Shown: positions 1-64,000 of the stretch, piece after piece
Layout of the letters: each line of letters begins with the position of its first letter
Numbering within the stretch: position 1 is the stretch's first letter
NCBI GenBank assembly: GCA_017538365.1
Contig: JAFYIZ010000026.1
Coordinates: 2,716 to 66,715, forward strand
Length of the DNA stretch: 64,000 bases
Origin: a bacterium
GTDB taxonomy: Bacteria > UBP6 > UBA1177
Reading direction: 5' to 3'
Program-made: the position numbers and the translations under genes
The notes under the pieces: model-generated
What the model was told of the DNA's origin: nothing
Database searches by the model: none
What the model saw: only the letters and a program-made list of their open reading frames with translations

Positions 1-1491
1 TGCACAAATTTGCCTGAGAATGCTGAATGGAACACTGTTGTAAAAATAACCCAAACTTGGAATGGTGAAGAATATATTCCTTCCAATGAAGGCACTTTCA
101 ACGAAGAAGCAAGTACAACAGAATGCAGATTTAAATGTATATCTGGAACTGAATGGACAGGCTCATCATGCATTACATCTCTTACATGGTCTAAAAAGGC
201 TGATGCTATCTACACTTGGGAAGAAGCTCTTTCATACTGCGACAATTTGACTGAAAGTGGTTACACTGATTGGCGATTACCAAATATAGATGAGCTTATG
301 ACACTTTTGATAAATGTGGATCGAGTGCTGAACAACTGCCAGGTAAGCGAAGCAAATGACTGCCTGTCTTGGAATGATTGTTGGAGTTGCTCGACATGTA
401 CAGAGACGGGCACTCAGTCGTCAAACGGAACAAGCTGTGATGATTGGAGTACATATTATTATGAGGACGGTCGTTATAGCAAATTAGGAGACGCAGGCTG
501 GTTTTGCTCTTCCTCTGTTGTGTCAGATGATTCAGATTATGCATGGTGTGTGGATTTCACTGATGTTATAGTGGAGAAAAGTGATAAGCACTATTCAGCT
601 TCTGTCCGTTGTGTGAAGTTCAAGAGTGATAGCGATACAGACACAGAACCGGTTCAAACAAATCCGTGCGATTCAAATCCGTGCAGTAGCGTCGCAAATT
701 CAACTGGTTCTTGCACAGTAATTGATGAAACAGATTTCCACATGATGCATGATTATTCCTGCGGCTGTAATGAACACTACAATTGGAACGACTCAACTTT
801 GAAATGCGAACCTGAAACACAGACTTTCTACTGCGCTGACAAGCCTGAAAATTCAACCTGGAACAGCGTTTCATCATACACTCAGACTTGGGATGGAACA
901 GGTTGGAGTCCTACGGCAAGCACCACCTCCTACAATGAAACAGCAAGTTCGACAGAATGCAGATTTAAGTGCAATTCTGGATATGAATGGGATGAAACAA
1001 AATGCAAATTGAAAGAACTTCCTGAATGCAGCTCTGAAAGTACGATTCCTTGTAAGGATTCATCTACAAGTCTTATGTGGTCTAGTGCCAACACAAGCGG
1101 CAAAGATTGGGATTCTGCCGTTGATTACTGCTCCAATCTCAATGAAGAAGGCTATCATGACTGGCATTTGCCGACAATAGATGAACTGAGAACATTGATT
1201 CAGAATTGTCCAAACACCGAAACAGGTGGACCATGTAAAGTCACAAATAGTTGTTTATCCAGCAGTTGCAGGAATGATGATTATTGCAACGGATGTGGAG
1301 TGCATAATGATGGGAGTTTAAGCAAATTAGGCAATAGTGATTTACCATCTTACGGAGATCCCCGTTTTTGGTCTTCTTCTGTAAATTCAGGTAATACAAA
1401 TTCTGCTTGGGAAATAGTTTTCTCACATGCAAATATTAATTCTTACAGCAAGACTGAAAAAAAATATGTCAGATGTGTGAGAAAATATTAA
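1..1491 (+). CDS. DUF1566 (Lcl C-terminal-like) domain protein with Cys-rich and EGF-like modules; 5' end cut by the window edge
   Basis: Frame 1 is open from base 1 (CTNLPENAEW...), so the TTG at 10 is internal. Two DUF1566-type signatures (YTDWRLPNIDELMTLL, YHDWHLPTIDELRTLI), each domain ending in VRCV. Cys modules of the form C..LPENAEW...TQTW.G...CRFKC..G.EW are the same type as in the 45680-50620 gene. One EGF-like NPCDSNPC..GSC..YSCGC module. Confidence 0.8.
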   Translation, partial: CTNLPENAEWNTVVKITQTWNGEEYIPSNEGTFNEEASTTECRFKCISGTEWTGSSCITSLTWSKKADAIYTWEEALSYCDNLTESGYTDWRLPNIDELMTLLINVDRVLNNCQVSEANDCLSWNDCWSCSTCTETGTQSSNGTSCDDWSTYYYEDGRYSKLGDAGWFCSSSVVSDDSDYAWCVDFTDVIVEKSDKHYSASVRCVKFKSDSDTDTEPVQTNPCDSNPCSSVANSTGSCTVIDETDFHMMHDYSCGCNEHYNWNDSTLKCEPETQTFYCADKPENSTWNSVSSYTQTWDGTGWSPTASTTSYNETASSTECRFKCNSGYEWDETKCKLKELPECSSESTIPCKDSSTSLMWSSANTSGKDWDSAVDYCSNLNEEGYHDWHLPTIDELRTLIQNCPNTETGGPCKVTNSCLSSSCRNDDYCNGCGVHNDGSLSKLGNSDLPSYGDPRFWSSSVNSGNTNSAWEIVFSHANINSYSKTEKKYVRCVRKY

Positions 1492-1502
1492 AGAGAAGCA
1501 AC

Positions 1503-2468
1503 ATGGCACGCAAGAAGATCAAAACCATTATAAAGCGCAAGATTCGCCCTTTTTCGCTCAACGAAAAAGATAAGACTCTCATTGATCAACTGGAAAGAAA
1601 ATATTCTTATGAGTTGATTTTAGAAAGTATTGATGCCGGTGTGAATCAATATTTCAGCTATGACGAGTCAGGGCAATTAACTAAAGAATCTGTAGAAACT
1701 TTTTTGAGCATGCTGGGAGGTATTCTTAATAACAAGTCACAAACTCCTATAGAACAAGCAATTCGCCACATAAAAAACAAGGGGAAAAAGATTATTCACG
1801 ATTGGAATGCCCAAAAAGCCGATGAAGCGTTACACCTTTATGTCGAAGGATTAAAAGCATTAAAATATTCTGAAGAACAAATAGAGGACGAATTAAGGGG
1901 TGAAACTTTCCGTCTGACAACATATGCTAAAGATTGGTCTACTTGGTCAAGGACAATTAAAGACTGGCTTCTTGATATTAAGGACTTATTAGAAAAAGAC
2001 AATACGACCTTTAATCAATCAGGAACAATTTTACCTGAAGAACTTTTTGCCGATCTTTCCTTAAATATCGTTTCATTGTGCAAGCAAATTAACGCAAGTT
2101 ATGAAAACAATCTCTATGATTGTACAGCTGTGATGATGCGTCGTTTGTTAGAAGTGCTTCTTATTTTATCCTATCAAAATTTTGGAGTTGAATCTGAAAT
2201 AATAGAGGCAGAAAATCATCATTATTTGAAACTTGATAAGATAATTAAAAATGCTAAAAACAATTCAAAATTATCTCTCTCAGCAGGTACAAAATCAGAT
2301 ATGATCATTTTTAAAGATTTAGGCAACTTGTCGGCGCATAAGATTTGGTATCATTGCACTCGAGGAGATATAAAACCCAACATTACGAAGTACCGAGTTA
2401 TTATTGAAGAATTACTGTATAAATCTGGAATGAGAACAAAATCAAGTGAGCAAAATGAAGCACTGTAA
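1503..2468 (+). CDS. hypothetical protein with C-terminal DUF4145/HEPN-like region
   Basis: ATG at 1503 (MARKKIKT) lies just after the upstream stop; the alternative ATG at 1473 overlaps the upstream gene. The C-terminal block RRLLEVLLILSYQ...FKDLGNLSAHK resembles the conserved helix pair with GN..AH of DUF4145 (recalled from memory, not searched). Confidence 0.6.
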   Translation: MARKKIKTIIKRKIRPFSLNEKDKTLIDQLERKYSYELILESIDAGVNQYFSYDESGQLTKESVETFLSMLGGILNNKSQTPIEQAIRHIKNKGKKIIHDWNAQKADEALHLYVEGLKALKYSEEQIEDELRGETFRLTTYAKDWSTWSRTIKDWLLDIKDLLEKDNTTFNQSGTILPEELFADLSLNIVSLCKQINASYENNLYDCTAVMMRRLLEVLLILSYQNFGVESEIIEAENHHYLKLDKIIKNAKNNSKLSLSAGTKSDMIIFKDLGNLSAHKIWYHCTRGDIKPNITKYRVIIEELLYKSGMRTKSSEQNEAL

Positions 2469-2513
2469 CACTTGTCGACCATACAAACAGAATCGAAATT
2501 TATCCTATATCTC

Positions 2514-2573
2514 AGAAACGCTGATTAGCGCACAATTTCACAAAACAACTTCTTGATTTTTCGAGAGATTTTC
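2514..2573. repeat. 60-bp direct repeat, copy 1 (partner at 3642-3701)
   Basis: agaaacgctgattagcgcacaatttcacaaaacaa + 3 nt + cttgatttttcgagagattttc. By eye 56 of 60 positions are identical to the copy at 3642-3701, in the same orientation. Confidence 0.85.
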
Positions 2574-2583
2574 TTTTTTTCCA

Positions 2584-3501
2584 TCACATTTTTTCCAGCA
2601 AGGATTCAGTATTGATTTCCATCCGACTGAAAGCGAACCACTTCTTTCCCAAGTCTTTCAGAGAGGCGCCGATGTGATAGACTGTGTCGTCAATACACAG
2701 AAACCGGTCATGGGAATGTGTAAAGACATGAATCGGTATCGGCGTATATTGGCTGTCGTGCCGCTGAATATCAAGCTGCAGCTGGGCATTCGGCGAATGT
2801 GTGTAGATTTCTGCCATGACTCCGCTTCCGCGCTTGTCGAGCAAAGTCAGTACGCTTTCATCAATGTAGTTGTCAATCAGAATGATTTTATTTGTGGCAG
2901 TGCGGATCAAATCACTTATGAAAGAATACGCATCAAAAACTTGACCGTCAAAGAATATGCCCTGTGACGACGGCAAATGATTTTCTATTCTATTGAAAAT
3001 TTCATCTATCTTTTTGTCAGTTGTCAGCTGATGTTGTTCAAGAAGTTCCAGCCGCTGGAATACTGCGGCGTTGGCAATCAGAAAACGACGCATGTTCACG
3101 AAAGCGTTCATTATCTTTATGCTGACCTCTATCGCTGTAGGAGTATGCAGCACTGATGACAGCTGGGCGATTCCCTGTTCTGTAAACACGTATGGCAGGG
3201 AAGGATTAAACTTCAATGTTTTTAGGTTATCGCAATTTGCGATAACCTCATCACGTTCAATTTCGCTTAGCTGAAATCTGAAAGATAAAGGAAAACGTTC
3301 TATGTTTCGTTTTACCTGTTCGTTCAATCTGCCTGTAGAAACGCCGTATAGTTGCGCCAGATCCCTATCCAGCATGACTTGTATTCCGCGAACATTAAAG
3401 ATCAGATTCTCGATTTTTGTGGAAGCTACAAGGCTTTGTTCGGTATATTTCTCCTCTTTGGTTTTTGATTTCTGTTGAACTTTTATAATCTCACCTTCCA
3501 T
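2584..3501 (-). CDS. ORF6N (KilA-N-related) DNA-binding domain protein
   Basis: N-terminal IFNVRGIQVMLDRDLAQLYGVSTGRLNEQVKRNIERFPLSFRFQL matches the ORF6N domain pattern as I recall it. ATG at 3501 (MEGEIIKV) is preferred over the upstream TTG at 3555. Confidence 0.75.
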   Translation of the reverse strand: MEGEIIKVQQKSKTKEEKYTEQSLVASTKIENLIFNVRGIQVMLDRDLAQLYGVSTGRLNEQVKRNIERFPLSFRFQLSEIERDEVIANCDNLKTLKFNPSLPYVFTEQGIAQLSSVLHTPTAIEVSIKIMNAFVNMRRFLIANAAVFQRLELLEQHQLTTDKKIDEIFNRIENHLPSSQGIFFDGQVFDAYSFISDLIRTATNKIILIDNYIDESVLTLLDKRGSGVMAEIYTHSPNAQLQLDIQRHDSQYTPIPIHVFTHSHDRFLCIDDTVYHIGASLKDLGKKWFAFSRMEINTESLLEKM

Positions 3502-3641
3502 TTCAAACCTCAAAGAAAAATTACAGAGAAATAAAATAAATATTTTGGTTAACAAATCAAGTTTTATTTTTATATTACAAGAAATTTATCAAGAATATAT
3601 TTAAAGAAACATCTAAATTATGAGTAGAATTTCAGTTTATT

Positions 3642-3701
3642 AGAAACGCTGATTAGCGCACAATTTCACAAAACAAGGGCTTGATTTTTCAAGAGATTTT
3701 C
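3642..3701. repeat. 60-bp direct repeat, copy 2 (partner at 2514-2573)
   Basis: Same sequence and orientation as 2514-2573. The two copies bracket the ORF6N gene, with copy starts 1128 bp apart. Confidence 0.85.
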
Positions 3702-3822
3702 AAGCAAAACTCTTCTAAAAAATCCAAAAAAGATTTCTTAACAATGGAGAAATCTTATTTTAGGCAAGAATTTCAAATTGGTGCGACAGCGTCGCTCTTT
3801 TTTCAGGACAGCCATCAATTTT

Positions 3823-3914
3823 CGCCAAATTACTGAATGAAAACGCGCCAAATTACATAGTAAAAATTCGTCAAATTATATATCAAAAATGCGCCAAATT
3901 ATAAAATTTGTTGA
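3823..3914 (+). repeat. four iteron-like direct repeats with an exact 23-bp period
   Basis: CGCCAAATTAC at 3823 and 3846, CGTCAAATTAT at 3869, CGCCAAATTAT at 3892. Each is followed by an A-rich tail. They lie in the AT-rich 3556-3997 intergenic region. Confidence 0.8.
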
Positions 3915-4030
3915 TTTTATTGAGGTTTAATCGCAGCTCTGTCGTTTGTTCGGTAAAACCTTTATCTTCTTTCAAGATTGGATAATATACCCCGCTTTTG
4001 GTTTTGCGGTTTATTTATAGCGGATCGAAA

Positions 4031-4576
4031 ATGGCGAACGAAACTGAAAATAAAAAAGAGATAAAGTGGTACGACCTCAAGGCGCAGCTTATAAACATCT
4101 GGAAAAATCTGATCCGTCTCAATGCTGACCCGCACGATATCGCTTTCGGGCTCGCTCTCGGGATCTTCGTCGGATTTCTGCCGATAATGGGAATCCAGAT
4201 GGTGGTCGCCGGGCTTGTCTGCCTTCCTTTCAAACATGCAAACAAACCGGCTGCAGTTGCGGGTGTCTGGATAACGAACCCGCTGACGGTAATTCCGATC
4301 TACGCTTTCATCTACTGGGTGGGAACATTTTTCTATCCGGCCGATCACGTCGTAACGCCAAGCACGATCATGACGAAAATGACGGATGTCCTCAAACTTG
4401 ACGGCTTTATTGCGCAGACTAAAGGCTTTCTTGCACTCGGCGCCGACATTTTTCTTCCGATGTGCATAGGCGGCGCAGTCGTCGGAATTATCGCGATGAT
4501 CCCGACCTACTTCATCACGAAACATTCGATCATCGCTTACCGGAACAAAAAAAAGGCAAAGAAAAATGCAGAATAG
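4031..4576 (+). CDS. DUF2062 family membrane protein
   Basis: DPHDIAFGLALGIFVGFLPIMGIQMVVAGLVCLPFKHANKPAAVAGVWITNPLT is typical of DUF2062. ATG at 4031 (MANETENKK) is preferred over TTG at 3998. Confidence 0.75.
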   Translation: MANETENKKEIKWYDLKAQLINIWKNLIRLNADPHDIAFGLALGIFVGFLPIMGIQMVVAGLVCLPFKHANKPAAVAGVWITNPLTVIPIYAFIYWVGTFFYPADHVVTPSTIMTKMTDVLKLDGFIAQTKGFLALGADIFLPMCIGGAVVGIIAMIPTYFITKHSIIAYRNKKKAKKNAE

Positions 4577-5174
4577 AAACGTCACGGTTTTCGACCTTGA
4601 AACGACAGGACTTTCGCCCGACTGCGGCGACAGAATAACCGAAATCGGCGCGATAAAACTGTGCGGCAACAAACTCTGCGGCGTCTTTCAGACTCTGGTA
4701 AATCCGGGGAGGAAAATTCCTGAAAAAATCGTCGAAATAACAGGAATCACAAATGAAATGGTTGCTGACAAGCCTACGATATCGCAGGTTCTTCCACTTT
4801 TCATGGATTTCGTTCAGGATGACATTATAGCGGCGCACAATGCGAAATTCGACACCTCTTTTCTGCGTTATGAGCTGAAAGAATGCGGCATAAACAAGAA
4901 TTTCGAGATTTACTGCACGCTTCTCGCTTCAAGAAAAGAGGTCAAGACTTCCGCAAATTTCAGACTTTCGACTCTTAAGAACCACTTCAACTTAAAGCCG
5001 ATGGGAGCGATGCACCGCGCACTTTCCGATGCCTACGTCACGGCGCAGCTCTACCTCAAACTCACGAAAAACTGGGGAACCGACACGATGAGCCAGTTTG
5101 AAAAAGAGGTCGAACTCCTCATGGATTCAATGGATGAGGACGATATCTACCTTATTGATCCGAAGATCCGCTGA
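4566..5174 (+). CDS. DnaQ/epsilon-like 3'-5' exonuclease
   Basis: Exo motifs VFDLETTGL (ExoI), IAAHNAKFDTSFL (ExoII) and HRALSDAYVTAQLY (ExoIII epsilon type). Confidence 0.85.
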   Translation: MQNRNVTVFDLETTGLSPDCGDRITEIGAIKLCGNKLCGVFQTLVNPGRKIPEKIVEITGITNEMVADKPTISQVLPLFMDFVQDDIIAAHNAKFDTSFLRYELKECGINKNFEIYCTLLASRKEVKTSANFRLSTLKNHFNLKPMGAMHRALSDAYVTAQLYLKLTKNWGTDTMSQFEKEVELLMDSMDEDDIYLIDPKIR

Positions 5175-7277
5175 TTAAAGAATATCGTAGTAAAGATTTG
5201 ATATTTCCGCCAAAAACCGGCTCGGAAGAGCAGTCGAATTGAGTTTTCCGTACATAAGTTTTATCTGCGGATAAGTGAGTATCAGTCTTGATTTGGCGCG
5301 TGAGCAGGCAACATAAAACAAGCGGCGCTCTTCTTCAAGATCATCTATTTTTGTGATCGATTTTTCGCTCGGAAAGCTCCCTTCGTTGAGGCTTATCACA
5401 AAAACGGTGTCCCACTCAAGCCCTTTAGCGCTGTGGATCGTCGAAAGAACGACTTTGTTGCAGTTTTCTGAAGCATCGGTCGGGATCTTCGACGAACTGA
5501 GCTTTGAATCGGGCGGGTCGAGAGCAAAATCTGTGAGAAAATTTTCAAGTCTGCTGTATTTTGATGCAAGCTGGATGAGAGTGGGAAAATCCTTCAGCCT
5601 GTCGTCTGAATCGTCTTCGAGCTCTTCCAAAATCGGCTTATAAAATTCGATAATAATTTCAAGAATTTTGGTTATTTTGAGTTCGTCATTCGATGCCGCT
5701 TCAAGCATATCGCAAAGGCGCACGAGTTCTCCGTAATATTTCTTTTTTGCATGCGCCGATATCGCTTGAGCACCATTTTCGGCAAAACTTTCCGCTATTT
5801 TCGCAGCAGTTGCGGCGCCGATCCCTGGAACAAGCTTGAAAATGCGGTTCAAAGCGACCGAATCTTTCGGATTCTGGATAACTTTCGCATAGCTCAGAAC
5901 ATCCTTTATATGCCGTCTTTCGACAAATTTTATCCCGCCGTAGACCGCGAAATCTATGCCGCGCTTAAGAAGTGAAGCCTGCACGAAATTGGCGTGGAAA
6001 CTCGATCTGTAAAGCACCGCAATCTCCTCAGGCTTTATGCCGTTTTCAAGCAGTTTTTCAATCTCCGACGCGACGAATTCTCCTTCGTCTTCGGCTGCAA
6101 GAAAGCGCTTTACAACTGGCCTCTCCCCCACTCTTTCGATGTTGGAAACGAGTGCTTTTTCGTAGGAAACATAAAAATTTTTGATTATCTCGTTCGTGTA
6201 GGCAAGAAGCGTCCTTTCGGAGCGGTAATTCCTGAAAAGCTTGATGAGACGGGCGTCTTCCCACTTCTGTGGAAAGCGGAGAATGTTCTCAAAATTGGCC
6301 CCGCGGAAAGCGTAAATACTCTGCGAATCATCGCCCACGACCATGATGTTGCGGCTTTTTCCGGCGATAAGATCGGCGATTTTCCCCTGAAAAATGTTGG
6401 TATCCTGATACTCGTCCACCATGACGTACTCGTAGCGGTTCTGTATCTTTTCAAGCACTTCGGGCGCACTTTCAAGAAGCTGCAGAAACTTTTCCAAAAG
6501 ATCGTCGTAGTCGAGCATATTGCGCTCAGCCTTGTATTTTTCATACTCTCCGGCAATCTGTGTTATCGCATCGGCAAATTCGGTGTATTTTGAATAGTAA
6601 TTCTCAATGACCTGCGGAATCGGTTGAACATGGTTTCTCGACCGGCTTATTATCTCGGCGATAGTCCCTTTTTTGGGCATCGCTTTTCCTGTTTTTTTAA
6701 TGTCGAGAGTGTTTTTTATGAGGTCTATCATATCGGCGGAATCGACCGTATCGCATATTGTAAAATTGGGCATGATCCCGATGAAACGCCCGTATCTCCT
6801 GAGCTGGAGGTTTGCAAAACTGTGGAAAGTTCCCGCCGTGATCCTGTCTGCAAGCTCAGATCCGATGAGCTCGTTCACGCGCTTCGTCATCTCTCCGGCA
6901 GCACGCCTCGTGAAAGTGAGAAGAAGTATCGATTCAGGCTTTATCCCCTTCTGAAGCATATATGCCGTGCGGTAAACGATCGTCCGCGTCTTTCCGCTTC
7001 CGGCACCTGCAATGACAAGCACAGGCCCAGTGAGAGCAAAAACAGCGGCACACTGAGCTGCATTGAGCTGAGATTCATAAACTTTTTCGATCTCACCTTT
7101 TTTCAAAGCAGGAACATCAGAAATACGCTCCTCGATGCTCTTTATCACACCTCTGAGCTCGCTGTAACGGGCACGTTCAGAACTGTCCAGCTCAGGAAAT
7201 TCATATTCCTCAGTACCGCCTGTAAATGGAAGTTCTTCTTCAAGTTCGCCGTCATCTGAAACTATGTATCTAGCCAT
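5175..7277 (-). CDS. UvrD/PcrA/Rep-family ATP-dependent DNA helicase
   Basis: Walker A AGAGSGKTRTIVYR, the motif VDEYQDTN, and C-terminal TIHSAKGLEWD...YVACSRAK motifs of SF1 helicases. Confidence 0.9.
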   Translation of the reverse strand: MARYIVSDDGELEEELPFTGGTEEYEFPELDSSERARYSELRGVIKSIEERISDVPALKKGEIEKVYESQLNAAQCAAVFALTGPVLVIAGAGSGKTRTIVYRTAYMLQKGIKPESILLLTFTRRAAGEMTKRVNELIGSELADRITAGTFHSFANLQLRRYGRFIGIMPNFTICDTVDSADMIDLIKNTLDIKKTGKAMPKKGTIAEIISRSRNHVQPIPQVIENYYSKYTEFADAITQIAGEYEKYKAERNMLDYDDLLEKFLQLLESAPEVLEKIQNRYEYVMVDEYQDTNIFQGKIADLIAGKSRNIMVVGDDSQSIYAFRGANFENILRFPQKWEDARLIKLFRNYRSERTLLAYTNEIIKNFYVSYEKALVSNIERVGERPVVKRFLAAEDEGEFVASEIEKLLENGIKPEEIAVLYRSSFHANFVQASLLKRGIDFAVYGGIKFVERRHIKDVLSYAKVIQNPKDSVALNRIFKLVPGIGAATAAKIAESFAENGAQAISAHAKKKYYGELVRLCDMLEAASNDELKITKILEIIIEFYKPILEELEDDSDDRLKDFPTLIQLASKYSRLENFLTDFALDPPDSKLSSSKIPTDASENCNKVVLSTIHSAKGLEWDTVFVISLNEGSFPSEKSITKIDDLEEERRLFYVACSRAKSRLILTYPQIKLMYGKLNSTALPSRFLAEISNLYYDIL

Positions 7278-7423
7278 TTCTCACCCGAAAAATTCAAACC
7301 GCGCTGATATTACGGTTTTTTACAAATCTGGCAACATACAAAGAAAGATTTCCCAAAAAACTTTCAAAATTCGGAAAAAATGCTAATAAAGCGCGTCTTT
7401 TTTGTTGTTTTAAGGAAAAAACC

Positions 7424-8821
7424 ATGAATATGAATCCTAAAGACAAGATCAAAATTCCCGCTCAGATAATGCCGACGCTTGATCCCGGCTTCAGAAGAAG
7501 GACTTTCGACGAAGTTCCGGTGGGTTACGGCGAAGATTCCGCGATTCTCGAGGCATGGCGCTGTCTCGGTTGCAAAAACGCTCCGTGCGTCAAGGGATGT
7601 CCTGTAAATATCGACATTCCGAAGGTGATGCAGCTTACTGCAGAAAGGCGTTTCGTCGAGGCGCTTCAGGTGATCCGTCAGGACAATTCACTTCCCGCTG
7701 TCTGCGGAAGAGTCTGCCCGCAGGAGAGCCAGTGCCAGAAAAACTGCACGATGGGAAGGATAAATTCACCTGTATCCATTGGAAATATCGAGAGATTTCT
7801 GGCAGACAACTTTTCTAACGAGCTGCCGAAACCGAAAATAGATTCTTCTACGGGCAAAAAAATCGCGATCGCGGGAAGCGGCCCCGGCGGTCTTGCGTGT
7901 GCATATCAATCGGCTCTCTACGGCCACAAAGTCACTGTTTTTGAGGCGCTGCATGAACCGGGCGGCGTTCTGGCTTACGGAATTCCGGCGTTCAGATTGC
8001 CGCGAAAGATTGTTGCAGAAGAAATCAAAATCCTTAAAAAATACGGTGTTGAATTCAGGATGAACACAATAATCGGGAAAACAATTTCCGTTGAAGAAAT
8101 TCTCAATGAATTTGATGCGTTATATATCGGAACAGGTGCCGGTGTCCCATCATTTCCGGGAATTCCTGGCGAAGATCTTCCGGGAGTTTATTCGGCAAAC
8201 GAATACCTTACCCGCGCAAATCTGATGCACGCCGGCAAACTCTGGAGCAAGACTCCGATCACAGTCGGAAAAACGACTGTCGTAATCGGCGGCGGAAACG
8301 TTGCGATGGATGCGGCGAGAGTCGCTTTGAGACTCGGCAGCGAGCGCGTCGTCATTGCGTACCGCAGGCTTGAAGCCGACATGCCGGTGCGCCGTGAAGA
8401 GCTTCTGCATGCGAGAGAAGAAGGGATCGAGACGCATTTCCTCATCTCTCCCATCGAAATCATCGAAGGCGACAAAGGACACGTTTCAAACATCGTTTTC
8501 AGAAAAATGCGTGCCGAAGATGACCCTGAAGGCGGCAGAAGCAAGATTTTCGAGACAGACGAAACCTTCACGATGGATTGCGAAGTCGTCATTTTCGCGA
8601 CGGGAACAAGCCCCAACCCGACTTTGACAAGCAACTGCAGAGAACTTGAAGTCAATAAAAAAGGGTGCATCGTAGTCAATCCAGAGACCTGCGCTACGAA
8701 CCTTCCGCACGTTTATGCCGGAGGTGATGCGGTGAGCGGCGCTTCGACTGTAATTTTAGCCATGTCGAACGGAAAGACAGCGGCAAACGCAATAAATGAA
8801 ATGTTAAATAAATCTAAATAG
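7424..8821 (+). CDS. NADPH-dependent glutamate synthase small-subunit-like (GltD / homotetrameric type) Fe-S flavoprotein oxidoreductase
   Basis: N-terminal Cys cluster CLGCKNAPCVKGCP...CGRVCPQESQC, dinucleotide fold IAIAGSGPGGLACA, second Rossmann VVIGGGNVAMDAAR, C-terminal YAGGDAV. Confidence 0.85.
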   Translation: MNMNPKDKIKIPAQIMPTLDPGFRRRTFDEVPVGYGEDSAILEAWRCLGCKNAPCVKGCPVNIDIPKVMQLTAERRFVEALQVIRQDNSLPAVCGRVCPQESQCQKNCTMGRINSPVSIGNIERFLADNFSNELPKPKIDSSTGKKIAIAGSGPGGLACAYQSALYGHKVTVFEALHEPGGVLAYGIPAFRLPRKIVAEEIKILKKYGVEFRMNTIIGKTISVEEILNEFDALYIGTGAGVPSFPGIPGEDLPGVYSANEYLTRANLMHAGKLWSKTPITVGKTTVVIGGGNVAMDAARVALRLGSERVVIAYRRLEADMPVRREELLHAREEGIETHFLISPIEIIEGDKGHVSNIVFRKMRAEDDPEGGRSKIFETDETFTMDCEVVIFATGTSPNPTLTSNCRELEVNKKGCIVVNPETCATNLPHVYAGGDAVSGASTVILAMSNGKTAANAINEMLNKSK

Positions 8822-8830
8822 TTAAAAAAC

Positions 8831-9583
8831 ATGAAAAAAATTGTCTATCTTTTTCTGATCCTTGTTTTTTCACTTCTTTCGTGCTCGAAAGAAGCTGCTC
8901 CGGAAAGTCGTAAAGCGGTGGAAAAACAACCGATTCCAGTAAAAACCGAAGCTAAAGAGGCGGTCAAAGCACTCGAAAGAAAAGAAGGAAATCCGGCTGA
9001 ACCGAAAAATGAAAAAACGCCTGACGAAAAGCTGAAAGAGGCGAACGAATCAATTTCCGACAGTTTCCGTCAGCACGGTCAAAGTTCGGTTCTGCATCCT
9101 TCTGACAAGCTTAACAAAAACGAAATGACGCACGGAAAATATGTGATCAACGAACCCGACTACGAAATGCCGCCGCGTCCGATCGAATTCAAAAGCCTTA
9201 AAAAAGTCTATACCTATTTCAGATTGAAGGAAAAACTGCCTGAACCGGTAGTTGAATCGCTCAACGGCTCACTAGTGACGATGGTCGGCGCAGTCATGCC
9301 GTTTGAAAAAATCCCTGAAGACGGCAAATTTTCGACTTTCTGGCTTTCAAACCCCGCAATCGTTATGAAAGGATGCGTTTTCTGCAACCCGCCGACGATG
9401 GGCGATATTGTCTACGCCTACAAAGACGCAGGTGAAAAGCCGTTTGAATTCGAGCGCGAAAAACTTTTCAAGCAGGTGCTTCTGGTACAGGTCACGGGAC
9501 GTTTTTTCTTCGGTCCCGACACGATAAACGGGCAGACTTTCCTCAACAGCATACTCGTCAAAAAAATAGAAGTTTTAAATTAA
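8831..9583 (+). CDS. DUF3299-like lipoprotein
   Basis: Lipobox signal MKKIVYLFLILVFSLLSC. The C-terminal LNGSLVTMVGAVMPFE...FWLSNPAIVMKGCVFCNPPTMGDIVYAY resembles the DUF3299 pattern (G.V.P.E...F.L....C..C.PP...IV) as recalled. Confidence 0.65.
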   Translation: MKKIVYLFLILVFSLLSCSKEAAPESRKAVEKQPIPVKTEAKEAVKALERKEGNPAEPKNEKTPDEKLKEANESISDSFRQHGQSSVLHPSDKLNKNEMTHGKYVINEPDYEMPPRPIEFKSLKKVYTYFRLKEKLPEPVVESLNGSLVTMVGAVMPFEKIPEDGKFSTFWLSNPAIVMKGCVFCNPPTMGDIVYAYKDAGEKPFEFEREKLFKQVLLVQVTGRFFFGPDTINGQTFLNSILVKKIEVLN

Positions 9584-9622
9584 CCATTTGATTTTATTAG
9601 ACAAAAAAGTTTAAGAGGCACT

Positions 9623-10303
9623 ATGGCGTCATTCAAAGGAATCTCTATAAAAAATCTTACCAAGTCGTTCAAAAACGCGGACGGCGGGAAAAATACGATT
9701 TTTGAAAACGTCACTTTCGAACTCAATTCCGGAGCAATTCTCAGACTTTCAGGAGCGAGCGGAAGCGGCAAAACAACATTCATGAACGTCATGTCAGGCC
9801 TGATAAAGCCCGATTCAGGCTCGGTTTTCTTCGGAAACACCGATATTACAAGTCTCAGTGAAGGGGAAAAAGACCGGTTCCGCGCAGAAAATATCGGCTA
9901 CATTTTCCAGACTTTCAACCTGCTCTCCCCTTTTTCGGTCATTGAAAACGTCTATGCGCCGCTTGCTTTTGCAGGCAAACTTCCCGCAAATTATAAAGAT
10001 AAAGCGCTGGATTCATTGGACAAAGTCGGAATGAAAGATTTCGCGGCAAAAAAGCCGTACCACCTTTCCGTCGGACAGAAACAGCGCGTTGCTGCGGCAA
10101 GAGTTCTTTTTGCGGATCCGCCTCTGGTATTCGCCGACGAACCGACCGCAAGCCTCGACAGAAACTCGTCGGAACTTGTCAAAAACACGCTGCTTGAGCT
10201 CAACAAAAAGGGAACGACACTCGTCCTGACTTCACATGACACGATTTTCGACGACATAAAACCTGACATTGATTTCAATCTGGAAACGGGGGTTCTGTCA
10301 TGA
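9623..10303 (+). CDS. ABC transporter ATP-binding protein (MacB/LolD-like)
   Basis: Walker A GASGSGKTT, signature LSVGQKQR, Walker B LVFADEPTASLD. Overlaps the downstream permease gene by 4 nt. Confidence 0.9.
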   Translation: MASFKGISIKNLTKSFKNADGGKNTIFENVTFELNSGAILRLSGASGSGKTTFMNVMSGLIKPDSGSVFFGNTDITSLSEGEKDRFRAENIGYIFQTFNLLSPFSVIENVYAPLAFAGKLPANYKDKALDSLDKVGMKDFAAKKPYHLSVGQKQRVAAARVLFADPPLVFADEPTASLDRNSSELVKNTLLELNKKGTTLVLTSHDTIFDDIKPDIDFNLETGVLS

Positions 10304-11562
10304 AATATACGTTCATTCTAAAAGCAGTTTTTCACAGCATAAGTCACCGCAAACTCTCGGTTTTTACAAGCATTTTCGCAATTTCAGCGGCGTTTGCATT
10401 CCTTGCCGCGATAGGCTGCGTTTCGTTCGGGTTAGCGGCGACGGCGGTGAACTCTTCTCTTGCCTTTCCGCTCATCGTAGGCCCTGCCGGGGCAAGCGAC
10501 ACAACGCTTGTGATGTCGACTCTTTTCAATACCGACAAGCCGGCTGGAACGCTTGACTACGAAGTTGCCGAAAAATTGGCTGGTGACGAAAGAGTCTCGG
10601 CAGTTTTTCCGATCGCGCGTTCCGACAGCTACATGGGGATCCCGATAACAGGCGTTGAAAGCAGCTATATCAATGAGATCGCAAGAGGATTTTCAGAGAT
10701 CGACAATGACATTGAATCTCACGATATTTTAGGTGAAAACGGTAAAAAGTGCGCGGTTGTAGGCGCCAAAACCGCAGCAAGATACGAAATGAAAGTCGGC
10801 GACACTTTCTTCGGAAGCCACGGAAGCGTCGGAGACGAAGATGCCCACATGCACGACTTCGAATATAAGGTCTGCGCCGTAATGAAAGCGGTGAACGGCC
10901 CCGAAGATTTTGCGATTTTCACAAATCTGAGAAGCGTCTGGGAAATCCATGAACACGGGCATCATCACCACCACGAAGAAGCGGAAGACAAAGAGCATGA
11001 GCACGAACACGCTTCGGAAGGAAAGATCACGGCAGTGCTTGTGAAGACAAAAAATCCCGTTTTTACGGCGGCTCTCGAGCGGGAATACTCCGAAAACGGG
11101 TTTACCAGCGCGACCGACACCGGAAGGACTGTGCGGAAACTCCTGACTTACATGAACAAGGCGGAAAAAGCGGCGGGATTTTTCAGTTACGGAACACTTT
11201 TTTTAGTCATGGTCATGGTTTTCGTAACGATAATGACTTCAATAAACGAAAGAAAACGCGAAATGGCTCTCATGCGAACTTTGGGAATAGGAAAACTGCC
11301 GATTTCATTAATGATTTTTCTTGAGCTTTTCTTTATTTCGGTGTTTGGAATCGCTTTAGGAACTCTCGGAGGACACGCGGTTCTGGCTATTTTCAAACCA
11401 GTTATCGACTTCGAACTCGGAATAAATCTGGAACCTTTCTTTTTCACGGAAATCGAATTCCGCGGAACAGTTTACACGCTTATCGCCGGTGTCGTACTTT
11501 CACTTGCGGCTATGCTAAAAATTTACAGAATGAATCTCGTTGAAGAAATTGCAAAAGATTAA
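10300..11562 (+). CDS. ABC transporter permease, FtsX/MacB type, with His-rich extracytoplasmic loop
   Basis: N-terminal TM segment, a large loop, and a C-terminal FtsX-like TM bundle (MRTLGIGKLPISLMIFLELFFISVFGIALG). His-rich run HEHGHHHHHEEAEDKEHEHEH is encoded at 10948-11010. Confidence 0.85.
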   Translation: MKYTFILKAVFHSISHRKLSVFTSIFAISAAFAFLAAIGCVSFGLAATAVNSSLAFPLIVGPAGASDTTLVMSTLFNTDKPAGTLDYEVAEKLAGDERVSAVFPIARSDSYMGIPITGVESSYINEIARGFSEIDNDIESHDILGENGKKCAVVGAKTAARYEMKVGDTFFGSHGSVGDEDAHMHDFEYKVCAVMKAVNGPEDFAIFTNLRSVWEIHEHGHHHHHEEAEDKEHEHEHASEGKITAVLVKTKNPVFTAALEREYSENGFTSATDTGRTVRKLLTYMNKAEKAAGFFSYGTLFLVMVMVFVTIMTSINERKREMALMRTLGIGKLPISLMIFLELFFISVFGIALGTLGGHAVLAIFKPVIDFELGINLEPFFFTEIEFRGTVYTLIAGVVLSLAAMLKIYRMNLVEEIAKD

Positions 11563-11657
11563 AAAAATATTGACGGATAACTTATTGACATAACTAAAAA
11601 AAAAAGTTCGGGACACTATTTGCTATAAAAAGGTTCGGGATTTTTGCTCATTTTCAT

Positions 11658-11686
11658 TTGACTTTGATTTATGTTTCAACTATTTT
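11658..11686 (+). promoter_or_regulatory. sigma70-like promoter candidate for the OMP/metalloprotease genes
   Basis: TTGACT (11658-11663), a 17-nt spacer, then TATTTT (11681-11686). AGGAGG lies at 11725-11730 ahead of the TTG 11736 / GTG 11742 starts. Confidence 0.45.
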
Positions 11687-11735
11687 AGCGCGTTTTTTTG
11701 GAAATGGAAACTTGCTCATATTAAAGGAGGAGAGA

Positions 11736-12986
11736 TTGAAAGTGTTTAGGTTTTACTTTCTCGCTCTGCTGTTAATCTGTGCGTTGCCGGTTTTTGCACA
11801 GGAAGCTCCTGCTTCGGAAGGCACACCGGAACAAAGCGAAGCTGCGGCTCCTGAACAACAGGAAGCACCGGCTGAAGCTGCACAGCAGGATGAAGCGGCA
11901 GCAGCCGAGCAACCGGCAGAAGCAGCTCCGGCAGAAGAGCCTGCACCTGCAAAAGAAGAGACTGAGCCTGCAAAAGAGGAAGCTCCTGCGAAGGAAGAAG
12001 CTCCCGCTGAAGAAGAACAGTCCGATCTCGAAGCGGAACTTGCAGCTCAGGCTAACGACACCGAGGCAGCTCCAGATGCCGCTGCCGAAAAGCCGGCACA
12101 GCCGACACTCACTATCGGCATCAACAACGGCTTGTCACACGGTTTTGCAAAAGAAAGAAAGAGTTTCGGCTACACTCTTAATGTTTACGTAGCCTATCAG
12201 CTTCCGATGGAATTCTCGCTTGCTGTGGATCTCGGTTTCAGAGAATCTTACCGCTACGGAATGAGTGTCGCTTATTCAAACGAAGACGGTTCGGAATCGA
12301 CAGACGATGTAAACTACTCGAAATTCGACGGAACTCCGCTCAACATCGGTCTTTCGAAAGGCTTTGAACTCGCCGGTCTCATGGGTTCGATCGGAGTAGG
12401 CGTTTCGCTTCCTTTCACCTCTAAGGAACTTTGGGACGTTTACGGAATCAGAACCATCCTCGGCGTTGATTTCGGACTTGCAAAGAATTTCAAGCTTCCG
12501 AAAGACGTCGTTCTCGGGCTTTCGTTCGGTTTCAACTATGCGAAAACATTTGCGGAATACGATGCAGCTTGGGATAAATACTCAAACGAGCCGCTCGGTT
12601 ATCTCCAGAACCACGACATAGGTCTTACCCTCGGTCTCGGAATCAACTACAAAGGTTTCGGTTTGAAAGTTTCCGGCGGATACAGCTTCGGTTCAGATTT
12701 CAAACTCAACACGAAGGATTACTACTATGACGGATTCCAGGGTTCGATCGAAGATTCCGAATGGTATTACCTTTTCTCGTTCGGCGCAACGGCATCTTAT
12801 GCGTACAAAGGCTTTGTCTTCGCTCTCGGCGTAAGAACGAACGCACCCGAATTCGACAACGGCAATTACGAAGGATACAACGAACTTCCCGGCGATCCTG
12901 ACGTAAAGAACGGCGCTACGAACTACCCGTTCAAGGCTAAATATACGACAGTTTTTGCTAACATTGGCTATTCATACAGTTTTTAA
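11736..12986 (+). CDS. outer-membrane beta-barrel-type protein with Ala/Glu/Pro-rich N-terminal region
   Basis: Signal peptide FRFYFLALLLICALPVFAQE follows the AGGAGG-proximal TTG/GTG start. Low-complexity (EEAPAKEE)n region. Alternating-hydrophobic strands and a C-terminal ...GYSYSF ending in Phe, typical of OMP barrels. Confidence 0.7.
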   Translation: MKVFRFYFLALLLICALPVFAQEAPASEGTPEQSEAAAPEQQEAPAEAAQQDEAAAAEQPAEAAPAEEPAPAKEETEPAKEEAPAKEEAPAEEEQSDLEAELAAQANDTEAAPDAAAEKPAQPTLTIGINNGLSHGFAKERKSFGYTLNVYVAYQLPMEFSLAVDLGFRESYRYGMSVAYSNEDGSESTDDVNYSKFDGTPLNIGLSKGFELAGLMGSIGVGVSLPFTSKELWDVYGIRTILGVDFGLAKNFKLPKDVVLGLSFGFNYAKTFAEYDAAWDKYSNEPLGYLQNHDIGLTLGLGINYKGFGLKVSGGYSFGSDFKLNTKDYYYDGFQGSIEDSEWYYLFSFGATASYAYKGFVFALGVRTNAPEFDNGNYEGYNELPGDPDVKNGATNYPFKAKYTTVFANIGYSYSF

Positions 12987-12999
12987 TTAGGAGGTTATT

Positions 13000-15900
13000 A
13001 TGAATTTGACCAAAAAAGCATTGTCGCTGCTTATTGCTCTCATTGCTGTAATGATGGCGGTATCATGCACCACTGAAAGAAGTGCAGTCGACAAAACAGA
13101 CGAACTTGCTCTCGACAAAAGGTTGTTCGAAGGCGAGTTCTTTTTCCGTCAGACCATCGTTGATCTGCCTTACACTGCGGACTACGCATTCATAGGCGAA
13201 TCAAGCGGCGGTAAAGTTATCAAATGGAAAATCACGGAGAATTGGCTCATTGCTTACAGCATTTGGGACAAACTCACCGCTGTTGACACCAACGAAATCG
13301 TTGACGTCAACGAAACCCCGATCGTTGCTTACCCGATCGCAGCTCACTACGACATCGTTCCGAGTGAGAACCCGACGACCGGTGAAGCACTTCCCGTTCT
13401 TGTTGCAAACACCGACAGACCGTGGAACGAGAGACGTTACTTCTCTCTCGCTACCAACTCAAGAAGCGGTGTAACCAACTACGAACTTCAGTACCTCACC
13501 CTTACAATCGAATGGGGCGCACCTTTCTACAAAGCAGGGCTTACGACCGCTACCGACTGGGAATTCTACGCTCACGACGGTACATTCATCGTTCCTAAGA
13601 AGTATCGTGACTACACTGCAATCGCAGACGATGCTGAAAGATACAACAAGGAAGTTGAATGGTTCCAGTTCTTCTCGACAGAATACTTCGAGCCGATCGG
13701 AGATTGGAGCACGATTTACAACTGGGACGATATCGATGAATTCATCGGCAACGAACCGGCTGCAGTTACCTATCGTTTCGTATTCTCGAAGATCAACAGA
13801 GACGTTGTCGGTAAGAGAGACTACGACATCGCATCCAAGACCTTCAAATGGACTCCCGGTGCAAAAGACAACGGTTTCAGACCGCTTGAATATCCGGATG
13901 AAATGTTCCGTGAATACGGTTTCTTCACCAACAAATTCAAAGGTTACGACAACTATCACGGATACCGTGAAGACAACTTCCACACCCTTGCAAACTACTG
14001 GAATATGGCTTGGGCAAACGACAAGAAAGAATGGAACTTCAAATGCGGTGAAGGCGAAGATTACAACACCTGCTTGAAGAAAATCAAATACCAGCAGAAG
14101 ATCGTTTTCACCTCTTCTCCGAAGACTCCTCTCCGTATGCTTCCTGCAAACTGTGCAATCACGAAAGATTACAACTACGCTATGCTCGGCGCAAGATTTG
14201 CAGCTATGAATCCGGGAAGCGATACTCGTGAATTCGACAAATGGTATTTCGAAAACTACAAAAACGACTTCTTCAAAGAAGTTAAAAATGCTGACGGCAA
14301 AACCGTTAAAGTAAGAGACCTTGAATGGTACACTTCAGACCTCAACAATCCGAACAACCCGCACAAAAACTGGAGAGAAAAATGCTTCGTTCCTGACAGA
14401 CAGGCATGGATCCAGAAATGGGACGGTGATTTCATCGATGAAAACACTGACGACGCTGCAAAGATGGCTGAGCTTCTCGATCAGTACAAAAACGATGTCG
14501 TCGTTATGGTTGAGAACCCTGTAGAATCCTATGTTCCGGCTAGAGACGGCAAAGCTCTCTACGGTTTCGGAAATTACTACAACCTTTCTTCCGACAGCCG
14601 TGAAAACGCTGTAAAAATCTGCGTAAAGAAAGACGAAGCAGACCTTTACGATGAAGAAAAAGTTATGCACTTCACGACCTGCTACACCAACGATCAGAAA
14701 ATGTCTGAACTCTATGTAAACGATTTCGGTTATCCGGAATGGAGAGGCGACCGTTGGGATTGCCAGATTTTCGCTGAAGACGAAGATTGCCCGAAAAAAG
14801 ATGCTGCTGGCAACGACGCTGAATATGTTGCTGTAAAAGCTGCATGTGTTCTCAACGAAGAGAGAGCTTGTGAAGTTGAAGACGGACTTCCCGTTCTTCG
14901 TCACAAATATGACAACGGTAACCCGTACGCAGCTCTTATCAACTGGGTCGACAAACCGACAGAATACGGTATTCTCGGTGTTTCTCAGTGGAACGTAAAC
15001 CCGGAAACCGGTATGAGCCTGGGCGGCGGTTCGAACATCGCAGGATCTGTTCTTGCATGGGCTAACACCAGAGCAATCGAACTTGCAAGAGTCCTCATTT
15101 CCGACGATGATCCCGCAGCATGGGATTGGAAAGAACTCATCAACCCCGATTACGCAAATACTCCGGAAGTTATCTGGGACAAAAAGGCTAAAGCATCGAC
15201 AAAGGGTCTTGCTTCCAACAATTCAAACAAACCCTACGGCGCAGGCAACCTTATGACCATGGTCAAATCTTCTTCCTACGGTAAGACAGCGGAAGAAAGG
15301 ATTAAAGATATCAACCTTGAGCAGGAACTCAAAACCAGAAACTACGGCAGATTCGATTTCTCATCTCTGGTAGGAAATCCGAAATGGGAAACCAAAATGG
15401 TTCCTTACTCAATCAAAAAGAACCTCTTCCCGTGGATGAATCCGTCTGACAATCCGGATTACACCGATGAGCAGAAAGAGATTATGAGACCTTGGTTCGT
15501 TGGTCCGGCTGCTATGGAAGCTGAAATGACCAAATATATCCAGGCAAAAGCTCTTGACTTCGATTTCGATGAATCCTTCATGGATGGTTCCATTATCCAG
15601 TTCATAAAGGAAAAACAGGCACAACTCCGCAAGGAAATGCCGAACTGGAACGACAACAGCTCCACAAGAAAAGAATACGAAGATGCACTTATCTACGCTA
15701 TCTACGATCCGTTGGAAAAGATGCAGTACAAAGGTGTTGCTGAGCACGAAATGGGTCACACCATGGGTCTCAGACACAACTTCGCAGGTTCGACAGACCA
15801 GAAGAACTATGTCGACAACTACTATGCTAGCAACAACTATCCGGCTATGATGGACGGAATCAAACAGATGCTTCTCGATGAGCAGGAAACAAAAGGTGAA

Positions 15901-18384
15901 AACTACAATCCTGCAACATTCGGTATCAAGGCTTACAGATACAAAAAAGCATTTGAAACTGACATCAACTACTACACCTACACTTCTGTAATGGACTACC
16001 AGAGAGAAGTTTACATCCACGCAGTAGGTCTTGGAAAATACGACCTTGCAGCACTCAAGTTCGTTTACGGACGTACTTTTGAGAAAATTAAAGTTGCCGA
16101 TGATGCAGAATTCGGTTTAATTGTCCGCCAGGGCGATGAAAACGACACATACAACGGCACGAAACTTCATCCGCTCAGAGATGCTGCTTATCCGGATTAC
16201 GTAAGAACCAACGAAGAATACCTCGACAAAAACGGCAAACTTAAGACCGTCAAATTCCCGTCGAAAATTTATGTTACCTACAACAAAGGTAAAAAGATCG
16301 AAACTTTGGCTCCGAACGCAAAACTTGACCTCTTGGCAGCTCTTAAAACAAAGACCTACGAAGACGGTCTTTCCGGATATGAATATGACTACGACTGCGA
16401 GTCTTCAGATCCTCAGTGCACGAAGAACATTACCTATCTCGTCAACGACGGCAGACACTACGAATACACTTTCATTTCCGATGAAAAATCTTCAGACGAT
16501 CCGAAAGCCAACACGTTCGATGCCGGCTACATGGCTTCCGATGTAATCAGAAGCATGGTTGACATGGATAACGCTTACTACTTCCTGAGATTCTTCAGAA
16601 GAGGTAACCCGAAGTTCAGAGAATTCCGCGGCAGAACATCGATGAAGATGATCTACGACACACTTTTCGGCAAATACAAATACATCCACTTCCTTCTTGA
16701 TTTCAACTTCTATGCTTACGGAAAATGGATGCCCTATCTTGTAAAACTTTACTATGGAACTCCGTGCCAGGCTCAGTTCGAAATGCCGGGAACCGACGTT
16801 GATGAAGACGGAACACCGATGTTCTCAAGAAAATCTGTTGACAACTACATCTGTGAAGAATACCACAGAGCTCTCAGAGGTGAGGAATACTGGATTGATG
16901 AAAATACCGGCGAACTCAGAACCCTCACTCCGATGGGACCTGCTGACCACGTAATCGCAGGTATGGAAGGTGTCAACTACTTCTACTACAACATTCTTTA
17001 CAGACCTGCTGTAGGCAAATACATCCTTGTTGACGGCAAAGACACCGATCCTGATATTGAAGACAAACTTGAAGGCAGCCAGACCGGTTACTATCAGTCG
17101 ACAGAAAACTACATCGAAGGTTATGAAGATCTTGTCGGCGGCGCAATTGAAGTATCACCTGTCTATGGCCGTTTCCAGAAAGACCGCTGGGATATTCAGG
17201 ACAACGAGAACATTTACTACGACAAAGTCTTGAGAAGAGGCTATGCTGAAGAAAAAATGGTTGCTATTTTTGCAATCGGCAACACAGGATGGTTCGATGC
17301 GAAGTACAGAAGAGAAAGCCGTGCAAACAGCATCGACCAGCAGTTCGAAGGTCTTGAGAATGTTAAATTCACAATGCTTTCCGATATTGTTGACGAAGAA
17401 GCGCTGTTCTCATTCTCACCGTACTGCTACTCTACAAAAACAAAAGAGATTGTAAAAGTTGATGCTCCTATCAACCTTCTTACAAACTGGGCTGTAAATC
17501 CGCCGTTCCCCGGTTGCCAGACCGATAAAGACGGTAACTACATCATGGTAGATGTTACTACATCTTCAGGAGCAAAAACACAGGATTGTCTTGAAGAAGA
17601 CTACACCTATGCTCCCAAGAAAAACCTCTGCTCACAGCTTGGCGAAGGCTACACTCCTGTTCACGCAGGCTGGACTTACTTCGACAAGATGTGGCCGATG
17701 TACTGGACAATGGGCAACGTTGCAAACATTTCCGCTGATACATCAGTTCTCCAGAGATTCGTATCTTACAGAATCAACGCTTACGATATCGGCAACTATC
17801 CGGAACCCGACGTAAACGAAGTTCAGTTCCTCAACAAGGACGGAAACGCTTACTACAGAGCTGTTCTTGCTATGTCGGTTCTCGATATTCAGGATCAGTT
17901 CGGTCTTACGAAATGGAAAGACTGCAAAGCTACAGGCGACACTGACGAAAACTGCATGAAAGAAGTTGCTTTCACGGCAGACGGTGCAAATGCAGCCAAT
18001 AAAGAACTCGGCGTTATGTGGATCCAGCCGACAGACGACAAAGGAAAACCTGTAGGCGAGGAAAAATGCGTTCTTATTGACGACGAAGAAACAGAGTCTG
18101 ACGAATGTATCAAAGCAGGCGCAGAACGTTTCCCTGCAGCTTCCGGCAAAGACGAACCCAAAGAACAGTTCAGACAGTATCTTGCAGACAAATACTCGAG
18201 ACTTTCTCCGTCGTTCAGACTTGTTAAGAGCGCAGGTATTCTTAAACAGAACGAAAGCGATTCTATAGAGGAAGGCGCTGAAGGTTGGTCAAGACTGGTC
18301 ATCATGGAAACAACGATTGATCAGCTCAACTCTTTCGCAGCTGACAACCTCGGCACTGCAACATTCTATGTTTCGCATTACTAG
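13000..18384 (+). CDS. very large (1794 aa) zinc metalloprotease lipoprotein, met-zincin (DUF4953/DUF5117-like)
   Basis: Lipobox LIAVMMAVSC. Zinc motif AEHEMGHTMGLRHNFAGS (HExxHxxGxxH). Begins 14 nt after the OMP gene. Confidence 0.85.
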   Translation: MNLTKKALSLLIALIAVMMAVSCTTERSAVDKTDELALDKRLFEGEFFFRQTIVDLPYTADYAFIGESSGGKVIKWKITENWLIAYSIWDKLTAVDTNEIVDVNETPIVAYPIAAHYDIVPSENPTTGEALPVLVANTDRPWNERRYFSLATNSRSGVTNYELQYLTLTIEWGAPFYKAGLTTATDWEFYAHDGTFIVPKKYRDYTAIADDAERYNKEVEWFQFFSTEYFEPIGDWSTIYNWDDIDEFIGNEPAAVTYRFVFSKINRDVVGKRDYDIASKTFKWTPGAKDNGFRPLEYPDEMFREYGFFTNKFKGYDNYHGYREDNFHTLANYWNMAWANDKKEWNFKCGEGEDYNTCLKKIKYQQKIVFTSSPKTPLRMLPANCAITKDYNYAMLGARFAAMNPGSDTREFDKWYFENYKNDFFKEVKNADGKTVKVRDLEWYTSDLNNPNNPHKNWREKCFVPDRQAWIQKWDGDFIDENTDDAAKMAELLDQYKNDVVVMVENPVESYVPARDGKALYGFGNYYNLSSDSRENAVKICVKKDEADLYDEEKVMHFTTCYTNDQKMSELYVNDFGYPEWRGDRWDCQIFAEDEDCPKKDAAGNDAEYVAVKAACVLNEERACEVEDGLPVLRHKYDNGNPYAALINWVDKPTEYGILGVSQWNVNPETGMSLGGGSNIAGSVLAWANTRAIELARVLISDDDPAAWDWKELINPDYANTPEVIWDKKAKASTKGLASNNSNKPYGAGNLMTMVKSSSYGKTAEERIKDINLEQELKTRNYGRFDFSSLVGNPKWETKMVPYSIKKNLFPWMNPSDNPDYTDEQKEIMRPWFVGPAAMEAEMTKYIQAKALDFDFDESFMDGSIIQFIKEKQAQLRKEMPNWNDNSSTRKEYEDALIYAIYDPLEKMQYKGVAEHEMGHTMGLRHNFAGSTDQKNYVDNYYASNNYPAMMDGIKQMLLDEQETKGENYNPATFGIKAYRYKKAFETDINYYTYTSVMDYQREVYIHAVGLGKYDLAALKFVYGRTFEKIKVADDAEFGLIVRQGDENDTYNGTKLHPLRDAAYPDYVRTNEEYLDKNGKLKTVKFPSKIYVTYNKGKKIETLAPNAKLDLLAALKTKTYEDGLSGYEYDYDCESSDPQCTKNITYLVNDGRHYEYTFISDEKSSDDPKANTFDAGYMASDVIRSMVDMDNAYYFLRFFRRGNPKFREFRGRTSMKMIYDTLFGKYKYIHFLLDFNFYAYGKWMPYLVKLYYGTPCQAQFEMPGTDVDEDGTPMFSRKSVDNYICEEYHRALRGEEYWIDENTGELRTLTPMGPADHVIAGMEGVNYFYYNILYRPAVGKYILVDGKDTDPDIEDKLEGSQTGYYQSTENYIEGYEDLVGGAIEVSPVYGRFQKDRWDIQDNENIYYDKVLRRGYAEEKMVAIFAIGNTGWFDAKYRRESRANSIDQQFEGLENVKFTMLSDIVDEEALFSFSPYCYSTKTKEIVKVDAPINLLTNWAVNPPFPGCQTDKDGNYIMVDVTTSSGAKTQDCLEEDYTYAPKKNLCSQLGEGYTPVHAGWTYFDKMWPMYWTMGNVANISADTSVLQRFVSYRINAYDIGNYPEPDVNEVQFLNKDGNAYYRAVLAMSVLDIQDQFGLTKWKDCKATGDTDENCMKEVAFTADGANAANKELGVMWIQPTDDKGKPVGEEKCVLIDDEETESDECIKAGAERFPAASGKDEPKEQFRQYLADKYSRLSPSFRLVKSAGILKQNESDSIEEGAEGWSRLVIMETTIDQLNSFAADNLGTATFYVSHY

Positions 18385-18409
18385 ACCCATCTGAAACGGG
18401 TTTTATCAG

Positions 18410-18435
18410 GGGAGCTACGGCTCCCCTTTTTTTTG
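18410..18435 (+). terminator. rho-independent terminator
   Basis: GGGGAGC-tacg-GCTCCCC hairpin followed by T8, 26 nt after the metalloprotease stop. Confidence 0.8.
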
Positions 18436-18455
18436 CTTTTCAATTAAACGTCTAA

Positions 18456-18484
18456 TTGACAAAACAGACGTGCTAACGTAATAT
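18456..18484 (+). promoter_or_regulatory. sigma70-like promoter candidate for the 18.5-26.9 kb operon
   Basis: TTGACA (18456-18461), a 17-nt spacer, then TAATAT (18479-18484). Confidence 0.6.
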
Positions 18485-18499
18485 GCCGCGTTTTAATGA

Positions 18500-18799
18500 T
18501 TGGAGCGGAACTTGGCAACCGGCAGAAAATCCAACTTTGGAGACAAAAGTTCGGAAAACAGCTTTCAGGCAGAGGAAATCGCCACCTTTTTAAAGTCGAA
18601 AAAACTCGAACACGCCTCTTTGATACTGCTTGACATGATGATCCCTTTCAAAAGGCAGATTTCAGCTTTTCTCTCGGTTGCGGAACCTCTCTCCTCGCTT
18701 CTCATAGGTCAGAAAAAAACATCTGAAATACTCGATTTTTCCAGTGGGGAAAATTCTTTTGAAGCGTTGAAGGAAGCACTTGAAAGAGGTGAAGGATGA
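18500..18799 (+). CDS. questionable small ORF (99 aa) or untranslated leader
   Basis: TTG start with no Shine-Dalgarno, only about 10 nt after the predicted transcription start. Its stop overlaps the next ATG (ATGA). No recognisable motif. Confidence 0.3.
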   Translation: MERNLATGRKSNFGDKSSENSFQAEEIATFLKSKKLEHASLILLDMMIPFKRQISAFLSVAEPLSSLLIGQKKTSEILDFSSGENSFEALKEALERGEG

Positions 18800-20253
18800 A
18801 TTCCGAGAACTTCACCGTATTTCTCTCGATGCGCAACATCGTAAGAAAAATCAGAATCGACTTCGACTACTACAACGAAAGCATATCTGCCGAAACCGAA
18901 GAAAGAACGCTCGGTGCAAATGATGACATTAGGGGCGAAATAGCGAAATTTTATGAAAAAAACGGTACAAAAGCGGAAAAAACGATACAGCGCATCATTA
19001 TTCCGGAAAGGCTTATGAACGCCGCGGTTTTCGGAATAAGCGAAGAGGGCTCCACCCGCTCGGCAAAAAGGCTTGCGTGGTCTAAACTTCTGAATGTAAA
19101 GCAGACCTACTCCGCTTCCGACGCGATTTCGACAGCAGATTTGACCGGCATAGATTACATAATAATTTCCGGTGGTTACGACAATTCAGTCAATAACAGG
19201 CTCAACAGTATGATCGTCTCTCTCGGCAAGAATCCGCAGCTTCTGGAACTGAAACCCAACATTATTTTTGCCGGAAGCCGTCTTTCGCTCGATACGGCGA
19301 GAAAAGAACTCGCCAAACCGGGGATCCGCTTTTCGGCGCAGGCGAACGTGCTTGAAAACAACCGCTATGCCGAGGATGTCGAGCTTCTTCAGCAGAACAC
19401 CCTTCCTCTTCTCCAGCAGATGACGCTTTGGGACGAAATCGAGGACGTGAAGATAAACGACATCGCCTACACCGAGGCTCTGCGGAAAATTTCAGATGTT
19501 TTCTGCATGAAACGCTCCGAAACCGTACTTTCCGCACTCTTCACCGACGACTATACGCTCCTCAGTCACGCGGAACGCGGCGCGGGAACAACTTTGTTCA
19601 GAAACTATGCCGTTCCTCAGGAAGCGGGAACTCTGACTACAGAAGTTTTCGAGTCGGTTTTCAACGATCTTCTGATCGAAAAACAGACTGTTTTCGACGA
19701 AAATTTCCAGCAGAAAAACGTTCTCGCCATAGACGACTCGGTAGAAAACATCATGTTTGAACCCGACAGAATAATCGGAGTAACCCTCACTGACAAAATC
19801 GATTTTGAAAAATTTATCCGCCTGGTTTCCATTCCCGGAATAACACACGGAACAATCTATTTTCTCTTTGACGATCAGGGAATCATTCTCGCCGGAATGA
19901 CAATGTTCATGCAGCGCAAAGGCGGCAGCAACTCGTTCCTGCGCGGATTTTTCAACACTACCGACATAAAAAACGGCTGGATATTCATACCTTACGGCAG
20001 ATTCAGAAAGGGAGCTCCGGCAATATTCATCGAAAAACTCGAAAGTGACAGAAAAGAGGATATCGTGCTCCGCTGGGGCGAATACCGCGTTCTTGAAATA
20101 AACCCCGATTCGGTAGTCGAGATCCACACTGCCAAAGGAGTCTTCATGACTAAAAACGACCCCGAAAGCAACAAAAAAACCATCGGCACGAAAAAAAGCA
20201 GAAAAACGCTGATTTTCGACCTTCGTGAAGAGATGCACAAATGGAAACAATGA
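18796..20253 (+). CDS. hypothetical cytoplasmic protein; segment resembling GlmL/MutL-type actin-fold (ASKHA) proteins but lacking the N-terminal phosphate-binding motif
   Basis: Good RBS (AGAGGTGAAGG). IDYIIISGGYDNSVNNRL...KPNIIFAGSRLS...ANVLEN parallels D.ILLAGGTDGGN...PIIVAGN...ENV of GlmL as recalled. No TM segments. Confidence 0.75.
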   Translation: MNSENFTVFLSMRNIVRKIRIDFDYYNESISAETEERTLGANDDIRGEIAKFYEKNGTKAEKTIQRIIIPERLMNAAVFGISEEGSTRSAKRLAWSKLLNVKQTYSASDAISTADLTGIDYIIISGGYDNSVNNRLNSMIVSLGKNPQLLELKPNIIFAGSRLSLDTARKELAKPGIRFSAQANVLENNRYAEDVELLQQNTLPLLQQMTLWDEIEDVKINDIAYTEALRKISDVFCMKRSETVLSALFTDDYTLLSHAERGAGTTLFRNYAVPQEAGTLTTEVFESVFNDLLIEKQTVFDENFQQKNVLAIDDSVENIMFEPDRIIGVTLTDKIDFEKFIRLVSIPGITHGTIYFLFDDQGIILAGMTMFMQRKGGSNSFLRGFFNTTDIKNGWIFIPYGRFRKGAPAIFIEKLESDRKEDIVLRWGEYRVLEINPDSVVEIHTAKGVFMTKNDPESNKKTIGTKKSRKTLIFDLREEMHKWKQ

Positions 20254-20972
20254 TCGATTTTAAAATATTTTCGCTTTTTGCGATATTCATGGTCTCTCTT
20301 CTGCTGCCGAACATTTTCGTCAGAAAATTCCCCTCGAAACTCTCGAGAGAAACGATGCTTCTGCTTCAGTTCATAAAAACGATGATCGACGAGGACAGCG
20401 GCAGAATAGCAGTCAACAGCTCGATCGATTCGAAAGCTCACCCGCTCTTTTCCGCTGCGGCGAGATTCATAGACGAGATTCTGGAAGAAAGCGATGCGGG
20501 GAACTCGGTAAGAACAACAATTCCGGAAGAGTTCGGCGTTATCGCGAATCGCAGTTCGGAAAGCGCATCGATCCTTTTCACGCCGCTTTCAAACGCGAAC
20601 AACACTTTCTACACGACCATTGAAAAGCGTGAAATGAATGCATCGCTCATTCTCAATATTTCAGACGGTTCCGCCATTTCGGACTGGGATGCCTACAATT
20701 CCGACTCGGACAAAAAACGAATCGCTATATCATGCTCGATAGAAGGGCTTCTGATCGACGCAATCAACTCAAAAAGGTGCCTTATTTCGCTTGAACCCTT
20801 TCTGATGAGCGCGCAGATAAAGAAGCTGAAAAACAAACGCACTCTTGAAACTTGGGGAGTTTACCTGTTTCTGGCAATAGTCGCAGCTATAATTCTTTCG
20901 CTTTCGCTGTGCAGAACCCTTGCGCCCTACTACCCTTTTTTCGACAATCTCATGAAAACGGTGGCTGAATGA
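20241..20972 (+). CDS. hypothetical membrane protein (N- and C-terminal hydrophobic segments)
   Basis: ATG at 20241, or ATG at 20250 (ATGA overlap with the upstream stop). TM-like FSLFAIFMVSLLLPNIFV and WGVYLFLAIVAAIILSLSL. Confidence 0.7.
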   Translation: METMIDFKIFSLFAIFMVSLLLPNIFVRKFPSKLSRETMLLLQFIKTMIDEDSGRIAVNSSIDSKAHPLFSAAARFIDEILEESDAGNSVRTTIPEEFGVIANRSSESASILFTPLSNANNTFYTTIEKREMNASLILNISDGSAISDWDAYNSDSDKKRIAISCSIEGLLIDAINSKRCLISLEPFLMSAQIKKLKNKRTLETWGVYLFLAIVAAIILSLSLCRTLAPYYPFFDNLMKTVAE

Positions 20973-22477
20973 AATTAAAAATAATCCTCATATCGGTTTT
21001 TGTCTGCATCGTCGCGGTTTTCGTCATGATTTCGCTCGGCATTGAAAGCGCTTTTCTGACAAAGGCGGTGCGCTGGACCGAGATCGTCATCGTTCTTTCG
21101 TTTTTCGCCGGTCTGTTCAAGTTTCTGGCAAGAGAGGCTTCTTCGATAAAATACTCCTTCCGGGAACTCAGAGAATCGTTCTCTTCGAAGAAAACCTCAT
21201 CGGTTCTCAAAGATGTCCTCTCAACTTCCACAGAAAACGCAAAAAAGACGAAACTTCCCGGCACAGGCACACAGACACAGAGCAAAGAGGAAAAATCCCG
21301 TCTGATCAGCAAACTTTTGAATTCGCTGATTATTCTCGTTTCAGCCGTTGCGACTTTCACTTTGGGTTTCATAAACCCGAACCAGAGCCGCTACACTTTT
21401 GAAAACATCGTGAGGGAACAGCCCGATTTCCTGACCGAAACAGCACTCGTCTTCATCGAAAACGATCTTTATCTTTCAAAATTCCCTTCTAAAAAGAAAC
21501 TCGCGCTCTATATCTCGGCCGATGTTTCGACCGACTTCTTCCCGTCGGAAGAGATGTTGAAAAATGCCGATATAACACTGAAAAACTATCAGAGACTCCT
21601 TTCTGAAAACAAGATATCATCTCCTTACGCGGACTCTTCCGATTCCGGAATAACATTCATAAATCCGAACAACATGAAGCGCGTCAAAGAGATAAAAGAA
21701 AAGGTAAAATCGGCATCCATAGCCATAATTTCAGATATGTTCCCTATCTCTCAGGAACTCAAGGAGTGGTTTGACACTTCAATCGCATCACTCAAGCAGA
21801 ACGAACTCACATTCGGTCTCGAAGCTGGTGAAAAGAACCGTTTCGAAGACTTCAAATACAGCGGCATAAAAATCGACGGAAGCGGAACCGAACTTGAAAC
21901 GTGGATCACAAAAGAAAAGGAGCTGCTGCGTACTAAATCGGAAAAGCTGAATAGAGAGATGTTCCGGTACAACAACTTCCTGACAAACAGCCGGATTTCC
22001 GAAATGACTGCTGAAAAACTTTCCGCGACAGGATCTTCAAACCTTCCGCCTGAGAGCAAAAAAAGAATAGCCGCAAAATTCCTTGAAACCGGAATCACGA
22101 CAAGCCCGGAAATAAAAGGCTTTATCCGCTGGATCTACCGATACATCTTTGATCCTCTGCTTTCTTCTTTCGTCGCACTGCTGCTTCTGAACATGCTTTC
22201 CACAGTTTACAGCCGATTCTCCCTAAGAAGCTATTCATACTGCGTCATAACGATCGCATTCGTCATGACTTTGACCGGTCTCACCGACCAGTACTGGCTT
22301 TTTTCGCAGGATCTTATTTCAGACTGGAACGGTCCGATGTCTCCCGGCTGGATAATGAATATCCTCGCAGTTCCAGTATTCAAGGCTCTGGCGATAGGAA
22401 CAGCCAGCGGTCTGCTGTTTTTTACGGCTGAAAATTTTTACACGACTTTTTTTGCAGGCTCCGGAGATAAGAAATGA
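20969..22477 (+). CDS. hypothetical polytopic membrane protein with large central soluble region
   Basis: ATGA overlap with the upstream gene. N-terminal TM pair, a soluble stretch of roughly 250 aa rich in K/E/S, and C-terminal TM segments. Confidence 0.75.
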   Translation: MKLKIILISVFVCIVAVFVMISLGIESAFLTKAVRWTEIVIVLSFFAGLFKFLAREASSIKYSFRELRESFSSKKTSSVLKDVLSTSTENAKKTKLPGTGTQTQSKEEKSRLISKLLNSLIILVSAVATFTLGFINPNQSRYTFENIVREQPDFLTETALVFIENDLYLSKFPSKKKLALYISADVSTDFFPSEEMLKNADITLKNYQRLLSENKISSPYADSSDSGITFINPNNMKRVKEIKEKVKSASIAIISDMFPISQELKEWFDTSIASLKQNELTFGLEAGEKNRFEDFKYSGIKIDGSGTELETWITKEKELLRTKSEKLNREMFRYNNFLTNSRISEMTAEKLSATGSSNLPPESKKRIAAKFLETGITTSPEIKGFIRWIYRYIFDPLLSSFVALLLLNMLSTVYSRFSLRSYSYCVITIAFVMTLTGLTDQYWLFSQDLISDWNGPMSPGWIMNILAVPVFKALAIGTASGLLFFTAENFYTTFFAGSGDKK

Positions 22478-23364
22478 GAAATTTCATAGATAACATCTCG
22501 GCAGCTATCGCAAGAATACCGCAGTGGGGCTTGATCTTCCCCATTCTTTTCCTCATGATGTTCCACTACTTCGCAATTTTCGACAAAAACAAAGCCGAAC
22601 AGGAAGCCGGACTGAACGTGGCGCCGACGGAAAACGAAATGAAAGTTTTCAGGATCGTAAACGAACTGCCGCCAGACTCGAAAGTTCTTATTCTTGTAAA
22701 CTACGGACCGGAATCCAAATACGAGCTTGAATCGGCAATGTCGGCTCTGATCGGAGTTTTAGCAGAGAAAAACATCGGGATCGCCTTTGCGACAATGATT
22801 CCCAACGGCGTTGAATCAACTTTTACCGCAGTTGAAAAAAGCATCGAAAACGGAAGTTTCGGCAAAGAGCGCTTCGTTTACGGTCACGAATACACTCACT
22901 TGGGATTCATCGTCGGCGGCAATATCGCGACATACCTCATTGCCAACAACTTCGGCGAGGTCAAAGAGCGCGACATTTTCGACAGCAGCACCGAAATCCA
23001 CCAGCCGCTGATGAGCGAGATCGGCAGCATTTCCGATTTTTCTGCGGTTTTCGAATTTTCCTCGCAGACTTTCGACGGCGTTCCGGGCATAGTCTCGTTT
23101 GCCGTAATGCTGAAGGACAAAAACGTGAAAAAAGTCGCATTCTGCTCGTCTGATATGCTTTCGGCCTACATTCCGTTCAGAGGATCGCTTTACCTCGACG
23201 GACTTGTCGGCGGTTTCAAGTCGATTGCAGTCTTTATCCACGAATTCCAGCCCTCTCTGAATATAGAAAAACAGTATGCGATTCTCTCGACGATCCTGTT
23301 TTACATAATCGGGCTTGTAATATTTTCGAACTTGATAGAACTTACAAGAAAGAATAAAAAATGA
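22474..23364 (+). CDS. hypothetical bitopic membrane protein (TM at both ends)
   Basis: ATGA overlap upstream. WGLIFPILFLMMFHYFAIF near the N-terminus and ILSTILFYIIGLVIFSNLI at the C-terminus. Confidence 0.75.
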   Translation: MRNFIDNISAAIARIPQWGLIFPILFLMMFHYFAIFDKNKAEQEAGLNVAPTENEMKVFRIVNELPPDSKVLILVNYGPESKYELESAMSALIGVLAEKNIGIAFATMIPNGVESTFTAVEKSIENGSFGKERFVYGHEYTHLGFIVGGNIATYLIANNFGEVKERDIFDSSTEIHQPLMSEIGSISDFSAVFEFSSQTFDGVPGIVSFAVMLKDKNVKKVAFCSSDMLSAYIPFRGSLYLDGLVGGFKSIAVFIHEFQPSLNIEKQYAILSTILFYIIGLVIFSNLIELTRKNKK

Positions 23365-24005
23365 ATATTTTCAACGATGTAGGAACCATAACGGCTTTAT
23401 TGCTCACCCTTGCGGTATTTTCGGGATTCTTCAAGCCGAACCCGCTTTACCGCTTTGCAGAGTCGCTTTTCATCGGCGTTTCAGCCGGCTACTTCGCGGT
23501 TATATGGTATTTTTCGATAATCAGACCAGCCTACAAATCGGCTGTCAACGGCGATCTGCTCATCCTGATACCGCTTATCGCAGGTCTTCTGCTGTTTATT
23601 CCGTCGAACAGTGAAGCAGCATATTCGAAACTCCGCTTTCTGCCGGCAGCATTCATCGTCATCGTCACCACGGCGATCAACATTCCCGTCTATTTTTCGG
23701 CTTTCATTCAGGAGATGATACGCACTTCGATAATTCCGCTCGTCTCGTTTGACGAAAGCGGCGCTCTGCAGATCGACATGACAATAAACGCGGTACTCAG
23801 CATCGTATGCATAACTTCGACGATGATGTTTCTGGTCGCCCGCCACAAGAACAACAACCGTTTTATAAACACGACTGGAGAAATAGGCAGGTTCTTCATA
23901 TTAGTTGCAATAGGCTCCGCTTTTGCTTATACTTTGCTTTCGAGACTTATTCTTTTTATGGGTAAGATTGAGTTCATTATGAATGCTGTCAGAATGGGAT
24001 TCTAA
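23361..24005 (+). CDS. hypothetical polytopic integral membrane protein
   Basis: ATGA overlap upstream. About 6 hydrophobic segments. No recognisable motif. Confidence 0.75.
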   Translation: MNIFNDVGTITALLLTLAVFSGFFKPNPLYRFAESLFIGVSAGYFAVIWYFSIIRPAYKSAVNGDLLILIPLIAGLLLFIPSNSEAAYSKLRFLPAAFIVIVTTAINIPVYFSAFIQEMIRTSIIPLVSFDESGALQIDMTINAVLSIVCITSTMMFLVARHKNNNRFINTTGEIGRFFILVAIGSAFAYTLLSRLILFMGKIEFIMNAVRMGF

Positions 24006-24022
24006 GAGATAAAGGGGGAAAA

Positions 24023-26929
24023 ATGAGAAAAAAATTGGCGCTTGTGCTGGTTTTGTTTCTGGCGTTCGTTCTCAATGCCAGCTTTTTCGGACACAATTCG
24101 TGGCTAACAAAAGACGCATCGCTGCAAAAAGGCGAAATAACGGTTTTTGCCCTCAAAACCGCCGAAAAACGCTATCTCGACAAATCGAAAATCAAAGTCG
24201 CAGACCTTCTGACCTACGCCCTTGACGCCGTTCAGGATTCCCTTCCCGAAACTCTCATCTCTTATGACAAAGAGAAAAAAGTAATAAATCTGCAGATTTA
24301 CAACCAAAAGCACGTTATAAAAGTAAAAAGTCTGCGTGATGTCGTGGATGTAGCTTACGCTCTCAGATCGGTCTATATCCACCTTGACAAAGAGTACATC
24401 CCGGAACCTCCGCTCACGAAGGACGATATCGAATACATCGCTATAAACGGAATCCTCAAGAAACTCGATCCCCACTCGTATATTTTCACTCCGAAAGACT
24501 TCGACGACTTCGAAAAATCGACCGGAGGCAACTTCGGAGGTCTCGGCATAGTAGTCGGCATGAACGACAACGGCGAAATCACCGTTATTTCCCCGATGAA
24601 AGGCACTCCGGCGACAAAAGCGGGAATCGAGGCAAACGACGTAATCGTCCAGATCGACGACACTTCGGCGGTAAACCTCACTCTCGACAAAGCAGTCAGC
24701 AAAATGAGAGGAGAACCTGGAACCCCGATAACGCTTATGGTAAGACGCGAAGGCGTGCCCGAACTTCTCAAATTCGAAATAGTCCGCGCAGTCATCAAAA
24801 TCACGTCGGTTCTCGCTGCAATGCCGCAGCCGGGAATCGGATACATCAACCTTTCGGGATTTATGGAAAACACCTATTCAACTCTCGTCGAAGAGCTTGA
24901 CGGACTCAAAAAGAAAGGGATGAAAGCACTCGTTCTCGATATGCGCAACAACTCCGGCGGACTTCTGTCGCAGGCGATAGCGATAAGCGATATTTTCCTC
25001 GACAAAGGAGTCATCGTTTCCACAGTCGAAGACGATGAAGAGATAGAATCCAACTACGCGAAGAAAAGCCGCGGCGACATTCTCGACATTCCGATAATCG
25101 TGATGATAAACGAAGGTTCCGCTTCGGCAACCGAAATCGTTACTGCTGCACTCAAAAAGAACGGCAGAGCGACTGTTCTCGGCAGAAAAAGCTTCGGCAA
25201 AGGAAGCGTTCAGACAATTATCGGAACTCCCGGCGGCGGCGGAATGAAGCTCACGATTGCCGAGTATCTCACTCCGGGCAACATTTCAATCCAGTCGGTC
25301 GGCATCACGCCTGACATCGAAACAAGGGCTGTTTTTATCCATCCCGATAAAATTTCGGTCTTTGATTCTGGCGAAAACATTCTGAAGGAAGGCGATCTCG
25401 AAGAGCACATCGTCAGCCAGTACGCACCGAAAACAGTTGAAAAACCGCTCACGACGATCCGTTATTTCAAAGAGTACAAAGACGTCAAAACGATAATCAA
25501 AGAACGCCGCGAACAGAAGGACGACGAGTTCAGAAGCGACGAAGAAATCGAAATCGCGGTCAAAATCGCCGAACAGATGACAAAAAAGATGAGAGCTTAC
25601 GAAAGCTCACAGGTGATAAAAGACGAAGAATGGAAGAAAATCCTCGCAAAACTGCATGAAAACGGCATAAACTGGAAGGAAAAAGTCTCTCTCGCACAAC
25701 CGAAAACCGACACTTTGAAAGTCACGATGCTGAGTGACGGCAAATTCAAAGGAGGCGAAACGGCGAAATTCACGTTCAAAGCGGAACTTGAAGGCGAAAT
25801 CGAAAACCTTCTCGGCGTTTTTGAAACTCCGATCAAAAATCTCAGGCGTATTGAAGTTCCTTTCGGTACTTTCACTGGCTCGGTAGAACGCACTGTCAAC
25901 GTAAAACTTCCAGAATCAGTGCAGTGGCAGAAAACCGAAGGAACAATGAAGCTCTACCTCAACGAACCTGAAAAGAAAAAAGAGATAAAAACCGCAAAAT
26001 TCACAGTTGAAACGGTTCCGGTAGAACAGCCGGAACTCAGATTTGCCGTTGTTGCAGCGGAAACAATCGGAAACCGCGACGGCTTCATCCAGAGCGGCGA
26101 ATCCGCAGAACTCACCCTCATGATAACGAACGAAGGCAAAGGCGCCGTTCTTGAAGGAAAGGCAATGCTTATAAACACCAACGACACCGAAGAAATCTTC
26201 ATTGAAAACGGCACAAACTCGTTTACGCTCGAACCCGGAAAGTCGATGAATGCAAAATTCACATTCAAAACCGAAGTGCCTGTTAAAAAAGAAGATCTTG
26301 CAAAGCAGAAACTTTCACTTTCGGTTTACGACTACAAGCTGAAATACAGCGCAGAGTTCGACATTCCCTTTACTGATGCGGCGAAGTGCACTTTTGAAGA
26401 AGCAAAATCTAAGGTAGCTCTTGCAAAAGGAACGGAACTTTTCAACGCTTCAGACCTTTCGACAAAAATCGGTTCGGTATCTGCCGACGGAAACGCCGAT
26501 TCAGCAGGAAAATGCGGAGATGCGATGCTTCTTGAAAGCGGTCTCTGGGTAAAAGCGGAAAATGCGGCTCCGGCAAAAGGAAAAACTGAAATCAAAATCG
26601 AAAACGAATATCCGCTCACTATGCCGAAAATCGTCTTCGACAAAACGCCTCTCATCACAGATCAGAAAACGACTAAAATAGAATTCGGGATCAATCCTGA
26701 CGAAGTAAAAGACATCTTTGTATTCCTCAACGGCAAAAAGGTTTTCTACAAACGGATCGAAAAAGATGAAAAGACTGAACTTTTCGGCGTTGACGTCGAA
26801 ATGAAGAAAAAATACAACCGCATATCCGTTGCGGTAACCGGATCAGACGCAAAAACGAAAACCGTTTCAAAGTTCGTAACCTTCACAAAAGGCGAAGACA
26901 AAAACGAAGAAGACGATTACGACGATTAG
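24023..26929 (+). CDS. carboxy-terminal processing (S41, Ctp/Prc-like) serine protease with PDZ domain and about 500-aa C-terminal extension
   Basis: PDZ GGLGIVVGMNDNGEITVISPMKGTPATKAGIEANDVIVQIDD. S41 motifs LVLDMRNNSGGLL, INEGSASATEIV, GRKSFGKGSVQ. RBS AAGGGGGA. The beta-rich C-terminal half has no recognisable motif. Confidence 0.9.
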   Translation: MRKKLALVLVLFLAFVLNASFFGHNSWLTKDASLQKGEITVFALKTAEKRYLDKSKIKVADLLTYALDAVQDSLPETLISYDKEKKVINLQIYNQKHVIKVKSLRDVVDVAYALRSVYIHLDKEYIPEPPLTKDDIEYIAINGILKKLDPHSYIFTPKDFDDFEKSTGGNFGGLGIVVGMNDNGEITVISPMKGTPATKAGIEANDVIVQIDDTSAVNLTLDKAVSKMRGEPGTPITLMVRREGVPELLKFEIVRAVIKITSVLAAMPQPGIGYINLSGFMENTYSTLVEELDGLKKKGMKALVLDMRNNSGGLLSQAIAISDIFLDKGVIVSTVEDDEEIESNYAKKSRGDILDIPIIVMINEGSASATEIVTAALKKNGRATVLGRKSFGKGSVQTIIGTPGGGGMKLTIAEYLTPGNISIQSVGITPDIETRAVFIHPDKISVFDSGENILKEGDLEEHIVSQYAPKTVEKPLTTIRYFKEYKDVKTIIKERREQKDDEFRSDEEIEIAVKIAEQMTKKMRAYESSQVIKDEEWKKILAKLHENGINWKEKVSLAQPKTDTLKVTMLSDGKFKGGETAKFTFKAELEGEIENLLGVFETPIKNLRRIEVPFGTFTGSVERTVNVKLPESVQWQKTEGTMKLYLNEPEKKKEIKTAKFTVETVPVEQPELRFAVVAAETIGNRDGFIQSGESAELTLMITNEGKGAVLEGKAMLINTNDTEEIFIENGTNSFTLEPGKSMNAKFTFKTEVPVKKEDLAKQKLSLSVYDYKLKYSAEFDIPFTDAAKCTFEEAKSKVALAKGTELFNASDLSTKIGSVSADGNADSAGKCGDAMLLESGLWVKAENAAPAKGKTEIKIENEYPLTMPKIVFDKTPLITDQKTTKIEFGINPDEVKDIFVFLNGKKVFYKRIEKDEKTELFGVDVEMKKKYNRISVAVTGSDAKTKTVSKFVTFTKGEDKNEEDDYDD

Positions 26930-27028
26930 TTTTCACCGCAAAACAGGCAAAAAAAGACTTTTTTTTATTATTTTTTCAAGTATAATCCGCACCGTTGATG
27001 TTTTTTAAACTTTTTCAAGGAGGTTTTC

Positions 27029-28894
27029 ATGAAAAAACATTTGATCGCGTTACTCGCAGCTTTACTGTTCTGCCTCTTTCTGGCGGCATGTGCCAGCGAT
27101 GATGATGAAGACACGAACGATACGGAAGCTGACACGACTTCCGACACGACCTCAGACACGACTGCTGATACTGCGGATTCCGGCAATACGGACACAACCG
27201 ATAGCGGCATAGATACAGATACGGGAGATCCGGATACAGAACCGACTTCCGATACAGAAACCGACACCGATGAAGGTCCCACATGCCTGTGCGGTCCGGA
27301 TGATCAGGACGACGACGGCGACGGCATTTCTAACGGCGTTGAAGGATGCGACGATTTTGACGGTGACTCGATTCCCAACTGCCTTGACAGCGACAGCGAC
27401 GGCGACGGTTATTCCGACAAAGAAGAATGCCCGGAACAGCCGTGCAGAGATACCGACAGCGACGGGAAACCAGATTTCCTCGATAAAGACAGCGACGGCG
27501 ACAATCTTTCCGACAAAAAAGAAAAAGAAGTAGGCACCGATCCGCTCAACAAAGATACCGACGGCGACGGCGATGACGACCTCGCGGAAGTAGCTTTCGA
27601 ATCAGATCCGCTTGATCCTAATGACCACGTTCCCGAAGGACTTTTCTTCGTCGTTCTTCCCTACGATTCAGACAACAGTCTTGACGATGTCACGAGAGTT
27701 CTCACTTTCTCGACGAAAATCGAAGCTATCGACGTTGCGATTTTTTTCGACGATTCGGGCTCAATGAGAGATGAACAGGAAAAACTGAGAGACGAAGTTA
27801 AAACAAGTGTTATCGACGCAATTGCCGCTGAATTTGCAGACAATCCCAATTACGCTTCTTTCGGCGTTGTAAAATTCGGCTGGGATACGCCTTACACCGT
27901 TCGTCAGACAATGACGACCGATCCCGATTTGGTTAAAACTGCACTTGACGGCTTCGGCAACCAGAGCAACGAGCTGGCATTGTATGCGATGTATATTGCT
28001 GCAACAGGTGTCGAATTTGTCGGCAGCTATATGGCATGTTTTGTTGATATAACTCACCCGTTCCAGAATCCTGTATGCAAAGACCCGAACATGGGTGTAA
28101 AAAGCGCAAAATACAATGTTGCAAAGGCTGACTGCTCCGGTGAAGACAAGATCGGATCTGTCGGTGGTCTCTGCATGAGAAAGAAATCAATGCCGATTTT
28201 TATTGTAATCACCGACGAAGATTCCGATTTGTGCATTGAATACAACGGAACCATAACAAAGAGTACGACTTGCATGGCAAACGAAGGCTCTCCCGTTGTT
28301 TCCGTAAGTCAACTGGGCGGCGCATTGGGCGGAATCGGTGCTAAATTCATCGGTATCGACTCTTCATTCAGCTGCGATGACAACGGCAACAACTGCAAAA
28401 AATCGGAAGAACCGACAAAAGGTTTCTTCCCGACTGTAGCTAAACTCACAGGTTCTCTGAACAAAGATACCGGCGAACCTTTCATTTACCACACTGAAAA
28501 ATCCGACGGAACGGGAATCGGCGGAGATGTCGTTCAGGCGATACGCGACCTTACCGCATGGATTGATATGGATGTTACAACTGGCGGTGTCAGTGAAGTA
28601 GAGTGCAACGGCGTAAATGCTGCAGAGTTTGTAAAATCTTCAAAAGCTCTTTCGGCTGATCCTGAAACAATCCAGCACAACGACACGACTTTCTTCTCCG
28701 TTACGCAGGATGCAGAAGTTACATTCGATGTTCATTTCCATAACGATTTCTGTATCAACGCGACAAACAGCCCTGTCAAATATGAAGCAGATGTCGCCGT
28801 TCTTGGCGGTAAAGAAGTTGACGGCGTTTTCAACGGTTCTTACCTTTCAGGCAGACATGTAACAGTCGTAGTTCCTGAAGGATCTATAAAATAA
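27029..28894 (+). CDS. lipoprotein with thrombospondin type-3-like Asp-rich Ca-binding repeats and a vWA-like domain
   Basis: Lipobox FCLFLAAC. Repeats [66 protein letters not shown]-like [12 protein letters not shown]. Confidence 0.8.
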
Positions 28895-28913
28895 ATTTGA
28901 CCTCACACTTGAT

Positions 28914-28934
28914 CCCTCTCCAGTGTGGAGAGGG
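28914..28934. repeat. REP-like palindromic hairpin (CCCTCTCCA-GTG-TGGAGAGGG), probable terminator
   Basis: Perfect 9-bp stem 20 nt after the vWA gene stop. The same core recurs at 35467-35490, with a degenerate copy at 35525-35545. Confidence 0.7.
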
Positions 28935-29048
28935 AAATTTCAGAATTCAGGAATCTCAGCAAGATTCGTCGCGCTTTTGGATCACGAGATAACGAGATCT
29001 TGATATCACGGTAAAAAATCTGACACGCTTTAGGGATTAAAAAAGAAA

Positions 29049-29124
29049 TGGAGCTACCGAGGTGACTCGAACACCCGACCTGCTGATTACGAATCAGCTG
29101 CTCTACCGACTGAGCCACGGTAGC
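29049..29124 (-). tRNA. tRNA-Thr (anticodon CGU), CCA encoded
   Basis: Hand-folded: acceptor GCTACCG/CGGTAGC, D arm GCTC-AGTCGGTA-GAGC, anticodon stem GCTGA/TCAGC with loop TTCGTAA, T arm GGGTG-TTCGAGT-CACCT, discriminator T, CCA. Total 76 nt. Confidence 0.9.
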
Positions 29125-29180
29125 ACCATCGGGGCGGGAATATAGAAAAAAATTGCCAAAAGTCAATTTTTTTCTTTTGG

Positions 29181-29320
29181 CGCGCCAGATTTTGCCGGTA
29201 TCACGGGATTTCGGGATCACGGGATTACGGGATGCCGGTTGCGCCGCTTCGGGATCTCGTAATCTCGGAATACCGGGATTTCGGCAAGATTTGCGGCGCA
29301 ATAAAAAATCGCTATAATCC
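29181..29320. repeat. degenerate ATCACGGGAT-type short repeats ending in CAAGATTTGCGGCGCA
   Basis: ggtatcacgggatttcgggatcacgggattacgggat...gggatctcgtaatctcggaataccgggatttcggcaagatttgcggcgca. Related blocks lie at 28955-29015 and 53801-53880. Confidence 0.55.
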
Positions 29321-29348
29321 ACTGTTTTTGGTTTTAACGGAGTTTTGC

Positions 29349-30164
29349 ATGAACTACTTAAAGCAAATCTTTCTTTTCATCATTTCCTTTCCTGTTTTAA
29401 GCAGGATCTGGGGCAAAATCACTAAACTTGAGTTTCCGGCAGTTCTGATAAGTAAAGCAATCCAGATTTATGCTTCGCACTACGAAATTGATATGAAAAA
29501 TTTTGAGGGAGAGCTTGAGGATTACGATTCTCTCTGCGCCTTTTTCACGAGAAAACTCGATCCGTCAGTGCGTCCGCTGAAAAACGATGAAAACGCGTTT
29601 CTTTCACCGTGCGACGGAGTTGTCAGTGTTCTCGAAAACATACACGCCGATGTTGCCACACAGGTAAAAGGGAAAAATTATCTTGTTTCGGACCTCATCA
29701 AAAAGGAGCTCCCGTTTGAAAAAGGTTTCTGGCTTGCAACGATCTATCTTTCGCCGCGCGACTACCACAGATTCCATGTTCCGGTTGACTCTACCCTTTC
29801 GGCGTACATTCACACGGGTTGGAGGCTTTTTCCGGTAAATTCACTGGGTCTTGAGAATATCGACAGGCTTTTCATAAGAAACGAGCGCGTCGTGGCGAAA
29901 TTCAAAGCGGAAAACTTCACCTACTTCTACACTGCGGTCGGAGCTACTTTCGTGGGCTCCATAAAGATGAACTTCACCGAAAAATTTTCTGACGAGTGGG
30001 TCAAAAACGACAAAAAATATTCACAGAACGATGAATTCGGAATGTTTGAAATGGGTTCAACAATTGTTCTTCTCGTTCCCGAAGAAGCGGTTAAAAAACC
30101 GATGATCGCGCAAGGTGAAAAAATCGGTGTCGGCGAGCCGCTTTTTGAACTTAAAAAATCGTAA
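29349..30164 (+). CDS. psd: phosphatidylserine decarboxylase proenzyme
   Basis: LSPRDYHRFHVP motif and the FEMGSTIVLL self-cleavage (G-S-T) region. ATG at 29349 (MNYLKQIF) is preferred, because the upstream part of the ORF lies in repeat DNA. Confidence 0.88.
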   Translation: MNYLKQIFLFIISFPVLSRIWGKITKLEFPAVLISKAIQIYASHYEIDMKNFEGELEDYDSLCAFFTRKLDPSVRPLKNDENAFLSPCDGVVSVLENIHADVATQVKGKNYLVSDLIKKELPFEKGFWLATIYLSPRDYHRFHVPVDSTLSAYIHTGWRLFPVNSLGLENIDRLFIRNERVVAKFKAENFTYFYTAVGATFVGSIKMNFTEKFSDEWVKNDKKYSQNDEFGMFEMGSTIVLLVPEEAVKKPMIAQGEKIGVGEPLFELKKS

Positions 30165-30335
30165 ATTTTTACCCGAAAAAATCACAAAATTTCTCACTAA
30201 AAAATTGCAATTCTGCCCGAAAGACGGCCATTTTTTGACCCTGAAAAAACCGCGTTTGAAAAGTCCAGTAAAATCAACAACTTAAAAACGCATTTTTTGA
30301 AGCAGAAAAATCGTATATCCCCTAAAAATCATTGA

Positions 30336-32870
<2,535 letters not shown>

Positions 32871-32881
32871 CGGAGGAAACT

Positions 32882-35437
32882 ATGGCAATGGACGAATTGA
32901 TACACGGCAAAATAAAGGATATCGCGATCGAACACTCCATGAAAACGGCGTTCATCGACTATGCGATGAGCGTCATCACCGACAGGTCGCTGCCCGATGT
33001 CAGAGACGGTCTGAAACCTGTTCACCGCAGAGTGCTCTTCGCGATGAAGGAACTCGGAAACACCTACAACGCGGCTTACAAAAAGTCTGCGAGAATCGTC
33101 GGCGACGTTATCGGTAAATACCATCCGCACGGCGACCAGGCAGTTTACCAGACACTTGTCAGAATGGCGCAGGATTTCTCGATGCGTTATACCCTTGTTG
33201 ACGGTCAGGGCAACTTCGGCTCGGTCGACGGCGACGGTGCGGCTGCAATGAGGTACACCGAAGCGAGAATGGCTAAGATCGCGGGCGAGATCATGGCGGA
33301 TCTCGACAAAGACACCGTCAATATGCGCGACAACTACGACGGCAGCTTGCAGGAACCAGAAGTAATGCCGACAAAAATCCCCGAACTTCTCGTCAACGGA
33401 ACGAGCGGTATCGCAGTCGGTATGGCAAGCAACATCCCGCCGCACAATATCACCGAAGCAGTGAATGCGACGATCCATCTTATCGATAACCCCGAAGCGG
33501 ATATTCCCGAACTTATGGAATTCATCACAGGCCCCGACTTCCCGACGGGCGGCTCGATCCTTGGCAAAGCGGGCATCAGAGCAGCTTACGAAACGGGTAA
33601 AGGCATCATCAAGATCCGCTCGAAAGCAACAATAGAACTCGGTCAGAACGGCGCGAGAGACCGCATAATCATTCATGAAATTCCTTATCAGGTAAATAAG
33701 GCGAACATGATAATCCAGATCGCCGACCTCGTTAAGGAAAAGAAGCTCGAAGGAATCCACGACATCCGCGACGAGTCGGGCAGACGCGAAAAGATCAGAG
33801 TCGTCATCGAACTCAAGAAGGACGCAGACCCGAACATCCTGCTCAACCAGCTCTTCAAAATGACGCAGCTTCAGGTCTCCTTCGGCATCAACATGCTCGC
33901 TATCTGCAACGGAATCCCGAAGACGATCAACCTCAAGGACGCGCTTCACTACTTCATTCTTCACAGAAAGGACGTCGTCACGAGAAGGACCCGCTACGAA
34001 CTTGCCGAAGCGGAAAAACGCGCACACATCTTGGAAGGACTCAAGATAGCGATCGACAACATCGATGAAGTCGTTCACATCATCAGATCATCTGCTTCGA
34101 CCGATGACGCAAGAGTCAATCTTATGGATAGATTCGGTCTTTCGAAGCTTCAGGCAAACGCCATCCTTGATATGAAACTGAGCAGACTCACCGGTTTGGA
34201 AAGAGACAAAATCATCGCCGAACTTGAAGAGCTCTACAAAAAGATCGAATGGTACAAGGAAATCCTTGCAAACGAACACGTTCTTTTCGGCGTAATCAAG
34301 GACGAGCTCAATGAAATAAAGGAGAAATACGGTGACGAGAGAAAGACCGACATCGTCAACTACGACGGCGACATCGACATCGAAGACCTTATCGCAGACG
34401 ACGACATGGTTGTAACGCTCACGACTGAAAACTACATCAAACGCACTCCGCTTGATCTCTACCGCAAGCAGAAACGCGGCGGCAAGGGCATCAACGCGAT
34501 AAATCCGAAGGAAAACGACTACGTTAAGAACATTTTCGTCGCAAGCAGCCACACGCTTCTTCTTCTCTTCACATCGTTCGGTAAAGTTTACTGGACAAAA
34601 GTCCATCAGCTTCCCGAAGCGACGAGAAACAGCCGCGGCAAACCGATCATCAACCTCGTCAACATCGAAAAAGACGAGAAAATCGCGGCAGTTCTTCCGA
34701 TAAAAGAGTTCGTTGAAGGCGAATACATCATGATGGGAACCAAAAACGGAACCGTCAAAAAGACCGACATCATGGAGTACAAGACCCAGAGAACAAACGG
34801 AAAGAAGGCAATCAAACTCAACGAAGGCGACGAGCTTATCGAAGTCAAAATCACGAAAGGAAACGATGATGTCGTTCTCGCAACGAAGAAGGGCTTAAGC
34901 ATCCGATTCAACGAAAACGATGTCAGACCGATGGGCCGCGTTGCTGCAGGTGTCAGAGGTATCAGAATCAACAGCGATGATGAAGTCGTCACGATGGATG
35001 TAATCGAAGAAGGAACTACGCTTCTTTCGATCACCGACAAAGGTATCGGAAAACGCACACCGGTCGAAGATTACAGACTGCAGTCAAGAGGCGGCAAAGG
35101 TATCATCACAATCAAGACTTCCGATGAAAACGGATACGTCGTCGGCGTTCTCAAAGTCAACCAGAATGATGAGGCAATGCTCATCACTTCAAACGGTCAG
35201 GCTATCAGAATTCCGGTCAGCGGCATCAGCGTAATCGGCAGAAACACGAAAGGCGTAAGACTTTTCAAAGTCGAAAACGGCGAACTTGTTGTTTCAGTCA
35301 CCAAAATCATCGATCCTGAAGACCTGCAGCCCGAATCAGGCAGCATCAACGATATCATTGATTCCGAAAACAACGTTGAACCTCAGTTCGACGAACCGGA
35401 AGAATCTGAAGAAAATCCGGAAAATTCTGAAGAATAA
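32882..35437 (+). CDS. gyrA: DNA gyrase subunit A
   Basis: [58 protein letters not shown], active-site [10 protein letters not shown]. The C-terminal beta-pinwheel repeats end in an acidic tail. Confidence 0.97.
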
Positions 35438-35466
35438 CCTTACCTCACCTCTAAACCTCTTTTATT

Positions 35467-35490
35467 CCCCCTCTCCAGTGTGGAGAGGGG
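35467..35490. repeat. REP-like palindromic hairpin (same core as 28914-28934)
   Basis: CCCCTCTCCA-GTG-TGGAGAGGGG, located between the convergent gyrA and the first array gene. Confidence 0.7.
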
Positions 35491-35524
35491 AGAAGGATTG
35501 TAGAGTTTAAGGAGTTTAAGATTT

Positions 35525-35545
35525 TCCTCTTAAGTGTGGAGAGGA
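35525..35545. repeat. degenerate copy of the REP-like hairpin
   Basis: tcctcttaaGTGTGGAGAGGA. The right arm is conserved and the left arm is partly mutated. Confidence 0.5.
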
Positions 35546-35555
35546 GATAAGAAAT

Positions 35556-38500
35556 TTAATGCGGAACCCCTGCATAACAGCGGACATAGCCTGCAACTTC
35601 GGAATCAGAAACAGGTGTCAGTTCACCCGAAAGGAAATCAAACAGGTAATAGTGTTTGACATATTCTCCACCTACCCGTTCAACGGAATAAGCTATCTGA
35701 GAATCAATGTCTCCGACTTCGGAATAACCGCTCAAAGAATATTCCCTGCATCTCCAAGATTCCTCCGAAAATTCTTCATCCTGCAATTCCTCTCTGTTGC
35801 TGCATACATCAGGCTTTATCAAAAGTAAGAAATATGATAAGCGTGGAATATACCATTCGTAATCCAGACCTATTTCTGTACCGCCCTCTCCATCGTCATA
35901 CATCTCATCCCCATAATCCGTGGTATTAAGATTTGAGCAGAATGCCTGAGCCTCATCTATACTTGTAACAAAATCTGATTTATAAGACCAAACCAGTTGA
36001 TCGTAATTATAAGGATCCTCGATATAGTGAGGGTATTCTATTGTTTCTTCTTCAAATTTGTGGACGCAGCGGACTCTTGAAGCCGAATGATCTTCGTCAA
36101 CCAGCCTGTGATAAGCTCTCAAGAAATCAACCACGACAAAGTAATTTTGTCCGGGTTCCTCTTCGCTCTCTTCGCCTTCAGGCAATACCTTTTTAAACGA
36201 AGAAGACCAGAGGGAATAAAGATCGCCGAAAACGGAATATTCCCCTTTCGTATTCGGGTAACAGCTGATTTCTTCTCCAAAACAAAAGCCTGACTCATCT
36301 ATCTCAAGTTTTTTCAACTCTTCAAGCGTCGGAACCTTCCAGTTCGTCGAGCCGCCTTCGTCAAGCGTTTCACAGTATCTTGCCGCTTCTATCCAGTTCA
36401 CTTCTTTGTCGGAAACTTTTGACCAGACGAGTTTGTTTTCATAGTCGATGTACGGGAATTCCTCAGGTTCCGGCAGCATTTCGTCATATACGCACCTTAC
36501 AACAATATTTGATGCGTAGTCATCCGAAAATTCAGAAACTTCACCCGTTGCAGTATTTACCGACTTAACTTTTTCAGCAGCCTGGCTCACAGCGTCGCCT
36601 GAAACAAGATTGCCGTAGTCGTGCAGTACTGATTCTCCGAGGTCGTCGTTTTTTACAAGCGTTTTGAGTTCTTCAAACGTCGGAATCCTCCATTGGTTGG
36701 AGCCGTTAAAGTTAAGGTCAAGGCACTTTTGTGCGGCATCTTCCCATGAAATCCGGCGAGAAGGATCATTTGCGAAAATCAGTCTCGATGACCATATATT
36801 GCCCTCTGAGACGCATGGCATATAACCGGTTTCATCGCACATCGGAATAGTGTTTCTCGGCCCTTTGAGTTTTGACCTGACACAGCGGACCGCAAAACCG
36901 GAATCAGAGCCGGTGTCCGAATTTTCTTCGGCGATTTTAACCGTGCCGTCACGCATATCTACGACCCACGGCTGAATATCCGCGGAATTTTCACCTATAT
37001 TTTTGTAGGATGAAGTCGAAGTCATATAAACAGCTGACATCATACCAAGCATTGCTGAAAACAAATCAGGGTCATACGGTGCCGGATAGTCAAGAAGCGT
37101 TGCAAGTTCGTTTTTGTTTGGAACTCTCCAGTCGTAATATCCTGCATAGTCAAGGTTTTCACAAAAATCGAGAGCTTCCTTCAAACTTGCAACATTGTTA
37201 CTTGGACCCCACATAAGCTGGGTTGCCTGATCAAAATCAACACTTTCTCCGTCATCCAGTTCTAAAGAGATATAATTTTCCGTATTCACATCTCCGTATT
37301 TCTCGCCGCGGACGCACATATACCCTCTTGCAACGTCCAGCAATTCGGATTTTTTCAAACTTCCGTCTATCGAATAGTAATATCCTTCAGCTGAAGTCCA
37401 GAAATCAGTGTGTCCTTTCCCGTTACCGTCCAGCTCGGGGAAATAAGCCTCTCTGACTGCATAGCCCGAGTATCTGAGATCATGATTGGCAATCGTCAGG
37501 AACTCTTTCGGACTCGGAAGTCTCCAATCATCGTGACCGTCGTAAGAAAGTTCATCGCACCGGACAGAATTTTCGGTATACAAAGCCCCCTGCTTTCCAG
37601 TGAAAAGCCATGTGAGTCCGGTAACATTGTCTTGTGTCTGCCTGTATGAAGTTTCATCGTCATCAGCCTTTTCTATTTTTGTAAAACTCTGCGGCACGCA
37701 CGATTTTCTGATCACATACTGTGCATCCTGGCCATAGAAATCATCGCCTTCCCTCGGGCATTCGATAATTTTATCTGAACCGTTTCCGCAAGTTCTCTGA
37801 CCGGTACAGACAACATTCGAATAGCCGAAAACAATAACCGGTTCTTCATCGCTGTCGTCTGCATATTCTGTATCTTCATCATCATCGTCTGTATCATCGT
37901 CATTGTTGTCAGGAACCTCGCCGGAGTCGGGTTTTTCGTCGTCTTCGGGCTCAAGCGCGATAAAGGTGTAAGCAGTAAAGTGACCTGTCGTCATCATTAT
38001 CGGATCACCTGCAGCCGAATTCATAATCGGATCGCCTGCAGCAGTAACCATGATAGGATCGCCCGCGGCACTAAGCATTATCGGGTCGCCTCCGGCACTC
38101 ATCATAATCGGGTCACCTCCTTCATTAAGCATTATCGGGTCGCCTCCGGCACTCATCATAATCGGGTCTCCCGCTTCGTTTCTGCCTGTAATCTGAACAG
38201 CAACACCGGTTTCGCTGTAGCTCCAGTCACCTTTTTCCGTATTGTAGACAGCCGCGGTTATCACTTTGTTTTCGATGTTTACATTGTTTACCATCGAAAT
38301 CAGGACAGGTTTTTTGAAAATCGTTCCTGAAGGTTCGAATTCGACGATTTTGCTTATCAGTCTGTTGCCGCCTGTGCTGCCGTAGTACATCGCGTCGTAA
38401 ATCGTCATCGTGATAGTCGTGTTCGAATCAAGAGCCTCTGCCGGAATCTCGATTGAAACCGATTCATCGGAACTTTTGATCGTTCCGCCCTCTTCGGCTG

Positions 38501-38651
38501 AAATTTCCTGTGTTACCTGCTCTGTACCCTCTGCATTTCCTTCGCCATGATCATCGCCAGGGTCAGGAACCTCTTTTGTTTTCTTGCCGCTGCAGGCCGC
38601 AACCGCAAGAATAAGAACAAAAACTGAAATCAAACTGAAAAAGCGCTTCAT
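35556..38651 (-). CDS. giant paralogous surface lipoprotein A: ZU5-like domain with GDPIM repeats, acidic linker, 5 DUF1566 domains
   Basis: Lipobox MKRFFSLISVFVLILAVAAC. GGTIKSSDESVSIEIPAEALDSNTTITMTIYD...; 7 GDPIM repeats; TTGHFTAYTF; VVCTGQRTCG..IIECPREGDDFYGQDAQY. DUF1566 signatures DDWRLPSPKEF, YDWRVPNKNEL, NQWRIPTFEEL, TNWKVPTLEEL, YEWYIPRLSYF. Confidence 0.9.
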   Translation of the reverse strand: MKRFFSLISVFVLILAVAACSGKKTKEVPDPGDDHGEGNAEGTEQVTQEISAEEGGTIKSSDESVSIEIPAEALDSNTTITMTIYDAMYYGSTGGNRLISKIVEFEPSGTIFKKPVLISMVNNVNIENKVITAAVYNTEKGDWSYSETGVAVQITGRNEAGDPIMMSAGGDPIMLNEGGDPIMMSAGGDPIMLSAAGDPIMVTAAGDPIMNSAAGDPIMMTTGHFTAYTFIALEPEDDEKPDSGEVPDNNDDDTDDDDEDTEYADDSDEEPVIVFGYSNVVCTGQRTCGNGSDKIIECPREGDDFYGQDAQYVIRKSCVPQSFTKIEKADDDETSYRQTQDNVTGLTWLFTGKQGALYTENSVRCDELSYDGHDDWRLPSPKEFLTIANHDLRYSGYAVREAYFPELDGNGKGHTDFWTSAEGYYYSIDGSLKKSELLDVARGYMCVRGEKYGDVNTENYISLELDDGESVDFDQATQLMWGPSNNVASLKEALDFCENLDYAGYYDWRVPNKNELATLLDYPAPYDPDLFSAMLGMMSAVYMTSTSSYKNIGENSADIQPWVVDMRDGTVKIAEENSDTGSDSGFAVRCVRSKLKGPRNTIPMCDETGYMPCVSEGNIWSSRLIFANDPSRRISWEDAAQKCLDLNFNGSNQWRIPTFEELKTLVKNDDLGESVLHDYGNLVSGDAVSQAAEKVKSVNTATGEVSEFSDDYASNIVVRCVYDEMLPEPEEFPYIDYENKLVWSKVSDKEVNWIEAARYCETLDEGGSTNWKVPTLEELKKLEIDESGFCFGEEISCYPNTKGEYSVFGDLYSLWSSSFKKVLPEGEESEEEPGQNYFVVVDFLRAYHRLVDEDHSASRVRCVHKFEEETIEYPHYIEDPYNYDQLVWSYKSDFVTSIDEAQAFCSNLNTTDYGDEMYDDGEGGTEIGLDYEWYIPRLSYFLLLIKPDVCSNREELQDEEFSEESWRCREYSLSGYSEVGDIDSQIAYSVERVGGEYVKHYYLFDFLSGELTPVSDSEVAGYVRCYAGVPH
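37992..38177 (-). repeat. in-frame 27-bp tandem repeats encoding (A/G)(A/G)GDPIMxx, 7 copies
   Basis: NEAGDPIMMSAGGDPIMLNEGGDPIMMSAGGDPIMLSAAGDPIMVTAAGDPIMNSAAGDPIMM. It shows up on the + strand as a spurious HxRI(A/T)-type repeat ORF. Confidence 0.9.
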
Positions 38652-38779
38652 CAGGACCTCCTTTTTAACATTTTCCGTCGCATGGAATTATTTCTATACA
38701 ACAAGTTTTTTCAAGAAAAAAGGTGAATTAAATCGGGATTCTTTGACTCAGGAAATTTATCGGATCAGAAAAAAAGGCT

Positions 38780-41700
38780 TTACATAGACGTCGGCAGGCA
38801 TTCTTTTAAATCATCGGACCATTCGAACTCGCCGTCGCAGCTGCACTCATATTCCGATGCTGATTTAGGCAAGCATTCTCCGGTAGAATGTACCGACAGA
38901 TCGGCACACGGTTCATCTGCACACGGATTTACACATTTATGCTCTGCTGCTGTCCAGAATAAGCCTTCATCTTCATCGCAGCTGCAGTTGTATTCTTCTG
39001 CCGACATTGCAGAGCATTGTCCGGTAGAATGTACCGATTCTGCAGCACACGGATCACCTTCGCACGGATTCAGGCATGCCGAACCGTTCCAGAGGTAATC
39101 GGGAGCACAGCCGCACTCATACGTCGTTTCCGATACAGGTTTGCAGAGTCCCGTGGAATGCAGAACCGAGCCGCACGGATCAGTCGAACAGATGCTTGCG
39201 CAAATTGAACCGTTCCACTCGTAAAAATCAGGACAAATGCACTCGTAAGTTCTTGCGCTGTCATTCTCGACGACATTGCAGCGCGCAAGTCCGTTACAAG
39301 GATCGTCTGCACACGGGTTGGAACCGTCGGAAACACAGCGGACTCTGTTCGCATAAGTCACATCTATTGGATAAACATCTATTTCTGCAAAATAAAAGCG
39401 GTAGAGTTCATCGTCGTAGTCGACAGCCCACAGATAGTCGATATCGCCGAAAAGCGAATATTTTCCTGTAACATCAATAGGACACGGAGCTTCCTCTTCA
39501 GTGCAGTTTCTGACAATTGTTGAAACTTCATCGAATGTAGGCATTCTCCACCAGTGGTCAGGATCACCTTTGGAAAGTTCATAGCAGTATTCCTTTGCTT
39601 CCTGCAGTTTCAGGTAGTCAAAAGAAATATCGGACCATGTAATTCCTGTTTCCGGATCGGTATAAGGAGTCATTTCATAAGGAAGGCTTTCGTCGAGAAC
39701 GCATCTCTGGAAAAGCATTGAAACGGGAAGCTCTGAAGGCAACCCCAGGCTGCCGTATTCCGTGCTCAAAGCCCATAATCCATAACCATAATAATTATTA
39801 CTGTCATTAGCATTGAATGTAGCAGAAATCATAGCTCCGTAATCGTAGAAAAGAGTTTGTGACGGTTCGTCGCCGGAACATGGTCCTTCACTTTCACATG
39901 AACTCTGGAAACATTCATCCGTTATCCCGCAGGAGCCGTCTTTTTTGAGTCTTTCACTTGTAACTATCGAACGGATTTCATCTATAGTCGGAAGTCTCCA
40001 TTTGTTAGAACCCTTTTCTCTCAGGTCGCGGCACATTGAGGCAACATCTTCTGAATAAATCATCCTGCTGTCGCCATAGCCGTAATAGCCGTAGCCCTCA
40101 TAGAGATACGATTTGTTGAAACCCACAAAAATTTCGGGGTATATTACTGAAGACCAGATCGTTTCGTCTGCAGCCTGGCATGGTGCCACTCCGCTTTCAT
40201 TGCAAGCAGGGAAATCGGTTTTTTCATCAAGTTTGGATCTGACGCAACGGACGGAAATAGGCAGTTCGCTGTGTCTCATGATGTAAAATCCTCCGGCGGT
40301 CTTGCCGTTGAAGGTGTAAGCAGTTCCGTCGGTCATATCGACAACCCACTTGTATTCACCGGCACTGGTCGAACTCCAGAAAACATCGGCTTTCATGCCC
40401 GGGAATGAAGAAACGACATCCGATCCCAGCTTTGAATGGTCGATAAGCGTTACAAGTTCGTTTTTGTTGGGAAGTCTCCAGTCGCTGAAACCGGCATACT
40501 CAAGGTTTTCGCAGTAGTTAAGAGCATCTTTCAATGTTTCAGCCTTGCCGGAATCTTTCTGCCAGTACAGGTTGGTAGATGAATCAAAGACCATTTTATC
40601 GCCGCTTCTGGTGATTGAAGCGTAGTTGTCTGCATTTACTTTTCCGTATTCTTCACCGCTGACGCATATAAGAATGCCGTCGGAAAAAACGCTCTGGTAA
40701 CTTTCATAAGCTTTCGGAGGAATCGTCATGCCGTATTCCAGCGCATACATGTAGTTTTCGATTGAACTCCAGAGATAAATGCCGTATTTATCGCTGTAGG
40801 AAGAACTGTTGAATCCGTCATCGATGACCTTTTTGAAAAGGATCGGATCAGCCGGAACACCGCGGACAAGCCTGTCGTTCCATGCAAGAGTCATAAGTTC
40901 CTTAGGTGTCGGAAATCTCCAGTCTTCCTTGCCGCCGTAAGAGATGTCGCAGCCTTTTTTAACTCCTTCATAAGTTCCCTTTACGCCGAGATAAAGCCAT
41001 GTAAGACCGGTGTTGTCATCCTTTATTTCGACGAAATCGTTTTCAAGCACTTCAGGTTTTACGACTTCTTTCATCTTATGATTCGGAACGCACGATCCTC
41101 TTACCGCATACTGTGCATCCTGACCGTAGAAATCATTTTCCTCTTCAGGGCACAGAATCTGGGAACCTTCATCGTCAGTACAGATCGTCATGCCGGTGCA
41201 GAGAACTTTGGAATACAAAAGTTCAGGTTCAGGTTCCGGAATAACCGTGTCTGTGTCACCGTCGTCAGGTTCAGTTGTGTCGGTATCGCCGTCGTCAACG
41301 GGCTCGTCGTCATCTTCTTCGGCAACGGGCTCATCGTCATCTTCTTCGGCAACGGGCTCGTCGTCATCTTCTTCGGCAACGGGCTCATCGTCATCTTCTT
41401 CAGCAACAGGCTCGTCATCATCTTCTTCGGCAACAGGCTCGTCGTCTTCAGGTTCTTCTTCAACATCAATAAGGAAAAATGCATAAGCGGTAAAATGACC
41501 TGTCGTCATCATGATCGGATCGCCCGCACCGGCTTTCATAATCGGATCGCCCGCTGCAGTTACCATAATCGGGTCACCTGCCGCACTCAGCCTTGCGCCA
41601 TTACTCTTCATGATCGGATCACCGGCAGCATTCAGCATTATCGGGTCACCCGCAGCAGTTGTCATAATCGGATCGCCTCCAGGGGTTTTTCCATCAATTT

Positions 41701-42166
41701 TAACCGCAGCACCTGTCGGGCTGTAGCTCCACTCACCTTTCGTTTCCCTGTAAACCGCTGCTGTAACCGCTGTTTTCTTAGCTTTTCTGAGTGAGTCTTC
41801 ACCGCTTCCGAGACTTATCATCGAAATCAAAACCGGCTTTTGGAAAATTATGCCGGACGGCTCGAATTCTACTATTTTACTGATGACGGTTTCGCCTTCA
41901 GTGCCCGGATAATTCTTGGCTTCGTAAACTTTCATCGTGATAGTTGTGGCGGTGTCAAGAGCTTCTCCGGGAATTTCTATCGAAACACTTCCGTCGGAAC
42001 TTTCGATTTTACCGCCCTCTTCGGCTGGAATTTCCTGGGAGACCTCTTCTTCAAGCACCGGTCCGGTACTGTTGTTCTCGTTGTTTTCTTTTTTCTTCTT
42101 GCCGCCGCAGGATGCAACCGCAAAAATCAAAACAAAAACAAAAATAAGGCTAAAAACCCGTTTCAT
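38780..42166 (-). CDS. giant paralogous surface lipoprotein B: ZU5-like/GDPIM, acidic repeat linker, 4 DUF1566 domains, 4 C-terminal EGF-like modules
   Basis: MKRVFSLIFVFVLIFAVASC. 6 GDPIM repeats, then TTGHFTAYAF and (EEDDDEPVA)x5. Signatures EDWRFPTPKEL, SDWRLPNKNEL, NKWRLPTIDEI, HWWRMPTFDEV. C-terminal NPC..DPC....STG.C.....Y.C.C modules. Confidence 0.9.
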   Translation of the reverse strand: MKRVFSLIFVFVLIFAVASCGGKKKKENNENNSTGPVLEEEVSQEIPAEEGGKIESSDGSVSIEIPGEALDTATTITMKVYEAKNYPGTEGETVISKIVEFEPSGIIFQKPVLISMISLGSGEDSLRKAKKTAVTAAVYRETKGEWSYSPTGAAVKIDGKTPGGDPIMTTAAGDPIMLNAAGDPIMKSNGARLSAAGDPIMVTAAGDPIMKAGAGDPIMMTTGHFTAYAFFLIDVEEEPEDDEPVAEEDDDEPVAEEDDDEPVAEEDDDEPVAEEDDDEPVAEEDDDEPVDDGDTDTTEPDDGDTDTVIPEPEPELLYSKVLCTGMTICTDDEGSQILCPEEENDFYGQDAQYAVRGSCVPNHKMKEVVKPEVLENDFVEIKDDNTGLTWLYLGVKGTYEGVKKGCDISYGGKEDWRFPTPKELMTLAWNDRLVRGVPADPILFKKVIDDGFNSSSYSDKYGIYLWSSIENYMYALEYGMTIPPKAYESYQSVFSDGILICVSGEEYGKVNADNYASITRSGDKMVFDSSTNLYWQKDSGKAETLKDALNYCENLEYAGFSDWRLPNKNELVTLIDHSKLGSDVVSSFPGMKADVFWSSTSAGEYKWVVDMTDGTAYTFNGKTAGGFYIMRHSELPISVRCVRSKLDEKTDFPACNESGVAPCQAADETIWSSVIYPEIFVGFNKSYLYEGYGYYGYGDSRMIYSEDVASMCRDLREKGSNKWRLPTIDEIRSIVTSERLKKDGSCGITDECFQSSCESEGPCSGDEPSQTLFYDYGAMISATFNANDSNNYYGYGLWALSTEYGSLGLPSELPVSMLFQRCVLDESLPYEMTPYTDPETGITWSDISFDYLKLQEAKEYCYELSKGDPDHWWRMPTFDEVSTIVRNCTEEEAPCPIDVTGKYSLFGDIDYLWAVDYDDELYRFYFAEIDVYPIDVTYANRVRCVSDGSNPCADDPCNGLARCNVVENDSARTYECICPDFYEWNGSICASICSTDPCGSVLHSTGLCKPVSETTYECGCAPDYLWNGSACLNPCEGDPCAAESVHSTGQCSAMSAEEYNCSCDEDEGLFWTAAEHKCVNPCADEPCADLSVHSTGECLPKSASEYECSCDGEFEWSDDLKECLPTSM
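41296..41452 (-). repeat. near-perfect 27-bp tandem repeat (about 5.8 copies) encoding EEDDDEPVA
   Basis: caacgggctcgtcgtcatcttcttcgg is iterated with only g/a and c/t wobble differences. Confidence 0.9.
41507..41685 (-). repeat. 27-bp GDPIM repeats, 6 copies (one spacing interrupted)
   Basis: PGGDPIMTTAAGDPIMLNAAGDPIMKSNGARLSAAGDPIMVTAAGDPIMKAGAGDPIMM. Confidence 0.9.
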
Positions 42167-42317
42167 GCGCTCCTCCTATTTAAAAAACTGGAATAACCGC
42201 GACAATTATTAAAAATTTAAACAAAAAGGCAAGGAATTATTTCTGCTTTTTTAAGTTTTCTGAAATAAAAATATTTACGGATTATTTAAGACAAAATCTG
42301 CGGAAAAATGAAGATTT

Positions 42318-45300
42318 TTAGTTCGCGTCATCAGGCGCCACAACTACGCAGCGGACACGACTGTATTCATAAGAGTCCATCCTGCCCTCTACGAAATCAA
42401 ACACATAATTGTCTTGCGCCTTAAGAGAGAACATATCGCCGAAAAATGAGTAACCGCCGAAAGTGTACTGACTGCATCTGCCGCTGGTAGCTCCCGTCAA
42501 AAAGTCGTTTTTGTTGCTGCATACCCTTTTGTTGATAATAGAAGCCAGCTCTGATGTTGTCGGAAGTTGCCACTGTGTTTCTCCGCCGTAACCCTCTTCA
42601 TTGAGTCCGTTACAGTATGCGGCAGCATCATTCGAATAATAATATGATTCATCCGATACTTTTGACCAGATGAGATCAGGCAGCGTATACGGGAAATCCA
42701 ATTCTTCATCAAATTCCGGAACATTCTCGGAATCTGAAAGACTTCTTACGCAGCGGGCTCTGGCAAAATTTTCATCGTAAAAGGAGTGACTATCCTCTGA
42801 AGCAGTCATAAACTTAAACAAATTTACATAGTCAGAATCACCGGAAGATATATCAGAAGACCAGAGATTGCCGAGATCTCCTAAAACGGAATATTCACCG
42901 GTTGTATTAGGAACACAATCACCATTGGGGCAGTTTGTAACAAGAGTCCGAAGCTCGTCCATAGTCGGAACTCTCCAGTTGTTCGAACCGCCTTCGACAA
43001 GGTCAGTACAGTATTTCGCGGCATCATACCAGTACGGGAGATATTTTTTCGAAAGCGACGACCAGACAAGTCCGTTTTCCGAATCGGTATACGGGAATTC
43101 AGCCGGACTCGGTAAGGAAGCATCCTTTATACATCTTGACTGGCTGGAACCATAACCATCATGATAGTTTACAGTACGCTTTACAGAATCATTCTTCATA
43201 TTTACGAACCAAACAGCATCATGACTATCTGTATTGGTAAAAGTTCCTGAGAAATAAATTCCGCTATCAAAAAGGCTCGACATAACCTTTTCTCTGCCTA
43301 CTTCCGGCGAGCACACTGCTTCATTGAAGCACTCTTCACTTGCGTAATCGAAACATGCGTTCGTAACAAGGCATTCTCCATTGGTTTTGAGAATGTCGTC
43401 TGCCGGGAAAAGCGTGCGGAGTTCATCGATTGTAGGAATTCTCCATTGCGTTATGCCGCCTTCATTGGATTCACGGCACTGAATTGCCTTTTTCTCCCAT
43501 GTCATCGGGACCATAGGATTACTATTGAAGCTATAGCGGTAATCTACGTCCGCCGAAGACCATACATAACCGGTAGAAGCATCTTCGCAGGGCCCGATTC
43601 TCGATGCGTCACATATTGGAATCGTTCTTCCGGCTGCCAGCGGCTGAGTATCGCTTCTTACGCAGCGGACAGACAAATCTTCTCCAAAATAATAAGAGTC
43701 ATATTCTCCAACCCTGCCGCTTGCCATATTGACTGCGACCGGACCGGCTGCATTGCCGTAAGAAACCTGGGAAGTCGAAGTGAGCAGGGTCTCCGAAGTC
43801 ATTCCCGGGAACAATGATGCCGGATCAGCTTGTGAATAGTCGACAAGTGTAATAAGTTCGTTTTTGTTGGGAAGTCGCCAGTCGGAATACCCCGCATACT
43901 CAAGGTTCTGGCAGTAAGCAAGTGCATCTTTCCAATTTTTGACAGGTTTGGAATTCTTCTGCCAAAGGAGATTGGTCGATGAATCGAAAACCACTACATG
44001 ACCGTTTATCGTCCTGGAATCATAATTCTCGGCATTGACTTTGCCGTATTCTTCACCGCTTACACACATAACACCGTTAAGGGCGCCTCCGGTTGGAGTA
44101 GAAGTATTAGTCATAAGAGAAGCGTAATCCGAATTGTAGACCCAGAAATCATTTTCGTTGTCTGAAGACTGATTGTGTTCAGCAGCCCAATAAGACCAAT
44201 TTCCCCAATTACGGAAATAGTAATCATTGGCAGCCGAAGCAAATTTGTCATGGTCGGAAATACTCAAAAGTTCTTTGACCGTAGGAAGACGCCATTCGTG
44301 TCCGCCGTAAGTATAAGTAAGAGCCGCACAATTGCTCTCAGCCGCAGAATGGCTGGCACTGTCATCAAATACGATCCATTTCAAGCCGGTGTTTTCGTCA
44401 AGCACGAACTCGTAAGTTTCACCTGTTTCTCCGTCTCTGAGGACTCCGTTTCTAATGTTTGCGTTATTGCTTCCGCCGCGCAGAATATTTCTCAAACCGG
44501 TTCCTTCGCCCTCTTCAGGGTCTTCTTCCACTGCAACCGGTTCCGTTTGTATGCTGTATTTATGCGGAATACACGATTTGGTTGCAACGAACTGTGAATC
44601 CTGACCGTAAAAATCTTCTCCCTCGGCAGGACAGTCGATAGTCATTTCTCCGTCGCTGCACTTCGTCAAACCTGTGCAGAGAACTTTGGAAAGAACAGGA
44701 ACAGGCGGTTCCGGAACAACGATGTCTTCGTCAACATCGGGAGTTTCGTCTTCATCAACATCAGGAATTTCGTCTTCGTCAACTACAGGTTCGTCATCGT
44801 CTTCGACAACAGGATCGTCGTCATCTTCGACAACAGGTTCGTCATCATCGTCTTCGATAACAGGTTCGTCATCATCGTCTTCGACAACAGGTTCTTCGTC
44901 TTTATCGGTAACTTCTTCATCTTTTTCGGGCTCTTCCGGCTCTTTCTCGGGTTCTTTCGGATCAATCGTAATGAATGTATAAGCCGTGAAGTGACCTGTC
45001 GCCATCATGATCGGATCTCCTGCTGCCGCATTCATGATCGGATCTCCTGCTGCAGAATTCATTATCGGATCTCCTGCCGAAGCCATCATGATCGGGTCTC
45101 CCGCCGCAGAGTTCATGATCGGGTCTCCTGCTCCTGTCGTAAGATTTCCGTCACTCAGCATGATCGGATCTCCTGCTGCAGTCGTCATTATCGGATCACC
45201 CGCCGCATCTCTGCCCATGACTCCGTAAGCGCCGTGCTCGCTGTAGCTCAGCCTGCCCTCTTTTTCATAGAAAACAGCAGCCGAAACTATCTTGTTTTCA

Positions 45301-45653
45301 AACGCTTCGGTCGCAGTCATCGAAATTATGACAGGTTTTTTGAAAACCGTGCCGCTCGGCTCGAATTCGACAACTTTACTGACAACTTTCATTCCTCCGA
45401 TTTTATCCGGGATTGCGGCATAACCCGATACATCGTAGATCGTCATCGTAATCTTTGTGTCTGAATCAAGGGCATCTGCGGGAATTTCGATAGAAGTCTT
45501 TCCGTCGGAACTCTCAACCTTGCCGCCCTCTTCGGCTTTGATCTCTTTCGATACCTGCTCTTCATACACAGGGTTTTCCTTCTTACTGCCGCCGCAGGAA
45601 GCGACTGAAAGCATCAATACAAAAACAAAAATCAAACTGAAAAAACGTTTCAT
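42318..45653 (-). CDS. giant paralogous surface lipoprotein C: ZU5-like/GDPIM, acidic linker, 5 DUF1566 domains
   Basis: ATG at 45653 (MKRFFSLIFVFVLMLSVASC) is preceded by AGGAGG. The longer ORF start at 45698 would overlap the upstream gene. 7 GDPIM repeats, then ATGHFTAYTF. Signatures HEWRLPTVKEL, SDWRLPNKNEL, TQWRIPTIDEL, NNWRVPTMDEL, TQWQLPTTSEL. Confidence 0.9.
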   Translation of the reverse strand: MKRFFSLIFVFVLMLSVASCGGSKKENPVYEEQVSKEIKAEEGGKVESSDGKTSIEIPADALDSDTKITMTIYDVSGYAAIPDKIGGMKVVSKVVEFEPSGTVFKKPVIISMTATEAFENKIVSAAVFYEKEGRLSYSEHGAYGVMGRDAAGDPIMTTAAGDPIMLSDGNLTTGAGDPIMNSAAGDPIMMASAGDPIMNSAAGDPIMNAAAGDPIMMATGHFTAYTFITIDPKEPEKEPEEPEKDEEVTDKDEEPVVEDDDDEPVIEDDDDEPVVEDDDDPVVEDDDEPVVDEDEIPDVDEDETPDVDEDIVVPEPPVPVLSKVLCTGLTKCSDGEMTIDCPAEGEDFYGQDSQFVATKSCIPHKYSIQTEPVAVEEDPEEGEGTGLRNILRGGSNNANIRNGVLRDGETGETYEFVLDENTGLKWIVFDDSASHSAAESNCAALTYTYGGHEWRLPTVKELLSISDHDKFASAANDYYFRNWGNWSYWAAEHNQSSDNENDFWVYNSDYASLMTNTSTPTGGALNGVMCVSGEEYGKVNAENYDSRTINGHVVVFDSSTNLLWQKNSKPVKNWKDALAYCQNLEYAGYSDWRLPNKNELITLVDYSQADPASLFPGMTSETLLTSTSQVSYGNAAGPVAVNMASGRVGEYDSYYFGEDLSVRCVRSDTQPLAAGRTIPICDASRIGPCEDASTGYVWSSADVDYRYSFNSNPMVPMTWEKKAIQCRESNEGGITQWRIPTIDELRTLFPADDILKTNGECLVTNACFDYASEECFNEAVCSPEVGREKVMSSLFDSGIYFSGTFTNTDSHDAVWFVNMKNDSVKRTVNYHDGYGSSQSRCIKDASLPSPAEFPYTDSENGLVWSSLSKKYLPYWYDAAKYCTDLVEGGSNNWRVPTMDELRTLVTNCPNGDCVPNTTGEYSVLGDLGNLWSSDISSGDSDYVNLFKFMTASEDSHSFYDENFARARCVRSLSDSENVPEFDEELDFPYTLPDLIWSKVSDESYYYSNDAAAYCNGLNEEGYGGETQWQLPTTSELASIINKRVCSNKNDFLTGATSGRCSQYTFGGYSFFGDMFSLKAQDNYVFDFVEGRMDSYEYSRVRCVVVAPDDAN
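45003..45209 (-). repeat. 27-bp GDPIM repeats, 7 copies
   Basis: DAAGDPIMTTAAGDPIMLSDGNLTTGAGDPIMNSAAGDPIMMASAGDPIMNSAAGDPIMNAAAGDPIMM. Confidence 0.9.
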
Positions 45654-45679
45654 AAACAACCTCCTAAAACCGAAAAATA

Positions 45680-48600
45680 TTACTCTTGAATAACACACTC
45701 TTCACCATCCCAAAGGGCATTAGCTGTGCAGCCGCAGCTGTAAACACCGGCTTCGCTCGTGCATGTTCCGTCGGAATTTTCAATTTCCAGACAGGGATTA
45801 TCCTCACACGCATTCGGATAGGAAACGCAGCGGACGTATTTCTTTCTGTCTCCGTAGAATGATCCGTCTTCATATCCGGCAACCAGAACCTGACCGGTAG
45901 TAAAATCGGCATAGAAATGGTAACCGGTTCTTCCGAGGTATGTGGAAGCAAAAATTCCGAGATCGCCGAATACCGGGAAATGACCTTCAAAAGCAGGATT
46001 GTCACAACCGCCCAAAGCGACACTGACACCCGGATTTCCCTGATTGTTGTTTGTAGGTCTTATAAATGTCGAACGTCCTTCTTCACAATCGAGAATACTT
46101 GCAAATTCCGCAAGGTCTGGGACTCTCCACTCGGTCAATCCTTCGTATCCGGCTCCGTTATTCATTGCATTCAGACTCTCGCAGTATGCTACAGCGTCTG
46201 AATGATTTGTGAGAGGTCCTGATTTTTCAGACCATAAAAGATTCGAATCCTCATCGTAATACGGAGCATCAATGATCGGATCAGTCTCGGGATCATCCGT
46301 TGATCTGACGCAGCGGACTTTAGCATCGGAATAAGAATTTATATTCTCGGTAATACCTTCCTGATAACCCGTCATAAAATCCAGGACATTCAAAGACAGG
46401 GCAGTTTCAACTGATATTGTTGAAGACCAGAGTGCGGCAAGTTCCGCGAAAACTGAATAGTTGCCGGTCAGATTGGGTTCACAATCGTCTCCGTCACAGC
46501 TCTTGACGAGAGTCTCGACTTCTTCCAATGCCGGAACTCTCCAGTTGTCCGAATTGCCTTCGACAAGATCTCTGCAGTATTCAGCCGCCTCCATCCATGT
46601 CATATCGCCTTTTGAACGCGAAGACCAGATAAGTTCGTTTTCCGGATCGGTGTACGGGAATGTAATATCCGGAAGAGATTCATCTTTTACGCAGCGGACA
46701 GTTATCATCGGATACAAATCATCGTTACGTGCGTAAGAGACGATCGAACCGGTGAAGAAATCAACACCCCATGCATGGTTTTCATCGTCGATCATCGTTG
46801 ATGAGACCATATATGTGTCATTGTAGAAAATAGATTCTATCGGAGCACCCGTCCTGCATTCTTCATCAACGTAACATGCCCCGGCATTACATGTGTCGGC
46901 AACATCGCAGTCTCCGCCTGTTGTGAGAGCATCACTCTTGAGTATCGTGCGGATCTCGCTGATTGTCGGAAGCCTCCACTGAGAAATACCGCCGTTATTT
47001 GATTCTCGGCACATTCCGGCAGCCATGACATAGTCGGGATCGTAACTCCCAGTGTTAATATTCTGCGACCAGACAATACCTGTTTCGGGGTCTTCGCACG
47101 GCGTATAGCCGCTTTCGTCGCAAACAGGAACCGCCTGATATTCGGCGAGATCATCATTCCTGACGCAGAGAGTATACGCAGTTGTAACATTTCCTTGAGT
47201 GTCACCGACACTGAACAGCGTTCCGCCGCCGACATCAATGATGAAAGGACCTTCAGATCCGCCGTAAGTCTGAGCAAATGTCGAAGTCCAGTAATTTCCT
47301 CCGATGATATTCTGGAAGTCACTCTTGTTGTCACCAAAACCTTTACCTGTATAGTTAAGAACAGTCGCAAATTCGTTTCTGTTCGGAAGTCTCCAGTCGG
47401 AATATCCTGCATACTCAAGGTTTTCGCAGTAAGCGAGAGCCTGAGACCAGCTCATGTTGAGATTGTCCGCAGCAGCTTTCCACATAAGGTCAGTCGCGGA
47501 ATCCGTAACAACGGTGCCTCCGGAAATATTTTTCAAAGTAAATGTGCCTGAAACACCGTATTCTTCTCCGCTTACACAAGCAAAAGAAGCTGAACCATCT
47601 TCTTTACTCTCATATTGCATGTGACCGTAACCGATATCCATAACCAGGACTGCATCGTCTCCTGTTTTCTGATTCTGGTAATATGTGCCTGACCAGTATA
47701 TAGTAGGCGAAGCAAAATCCCATCCGAAGTATGCCATGCGGAGAGCCGGATAGCTTGTTCCGCTGTCAATAATGCTCATAAGCTCTTTCGCGGTCGGAAG
47801 TCTCCATTCGCGACCGTCACCTGTGTCAAGCGTGTCGCAGAATGTATATGCATTTTCCCATGTTCCGCCGTTTGAATAGAGATACCATCTCAAACCTGTA
47901 GAGAGATCGTCGACTATATTGCAAGTGTCATTATCCTGAATGCAGTTTCTTCCCTCAGATATTTTTTCGTAAGTCTGCGGAGTGCAGGACTGTCTTGCAG
48001 TGTAGCTTGCATCCTGACCGTAGAATTCCTCGCCTTCAGCCGGACAGTCTATGACGTCTCCTTCAGCGCCAAAGCACCATGTCTGACCTGTGCAGAGGAC
48101 TTTTGCGACAGGTACGCTGCATTTCACAGTATTTTCGTTCCATTCATATCCTTCAACACACTGGTATGCGCAGTCGCCTTCCTCAGCATAGTGAGCCGTA
48201 TAGTACGGATATCCCTTGCCGTTCCAGGTCGGGATGTATGTGTCTCCGTTTACCCATGCAGCATTTTCGGGAAGCTCGCCGCAGGATTCAGCCGGCTTTG
48301 TATCGGACTGACAGCTTTCTTCTTCGTAGTGGTAGTCGGTGGAACACTCGTAAGTACATTCCTCTCCCTCATCCTCGAAATATGTTGCCGCAGGTTCGGT
48401 TGACCATGCTTCATCGATCCAGTGAGGTGTGTAGGTCGAAGCTACCCATTCTGCGTTATCCGGAAGGTTCGCGCACTCCTGCTCTTCACCGGTATTTGAT
48501 TTGCAGACGCTGTCTTCGACGTGCTGAGCATCCGTGCATGCACAGGTTCCGTTAGTCGCAAACCATGTGAAAGTCGGTTTACACTGATAAGCGCAATCAC

Positions 48601-50620
48601 CTTCTTCAGCGTAGTTAGCCGATGCGCTCGAATAATCCTCGCCAGTCCATTCCGGTATGTATGTGTTTCCGTTCACCCACTGTGCGTTTGCCGGAAGAGT
48701 TCCGCAGGATTCAGCCGGCTTTGTATTGGACTGACAGCTTTCATTCTCGTAGTGGTAGTTGGCAACGCACTCGTAAGTACATTCCTCTCCCTCATCCTCG
48801 AAATATGTTGCCGCAGGTTCTGTCGACCATGCTCCATTACTCCAGTGAGGTGTGTAGGTCGAAGCTTTCCAAGCCGCGTTAGCCGGAAGGTTAGCACAGG
48901 TCTTCGCCGTACCGGTATTGGGTGTGCATACGTTGTCTTCGACGTGCTCTTCATCCGTGCATGCACAGGTTCCGTTAGTCGCAAACCATGTGAAAGTCTG
49001 TTTGCACGTAAATGCGCAGTCGCCTTCTCCTGCATAGTTTGCCGATGCGCTCGAATAAGCATTGCCGTTCCAGGTCGGAATATATGTGTCACCGTTTACC
49101 CATGCAGCATTTGCAGGAAGTGTGCCGCAGCTTGCAGCAGCCTGGGTATTCGATTTGCAGACGCCGTCTTCAACGTGTTCTGTCGACTGACATTTACAGC
49201 TTGAATCAATCCAGCTGTAGGTTGATTTACATTTGTAAGCGCAGTCGCCCGATTCAGCGTAGTTTGCAGTTGCGCTCGAATAAGCACTGCCGTTCCAGGT
49301 CGGAATATATGTGTCACCGTTTACCCATGCAGCATTTGCCGGAAGTGTGCCGCAGCTTGCAGCAGTCTGTGTATTCGATTTGCAGACGCCGTCTTCAAGG
49401 TGCTGTTCATCGGTACATTTACAGCTTGAATCAATCCAGCTGAAGGTCGGTTTGCATTTGTAAGCGCAGTCGCCCTCCTCAGCGTAGTGAGCCGATGCGG
49501 AAGAGTATTCCTCGCCGTTACGGGTCGATTCGTATGTATCACCGTTTACCCACTGCGCATTTTCGGGAAGCGTGCCGCAGGAGCGTGTTACAATCTGACA
49601 GTCGTCAGAGCAGGAAGCACCGATTCCTTCGCCTTTGCCGTATTCAGGATCAGCCTTATCACAGGCTTCGTTGCTCTGTTTCGTGCCGTCACCGCAGTAA
49701 GCAGCTGCACCGGCCTGTTTTTTACATTCTTTCGTGCAGACTTCGCAGCTTTTTTCGCCGTAAACGCAGTCGGTTTTGCCGTTCTCTTCGCCCCGGTCAC
49801 ACTCTTCACCTTCCTCAACAACACCGTTTCCGCATTCTGGGGCATTGTCTTCATCGGGAGAGACGTCTTCATCGCCGTCATTCGTATCAGCATCAGCATC
49901 GCCGGTACCTGCCTGAGAATCAGATTCTTCAACAACTATAAAAGTGTAAGCCGTGAAGTGACCGGTCGTCATCATAATCGGGTCACCCGCAGCAGCGTTC
50001 ATGATAGGATCACCCGCTGCATTCGACATGATCGGGTCGCCTGCTGAAGCAAGCATGATCGGATCACCTGCTGAAGCAAGCATGATCGGGTCACCGGCAG
50101 CATTCATCATAATCGGGTCGCCTGCAGCATTCAGCATGATAGGATCGCCTGCAGCAGTCTGCATGATCGGGTCGCCCGCCGCATCTTTGCCGACAAGAAT
50201 AGCATACTCACTGTGTTCGCTGTAGCTCCATGCGCCTTTAGCTTCGTTGTAAACAGCGGCTGCAACTACTTTGTCTTTGATTTCGTTGTTTGCCGTCATC
50301 TTGATGATAATCGGTTTTTTGAAAACCGTGCCGCTTGGTTCGAACTCGACGACCGTGCTTATAACTTTTTCGCCTTTCGCCGTAGAATAGTGCGAACTTT
50401 CGTAAACACTTACCGTGATAGTAGTATTTGAATCAAGAGCATCTGCAGGAATATCAACGGCGACCGATTCATCGGAAGTCGATACCGTTCCGCCTTCTTC
50501 AGCGCTGATTTCCTTTGAGACCTTCTCCTTAACGTCATCTTTTTTCTTCTTTTTGTCGCCGCAGGATGCGACCGCAAAAACCAAAATGAAAATCAAAACC
50601 AAACTTAACACACGTTTCAT
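45680..50620 (-). CDS. giant paralogous surface lipoprotein D (1646 aa): ZU5-like/GDPIM, Myxococcus-type Cys-rich repeats, 7 Cys-module repeats, 5 DUF1566 domains, EGF-like end
   Basis: MKRVLSLVLIFILVFAVASC. 8 GDPIM repeats, then TTGHFTAYTF. CGNGVVEEGEECD and YCGDGTKQSNEACD repeats. Seven SCGTLP.NA.WVNGDTY.. / CANLP.NA.W..STYTPHW modules. Signatures REWRLPTAKEL, SDWRLPNRNEF, SQWRLPTISEI, DNWRVPALEEV, TEWRVPDLAEF. Confidence 0.9.
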   Translation of the reverse strand: MKRVLSLVLIFILVFAVASCGDKKKKKDDVKEKVSKEISAEEGGTVSTSDESVAVDIPADALDSNTTITVSVYESSHYSTAKGEKVISTVVEFEPSGTVFKKPIIIKMTANNEIKDKVVAAAVYNEAKGAWSYSEHSEYAILVGKDAAGDPIMQTAAGDPIMLNAAGDPIMMNAAGDPIMLASAGDPIMLASAGDPIMSNAAGDPIMNAAAGDPIMMTTGHFTAYTFIVVEESDSQAGTGDADADTNDGDEDVSPDEDNAPECGNGVVEEGEECDRGEENGKTDCVYGEKSCEVCTKECKKQAGAAAYCGDGTKQSNEACDKADPEYGKGEGIGASCSDDCQIVTRSCGTLPENAQWVNGDTYESTRNGEEYSSASAHYAEEGDCAYKCKPTFSWIDSSCKCTDEQHLEDGVCKSNTQTAASCGTLPANAAWVNGDTYIPTWNGSAYSSATANYAESGDCAYKCKSTYSWIDSSCKCQSTEHVEDGVCKSNTQAAASCGTLPANAAWVNGDTYIPTWNGNAYSSASANYAGEGDCAFTCKQTFTWFATNGTCACTDEEHVEDNVCTPNTGTAKTCANLPANAAWKASTYTPHWSNGAWSTEPAATYFEDEGEECTYECVANYHYENESCQSNTKPAESCGTLPANAQWVNGNTYIPEWTGEDYSSASANYAEEGDCAYQCKPTFTWFATNGTCACTDAQHVEDSVCKSNTGEEQECANLPDNAEWVASTYTPHWIDEAWSTEPAATYFEDEGEECTYECSTDYHYEEESCQSDTKPAESCGELPENAAWVNGDTYIPTWNGKGYPYYTAHYAEEGDCAYQCVEGYEWNENTVKCSVPVAKVLCTGQTWCFGAEGDVIDCPAEGEEFYGQDASYTARQSCTPQTYEKISEGRNCIQDNDTCNIVDDLSTGLRWYLYSNGGTWENAYTFCDTLDTGDGREWRLPTAKELMSIIDSGTSYPALRMAYFGWDFASPTIYWSGTYYQNQKTGDDAVLVMDIGYGHMQYESKEDGSASFACVSGEEYGVSGTFTLKNISGGTVVTDSATDLMWKAAADNLNMSWSQALAYCENLEYAGYSDWRLPNRNEFATVLNYTGKGFGDNKSDFQNIIGGNYWTSTFAQTYGGSEGPFIIDVGGGTLFSVGDTQGNVTTAYTLCVRNDDLAEYQAVPVCDESGYTPCEDPETGIVWSQNINTGSYDPDYVMAAGMCRESNNGGISQWRLPTISEIRTILKSDALTTGGDCDVADTCNAGACYVDEECRTGAPIESIFYNDTYMVSSTMIDDENHAWGVDFFTGSIVSYARNDDLYPMITVRCVKDESLPDITFPYTDPENELIWSSRSKGDMTWMEAAEYCRDLVEGNSDNWRVPALEEVETLVKSCDGDDCEPNLTGNYSVFAELAALWSSTISVETALSLNVLDFMTGYQEGITENINSYSDAKVRCVRSTDDPETDPIIDAPYYDEDSNLLWSEKSGPLTNHSDAVAYCESLNAMNNGAGYEGLTEWRVPDLAEFASILDCEEGRSTFIRPTNNNQGNPGVSVALGGCDNPAFEGHFPVFGDLGIFASTYLGRTGYHFYADFTTGQVLVAGYEDGSFYGDRKKYVRCVSYPNACEDNPCLEIENSDGTCTSEAGVYSCGCTANALWDGEECVIQE
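48115..49590 (-). repeat. long in-frame tandem repeats (225-bp units and a 423-bp two-module unit) encoding 7 Cys-rich modules
   Basis: ggtcggaatatatgtgtcaccgtttacccatgcagcatttgc... at 49073 recurs at 49298, a period of 225 bp. gattcagccggctttgtat at 48285 recurs at 48708, a period of 423 bp. Long stretches are nearly identical. Confidence 0.85.
49970..50185 (-). repeat. 27-bp GDPIM repeats, 8 copies
   Basis: DAAGDPIMQTAAGDPIMLNAAGDPIMMNAAGDPIMLASAGDPIMLASAGDPIMSNAAGDPIMNAAAGDPIMM. Confidence 0.9.
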
Positions 50621-50689
50621 AAAAAAAACCTCCTGAAAACCTCACGTAGAGACGCCATATTATGACATCTCTACAAAAGACGTTATTGC

Positions 50690-53600
50690 TTACTCCTCAA
50701 TATATCTTACGCAGCGGACATAACCTGAATTTTCATAACCCCATGACTCGTTGCTTCCGCCTACAACTTCGCCTGTCGTGAAATCAAAGAGATACGGATA
50801 GATACTTTTGCTGCCCCATTCGTCCTCACCTTCGTTTCTGTCTGAAGTCCAGAATTTGCCGTAATCGTTGAATATAGAATGACTCTTGAATGTATAGTCG
50901 CAGAAACAGCGTGCAGTCTCTCCTTCACTAAGAATAACCTCTTCACTGCATGCACCGCTGCAATCCATATCCTCTTCGACGAGAAGATATAAATAAGACC
51001 AGACATCAGGCAGGCGCCATTCGCTGGAACCCTCGTACTCTTCCTCGTTCAGAGAATTACAGAAAGCTTCTGCGTCAGCGATAGTACCTGTTATCAGTTC
51101 AGATTTCTTTGACCATGCCATATCTTCAACATAATACGGGAGAGTCCCTTCAAAATTGTCGGGGTCTTCAAGCGGATCAGAAACGGAACGGACGCAACGT
51201 ACCTGCAGATCGGCATAGCTGTCCGAAAGATTTTTGTTCTGATCTGTCATAAGATCGATAAAATCAAGCGTCGTCATGTAGGACCCGTCAAAAATATCGC
51301 TGCTCAGAAGAATCGGCATATCCGAGAAAAGCGAATATTTTCCGGTAAGATCGGGAGCACATGCAGATGTACCCTCAAGATCGCAGTTTCTTACCAGCTT
51401 CTGCAATTCCTCCAGAGTCGGAACTCTCCAGTTGTCGGAACCGCCTTCAACAAGCGTTCCGCAGTATTCAACAGCATCCCTCCAGTCGCCTTCTTCCGAA
51501 ATTGACGACCATACGAGGCCGTTCGTCTCGTCGGTGTAAGGTGCCTCCTTCGGATCTTCCAACGTGTTGTCAAGAACACATCTTACGACAAGCTGCGGCG
51601 CATATACTGTCGAAATATCGGACATTCCGCCTGTCGTCATATCTATCGTCCAGACATTCCACTGGTCACGCTCATAGTCCGCATTGGCATTTGAGAATGT
51701 TCCCGAAAAAAGGATTCCGTAGTCGCGGAGTGCTGTTTCATGTCCTGCTAATTCGGCTGAAGTGCAATCCGACTCATAAGCGCTGTAATCTGAATGTTCA
51801 ACCGTAACTCCGCATGTTCCGCCTGTTTTGAAAACATCGTCGGTGAAAAGAGACCTTACATCGTCTATTGTCGGGATTCTCCACTTTCCGCCCTTCATAT
51901 TGCGGCAGTCTTTTGCCACATTCGACCAGTGGACGGATTCCATTTCATACTCATTGTAAATCAGTCTCTGCGACCATGTGATGTTGTTTGCGTCTCTGCA
52001 CGGAGAATAGCCGTCTGCGCCGCATGCCGGTATTCCGTTTTCGGGATAGGGCGTAAGATCGCTTCTGACGCAGATGACAGAATAAGTTTCACCTGAATTG
52101 ATTCCTCTTGTCCTGGATTTAACCTGAGGATGATCCGACATACGCAATCCCATTTCGCCGGTTTTCATATCGATCGCAACTGCGCCGATAGTCATCGTGA
52201 AAGTCGATGTAACAAAATTTTCAGCCGGCAGTCCCGGGAAAGATGATGCAGGATTCGACTTGGAATAGTCAACAAGGCTCGCAAGCTCGTTTTTGTTCGG
52301 AAGTCTCCAGTCGTCATGACCTGCGTAATTCAAGCCTTCGCAGTATGCAAGCGCCTCAGGCCACGTTTTTCCGCTGACGGAAGTTTTCTGCCAGAAAAGA
52401 TTGGTTTTCGAGTCAAAAATCATCTCCTGACCGTTTTCATTCTTCGAAGTATAGTCCGAAGCCGCAACTTCACCGTATTTATCACCTTTAACACAGAGCA
52501 GAGCTTTATAGTCTGACTGACCATCGCTGCCGATACTGCCGGTATAGGTATCGTAGTAGAAATTCTTATCCGAAGTCCAGAATGACTCGGTTCCTTCCCA
52601 ATCCACAGTAAAATATACCGATTTGATCTCTTTGCCGGAATTAAGGTTGTTGAAAATATCGTGGTCGGCAATAGTCAGGAACTCGGCAGGTGTCGGCATT
52701 CTCCATCCGCCGCCGGCATATTCTGAAAGAGTTTCTTCGCAATACGGAGCTATATCATCGTAGGATTCTCCGCTTTCCGATGTGAGGATCCATGTAAGCC
52801 CGGTATTATTGTCCTTTATCTGCTGATACGGCGTGACATCATTTTCCGCCTTTTCAATTTTCTCAAAACTCTTCGGAACACATGATTTTCTGAAAATATA
52901 TCCCGCATCCTGACCGTTCAGCGCCCCGCCTTCTTTCGGGCATTCATCCAGAACACCGTTTTCGCCGAAGCAGTTTCTGAGTCCGGTGCAGATGACTTTG
53001 GAATAAAGAGGTTCCGGTTCAGGGATTACGTCTTCGTCACTATCGTCAACCGGATCTTCATCGGGTTTGTCACCGTCGCCTTTCTTCTCAACCGCAATAA
53101 AAGTGAAAGCGGTGAAGTGACCGGTAGTCATCATAATCGGGTCACCCGCAGCAGCGTTCATGATCGGGTCACCTGCAGCAGTAGCCATAATCGGATCTCC
53201 CGCTGCACTCATCATGATAGGATCACCTGCCGCATTCTGCATGATAGGATCGCCTGCCGCATTCAGCATTATCGGATCACCCGCAGCACTAGTCATAATA
53301 GGATCTCCGGCCGCGTCTTTGCCGACTTTTACAGCCACACCGGTCTCGCTGTAGCTCCACTCACCTTTAGCTTCATTGTAAACCGCTGCTGTAATGATTT
53401 TATTTTCAATGTTTTCGCCGTTTTCCATAGTAATCAGAACAGGTTTTTTGAAAATCGTACCGTTCGGCCCGAACTCTACGACTTTGCTTATAACTTTTTT
53501 ACCGTCCGTTCCGGCATAACCCGATGCATCGTAGATCGTCATTGTTATGGTCGTGTCGGAATCGAGAGCACCGGCCGGAATATCAATTGACGTTTTTCCG

Positions 53601-53752
53601 TCTTTACTTTCGACCTTTCCGCCCTCTTCGGCTGAAACTTCCTGAGAGACCTGCTCTTCAAATTCAGGTTTTTCCTTACTTTTCTTCTTGCTGCAAGCCG
53701 CAACCGCAAAAACCAAAGCAAAAACCAAAACAATAATGAAAAAGCGTTTCAT
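50690..53752 (-). CDS. giant paralogous surface lipoprotein E: ZU5-like/GDPIM, short linker, 5 DUF1566 domains
   Basis: MKRFFIIVLVFALVFAVAAC. 7 GDPIM repeats, then TTGHFTAFTF. VICTGLRNCFG...CPKEGGALNGQDAGY. Signatures GGWRMPTPAEF, DDWRLPNKNEL, GKWRIPTIDDV, DNWRVPTLEEL, SEWRLPDVWSY. Confidence 0.9.
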   Translation of the reverse strand: MKRFFIIVLVFALVFAVAACSKKKSKEKPEFEEQVSQEVSAEEGGKVESKDGKTSIDIPAGALDSDTTITMTIYDASGYAGTDGKKVISKVVEFGPNGTIFKKPVLITMENGENIENKIITAAVYNEAKGEWSYSETGVAVKVGKDAAGDPIMTSAAGDPIMLNAAGDPIMQNAAGDPIMMSAAGDPIMATAAGDPIMNAAAGDPIMMTTGHFTAFTFIAVEKKGDGDKPDEDPVDDSDEDVIPEPEPLYSKVICTGLRNCFGENGVLDECPKEGGALNGQDAGYIFRKSCVPKSFEKIEKAENDVTPYQQIKDNNTGLTWILTSESGESYDDIAPYCEETLSEYAGGGWRMPTPAEFLTIADHDIFNNLNSGKEIKSVYFTVDWEGTESFWTSDKNFYYDTYTGSIGSDGQSDYKALLCVKGDKYGEVAASDYTSKNENGQEMIFDSKTNLFWQKTSVSGKTWPEALAYCEGLNYAGHDDWRLPNKNELASLVDYSKSNPASSFPGLPAENFVTSTFTMTIGAVAIDMKTGEMGLRMSDHPQVKSRTRGINSGETYSVICVRSDLTPYPENGIPACGADGYSPCRDANNITWSQRLIYNEYEMESVHWSNVAKDCRNMKGGKWRIPTIDDVRSLFTDDVFKTGGTCGVTVEHSDYSAYESDCTSAELAGHETALRDYGILFSGTFSNANADYERDQWNVWTIDMTTGGMSDISTVYAPQLVVRCVLDNTLEDPKEAPYTDETNGLVWSSISEEGDWRDAVEYCGTLVEGGSDNWRVPTLEELQKLVRNCDLEGTSACAPDLTGKYSLFSDMPILLSSDIFDGSYMTTLDFIDLMTDQNKNLSDSYADLQVRCVRSVSDPLEDPDNFEGTLPYYVEDMAWSKKSELITGTIADAEAFCNSLNEEEYEGSSEWRLPDVWSYLYLLVEEDMDCSGACSEEVILSEGETARCFCDYTFKSHSIFNDYGKFWTSDRNEGEDEWGSKSIYPYLFDFTTGEVVGGSNESWGYENSGYVRCVRYIEE
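53129..53317 (-). repeat. 27-bp GDPIM repeats, 7 copies
   Basis: DAAGDPIMTSAAGDPIMLNAAGDPIMQNAAGDPIMMSAAGDPIMATAAGDPIMNAAAGDPIMM. Confidence 0.9.
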
Positions 53753-53800
53753 GAGAACCCTCCTTTTATTGTTATCTCACACCTGAATGACCTTAAAAAC

Positions 53801-53880
53801 CGCGGCGTCCGAGATACCGGAATCACGGAATCACGTTATCTCGACAAGATTTACGCCGCAGCAATTATTCTCTTACAAGA
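53801..53880. repeat. third copy of the ATCACGG-type dispersed repeat
   Basis: gagataccggaatcacggaatcacgttatctcgacaagatttacgccgcagca. Compare 29181-29320, which ends ...cggcaagatttgcggcgca. Confidence 0.5.
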
Positions 53881-53974
53881 ATTTTTTTCAAGAAAATTTA
53901 TTTGTATGAGAAACATAAAAATTGCATTTTAAAGCCCCATGATTATCCTTTCGCGCACTTTTGCGGAGGCTGAA

Positions 53975-54757
53975 ATGAACCAGTGGTATCAGATAGCGCT
54001 GCCGAAAGACTCATCAACAGACAGATTTCTGGAAATAGAAGGTTTTTTGGGAAGCGAAGAAAAAGAAAACGCAATCATTCTTTATTTTGAAAAGAGTGAA
54101 AAAGTAAAAGAGCAATTAAAAGAATACAACATATCAATTATTTCCGACGGAGACTGGAAAGAGACATGGCGCGAATACTTCGTTCCTGTGCGTATCGGTT
54201 CTCTTACAGTAGTCCCGCCGTGGAAAAAGGATGAAGGCGACATCATAATAAACCCTGCACGAGGCTTCGGAACGGGTCATCACGAAACAACGAGACTCGC
54301 TTTGGGCTTTGTTGAGAAGGTTCTTCAAAAAGACAACGCTGTGAACACGATATTTGATGCAGGCACAGGTTCTGGAATTTTAGCAATCGCTGCCGTAAAA
54401 CTTAAAAAATCAATAAAGGCTACAGCAGTCGACAACGACCCCGACGCAATCGAAAACGCAGCTGAAAACCTGATCTTAAACAATGTTCAGGATTCTATAA
54501 CTTTAAGCAGCGAGCCCGTTTTCAAATTTGAAGAAAAATACGATCTCGTAATCGCCAACATAATCTCGTCTGTCCTCTATTTCCTGTCGGACGACCTCAA
54601 GCGCCTGACATCGAAATGGCTCGTACTTTCAGGTGTTCTCGAAAGCGAAGCACCTGTTTTCATGCAGCGGATGGGACTTACAGAAGAGTTTGAACTTATT
54701 GAAAAAACCAATGAAAACGAATGGTCAGGATATCTTTTGAAAAGGAGAGACAAATGA
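53975..54757 (+). CDS. prmA: ribosomal protein L11 methyltransferase
   Basis: MNQWYQIALP start. VVPPWKK...IIINPARGFGTGHHETTRLAL and the SAM motif DAGTGSGILAIAA. Confidence 0.9.
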   Translation: MNQWYQIALPKDSSTDRFLEIEGFLGSEEKENAIILYFEKSEKVKEQLKEYNISIISDGDWKETWREYFVPVRIGSLTVVPPWKKDEGDIIINPARGFGTGHHETTRLALGFVEKVLQKDNAVNTIFDAGTGSGILAIAAVKLKKSIKATAVDNDPDAIENAAENLILNNVQDSITLSSEPVFKFEEKYDLVIANIISSVLYFLSDDLKRLTSKWLVLSGVLESEAPVFMQRMGLTEEFELIEKTNENEWSGYLLKRRDK

Positions 54758-55260
54758 AAGAATTTTTTAAAAATCTAAAAGAGGTTTTCAATGCTCTGAC
54801 GAAATTCCAGTTTATGCGCTTCTGCGTAACCGGAAGTCTCGGAGTCATCACAGACGCCGTCATTTACCACGTTTTTCTGTGGCTTCTCCACGTCAATGCG
54901 GGCAAAGACAGAACGACCGTCGACACGATACTTCTTTTCATTCTTCCCGTTTTCGGCTATCTTGCAGCAGTTATTCAGAACTATCTTGTCAACCACTTCT
55001 GGACTTTCGGCAAAGAGACTGAAAACCACCGGATTTCATTCCATCTTTTCTTCAAATTCTTCGCTGTCAGCCTTTTCTCGCTCATTCCGAGATACGCTTT
55101 CTACACTTTCCTGCTCATCTTCAACAACATTACGCCTGACCTTGCCAATATCGGCGGTATCGCAGCCGGAATGTTCACCAACTTTTTCGGCAGCAAATTC
55201 GTTGTTTTCAGATTCAGAGAAGAAGAACCGAAAAAAATCGAGCCCAAGGACGAGAACTGA
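54754..55260 (+). CDS. GtrA-family membrane protein
   Basis: ATGA overlap with the prmA stop, RBS AAGGAGAGA. FMRFCVTGSLGVITDAVIYHVFLW plus 4 TM segments, typical of GtrA-like proteins. Confidence 0.8.
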   Translation: MKEFFKNLKEVFNALTKFQFMRFCVTGSLGVITDAVIYHVFLWLLHVNAGKDRTTVDTILLFILPVFGYLAAVIQNYLVNHFWTFGKETENHRISFHLFFKFFAVSLFSLIPRYAFYTFLLIFNNITPDLANIGGIAAGMFTNFFGSKFVVFRFREEEPKKIEPKDEN

Positions 55261-55263
55261 TAA

Positions 55264-56070
55264 ATGGTTAAATTCTTTAAATATTCTGCCGCAGGTAACG
55301 ATTTTGTCATCATAAACGAGCGCGTTCTCGGCAGCTTCGAACTGACTAAAGAAAACATTGTCAGAATCTGTGACCGCAGATTCGGCGTAGGTGCCGACGG
55401 AATACTTCTTCACTCGGAACCTGAAAGCAGAAACGCACACGCCAAAATGACGATTTTCAATAGCGACGGCTCGGTAGCCGAAATGTGCGGAAACGGAATC
55501 CGCTGCTTTGCACTTTATCTTTTGAAAGACTGCGGTTTTTCATTTGATCCGCTGAAAATCGAAACCGGAAACGGTCTTCTTGAAGCGCGGTACGAAAAGG
55601 CGGGAAACACGTTTAAGATCAGCGCCACTTTAGGAATTGCGAAAGTTCTGGATACCACAAAAACGGTCTCGGCAAAAGGCTTTGAATTTGACCGCACCGG
55701 CATCTCTACCGGAAATCCGCATTTAGTCTACATCGCGAAAGATAAAAACTGCACACTCGATGTCAGCGAACTCTGGAAACTGCGTGAACTCGGATATGAA
55801 ACAAATGTCGAACTCGTGACCGATACCGATTTTGTCAAAAACTGCGCAAAAGTTGTAGTACATGAGCGCGGAGTCGGCAAAACTCTTGCCTGCGGAACGG
55901 GCGGCGCAGCAGTTGTCAACACCCTCTATCTTGCCGGAAAAATCCAAAGAAATCAGCCATTTACAATCAAATATCCCGGCGGAGACATAGACTACACGAT
56001 AACTGATGACGGAGAAACCGTCATTTCCGGCATCCCTCTTAAAATTTTTACAGGCGAATTCGAAGGATAG
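55264..56070 (+). CDS. dapF: diaminopimelate epimerase
   Basis: FFKYSAAGNDFVII, catalytic MCGNGIRCFA, STGNPHLV, second catalytic Cys in LACGTGGAA. Confidence 0.93.
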   Translation: MVKFFKYSAAGNDFVIINERVLGSFELTKENIVRICDRRFGVGADGILLHSEPESRNAHAKMTIFNSDGSVAEMCGNGIRCFALYLLKDCGFSFDPLKIETGNGLLEARYEKAGNTFKISATLGIAKVLDTTKTVSAKGFEFDRTGISTGNPHLVYIAKDKNCTLDVSELWKLRELGYETNVELVTDTDFVKNCAKVVVHERGVGKTLACGTGGAAVVNTLYLAGKIQRNQPFTIKYPGGDIDYTITDDGETVISGIPLKIFTGEFEG

Positions 56071-56074
56071 CATC

Positions 56075-57160
56075 TTGACCACGAAAGAACAGAAGGAACA
56101 GTTCAAAGACAAGCCTCTTAAAGCCTGCATCAGCTATCTGGAAGAGATCGCTGAAACTGACATTGACCAGGCGGAAGCCTTTGCCGATCTGCATTCGATA
56201 ATAAAAAACCTTATCAAATCGAACAGGCTTTTCGATATATCCTCTTTCTACACTTTTTTGAAAAATGCCGCTGCAAACGGAAACAAAGTCGGGATGTTTT
56301 TCGAGCCTGCAAAGAACATGCTGAAAGAAAACATCAAGAATTTATTTACAAAATCAATAACTTACAACAATACTGAACTTAGAGAGACTTTCTCCGACAT
56401 CCTCGGAAACAACAACGGTCTTCTTATCGACCTCGTAAGTTTCATTTTCAAAAAATACGACCTTTTCGGCTTTACTTTTTCCGACAACATAAACCGGCAG
56501 CTTGTCCAGATTGCATCAAAAGATCTTTACAGTTTCATCGATCACGCAGACACCGGTTTTCTCGCGTTTTACCTCTCTTCGCTGCCGAAAATAGGTTTTG
56601 TTCCGAAAGAACACATCGAGCAGCTGACCGGCATGATACTCTACAAAATCGATTCGCAGCCGCAGACCGCGAAAATCCTTGTTGCAATGAAGGAATATCC
56701 GTGCGCGGACATTCTGCTTCTTTTCATGCTCTCACAGCGTGACAACGACCGTCTGCAGGCGCTTCAGATACTTAAGGAAAAACTTGCACTTAAGCAATAT
56801 GAAGAGTTGCGCTCATCTTTTGCGGGCAAAGCGCCCTACTTCATAAAAACAGCTATAACCGGCGGATTATTTTACGATTTCCACAATATTCCGTTTGCCC
56901 ACAAAGAGCTTTTTGCCGACCTTTTGAAATATACGGACATAAAAACCGTAAAAGAAACGGCAATTCCGCTTTTTAAGACGGCAAATACAGCGGGAGACAT
57001 CAGAATCACTGATTCAAAACTCGCATTTGTCCCCGCTTTGAAGGATTTGATTCCCGCCTTTTCCGATCTCGCTCCTGAACTCACGAAAATCTTAAGGGAC
57101 GAAAAAATAGAACTGGAAGTCAAGGAAGAAATACGCAAAGTGCTGATTGAATCGAAATGA
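56075..57160 (+). CDS. hypothetical alpha-helical protein
   Basis: TTG at 56075 is preceded by GAAGGA at good spacing and follows the dapF stop. The ATG at 56006 would overlap dapF by 65 nt. Its stop overlaps the nadD ATG (ATGA). No recognisable motif. Confidence 0.65.
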   Translation: MTTKEQKEQFKDKPLKACISYLEEIAETDIDQAEAFADLHSIIKNLIKSNRLFDISSFYTFLKNAAANGNKVGMFFEPAKNMLKENIKNLFTKSITYNNTELRETFSDILGNNNGLLIDLVSFIFKKYDLFGFTFSDNINRQLVQIASKDLYSFIDHADTGFLAFYLSSLPKIGFVPKEHIEQLTGMILYKIDSQPQTAKILVAMKEYPCADILLLFMLSQRDNDRLQALQILKEKLALKQYEELRSSFAGKAPYFIKTAITGGLFYDFHNIPFAHKELFADLLKYTDIKTVKETAIPLFKTANTAGDIRITDSKLAFVPALKDLIPAFSDLAPELTKILRDEKIELEVKEEIRKVLIESK

Positions 57161-57714
57161 GCGGAGAAAAAACAAATATCGCGATTTTCGGCGGAAAGTT
57201 CGACCCGCCGCATCTGGGGCATCAGCTCAGCATATTTTTAGCTCTCGAAAAATATGGTTTTGACGAAGTGTGGATAATTCCCAGTTTTTCGCACCCTTTC
57301 GGCTTTCATCCGGGCGACTTTGACACGCGCCTTGAGATGTGCCGTATAATGGCAAAACCTTTCGGAAAAGAGGCAAAAGTGCTCGACACTGAAAAAAATC
57401 TGGGGCTTGAAGTCGTCTACACCGTTGATTTAATCAGATATCTCAAAAAAAATTTTCCGCAAAACGATTTTTCGCTTGTCATCGGCTCCGACAACTGGGA
57501 TGTGCGGCAGAAGTGGAAAGATTTCGACAAAATCGAAGAAATGTGCCGCAGTATCGTCGTTATCGGCAGAGGTGAAGGGAAAGAAAACGGCTTTTCACTC
57601 CCCGATATTTCGAGCACGATGATAAAAAATATGATCAAAAGCAATCAGAATCCCGATGTTTTTCTCCCTGCGGGAATCTTGGAATATATCAGAAAAAACG
57701 GGCTTTACGCCTGA
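57157..57714 (+). CDS. nadD: nicotinate-nucleotide adenylyltransferase
   Basis: IAIFGGKFDPPHLGHQ (GxFxPxHxGH) and a C-terminal ISST-type motif (DISSTMIKN). Confidence 0.9.
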   Translation: MSGEKTNIAIFGGKFDPPHLGHQLSIFLALEKYGFDEVWIIPSFSHPFGFHPGDFDTRLEMCRIMAKPFGKEAKVLDTEKNLGLEVVYTVDLIRYLKKNFPQNDFSLVIGSDNWDVRQKWKDFDKIEEMCRSIVVIGRGEGKENGFSLPDISSTMIKNMIKSNQNPDVFLPAGILEYIRKNGLYA

Positions 57715-58481
57715 ATGTTTCCTGTCGGAAAGACGAGAGATTTTCCATCTGAAAAATTACCGAAAGTAAGAAAATCGCTGTTGAACAGAGTTTTCAGTTC
57801 TCCGCTTTCAACAAGATCCGCCGGAGTTCCGTCAAAAACGAGTCTCCCCTCTTTCAAAGCGAGAATCCTGTCGGAAAAAACAAGCGCTTCATTGATTTCG
57901 TGAGTGACCGTTATCACAAGTTTTCCGCTTGCCGCGATTTTTCTGATTATTTCGGAAATTCCTATCCGCTGAACAGGATCGAGATAGGTCAGAGGCTCGT
58001 CAAGAAGCAATATGTCGCTATCCTGAGCAATCGCTCCCGCAATAAGGATTCTCTGCCGCTCTCCACCGCTCAAAGTGCCGATTTTTCTCGATAAGAATTT
58101 TTTCGTGTCAGTGAGTTCAAGCGCCTTATCTATCGCGGCTTTATCCTCTGCTGAAAGTTTTTCCCACGGCTTTCTGTAGGGATAGCGCGAAAGCTCGAGA
58201 AAGTGCGACACATCAAAATCGCCCGTGATCTCAGCACCCTGCGGCACGAACGAAATAAGTTTTGCCCGCTCGCGCTCGCTCATCGAAGCCACTTCTACAC
58301 CGTTTGCAAGAACACTTCCAGAATGTTTGAGTAGTGAGGAAACCGCACGCAGAAGAGTCGTCTTTCCCGCGCCGTTAGTCCCTATCAGCGAAATGTTTTC
58401 CGATTTTCCGGCAGAAAACGAAATATCCTTTATGATTTCCTTCCCTGATAATTCGACTGAAAGACTGCGGACTTCGAGCAT
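57705..58481 (-). CDS. ABC transporter ATP-binding protein (FepC/BtuD-like), no adjacent permease
   Basis: ATG at 58481 (MLEVRSLSVEL). Walker A GTNGAGKTT, signature LSGGERQR, Walker B ILLLDEPLTYLD. Confidence 0.88.
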   Translation of the reverse strand: MLEVRSLSVELSGKEIIKDISFSAGKSENISLIGTNGAGKTTLLRAVSSLLKHSGSVLANGVEVASMSERERAKLISFVPQGAEITGDFDVSHFLELSRYPYRKPWEKLSAEDKAAIDKALELTDTKKFLSRKIGTLSGGERQRILIAGAIAQDSDILLLDEPLTYLDPVQRIGISEIIRKIAASGKLVITVTHEINEALVFSDRILALKEGRLVFDGTPADLVESGELKTLFNSDFLTFGNFSDGKSLVFPTGNIQA

Positions 58482-58546
58482 ACAAAAATCCTGCGGTTTA
58501 AATTTGACTTGAAATAAATTCAGTTGGAATCGAAATGAAGAACTGA

Positions 58547-58738
58547 CTAGACAGCTTTCTGAACCTTGCCGGAACGAAGGCAGCGGGAGCATACGGTGAC
58601 CGTTTTTACCGTGCCGTTCTCAACGATTTTGACTTTCTGAATATTCGGATTCTGAATTTTCTGGGTTCTGTTGTTCGAGTGGCTTACATTGTGGCCGAAC
58701 ATCGGTTTTTTGCCGCATATTTCACATTTGCGTGACAT
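58547..58738 (-). CDS. rpmB: 50S ribosomal protein L28
   Basis: MSRKCEICGKKPMFGHNVSHSNNRTQKIQNPNIQKVK is the classic L28 N-terminus. ATG at 58738. Confidence 0.93.
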   Translation of the reverse strand: MSRKCEICGKKPMFGHNVSHSNNRTQKIQNPNIQKVKIVENGTVKTVTVCSRCLRSGKVQKAV

Positions 58739-58866
58739 GATTTTCTCCATAAAATTAAAACAACAAACAAAAAAACGCGGGTATTATAGACATTTTTAAT
58801 GAAAAAGCAATTTTTTTGAGCAGAAAAACTAAAAATATCGGATTTTTATCGGTAAAACAGAGGTGT

Positions 58867-61458
58867 TTAGAAAAGATCTTCGGCACCCTGAGTCGGATCG
58901 AGGACGTCTTTTTCTTCAACGGTTTTGTTCGGTTCGCTTCCGGCATGGAAGTACATTCTGACGCCGTCCTTATCGGAAACGAGACCAGTTTTCGGGTCGA
59001 TATTTCTGCCGACAACGCCTGCAGGAAGTTCATAGTCAGCCGTCGGCGGGAAGTTTTTGAGATACCTTTCCATGAAGTCGCGCCAGATGGGAAGAGCAGT
59101 TTTTGAGCCTGTTTCAACTCTGCCGAGCGGACGCCCGTGCTGGTCGTTTCCTACCCAGACACCGGCAACGAAATTCGGTGAATAACCGATGAACCATGCA
59201 TCAAAATAGTCGTTCGTCGTTCCGGTTTTTCCGGCAACGTGACGGCTGCAGATCCCTTCTCCGCCTTCCTCTTCCTCTCCGATATTGCTTTTTTTACATT
59301 TGTAGTGGTTGAAACCTCTGGCGCTCGCCGCAGTTCCGCGGTTGACGACATCTTCGAGAATTTTGTTCGTTATATAAGCCGTCTGAGGCGTAAGAACCTG
59401 ATTTTCCTCTCTTTTTGCAAAATATAGCAATCTTTCCAGCTTCGACGGAGCTGAAATGTAAGGATCGTAGAAAACGGTGTTGTCCTCAAGAACGTTGCCG
59501 TTTTTGTCGTAGATTTTCCTGATGTAGGTCGTGTGAGGCGCCTTTCCCATATTCGGGAAGTGAGCGTAAGCGTCGGTGAGTTCGTCTATCGTAAGACAGC
59601 TCGAACCGAGCATACTGCCGAACTCAGGCTTGATTTCGCTTTTGATGCCTAAAGCCTTTGCGCCGTCGATAGCATCGCGCAGCCCGAGTTTCTGCAGAAC
59701 TCTGATGGCCGGAGTATTCATCGAGTGAATGAGCGCTTCCCAGACCGTAACCTCGCCTTTGAAAGTGTTCTCGAAGTTCGCCGGTTTGAAGTTAGTGTCG
59801 GTAACGGTTACGGGTGCGTCAAGTACCATTGTTGCCGGAGTAAGAAGCGGCGATCTGCCGTTACGTTTTTCAAGCGCCAGGGTGTAGAAAATCGGTTTTA
59901 TCGAACTTCCCGGCTGGCGGCAGGCCTGAGTCGTGCGGTCGAATTCGCTGATTTCAAAGTCGTAGCCACCCATGAGCGCCTTGACATAACCCGAATACGG
60001 GTCTTTTACGATTATCGCAGCCTGTGACGAAGGAATCTGTTCGAGAACAAAGTAAAAGTCTTTTCCCAGTTCTTTCGAATAGTTGCGGAAATCGTACTGG
60101 TCGCGCGTTCCAGCTTTGTCTGTTGCTCTGACAAGAATGACGTCTCCCGGATTGAAGACCTCTTTAACCGATCTGACAACCGCGTAAGAACCGACAGGAC
60201 TCCACGGACGGGCCCACTGCAAATCTTCGAGATAAATGTCGCGTTTGACTTCGCCGACTTGTACCAGTGCACTTTTTTCCTTTGTTTCAAGAATGACACC
60301 CTGATAGTAAACGCCGCTTTTTATCGTTTCTTCGGTGATTTTTCCGAATACTTTTTCGTGACGTTTGAGGTAGGTCTCAAGATCTTTTTTGAGGTTTATC
60401 GAATAGAGCGGGTTTGTCACTTCGCCGCCGAACTTGTCGCCTTTCTGATAGCTGTCCTCCTCACCTCTCGCATAGCCCTGACGCTTTGAAAGCTCTCTTA
60501 TGCCGTAGAAAACAGCTTCGTGGGCATACTGCGTGGCACGCATATCGACCGTTGTCTGAACAGTCATTCCCTCTTTGTAAAGTTTGTCGAAACCGTATTT
60601 GTCAAGCAGGTATCTGCGTACTTTTTCGCTGAAATAAGGCGCTTTGTCGAGGAAAAGTTCTTTCTGCGGATTAGTCGTGATCGGCTTTTCCAGAGCGGCA
60701 TCGTATTCGGATTTCGAGATATACTTGTCTTCAAACATCCTCTTAAGGACGTAGTTTCTGCGGCGCAGAGCCTTGTCGGGATTGAGAATAGGAGAAGCAG
60801 CAGACGGGAATTTCGGAAGTCCGGCTAATATCGCCATTTCGTCGATTTCGAGTTCCCAGACGTGCTTGCTGAAGTATTTGCGGGAAGCCGCTTCAACACC
60901 GTATGCACCGCTTCCGAGGTAGACTTCGTTGAGGTAAAGATAAAGGATTTCCTCTTTCGAAAGATGCTTTTCAAGCTCGATCGCCATAATCATATCCTTT
61001 ATTTTCCTGCTGAAAGTCCTCTCGGTGCCGACAAAGGATTTTGAAAGCTGCTGCGTTATTGTACTTCCGCCCTGCTTGATTCCTGTCGTCATGTACTTGA
61101 ATGCCGCACGGACTATACCGAGCGGATCGATGCCCTTATGCGTGTAAAACGACGAATCTTCGCCTGCGACGAAAGCGAGACGGAGTTTTTCGGGAATTTT
61201 GTCGTAAGGAATGATGATCCTTCTGTTTTCGTGGTAGAACTCTGCGATAAGCTCTCCGTCGTAGGAATAGACTTTCGTACCTGCATCGGGCTTGTAGTCG
61301 CTTACCATGTTGATTGCCGGAATCTCGGATTTGAATTTGGAATAAACGGCAATACCGATGATAATGCCTGCGACAAAAAGAGCCGCAGCCGCGATCAGAG
61401 CCAGTTTAAATATCTTACGGAATTTATTTGATTTTAAATCAAACTTCTTTTGAGCCAT
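58867..61458 (-). CDS. mrcA: class A penicillin-binding protein (PBP1A type; glycosyltransferase + transpeptidase)
   Basis: N-terminal TM. GT51 motifs AFVAGEDSSFYTHKGID and GGSTITQQL. Transpeptidase motifs SSIKP and KTGTT. Confidence 0.92.
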   Translation of the reverse strand: MAQKKFDLKSNKFRKIFKLALIAAAALFVAGIIIGIAVYSKFKSEIPAINMVSDYKPDAGTKVYSYDGELIAEFYHENRRIIIPYDKIPEKLRLAFVAGEDSSFYTHKGIDPLGIVRAAFKYMTTGIKQGGSTITQQLSKSFVGTERTFSRKIKDMIMAIELEKHLSKEEILYLYLNEVYLGSGAYGVEAASRKYFSKHVWELEIDEMAILAGLPKFPSAASPILNPDKALRRRNYVLKRMFEDKYISKSEYDAALEKPITTNPQKELFLDKAPYFSEKVRRYLLDKYGFDKLYKEGMTVQTTVDMRATQYAHEAVFYGIRELSKRQGYARGEEDSYQKGDKFGGEVTNPLYSINLKKDLETYLKRHEKVFGKITEETIKSGVYYQGVILETKEKSALVQVGEVKRDIYLEDLQWARPWSPVGSYAVVRSVKEVFNPGDVILVRATDKAGTRDQYDFRNYSKELGKDFYFVLEQIPSSQAAIIVKDPYSGYVKALMGGYDFEISEFDRTTQACRQPGSSIKPIFYTLALEKRNGRSPLLTPATMVLDAPVTVTDTNFKPANFENTFKGEVTVWEALIHSMNTPAIRVLQKLGLRDAIDGAKALGIKSEIKPEFGSMLGSSCLTIDELTDAYAHFPNMGKAPHTTYIRKIYDKNGNVLEDNTVFYDPYISAPSKLERLLYFAKREENQVLTPQTAYITNKILEDVVNRGTAASARGFNHYKCKKSNIGEEEEGGEGICSRHVAGKTGTTNDYFDAWFIGYSPNFVAGVWVGNDQHGRPLGRVETGSKTALPIWRDFMERYLKNFPPTADYELPAGVVGRNIDPKTGLVSDKDGVRMYFHAGSEPNKTVEEKDVLDPTQGAEDLF

Positions 61459-61473
61459 TTATCCTCCAAAGAG

Positions 61474-61821
61474 TTAATCCTTTTTTATTGCTTCAAAAAT
61501 CTTTTCCAGCCTTATCTCGCGGTCGATCGAGTCGTCGTAAACAAATTTTATCTCGGGGATGAATTTGAGTCTGCTTAAGTGAGATGCGAGTTTGAAGCGG
61601 ATGTTTTTAAGGTTTGAATCAAGATATTCCTGAATCTTTTCAACATTTTCGGGCTGAAAAGTCGAATAGTAGATTTTTGCGGATCTCAGATCCTGAAGCA
61701 CGGAAACGTGAGTTATTGTAATCATGTCCGCAGGAGTACCGCCGAAATCGCTGTAAACCATAGTGCTGATGAACCTTTTTATCGATTCGGCGACTCTGTC
61801 CTGCCTTATTGCGCCAGCCAT
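61474..61821 (-). CDS. rbfA: ribosome-binding factor A
   Basis: RVAESIKRFISTMV...ITITHVSVLQDLRSAKIYYS...LKFIPEIKFVYDDS. The start overlaps the infB stop. Confidence 0.9.
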   Translation of the reverse strand: MAGAIRQDRVAESIKRFISTMVYSDFGGTPADMITITHVSVLQDLRSAKIYYSTFQPENVEKIQEYLDSNLKNIRFKLASHLSRLKFIPEIKFVYDDSIDREIRLEKIFEAIKKD

Positions 61822-64000
61822 TAGATGACCTCGTCTCTGAATTCTTTGTCAATGTAGCATTCGATTATGTCGCCGACTTTGATGTCGTTGTAGCTGTCGA
61901 TCGTCGCGCCGCATTCGTAACCGCTCTTGACTTCTTTAACATCGTCTTTGAAGCGTTTGAGCGTTCCCAGTTTGCCGTTGTAGATAACGACGTTGTCGCG
62001 TACGAGCTTGATTTTGGAGTTTTTGACGACTCTTCCTTCGACAACCATGCATCCTGCGATCGTGCCGACTTTGCCGACCTTGAAAATCTCCCTGACTTCG
62101 AGTTTTCCGATGTATTCCTCTTTGATGATCGGAGCGAGCATACCCGACATTGCCGCCTTGATGGCATCGATAAGTTCGTAAATGATCGAGAAAATTTCGA
62201 TATTGACACCTTCAGCCGCAGCGAGCTGTTTCGCCTTGTTGTCAACACGGACGTTGAAGCCGATGATCATACCTTTCGATGCGCTTGCGAGCAGAACGTC
62301 GTTTTCGTTGATGCCGCCGACACCAGAGTGGATTACTTTTATCTTCATTTTCTTGTGCTCAATCTTGTTGAGTGAAGCGATGATAGCCTCTACGGAACCG
62401 TCAACGTCGCCTTTTACGATGACGTTGAGATCCTTGACCTCTTCCTGTTCGGCAGCGAAGAATTCTTCGATCGAAGGAGTCGCCTTTTCGACGTTTTTCT
62501 TTTCGCGCTGCTTGTTGATCCTGAGCTCGACAAGACCTTTTGCCTTTCTTTCATCCTTGAAGACGTAAAGTTTTTCGCCGGCAGGCGGAACTGTGTCGAG
62601 ACCGGTAATCTCTACAGCCATCGAAGGTGACGCCTCTTTTACGCGCTTTCCCGTCCAGTCCATCATGCTTCTTACAAAACCGATCGAAGCGCCGGTTACG
62701 ACCATGTCGCCGATTTTAAGTGTTCCGTCTTTGACAAGAACTGTCGCAACCGGGCCTTTTCCGAGATCCATTCTCGATTCGATGACGATACCTTCAGCAG
62801 GTTTGGTCGGATCTGCCTTGAGATCCATCATCTCGACCTGAAGAAGAACCGCTTCGAGAAGTCCTTCGATGTTGATTCTCTGTTTTGCCGAAATTTCGAC
62901 GAAAAGGTTTTCGCCGCCAAGTTCTTCCGCAACGATCTCGTATTTGAGAAGTTCGTTTTTGACTTTTGCCGGATTTGCCGTCGGTTTGTCTATTTTGTTG
63001 ATTGCAACGATTATCGGAACGTTCGCCGCCTTAGCGTGGTTGATAGCTTCAACCGTCTGAGGCATAACGCCGTCATCGGCTGCAACGATGAGGATAACAA
63101 CGTCTGTCGCCTGTGCGCCGCGGCTTCTCATCGCCGTGAATGCTTCGTGACCGGGCGTATCGAGGAAAGTGATTTTTCCGCCGTTGATTTCAACAGAATA
63201 TGCACCGATGTGCTGCGTGATACCGCCGGCTTCGCGGTCAACAACGTTCGTGTGTCTGATTGCATCGAGAAGTTTGGTTTTGCCGTGGTCGACGTGACCC
63301 ATTACGGTAACTACCGGCGGACGCGGAACCAGATTCTCGGGTTTGCTCTCGGTGACTTCGATGAACGATTCCTCGCTGAGAGCGACGTTTTCAGCCGTAA
63401 ATCCGAATTCTTCAGCCAGGAACTGCGCCGTGTCGTAGGGAATTTTGTCGTTGATTCCGAACATTTCGCCTATGCTCATGAGCTTTGAAAGAAGCTGAGC
63501 CGCCTTGACACCCATTCTGCGCGCAAGTTCAGCGACCTGAATGGAATCTTCGATTTTGAGTATCTTTTTTATAGCCTTTGTCGGATTCGGAGCTGGCGCA
63601 GGTTGCGGTTTAGCCTTTTTCTTGTCTTTCTTTTTCTTTCTGAAATCGGAAAATCCGCCGCCGTAACTGCTTTCACGGTCGTCACCGAAGAACTGCGAAA
63701 TATCGGCTCCTCTGAGCTTGCCGGTAACAACCAGATGAACGGAATCATCGCCGTCTCCGCGGTTGTTTTTCTTCTTGCCGCCGTGGCGCTGCTGCATGTT
63801 GCTAATCTGGGAAGTCTGAGTGTTTGCTTCAGGAATGACGACTTTTTTCTTTTTGTTTGCCCTATTTCTGAAATCATCGGAATAGTCATCATCGTCTTCA
63901 GCCGCCTCTTCCTCTTTTTTGCGAAGAGGTCTTCTTTCCTCTTCAGGAAGTTCTTCCTCTTCCTCCTGCTCTGCCGCAGCGATCTTTCTGATTTCATCTT
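61821..64000 (-). CDS. infB: translation initiation factor IF-2; the reading frame stays open to the window edge, so the true N-terminus is outside the window
   Basis: G domain VTVMGHVDHGKTKLLD, DTPGHEAF, NKID. The same frame upstream of the M at 63797 reads ...EEEEELPEEERRPLRKKEEEAAEDDDDYSDDFRNRANKKKKVVIPEANTQTSQISN with no stop up to base 64000, a typical charged IF-2 N-terminal region. Confidence 0.93.
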   Translation of the reverse strand, partial: DEIRKIAAAEQEEEEELPEEERRPLRKKEEEAAEDDDDYSDDFRNRANKKKKVVIPEANTQTSQISNMQQRHGGKKKNNRGDGDDSVHLVVTGKLRGADISQFFGDDRESSYGGGFSDFRKKKKDKKKAKPQPAPAPNPTKAIKKILKIEDSIQVAELARRMGVKAAQLLSKLMSIGEMFGINDKIPYDTAQFLAEEFGFTAENVALSEESFIEVTESKPENLVPRPPVVTVMGHVDHGKTKLLDAIRHTNVVDREAGGITQHIGAYSVEINGGKITFLDTPGHEAFTAMRSRGAQATDVVILIVAADDGVMPQTVEAINHAKAANVPIIVAINKIDKPTANPAKVKNELLKYEIVAEELGGENLFVEISAKQRINIEGLLEAVLLQVEMMDLKADPTKPAEGIVIESRMDLGKGPVATVLVKDGTLKIGDMVVTGASIGFVRSMMDWTGKRVKEASPSMAVEITGLDTVPPAGEKLYVFKDERKAKGLVELRINKQREKKNVEKATPSIEEFFAAEQEEVKDLNVIVKGDVDGSVEAIIASLNKIEHKKMKIKVIHSGVGGINENDVLLASASKGMIIGFNVRVDNKAKQLAAAEGVNIEIFSIIYELIDAIKAAMSGMLAPIIKEEYIGKLEVREIFKVGKVGTIAGCMVVEGRVVKNSKIKLVRDNVVIYNGKLGTLKRFKDDVKEVKSGYECGATIDSYNDIKVGDIIECYIDKEFRDEVI

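Follow-up and report, generated by a model that had tools for sequence, protein, structure and literature searches.

Five tandem genes of an uncultured rumen bacterium, in the 64-kb window (the whole stretch of DNA that was analysed), encode large lipoproteins in which an N-terminal ZU5 domain probably cleaves itself and keeps hold of an adhesin-like passenger of Lcl_C domains by a strand tether, the array itself having arisen by gene duplication and been reshaped in part by recombination. If this is correct, the adhesin part of each protein is cut from its lipid anchor and retained by one strand.

The array comprises five intact, co-oriented paralogs on the minus strand: A (35556..38651, 1031 aa), B (38780..42166, 1128 aa), C (42318..45653, 1111 aa counted from ATG, or 1126 if an upstream GTG is used), D (45680..50620, 1646 aa), and E (50690..53752, 1020 aa). 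Both this arrangement and the shared plan described in the initial annotation were borne out, with every element present in all five proteins. Each begins with MKR...AVA[AS]C, a lipobox whose cysteine is Cys20, and continues with the N-terminal domain, six to eight nonapeptide repeats, the GHFT motif, a D/E/P-rich linker, a CTG..C...CP.EG..(F/L)(Y/N)GQD(A/S) cysteine module, and Lcl_C (DUF1566) domains. The cysteine modules lie, on the minus strand, at 37722..37808 in A (CTGQRTC...CPREGDDFYGQDA), 41114..41200 in B, 44595..44678 in C, 48008..48094 in D, and 52904..52990 in E, where the variant ALNGQDA occurs. B also has C-terminal EGF-like Cys repeats, and D carries a 611-aa Cys-rich insert. 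A search bearing on whether the CTGQ..GQD module with DUF1566 is a known pairing, as stated earlier, returned nothing.

From A to E, the genes are separated by 128, 151, 26, and 69 bp. The 26-bp D-C spacer (45654..45679, minus strand) contains an AGGAGG ribosome-binding site for C, consistent with translational coupling or co-transcription; the earlier suggestion that part of the array is co-transcribed is supported for this pair, and D and C probably share a transcript, with E the probable first gene of an E-D-C transcript. Promoter-like TTGAAA-16-AATAAT sequences on the minus strand lie 5' of E (53864..53891), within a box common to A and the closest genome, L017, and 5' of A (38687..38714), and two weaker matches lie 5' of B (42205..42264). 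At 1..1491 on the plus strand, a frame open from base 1 encodes the last 496 aa of another Lcl_C protein, with two Lcl_C domains and Cys-rich repeats; it had been read as a truncated sixth relative, but it is the end of a gene that extends past the window start. The window also encodes a LolCDE-like ABC transporter, a cell-envelope context.

The N-terminal domain, which had not been recognised, is a ZU5 domain by Pfam, profile search, and structure prediction. All five paralogs passed the gathering cutoff of PF00791, as did 15 of the 16 relatives examined. With the core, repeats, HFT, and last strand included, the modules span (minus strand throughout) aa 35-234 in A (37950..38549; 28.0 bits, cutoff 21) and B (41465..42064; 31.2 bits), aa 35-231 in C (44961..45551; 34.3 bits) and D (49928..50518; 29.1 bits), and aa 35-222 in E (53087..53650; 29.9 bits). 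Family profiles searched against the PDB matched the ankyrin and ZO-1 ZU5 domains at E=3e-7 and E=1e-9 (ankyrin at E=1e-9). An AlphaFold2 model of the E module had a pLDDT of 83.4 and a pTM of 0.77, with the core above 90 and the middle GDPIM repeats at 55-62. The best Foldseek matches of this model were all ZU5 domains, among them ankyrin (E=2.6e-5) and UNC5b (E=1.1e-4, TMq 0.52, 199 columns); below these came the GAIN domain of BAI3 (E=3.3e-3), then those of CELSR1, Gpr126, and CD97. FIIND and Nup98 were not among the best 50 matches.

GHFT lies at residue 211-223 across the five paralogs, at the turn ahead of the last long ZU5 strand, toward the C-terminal end of the domain. The predicted autocleavage site, between F and T, falls in H224-F225-T226 of A (37974..37982) and B (41489..41497), H221-F222-T223 of C (44985..44993) and D (49952..49960), and H212-F213-T214 of E (53111..53119), all on the minus strand. 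In the E model, F193 and T194 form the turn between strands 185-192 (PIMMTTGH) and 195-202 (AFTFIAVE), with a pLDDT of 82-91. Across 72 locus genes and the five window genes, H and F are invariant, the +1 position is only T or S, and the +2 position is free (A, S, D, T, E, N, V, or R). A word-based search across 5.8e9 proteins gave no full-length match that had lost the motif. It was also present in all 36 remote, repeat-free lipoprotein-ZU5 relatives found through the ZU5 core alone (profile positions about 1-135), as HFS in 25 and HFT in 11, at residues 146-178 and followed by a hydrophobic strand. Only eight columns are invariant in an alignment at 22-50% identity, and the H and F of the motif are two of them. 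Some matches have the GPS-like sequence CG.TDH[FL]TNFA[IV]LL. What had been noted as an invariant GHFTA strand is thus the canonical ZU5/GPS-type autoproteolysis motif, which alters the mechanistic reading of the locus. In FIIND, PIDD, and Nup98, the cleavage site is at the C-terminal end of ZU5, ahead of the last strand (D'Osualdo et al.; PMC3210808), and HFT appears equivalent in position to the HFS of these cleaving domains. This equivalence is drawn from topology and the model, because the profile alignments to PDB ZU5 domains end at about residue 134, short of HFT.

Ankyrin, UNC5, and ZO-1 are eukaryotic ZU5 domains that do not cleave. The array domains could likewise be non-catalytic scaffolds or binding modules, with the Phe anchoring the last hairpin of a single covalent chain, a reading we consider rather unlikely. 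The nearest structural and sequence matches are indeed non-cleaving ZU5 domains, the nucleophile is absent from one relative, P0088, whose motif reads GHFG, and cleavage is inferred rather than directly observed; experimental or proteomic proof of it, for this family or for any bacterial ZU5, was not found in the literature searched. However, a scaffold explains neither why +1 is limited to two hydroxyl nucleophiles while +2 is free, nor why the His is invariant among relatives at 22-50% identity, and non-cleaving UNC5b has Leu where the cleaving domains have Phe (PMC3210808).

The self-cleavage that we favor would begin with processing of the AVA[AS]-C lipobox by signal peptidase II and Lgt, which would lipidate the Cys ahead of a Lys-rich tether. 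The ZU5 beta-sandwich would then lie at the mature N-terminus, and its last two strands, ...AAGDPIMMTTGH and T-A-(Y/F)-T-F-I-x-x-E, would be connected through a tight turn carrying H-F-T. By analogy with PIDD, Nup98, FIIND, and GAIN, the Phe would be buried and would strain the backbone there, the Thr (or Ser) hydroxyl would attack the F-T bond in an N-to-O acyl shift, and the ester would then be hydrolysed. About 20 kDa of protein would stay on the lipid anchor, cut from a passenger 800-1430 aa long. Because the new N-terminal strand of the passenger, TAYTFI..., would remain inserted in the ZU5 sandwich, non-covalent contacts would retain the passenger, which force, unfolding, or exchange could then release.

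The AAGDPIM nonapeptides, inserted ahead of the cleavage-motif strand, are tandem duplications of the turn and strand that enter the cleavage site. On the minus strand, there are seven [xx]AAGDPIM units in A (37995..38183), six in B (41510..41689), seven in C (45006..45212), eight in D (49973..50188), and seven in E (53132..53320). Their peptide is near-invariant although their DNA is only 74-83% alike, which, with the intact ORFs and the low dN/dS, speaks for functional genes. They probably form a beta-meander beside the cleaved hairpin, and we would guess that they tune tether stability.

C-terminal to the motif, the passenger would have an acidic, disordered stalk that varies in length, followed by a small disulfide module and then four to five C-type-lectin-like Lcl_C domains. 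Pfam found four Lcl_C stretches in A and B and five in C, D, and E, and a custom HMM, which located the same domains, added a weak fifth in A. The arrays occupy 35577..37640 (A), 39347..41029 (B), 42360..44408 (C), 45851..47917 (D), and 50747..52822 (E), all on the minus strand. From one paralog to another, the passenger domains share just 30-60% identity. In 82 of 96 cross-paralog comparisons, the best match had the same ordinal position, so the proposed positional equivalence holds. In Legionella Lcl, the Lcl_C domain forms the C-type-lectin-like head that binds glycosaminoglycans (PMC11162425), which makes the surface adhesin role suggested earlier plausible for the array proteins; the passengers would most likely bind glycans or other rumen surfaces. 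Sequence by itself does not prove surface exposure, and the 64-kb window yielded no dedicated exporter of surface lipoproteins, so the proteins might instead face the periplasm, in the outer membrane inner leaflet or the inner membrane, with envelope-structural or polysaccharide-handling roles. We regard this as distinctly improbable, since very large proteins with long acidic stalks and multi-domain lectin-like, EGF-like, and sushi-like Cys-rich passengers are typical of extracellular display, and the Lcl_C relatives of known function (Lcl, Lsa25, and the FimD tip) are surface adhesins. The lineage-specific expansion and plasticity of the locus also suit a surface role.

ZU5 autopeptidases on bacterial surface proteins, including their fusion to adhesion modules in general terms, were predicted in 2012 (PMC3482391), and the array is a fresh version of that kind. 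ZU5 acts as a releasing peptidase in RHS toxins (PMC3482391), toxin release being the setting in which bacterial ZU5 was first described, and DUF1566 can carry the variable regions of diversity-generating retroelements (DGRs; PMC11661182). That the array encodes polymorphic toxins or contact-dependent effectors with a ZU5-released C-terminal toxin, or DGR targets, is nevertheless extremely improbable and is effectively refuted by domain content. Pfam detects neither a toxin domain nor RHS repeats nor SpvB, the gaps of 26-151 bp are too small for immunity genes, and the scanned ORFs of the 64 kb include no reverse transcriptase or DGR.

The repeat-bearing family was seen only in ruminant-gut MAGs of the UBP6 lineage. 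The same cassette precedes one to six Lcl_C domains, DUF6273, DUF4215, or uncharacterised Cys-rich passengers, with passenger lengths of 281 to >3766 aa, and in the remote relatives the passengers are FGE-sulfatase, lipocalin-like, or A2M-like. The lipoprotein-ZU5 cassette is portable across passengers.

The array would have originated by duplication of the whole multi-domain gene and been remodelled by gene gain and loss, recombination between paralogs, and change in repeat number. At the prmA-gyrA locus, genomes with GyrA at least 96.8% identical have two to five of these genes; in L017, gene A is a 170-bp remnant with a foreign gene inserted at its site. Synonymous divergence forms a mosaic along the genes, with dS of 1.26 in the E N-terminus versus 0.19 in its passenger and the reverse in D. 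This variation, together with the passenger divergence, a polymorphism in repeat length between strains, and the separate putative promoters of E, B, and A, could reflect a repertoire of antigens or adhesins switched between paralogs for ligand breadth or for evasion of immunity, phages, or predators. We give this reading some weight, but doubt it, and it is compatible with self-cleavage rather than exclusive of it. The genes are under purifying selection (dN/dS 0.02-0.44 in all regions), array promoters have no flanking inverted repeats, gene starts are free of long homopolymer runs and of short tandem tracts, and the absence of a DGR among the scanned ORFs also counts against it. Moreover, orthologs of each paralog are retained across genomes, which suggests stable sub-functionalisation. 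The locus is thus dynamic, as its description as diversifying implied, but signs of positive selection or phase variation were not seen.

Among known systems, PIDD, Nup98, and FIIND self-cleave between F and S of HFS or SFS, and GAIN domains between L and T of HLT; the array proteins have HFT at what appears to be the corresponding turn. The proposed passenger of the array proteins, cut but held by a strand, would be much like that of the animal adhesion receptors.

Five intact minus-strand ORFs make up the array: gene A (35556-38651; 1031 aa), B (38780-42166; 1128 aa), C (42318-45653; 1111 aa), D (45680-50620; 1646 aa), and E (50690-53752; 1020 aa). The collinear plan ascribed to these paralogs in the initial annotation was borne out in all five. 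Each protein begins with MKR...AVA[AS]C, which places a cysteine at position 20 in every case, and continues with a conserved domain of ca. 110-125 aa, an array of AAGDPIM nonapeptides (7, 6, 7, 8, and 7 copies in A, B, C, D, and E, respectively), GHFT with a hydrophobic strand, a linker, a Cys module (CTG..C...CP.EG..FYGQDA), and Lcl_C (DUF1566) domains. By pattern match, a signal peptide ending in the lipobox [LVI][ASTVI][GAS]C is present in 5/5 window proteins and 75/75 family genes; they are predicted bacterial lipoproteins, i.e., substrates of Lgt and LspA. The Lcl_C domains had also been described as positionally equivalent among paralogs. This held in 82 of 96 comparisons, in which the best cross-paralog match had the same ordinal position, indicating that the whole multi-domain gene was duplicated as a unit. 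The supposed sixth, truncated relative at 1-1491 has a reading frame open from base 1 and is cut merely by the window edge.

The gaps between the genes, from A to E, are 128, 151, 26, and 69 bp, with AGGAGG lying within the 26-bp D-C gap. A minus-strand scan placed the best promoter-like matches (TTGAAA-16-AATAAT) upstream of E and A, inside a box common to both, with weaker matches upstream of B and none upstream of D or C. Based on these positions, together with the gaps and AGGAGG, E-D-C is probably co-transcribed, as had been suggested for at least part of the array, and B and A have their own predicted promoters. The 5' leader of E (53795-53860), with ca. 100 nt between the promoter-like box and the RBS, carries the nested inverted repeats GCGGCG...CGCCGC and CGAGATA...TATCTCG; this leader is conserved in the homologous locus of RGIG2292 (L017). 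The E-D spacer contains a 14-bp palindrome (50646-50674). Neither element has an Rfam match; the Rfam scan of the window found tRNA alone. The interval between gyrA and gene A (35468-35544) contains a G/C-rich hairpin in two copies, CCCCTCTCCA...TGGAGAGGGG, possibly a REP-like element or a terminator acting in both directions.

The conserved N-terminal domain, which the initial annotation had left unnamed, matched Pfam PF00791 (ZU5) at 28.0-34.3 bits in 5/5 paralogs, above the curated cutoff of 21. When compared to the PDB, a repeat-spliced family profile matched the ankyrin ZU5 at E=3e-7, and a broader profile with remote relatives matched the ZU5 domains of ankyrin (E=1e-9) and ZO-1 (E=4e-5). 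A first AlphaFold model, built from a shallow alignment of 18 sequences, had a pLDDT of 59.7 and did not resolve the repeats; a second, built from 36 sequences including remote relatives, reached a pLDDT of 83.4 and a pTM of 0.77, with the core above 90. The top 16 Foldseek matches in the PDB were exclusively ZU5 structures (TM up to 0.66, target-normalised), including ankyrin-B (E=2.6e-5) and UNC5b (E=1.1e-4; TMq 0.52 over 199 columns). These were followed by the GAIN domain of BAI3 (E=3.3e-3, probability 1.0), then CELSR1, Gpr126, and CD97. Pfam, profile searches, and the AlphaFold-Foldseek comparison agree, and the N-terminal domain of A-E is, by these predictions, a ZU5 beta-sandwich. No domain match, such as UPA, was found in the linker C-terminal of the single last strand.

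The GHFT sequence, previously listed as merely an invariant strand, shares both motif and topology with the autoproteolysis sites of PIDD, Nup98, and FIIND. Self-cleavage occurs at HF/S in PIDD and Nup98, at SF/S in FIIND, and at HL/T in GAIN (slash, scissile bond); these sites lie at the C-terminal domain end, in the turn before the last long strand, and have a buried aromatic or hydrophobic residue and a Ser/Thr nucleophile (PMC3210808, PMC3482391). In the model of E, F-T occupies the turn of a hairpin built from strands PIMMTTGH (185-192) and AFTFIAVE (195-202), at a pLDDT of 82-91. In all 77 genes examined (72 from 49 loci and the five of the window), GHF is followed by T (55) or S (22) only, and the position after that is free to vary (A, S, D, T, E, N, V, or R); conservation among the 72 is circular, because that genome scan was seeded with MM[TAM]TGHF[TS]. 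Independent evidence comes from word-based search hits and core-only HMM hits. GHF[ST] was retained in every full-length match of a word-based search with the N-terminal 236 aa. An exhaustive HMM search returned 2,126 cluster representatives at E<=1e-3, repeat-only matches included; the remote lipoprotein-ZU5 relatives among the best 150 of these, which have no GDPIM repeats and were matched through the ZU5 core alone, carry HFS (25) or HFT (11) in 36/36 cases, at residues 146-178 with a hydrophobic strand next. A cluster look-up of the remote relatives yielded metagenomic proteins only. Eight columns are invariant in an alignment of the window family with such relatives (22-50% identity), among them the motif His and Phe, and some remote family-profile matches have the GPS-like sequence CG.TDH[FL]TNFA[IV]LL. 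Thus, the signature of autoproteolytic ZU5 domains, [HS]-F-[ST] at the turn before the last strand, was found in 77/77 genes, in 36/36 remote relatives, and in the E model. The pattern of conservation fits catalysis, and sequence, model, and analogy together lead us to predict that the "invariant strand" is a ZU5/GPS-type autoproteolysis motif at which cleavage would occur. In one 654-aa family member (P0088), GHF[ST] is replaced by GHFG and the GDPIM units by degenerate, hairpin-like repeats. This protein may be a derivative that does not cleave, and, as a single case, it hints at a coupling of the repeats with cleavage.

Across 75 proteins, we counted 527 GDPIM units with the consensus [LTNM][SNAT]AAGDPIM, spaced by exactly 9 residues in 388 cases. 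Most proteins have between three and nine units, one has 18, and the last Met lies 4 residues before the motif His in 74/75. The peptide is near-invariant despite units that are only 74-83% alike in DNA, which argues for selection at the protein level. When the window family was aligned with its repeat-free relatives, the last unit and motif (AAGDPIMMTTG-HFT) fell on the strand G..VSGxVT-HFS, and GDPRM occurs once or twice at the equivalent site in a few remote relatives. Thus, the array is a tandem amplification of the turn-plus-strand leading into the predicted cleavage site. The AlphaFold model has short strands at PIMx with a period of 9, the middle units having a pLDDT of 55-62. We know of no other ZU5 or GAIN domain described with an insertion of this kind at the cleavage hairpin. 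RTX repeats (GGxGxDxUx) likewise have a period of 9 and a Gly-Asp turn with a short hydrophobic strand; however, the GDPIM consensus differs, there was no match to Pfam HemolysinCabind (PF00353) at E<=0.01, the PDB hemolysin match was at chance level (E=0.75), and the alignment derives the units from the ZU5 strand preceding HFS. An RTX beta-roll was therefore rejected, and Ca2+ binding by the repeats would be pure speculation. We also rejected GDPIM as a partner-binding motif shared with neighbouring small lipoproteins, since no GDPIM ORF was found outside family genes in ca. 0.85 Mb of loci and the window. The AGDPIM motif does occur outside the ZU5 context, in small metagenomic lipoproteins of 116-145 aa (P0030, P0033, P0037, and P0128) with 5-6 irregularly spaced copies and no ZU5 or HFS; in the loci examined, none is encoded close to a family gene. 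A second architecture is seen in further large relatives, of up to 3498 aa (P0096, P0107, P0113, and P0160 among them): in these large lipoproteins, an acidic region and other domains come first, the ZU5-like segment, GDPIM, and H[FY]S follow at 400-640 residues from the N-terminus, and "...LPV" comes after the site. One of these, MBR4490117.1, shares a MAG with a family member.

C-terminal of the single last ZU5 strand, the passenger has a D/E/P-rich linker of 32-94 residues, or 611 aa in D including a Cys-rich insert. Its 4-5 Lcl_C stretches per protein match PF07603 at 154-255 bits (cutoff 34.9), and sub-threshold NCBIfam matches indicate likeness to Lsa25 and to FimD C-terminus/tip adhesins; a PDB sequence search with the passenger of E (residues 241-1020) gave no match. 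In Legionella Lcl, this domain forms the C-terminal head, which folds like a C-type lectin and is a binder of sulphated glycosaminoglycans (PMC11162425). In B (41292-41446) and C (44724-44894), the linker is encoded by 27-nt tandem repeats specifying EDDDEPVAE-type units, with 5.7 copies at 92% identity in B. The B protein of a strain in sample ERZ27256923 has two 9-aa units (18 aa) fewer, showing that the length of the acidic stalk is polymorphic, unless the difference reflects assembly collapse. The 611-aa insert of D (48095-49927; residues 232-842), which separates the ZU5 module from the Cys module, contains a DUF4215-like CGNGVVEEGEECD motif and, after it, ca. 8 tandem Cys-rich units of 70-75 aa with a sushi-like look (C..LP.NA.W....Y...W.G..Y......Y.E.G.C.Y.C...Y.W). 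TRF detected periods of 225 and 423 nt in it, and there was no Pfam match. The D proteins of other strains, at 100% identity over the rest of their length, contain an extra 141-aa insert unit that follows residue 586, a difference for which assembly collapse is also possible. The C-terminus of B (38780-39346; residues ca. 941-1128) consists of EGF-like Cys-rich repeats (DPC...C.C...Y.W.G..C) after the Lcl_C array, with no Pfam match above threshold, and D ends with a similar short stretch.

All genomes in which the repeat-bearing family was found are ruminant-gut MAGs, namely UBA1177 and UBA1209 (both labelled UBP6) and RUG, RGIG, Tb.RUG, red-deer, and reindeer bins, with several loci per genome; the 49 loci that were retrieved contain ca. 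70 genes from 12 MAGs. The window GyrA shares 96.8% identity with that of UBA1177 and 99.2% with that of RGIG2292, so the window belongs to this lineage, and exact copies of protein A are present on contigs of three ruminant metagenome assemblies. Elsewhere, the lipobox-ZU5-GDPIM-HF[ST] unit precedes 1-6 Lcl_C domains, DUF6273, DUF4215, or unassigned Cys-rich passengers of 281 to >3766 aa, and the passengers of remote ZU5-HFS lipoproteins are FGE-sulfatase, lipocalin-like, or A2M-like. By these sequence comparisons, the unit is a portable cassette in a narrow lineage.

The array always lies between prmA and gyrA, with five genes in the window, four in UBA1177, two in RGIG10122, and four in RGIG2292. 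In the last of these, the closest genome, the gene A site (L017 16760-17320) retains the promoter box and a 170-bp 5' remnant (95% identity to window 38426-38594), the rest being unrelated sequence; a 523-aa ATPase-like gene (L017 8331-9902) lies between the D and C orthologs. The genes are not pseudogenes, a possibility that the initial annotation had considered: the ORFs are intact, and dN/dS between the window and L017 is 0.02-0.44 in every region, indicative of purifying selection. The dS values are mosaic (1.26 for the N-terminus of E vs 0.19 for its passenger, and 0.13 vs 0.80, respectively, for D), which points to recombination between paralogs. Two other sources of variation were rejected: invertible promoters or phase variation, because no flanking inverted repeats were found, and variable proteins of a diversity-generating retroelement (DGR), because the 20 flanking ORFs scanned contain no RT domain.

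Several neighbouring features of the window are recorded here. An ABC ATPase and a MacB/FtsX-type permease resembling LolD/LolCE are encoded on the plus strand at 9623-11562; judged by sequence, the pair fits a diderm cell in which lipoproteins are sorted to an outer membrane. A 1794-aa ORF (13000-18384, plus strand), whose sole Pfam signal is a Met-zincin/astacin-like HExxH at residues ca. 910-1023, probably encodes a large secreted metalloprotease. Positions 1-4000 have a GC content of 36-39% vs ca. 46% elsewhere and may be a mobile or recently acquired segment. Besides the Lcl_C gene cut by the window edge, this region encodes a 331-aa protein that matches no family (1473-2468) and, on the minus strand, an ORF6N-domain protein (2584-3555).

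Under the mechanism that we envisage, the protein would be exported by Sec and lipidated at Cys20, after which the ZU5 domain would fold, the Thr would undergo an N-to-O acyl shift, and the F-T bond would be hydrolysed. The passenger would then be kept by its new N-terminal strand, TA(Y/F)TFI, within the ZU5 sandwich, and an acidic stalk of variable length would project the lectin-like Lcl_C array. We further suggest, tentatively and with more doubt than confidence, that the only hold of the lipid-anchored ZU5 stub on its giant lectin-type adhesin is one embedded beta-strand, with the lineage-specific GDPIM beta-meander as a latch tunable by force, ions, or pH, allowing the adhesin to be shed or swapped on demand; this would be a bacterial counterpart of the cleaved tethers of adhesion GPCRs, polycystin, and SEA mucins. 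Such shedding could serve, for example, detachment from plant particles, protozoa, or phage. On this tentative reading, the array would represent the first characterised prokaryotic surface anchor of the ZU5/GPS autoproteolytic type.

An unknown domain and an invariant strand are hereby converted into a precise, testable prediction, namely cleavage between Phe and Thr of GHF/T. Autoproteolysis of the ZU5/GPS type is known from animal proteins of apoptosis, the inflammasome, and the nuclear pore, and from adhesion receptors; if the prediction is true, it would also be a general bacterial way to mount large adhesins on a lipid anchor. UBP6 is, to our knowledge, a candidate phylum with no cultured member, and the family, expanded to many copies per genome, provides an entry point to the function of the cell surface in this uncultured ruminant-gut lineage. 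Cleavage would also support the proposed bacterial origin of eukaryotic ZU5/GPS modules (PMC3482391).

Like Legionella Lcl, Lsa25 of Leptospira, and the FimD tip adhesin, the window proteins have the Lcl_C domain, in 4-5 copies each. In contrast to Legionella Lcl, they have no collagen-like stalk, arrange Lcl_C in tandem arrays, and come from a rumen-dwelling organism. Bacterial ZU5 domains were predicted, without experiment, to be "releasing autopeptidases" (Zhang, Aravind et al. 2012; PMC3482391), and that study noted them, together with adhesion modules, in "large bacterial cell surface proteins" and proposed cleavage at the base of surface structures. Its examples share an N-terminal ZU5 in large secreted or surface proteins; however, they are mainly RHS/SpvB toxins and enzymes, and the lipoprotein anchor, GDPIM repeats, Lcl_C arrays, and UBP6 are absent from the paper. 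We rejected the array as a set of polymorphic toxins, since Pfam gives ZU5 and Lcl_C alone, with no RHS, SpvB, or toxin domain, and the 26-151 bp gaps hold no immunity gene.

The GAIN/GPS modules of adhesion GPCRs and polycystin-1 (HL/T), by the logic predicted here for the window proteins, split a membrane anchor from an adhesive ectodomain at a hairpin with the pattern H-hydrophobic-cut-T/S, leave the cleaved strand embedded, and have a weak but real fold match (BAI3). This likeness, as judged by Foldseek, is at the fold level only and is to subdomain B. The GPS consensus C-x-C-x-H-L-T/S-x-F-A-V-L-M, with its two disulfides, and the helical subdomain A are both missing: there is no Cys near the site (..MMTTGHFTAYTFI..), and the model is all-beta. 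The orientation is also reversed relative to adhesion GPCRs, with the anchor N-terminal and the adhesin C-terminal, and the window proteins have neither a 7TM domain nor a tethered-agonist role.

The likeness to PIDD1, the Nup98 C-terminal domain, and the NLRP1-CARD8 FIIND comprises the ZU5 sandwich, [HS]-F-[ST] at the turn before the last strand, the invariant Phe, the hydroxyl residue at P1', and a cleaved C-terminal part expected to stay non-covalently bound (PMC3210808). Unlike these proteins, the window family is bacterial and, by prediction, extracytoplasmic and lipid-anchored; its cleavage is predicted from sequence, model, and analogy, with Thr as the commonest predicted nucleophile, and a nonapeptide array of 54-72 residues is inserted before the site. 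There is no death-fold domain, nor the UPA domain that follows ZU5 in FIIND, PIDD, UNC5, and ankyrin, and one strand leads into a disordered acidic linker. The initial annotation did not recognise the fusion as a described family. ZU5 is a known domain, and the array is less exotic than initially supposed; in our literature search, neither an experimental study of a bacterial ZU5 nor a description of a lipoprotein-ZU5-GDPIM-Lcl_C protein was found. Relative to the known systems, the lipoprotein anchor, the nonapeptide array inserted at the cleavage hairpin, the joining of the module to Lcl_C arrays, and the expansion in UBP6 appear to be new.

Follow-up and report, generated by a model that had tools for sequence, protein, structure and literature searches.

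Five paralogous lipoproteins with a ZU5 domain and a conserved HFT motif in a UBP6 rumen bacterium: a probable autoproteolytic tether

A head-to-tail array of five lipoprotein genes

The window analysed here is a 64-kb stretch of DNA from an uncultured rumen bacterium of the candidate phylum UBP6, the close relatives of which are known as MAGs only. The list of open reading frames contains an array of five paralogous genes, here called genes A to E, arranged head-to-tail on the minus strand. The features are listed below in window coordinates, where the N-module is the N-terminal region that includes the HFT motif and the arrow marks a known or predicted scissile bond.

35556..38651, minus strand: gene A, lipoprotein of 1031 aa (open reading frame and Pfam; ZU5 28 bits, Lcl_C E 3e-53)
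38592..38651, minus strand: gene A signal peptide and lipobox MKRFFSLISVFVLILAVAAC, with Cys20 (read directly from the sequence)
38178..38522, minus strand: gene A ZU5 core, residues 44-158 (PF00791 above cut-off; AF2 and Foldseek)
37989..38177, minus strand: gene A nonapeptide repeat insert, seven copies of AAGDPIMxx, with the ZU5 core on one side and the cleavage strand on the other
37974..37982, minus strand: gene A HFT, His224-Phe225-Thr226, with the scissile bond predicted at F225↓T226
37953..37973, minus strand: gene A residues 227-233, the beta strand AYTFIAL that follows the predicted cut, sole predicted ectodomain tether
37833..37949, minus strand: gene A acidic low-complexity linker, ~39 residues
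35559..37832, minus strand: gene A ectodomain, a Cys-rich segment and four Lcl_C/DUF1566 lectin-like domains (Pfam)
38780..42166, minus strand: gene B, 1128 aa; N-module 41468-42106, HFT 41489-41497
42318..45653, minus strand: gene C, 1111 aa counted from MKRFF; N-module 44964-45593, HFT 44985-44993
45680..50620, minus strand: gene D, 1646 aa; N-module 49931-50560, HFT 49952-49960
50690..53752, minus strand: gene E, 1020 aa; N-module 53090-53692, HFT 53111-53119; residues 35-235 modelled

Gene A thus reads, from the N-terminus, lipobox, ZU5, repeats, HF↓T, acidic linker and four Lcl_C (DUF1566) domains. All five paralogs start with MKR and have a signal peptide with a lipobox that ends at an invariant Cys20. 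The ectodomains carry four to five Lcl_C domains per protein as well as weak EGF-like matches in Pfam and unassigned Cys-rich repeats, and gene D has additional Cys-containing repeats of 70 aa. In Legionella Lcl, the Lcl_C domain binds glycosaminoglycans (PMC11162425). Pfam detects no toxin domain and no RHS, SpvB or beta-propeller scaffold in genes A to E, and the neighbours of the array are housekeeping genes, without an immunity gene. Between paralogs, the N-module is 59-74% identical while the ectodomain is only 35-43% identical. This higher conservation of the N-module fits a shared processing and anchoring device.

The N-module has a ZU5 fold

An earlier note on this DNA had proposed a ZU5-like domain at the N-terminus of these proteins (37962-38560, i.e., residues ~31-230 of gene A), with a characteristic pattern of conserved blocks after the lipobox. 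The pattern is present in the alignment of all five proteins, and Pfam, a profile search of the PDB (E 1e-8) and Foldseek agree that the module is a ZU5 domain. The Pfam ZU5 family (PF00791) matches genes A to E with 28.0, 31.2, 34.3, 29.1 and 29.9 bits, respectively, where the gathering cut-off is 21 bits. A profile of bacterial ZU5 domains, including the proteins of the window, was run against the PDB sequences and matched ankyrin-3 (9.9e-9), ankyrin-2 (3.7e-8), ankyrin-1 (2e-6) and ZO-1 (1.1e-5).

The AF2 model of residues 35-235 of gene E has a pLDDT of 93.1 and a pTM of 0.87, and the ZU5 core exceeds a pLDDT of 90. When this model is compared with the PDB using Foldseek, the top 17 matches are all ZU5 domains (ankyrin R/B/G and UNC5b; E 3e-5 to 5e-4, probability 1.0). 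They are followed by weaker GAIN matches, CD97, latrophilin and BAI2 (E 0.012 to 0.37), and no SEA structure was matched. Target TM-scores against single-domain ZU5 chains are mostly ~0.5-0.65, and the ZU5 core superimposes on the ankyrin ZU5 with an rmsd of 3.3 A over 109 columns, at an identity to solved ZU5 domains of only 12-20%. An earlier model of the module, of lower confidence, gave the same outcome in Foldseek.

Position and conservation of the HFT motif

The HFT codon triplets that the earlier note had located in the five genes are found exactly at the coordinates listed above. Its further claim of an invariant HFT followed by A(Y/F)(T/A)F also holds, as all five paralogs read TGHF↓T and then the hydrophobic strand A(Y/F)(T/A)F(I/F). 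Each protein contains exactly one HF[STC], where its composition would lead one to expect ~0.05 in 1000 residues. In the gene E model, one strand (171-178) ends with H178, the turn is formed by F179-T180, and the last strand spans 181-187, all with a pLDDT of 96. The tail after this strand is modelled with low confidence. The linker is, as claimed, variable, with a length of 23-86 residues and a D+E content of 22-52% in the five paralogs. As the acidic linker after the last strand is of low confidence, this single strand would be the sole tether of the ectodomain if the chain is cut.

Relatives were searched with a profile of the ZU5 core only, with the motif left out, and 1862 bacterial relatives were retrieved. 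In the close family, HF[ST] is present in 59 of 59 domains (44 T and 15 S). Among 100 remote domains, 75 have HF[STC] (44 S, 29 T and 2 C), six have HL[ST], and in 19 the triad is degenerate. The nucleophile position of the motif-bearing relatives is Ser, Thr or rarely Cys, and no other residue occurs. At genome loci that reach the site, the motif is found in 35 of 36, and in an alignment of 71 sequences His and Phe are among only seven invariant columns. Some remote bacterial relatives have a GPS-like C..CGxTDH(F/L)TNFAILL.

The ZU5 domain could also be non-cleaving and serve as a structural spacer or in protein-protein interactions, where HFT is kept merely for the packing of Phe in the core. 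The eukaryotic ZU5 domains of ankyrin, ZO-1 and UNC5b are not cleaved, and it is non-cleaving ZU5 domains that are the nearest solved structures in Foldseek. Further, the 19 remote bacterial domains without the triad still have the fold signature, i.e., the ZU5 fold does not require the triad. However, the His and the Ser/Thr positions are as strictly conserved as Phe (59 of 59 in the close family, with only S or T at the third position). The triad is also absent from the non-cleaving ZU5 domains, with UNC5b having Leu at the Phe position (PMC3210808), and bacterial HFS domains of a homologous type do cleave, as shown in a recent preprint (discussed below). We therefore regard a non-cleaving role as quite improbable.

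The other feature of the module is the insert of 60-70 residues directly before the catalytic strand. It consists of six to eight AAGDPIMxx repeats per protein with a strict period of nine residues (GDPIM at 161, 170, 179 and so on in gene A). In the gene E model, the region forms a short strand every nine residues with a pLDDT of 88-96. Such an insert before the cleavage strand is without precedent among tested domains, and it could alter or regulate cleavage.

It can be asked if the functional chemistry resides in these repeats and not in HFT. The repeated Asp-Pro bonds could be Ca2+- or acid-dependent self-cleavage sites, as in the self-processing module of FrpC/ApxIVA, or the repeats could form a Ca2+-binding beta-roll similar to RTX and act as a gate for folding. 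The repeat consensus xxAAGDPIM shares with the RTX consensus GGxGxDxUx the period of nine residues and an Asp two positions from a large hydrophobic residue, and among the PDB sequences phmmer matches the repeat region only to RTX blocks, from CyaA and haemolysin. The regular strand predicted for every nine residues would fit as well. The repeat peptide is also under selection, as it is near-invariant despite ~75% nucleotide identity (76-77% between the 27-nt tandem repeats of gene A). However, the RTX matches are weak and not significant (E 0.02-0.06), and phmmer aligns the sequences, which have a biased composition, in an ambiguous register. The Gly-rich turn of RTX is also missing. Moreover, relatives without any repeats retain HFS, so the repeats are accessory to the HF[ST] site and not a replacement for it. 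That the repeats carry the chemistry is, in our view, extremely unlikely.

A predicted self-cleaving module and its relation to known systems

Among eukaryotic proteins, PIDD (HF↓S446 and HF↓S588) and the FIIND of NLRP1 and CARD8 (SF↓S) have a ZU5 fold that is cut before the last strand, after Phe and at a Ser/Thr nucleophile, and the fragments remain associated (PMC3210808). Genes A to E share with PIDD, NLRP1 and CARD8 both the fold and a Phe-Ser/Thr site just before the last strand, and in a comparison with the literature the HFT site matches the cleavage position of all three. In contrast, PIDD and FIIND proteins act in cytosolic signalling together with UPA and death-fold domains, while the products of genes A to E are predicted to be extracytoplasmic, lipid-anchored and lectin-bearing.

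In the GAIN domain of adhesion GPCRs, the HL↓T cut likewise falls in a turn that leads into the last strand of a beta sandwich, and the Stachel strand is held non-covalently and released by force. The helical GAIN_A, the Cys-paired GPS CxCxHL↓T and the 7TM domain of these receptors are all lacking in genes A to E; there, the N-module has no cysteine after the lipobox in the alignment and is all-beta in the AF2 model. In addition, the strand stays on the membrane receptor in adhesion GPCRs, whereas it would leave with the released ectodomain in genes A to E. The SEA domain of mucins and the bacterial SEAL domain (RsgI) provide an analogy, not a homology, as their fold and motif differ. There too, membrane-proximal self-cleavage in a loop between two strands leaves an adhesive or carbohydrate-binding ectodomain that is held non-covalently and thought to be separated by force.

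In bacteria, the concept of an autoproteolytic ZU5 surface domain is not new, and the view of the earlier note that no such system was known has been overtaken by two studies. In their 2012 study, Zhang et al. predicted that ZU5 autopeptidases occur N-terminally in bacterial toxins, as well as in other surface adhesins, and cut the molecule at its base, outside on the cell; ZU5 in surface proteins with adhesion modules is explicitly noted there (PMC3482391). They also place Nup98 inside the ZU5 superfamily, which contradicts its description as structurally unrelated in the earlier note. As in genes A to E, their ZU5-superfamily domain is N-terminal in a large secreted protein. However, those toxins combine RHS, SpvB or propeller regions, a toxin and an immunity gene, all missing here, where the cargo is Lcl_C/DUF1566. 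The work was purely computational, and the lipobox and the repeat insert of genes A to E are not described there.

Self-cleavage was shown by Brogan and Rudner (2026) for the GAIN-like MAIN (Microbial Autoproteolysis INducing) domains of bacteria and archaea, with B. subtilis YfkN as prototype (bioRxiv 10.64898/2026.05.12.724683). According to this preprint, HF↓S is cut between F and S, S-to-A abolishes and S-to-T restores cleavage, and a T770A mutant was made for a further MAIN domain. The fragments co-purify and are separated by SDS or heat, and release by shear force is proposed. PSI-BLAST searches that started with YfkN defined the family, and DPAM labels it 'ZU' and 'GPS'. Compared by description, MAIN proteins and genes A to E have several features in common. 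Both are secreted proteins anchored in the envelope, with a beta sandwich of ZU/GPS type beside the anchor and HF(S/T) in the beta-turn that leads into the last strand. They also share a large adhesion or lectin ectodomain and a proposed non-covalent tether with shear-force release. Architectures of MAIN type are among the proteins retrieved with our core-only profile as well; P0119, for instance, has a GDSL lipase, Big, two ZU5 and three SLH domains, with HFS.

What is distinct in genes A to E is an N-terminal lipid anchor with an inverted domain order, the repeat solenoid and the expanded paralog family in UBP6. According to the preprint, 'virtually all' MAIN proteins have the order signal peptide, ectodomain, MAIN and C-terminal anchor, while the order here is lipid anchor, ZU5, HF↓T, linker and ectodomain. 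Thus, the anchored fragment would keep the sandwich and the released ectodomain the strand alone. The MAIN anchors given there are sortase, SLH or cell-wall-binding, with no mention of a lipoprotein anchor; likewise, the insert of six to eight nine-residue repeats is specific to genes A to E in this comparison, and the hosts are Bacillota for MAIN but the candidate phylum UBP6 here.

Given the ZU5 fold, the position of the motif and its family-wide conservation, autoproteolysis at HF↓T is very likely, by homology to experimentally cleaved domains. It is probable that genes A to E as a whole encode lipid-anchored, adhesin-like proteins with a membrane-proximal autoproteolytic domain of ZU5/GAIN ('MAIN') type. 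We suggest the following mechanism. After Sec export, the protein would be lipidated at Cys20; the ZU5 sandwich, once folded, would put strain on the bond between Phe and Thr, which lies in the tight turn leading to the last strand, and His would activate the hydroxyl of Thr. An N-to-O acyl shift followed by hydrolysis would then cut the chain between F and T. The N-terminal product would be lipidated, ~200 residues long, with the ZU5 body and the GDPIM repeat solenoid, ending ...TTGHF; the C-terminal product would consist of the TAYTFIAL strand, the acidic linker and four to five Lcl_C lectin-like domains. The two would be joined solely through the new N-terminal strand, still inserted in the sandwich, and pulling on the bound ectodomain, or its unfolding, would draw this strand out of the sandwich and set the ectodomain free. 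The module could then act as a mechanical fuse or a shedding device. Surface exposure, a lasting non-covalent complex and force-dependent release are inferred parts of this scheme.

Alternatively, the domain could be a one-way releasing peptidase with too weak a tether, so that the lectin ectodomain is shed constitutively to function in secreted form, and the lipoprotein is just an intermediate of export and maturation. The same model was proposed for the N-terminal ZU5 in RHS toxins (Zhang et al. 2012, PMC3482391), and just one strand of 7-8 residues follows the scissile bond before the disordered acidic linker. However, the fragments stay associated in every tested relative (CARD8, PIDD, GAIN and MAIN), and the post-cleavage strand A(Y/F)(T/A)F(I/F) is strongly conserved, hydrophobic and, at a pLDDT of 96, inside the fold. 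We consider constitutive shedding unlikely. Under the preferred reading of a retained tether, the stability of the complex may still differ from MAIN, since the order of anchor and sandwich is reversed and the released part holds only one strand.

It can also be speculated, as a rather doubtful extension, that the inverted topology makes a functionally distinct device and not a mirror image of MAIN/GAIN, with reloadable display or solenoid-tuned release. Once separated by force, the lectin ectodomain would expose an N-terminal 'Stachel-like' peptide TAYTFIAL..., and the anchored ZU5 body would keep an empty strand groove beside the nonapeptide solenoid, which may be Ca2+-dependent. Re-capture or exchange of ectodomains among paralogs with a near-identical strand and groove could then give a modular surface display; alternatively, the solenoid could set a force or ionic threshold for release.

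If cleavage occurs, MAIN-type autoproteolysis would extend from wall-anchored proteins of Gram-positives to lipoproteins of an uncultured rumen phylum. The module would then also work the other way round, as Zhang et al. predicted in 2012: the sandwich would stay with the anchor, and the strand alone would go with the cargo. We found no experimental test of this orientation in the literature. The clade-specific GDPIM insert before the catalytic strand would then be a natural experiment on fuse tuning. The family is large: each genome has at least five copies, 53 clusters fall at E <= 1e-30, and lipoprotein relatives of ~350 residues that lack the repeats are numerous. Thus, if cleavage occurs, it would be a major determinant of attachment and detachment, governing how these rumen bacteria bind to and leave particles or host glycans. 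The uncleaved peptide spanning the site reads ...TTGHFTAFTFIAVEK, and its predicted semi-tryptic counterpart with the new N-terminus is TAFTFIAVEK.

Layout of the five-gene array

Genes A-E are five paralogous lipoprotein genes arranged head-to-tail, with gyrB/gyrA on one side and prmA-like, dapF-like, PBP1a and IF-2 genes on the other. These flanking genes are all housekeeping genes, and no dedicated export or processing partner is found among them.

Genes of the array (coordinates in the window)
35556-38651, minus strand, gene A, paralogous lipoprotein ORF
38780-42166, minus strand, gene B, paralogous lipoprotein ORF
42318-45653, minus strand, gene C, paralogous lipoprotein ORF
45680-50620, minus strand, gene D, paralogous lipoprotein ORF
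50690-53752, minus strand, gene E, paralogous lipoprotein ORF

In each protein, a signal peptide leads to a lipobox with Cys20, followed by a conserved module of ~115 residues, 6-8 nonapeptides AAGDPIMxx in perfect phase and then TGHFTA(Y/F)(T/A)F, which contains the predicted self-cleavage motif HFT (F225|T226 in gene A). The HFT strand is followed by a linker that spans 23-86 residues and is in most cases strongly acidic; a Cys-rich segment together with 4-5 lectin-like Lcl_C (DUF1566) domains makes up the C-terminal part. The five HFT lipoproteins described in the earlier note are real: a sequence check confirmed all five triplets at their exact coordinates, and HF[STC] occurs once per protein, while ~0.05 are expected per 1000 residues.

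Several genes have features of their own. For gene C, the mechanical ORF begins with a GTG, 15 codons before the MKRFF start (window 45654-45698), with an overlap into the 3' end of gene D; from paralog homology, the true start is likely the ATG at 45653. The extra length of gene D is accounted for by ~70-aa modules, 'SCGTLPANAAWVNGDTYIPTWNG..Y..A.ANYAE.GDCAY.C', which have no Pfam match and are encoded by tandem DNA repeats of 423 and 225 nt (48223-49580). The acidic linker of gene B (41292-41446) is a 27-nt repeat with 92% matches encoding (EEDDDEPVA)x5, far more homogeneous than the GDPIM repeats, and the C-terminus of the same gene (38780-39300) contains EGF-like Cys-rich repeats, weakly matched by PF00008 and PF12947. 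Elsewhere in the window, a 1794-aa ORF (13000-18384, plus strand) has a weak, local match to Met-zincin (DUF4953) as its sole match, and the large upstream ORFs at 11658-12986, 18796-20253 and 27029-28894 have no Pfam assignment.

ZU5 fold of the N-module and position of HFT

The region after the lipobox, here called the N-module, was proposed in the earlier note to be ZU5-like, and three independent lines of evidence bear this out. Pfam ZU5 (PF00791) matches all five proteins with 28-34 bits, against a gathering cut-off of 21; NCBIfam has no model for the module. A profile of the window domains and distant repeat-less relatives finds the ZU5 domains of ankyrin-G, -B and -R and of ZO-1 in the PDB at E-values of 1e-8 to 1e-5. 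Finally, residues 35-235 of gene E were modelled with AlphaFold2 on an alignment of 71 sequences, at a mean pLDDT of 93.1 and a pTM of 0.87, and a Foldseek search of the PDB with this model has only ZU5 domains (ankyrins, UNC5b; probability 1.0) in its first 17 places, with the core aligned over ~109 columns at an rmsd of ~3.3 Å. GAIN domains are found among the lower-placed matches. This model replaced a first run with only 16 close homologs (pLDDT 63, repeats unreliable), as the larger alignment, including repeat-less relatives, made the prediction reliable; the Foldseek ranking was the same for both.

In the gene E model, strand 171-178 ends at His178, a turn of two residues, Phe179 and Thr180, follows, and the last strand spans residues 181-187 (AFTFIAV). 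The pLDDT is ~96 over both strands and the turn and falls to ~62 in the acidic tail past residue 187. In PIDD, cleavage at HF|S takes place directly after each ZU5 domain, and the fragments stay associated (PMC3210808). When the PDB sequences were searched for FIIND, PIDD or Nup98, both family profiles matched only the non-cleaving ZU5 domains of ankyrin and ZO-1, and these alignments end before the HFS strand. It is therefore from the topology of the model and from published work, rather than from aligned residues, that the motifs are taken to be equivalent.

Conservation of the motif and the predicted cleavage

A profile of the ZU5 core, excluding both the repeats and the HFT strand, was searched against 1.84 billion representative proteins; the search is thus unbiased by the motif. 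It retrieved 1862 proteins at E <= 1e-3, including a close family of 53 proteins at E <= 1e-30. TGHF[TS] is present in all 59 close-family domains that extend far enough (44 Thr, 15 Ser). Of 100 distant domains, 75 have HF[STC] before a hydrophobic strand, the nucleophile being Ser in 44, Thr in 29 and Cys in 2; in six, HL[ST] stands in surroundings strikingly like GPS (CGKTDHLTNFAILL), and in 19 the motif is degenerate, with the His or the nucleophile missing. An alignment of 71 close and distant sequences has only seven invariant columns, two of which are the His and the Phe, and the motif is found in 35 of the 36 genomic loci that reach the site. As the degenerate domains make clear, the fold can do without the triad, yet in the window's family it is strictly retained with Ser/Thr exchange only, which indicates catalytic selection. 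It is thus improbable that the ZU5 domain is a structural, non-cleaving one, since both the His and the nucleophile are conserved.

In some remote relatives (P0090, P0091, P0112 and P0125), 3-4 ZU5 domains follow one another in tandem, and each has at its end the sequence 'C..C..CGxTDH(F/L)TNFAILL', which nearly reproduces the GPS/Stachel sequence of adhesion GPCRs, CxCxHL|TNFAVLM. Several self-cleavage sites per chain would divide these proteins into several pieces.

The autoproteolytic ZU5 interpretation is well supported computationally, and we suggest the following mechanism, in which the chemistry is taken from experimentally cleaved relatives. After Sec export and lipidation on Cys20, the ZU5 sandwich would fold, and the Thr hydroxyl, assisted by the His, would attack the strained Phe-Thr bond, which would be split by an N-to-O acyl shift and hydrolysis. 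Two products would result: a lipidated fragment of ~200 residues, made up of the sandwich plus the repeat solenoid, and an ectodomain fragment, with its first 7-8 residues still in place as the last strand of the sandwich. We infer that the ectodomain is exposed at the surface, that the complex is stable and that load on the bound ectodomain would extract the strand and release it. Constitutive shedding of the ectodomain, instead of tethering, appears unlikely, though less so than a non-cleaving ZU5. The cargo of related family members is Lcl_C or DUF6273, with no enzymes; Lcl_C of Legionella Lcl binds sulfated glycosaminoglycans (PMC11162425).

The distance from the end of the core to the His has a median of 2 residues in repeat-less relatives and 68 in the window's family. 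The GDPIM array is thus inserted into the stretch that runs up to the catalytic strand. The equivalent place in some distant relatives holds one to three GDP(I/R)M copies, suggesting that the array grew by duplication of this pre-cleavage segment. In most arrays, DNA identity between the 27-nt units is just 74-83%, whereas the core of the encoded peptide hardly varies; it is therefore the GDPIM peptide that is under selection. AlphaFold2 predicts a regular array in gene E, with a short strand per nine residues (pLDDT 88-96). Searched alone against PDB sequences, the repeats match only RTX nonapeptide blocks; these matches are compositionally biased and have non-significant E-values of 0.02-0.06, and an RTX-type Ca2+-binding beta-roll is speculative. 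That the chemistry resides in the repeats, through D-P self-processing or RTX-like gating, is very improbable, as repeat-less relatives keep HFS; for the same reason, self-processing of the FrpC type at the Asp-Pro bonds of the repeats was rejected as the main mechanism.

The GDPIM repeat is also an independent module, since four apparent lipoproteins of 113-117 aa (P0025, P0026, P0032 and P0033) consist of little else. The first three of these end exactly in ...GDPIM, and the P0032 gene is found immediately after one for an Rce1-like/CPBP intramembrane protease (PF02517), on its downstream side, on three independent contigs (L039:4001-4351, L040:1875-2225 and L041:2793-3143).

Relation to MAIN domains and distribution

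The earlier note knew of no such bacterial system. However, the concept is already known for bacterial surface proteins: it was predicted in 2012, when the ZU5 superfamily was defined to include GPS and Nup98 (Zhang et al. 2012, PMC3482391), and demonstrated in 2026 for the GAIN-like MAIN (Microbial Autoproteolysis INducing) domains, which carry the structural labels 'ZU' and 'GPS' (Brogan and Rudner, bioRxiv 10.64898/2026.05.12.724683). In that study, Edman degradation placed the cleavage at F|S in HFS, S-to-A mutation abolished it and S-to-T restored it, the fragments co-purified until separated by SDS or heat, ~15,000 homologs with adhesion, lectin or enzyme ectodomains were found, and release by shear force was proposed. 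Our literature search for 'ZU5' with 'lipoprotein' or 'Rhs' found no experimental bacterial work.

In 'virtually all' MAIN proteins the order is signal peptide, ectodomain, MAIN and a C-terminal sortase or SLH anchor, while the window proteins have their anchor at the N-terminus and their ectodomain at the C-terminus; the anchored fragment would therefore keep the sandwich and the released fragment only the strand. They also differ in the anchor itself, a lipobox (the MAIN paper does not mention lipoproteins), in the nonapeptide array directly before the catalytic strand, and in the host, candidate phylum UBP6. The inverted, lipobox-proximal layout is not unique to this clade, as it recurs in many distant matches, ~350-residue proteins in which a signal peptide or lipobox precedes ZU5, HFS and a small domain at the C-terminus. 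The window-derived profile also retrieves MAIN-type SLH-anchored multi-enzyme proteins such as P0119, which would link the window proteins, indirectly, to the tested MAIN domains; a search with the mixed profile A6 for named YfkN-like proteins gave only 10 uninformative fragments. The window proteins are an inverted, lipid-anchored form with a repeat insert, expanded in a rumen candidate phylum.

All 38 genomic loci found are in MAGs from ruminant gut and similar samples, with several family copies in each genome. They are labelled UBP6 (UBA1177, UBA1209), 'uncultured Spirochaetales' (RUG11946, RUG12558) or 'bacterium', the last from yak, goat, buffalo, deer and reindeer. MAG RGIG2292 (goat duodenum) is colinear with the window at 91-94% identity, but gene A is absent at the syntenic position (window 35441-38679 against locus L018), and the distance from gyrA to gene B is ~456 bp compared with ~3240 bp in the window. 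Thus, the copy number of the array varies between close strains.
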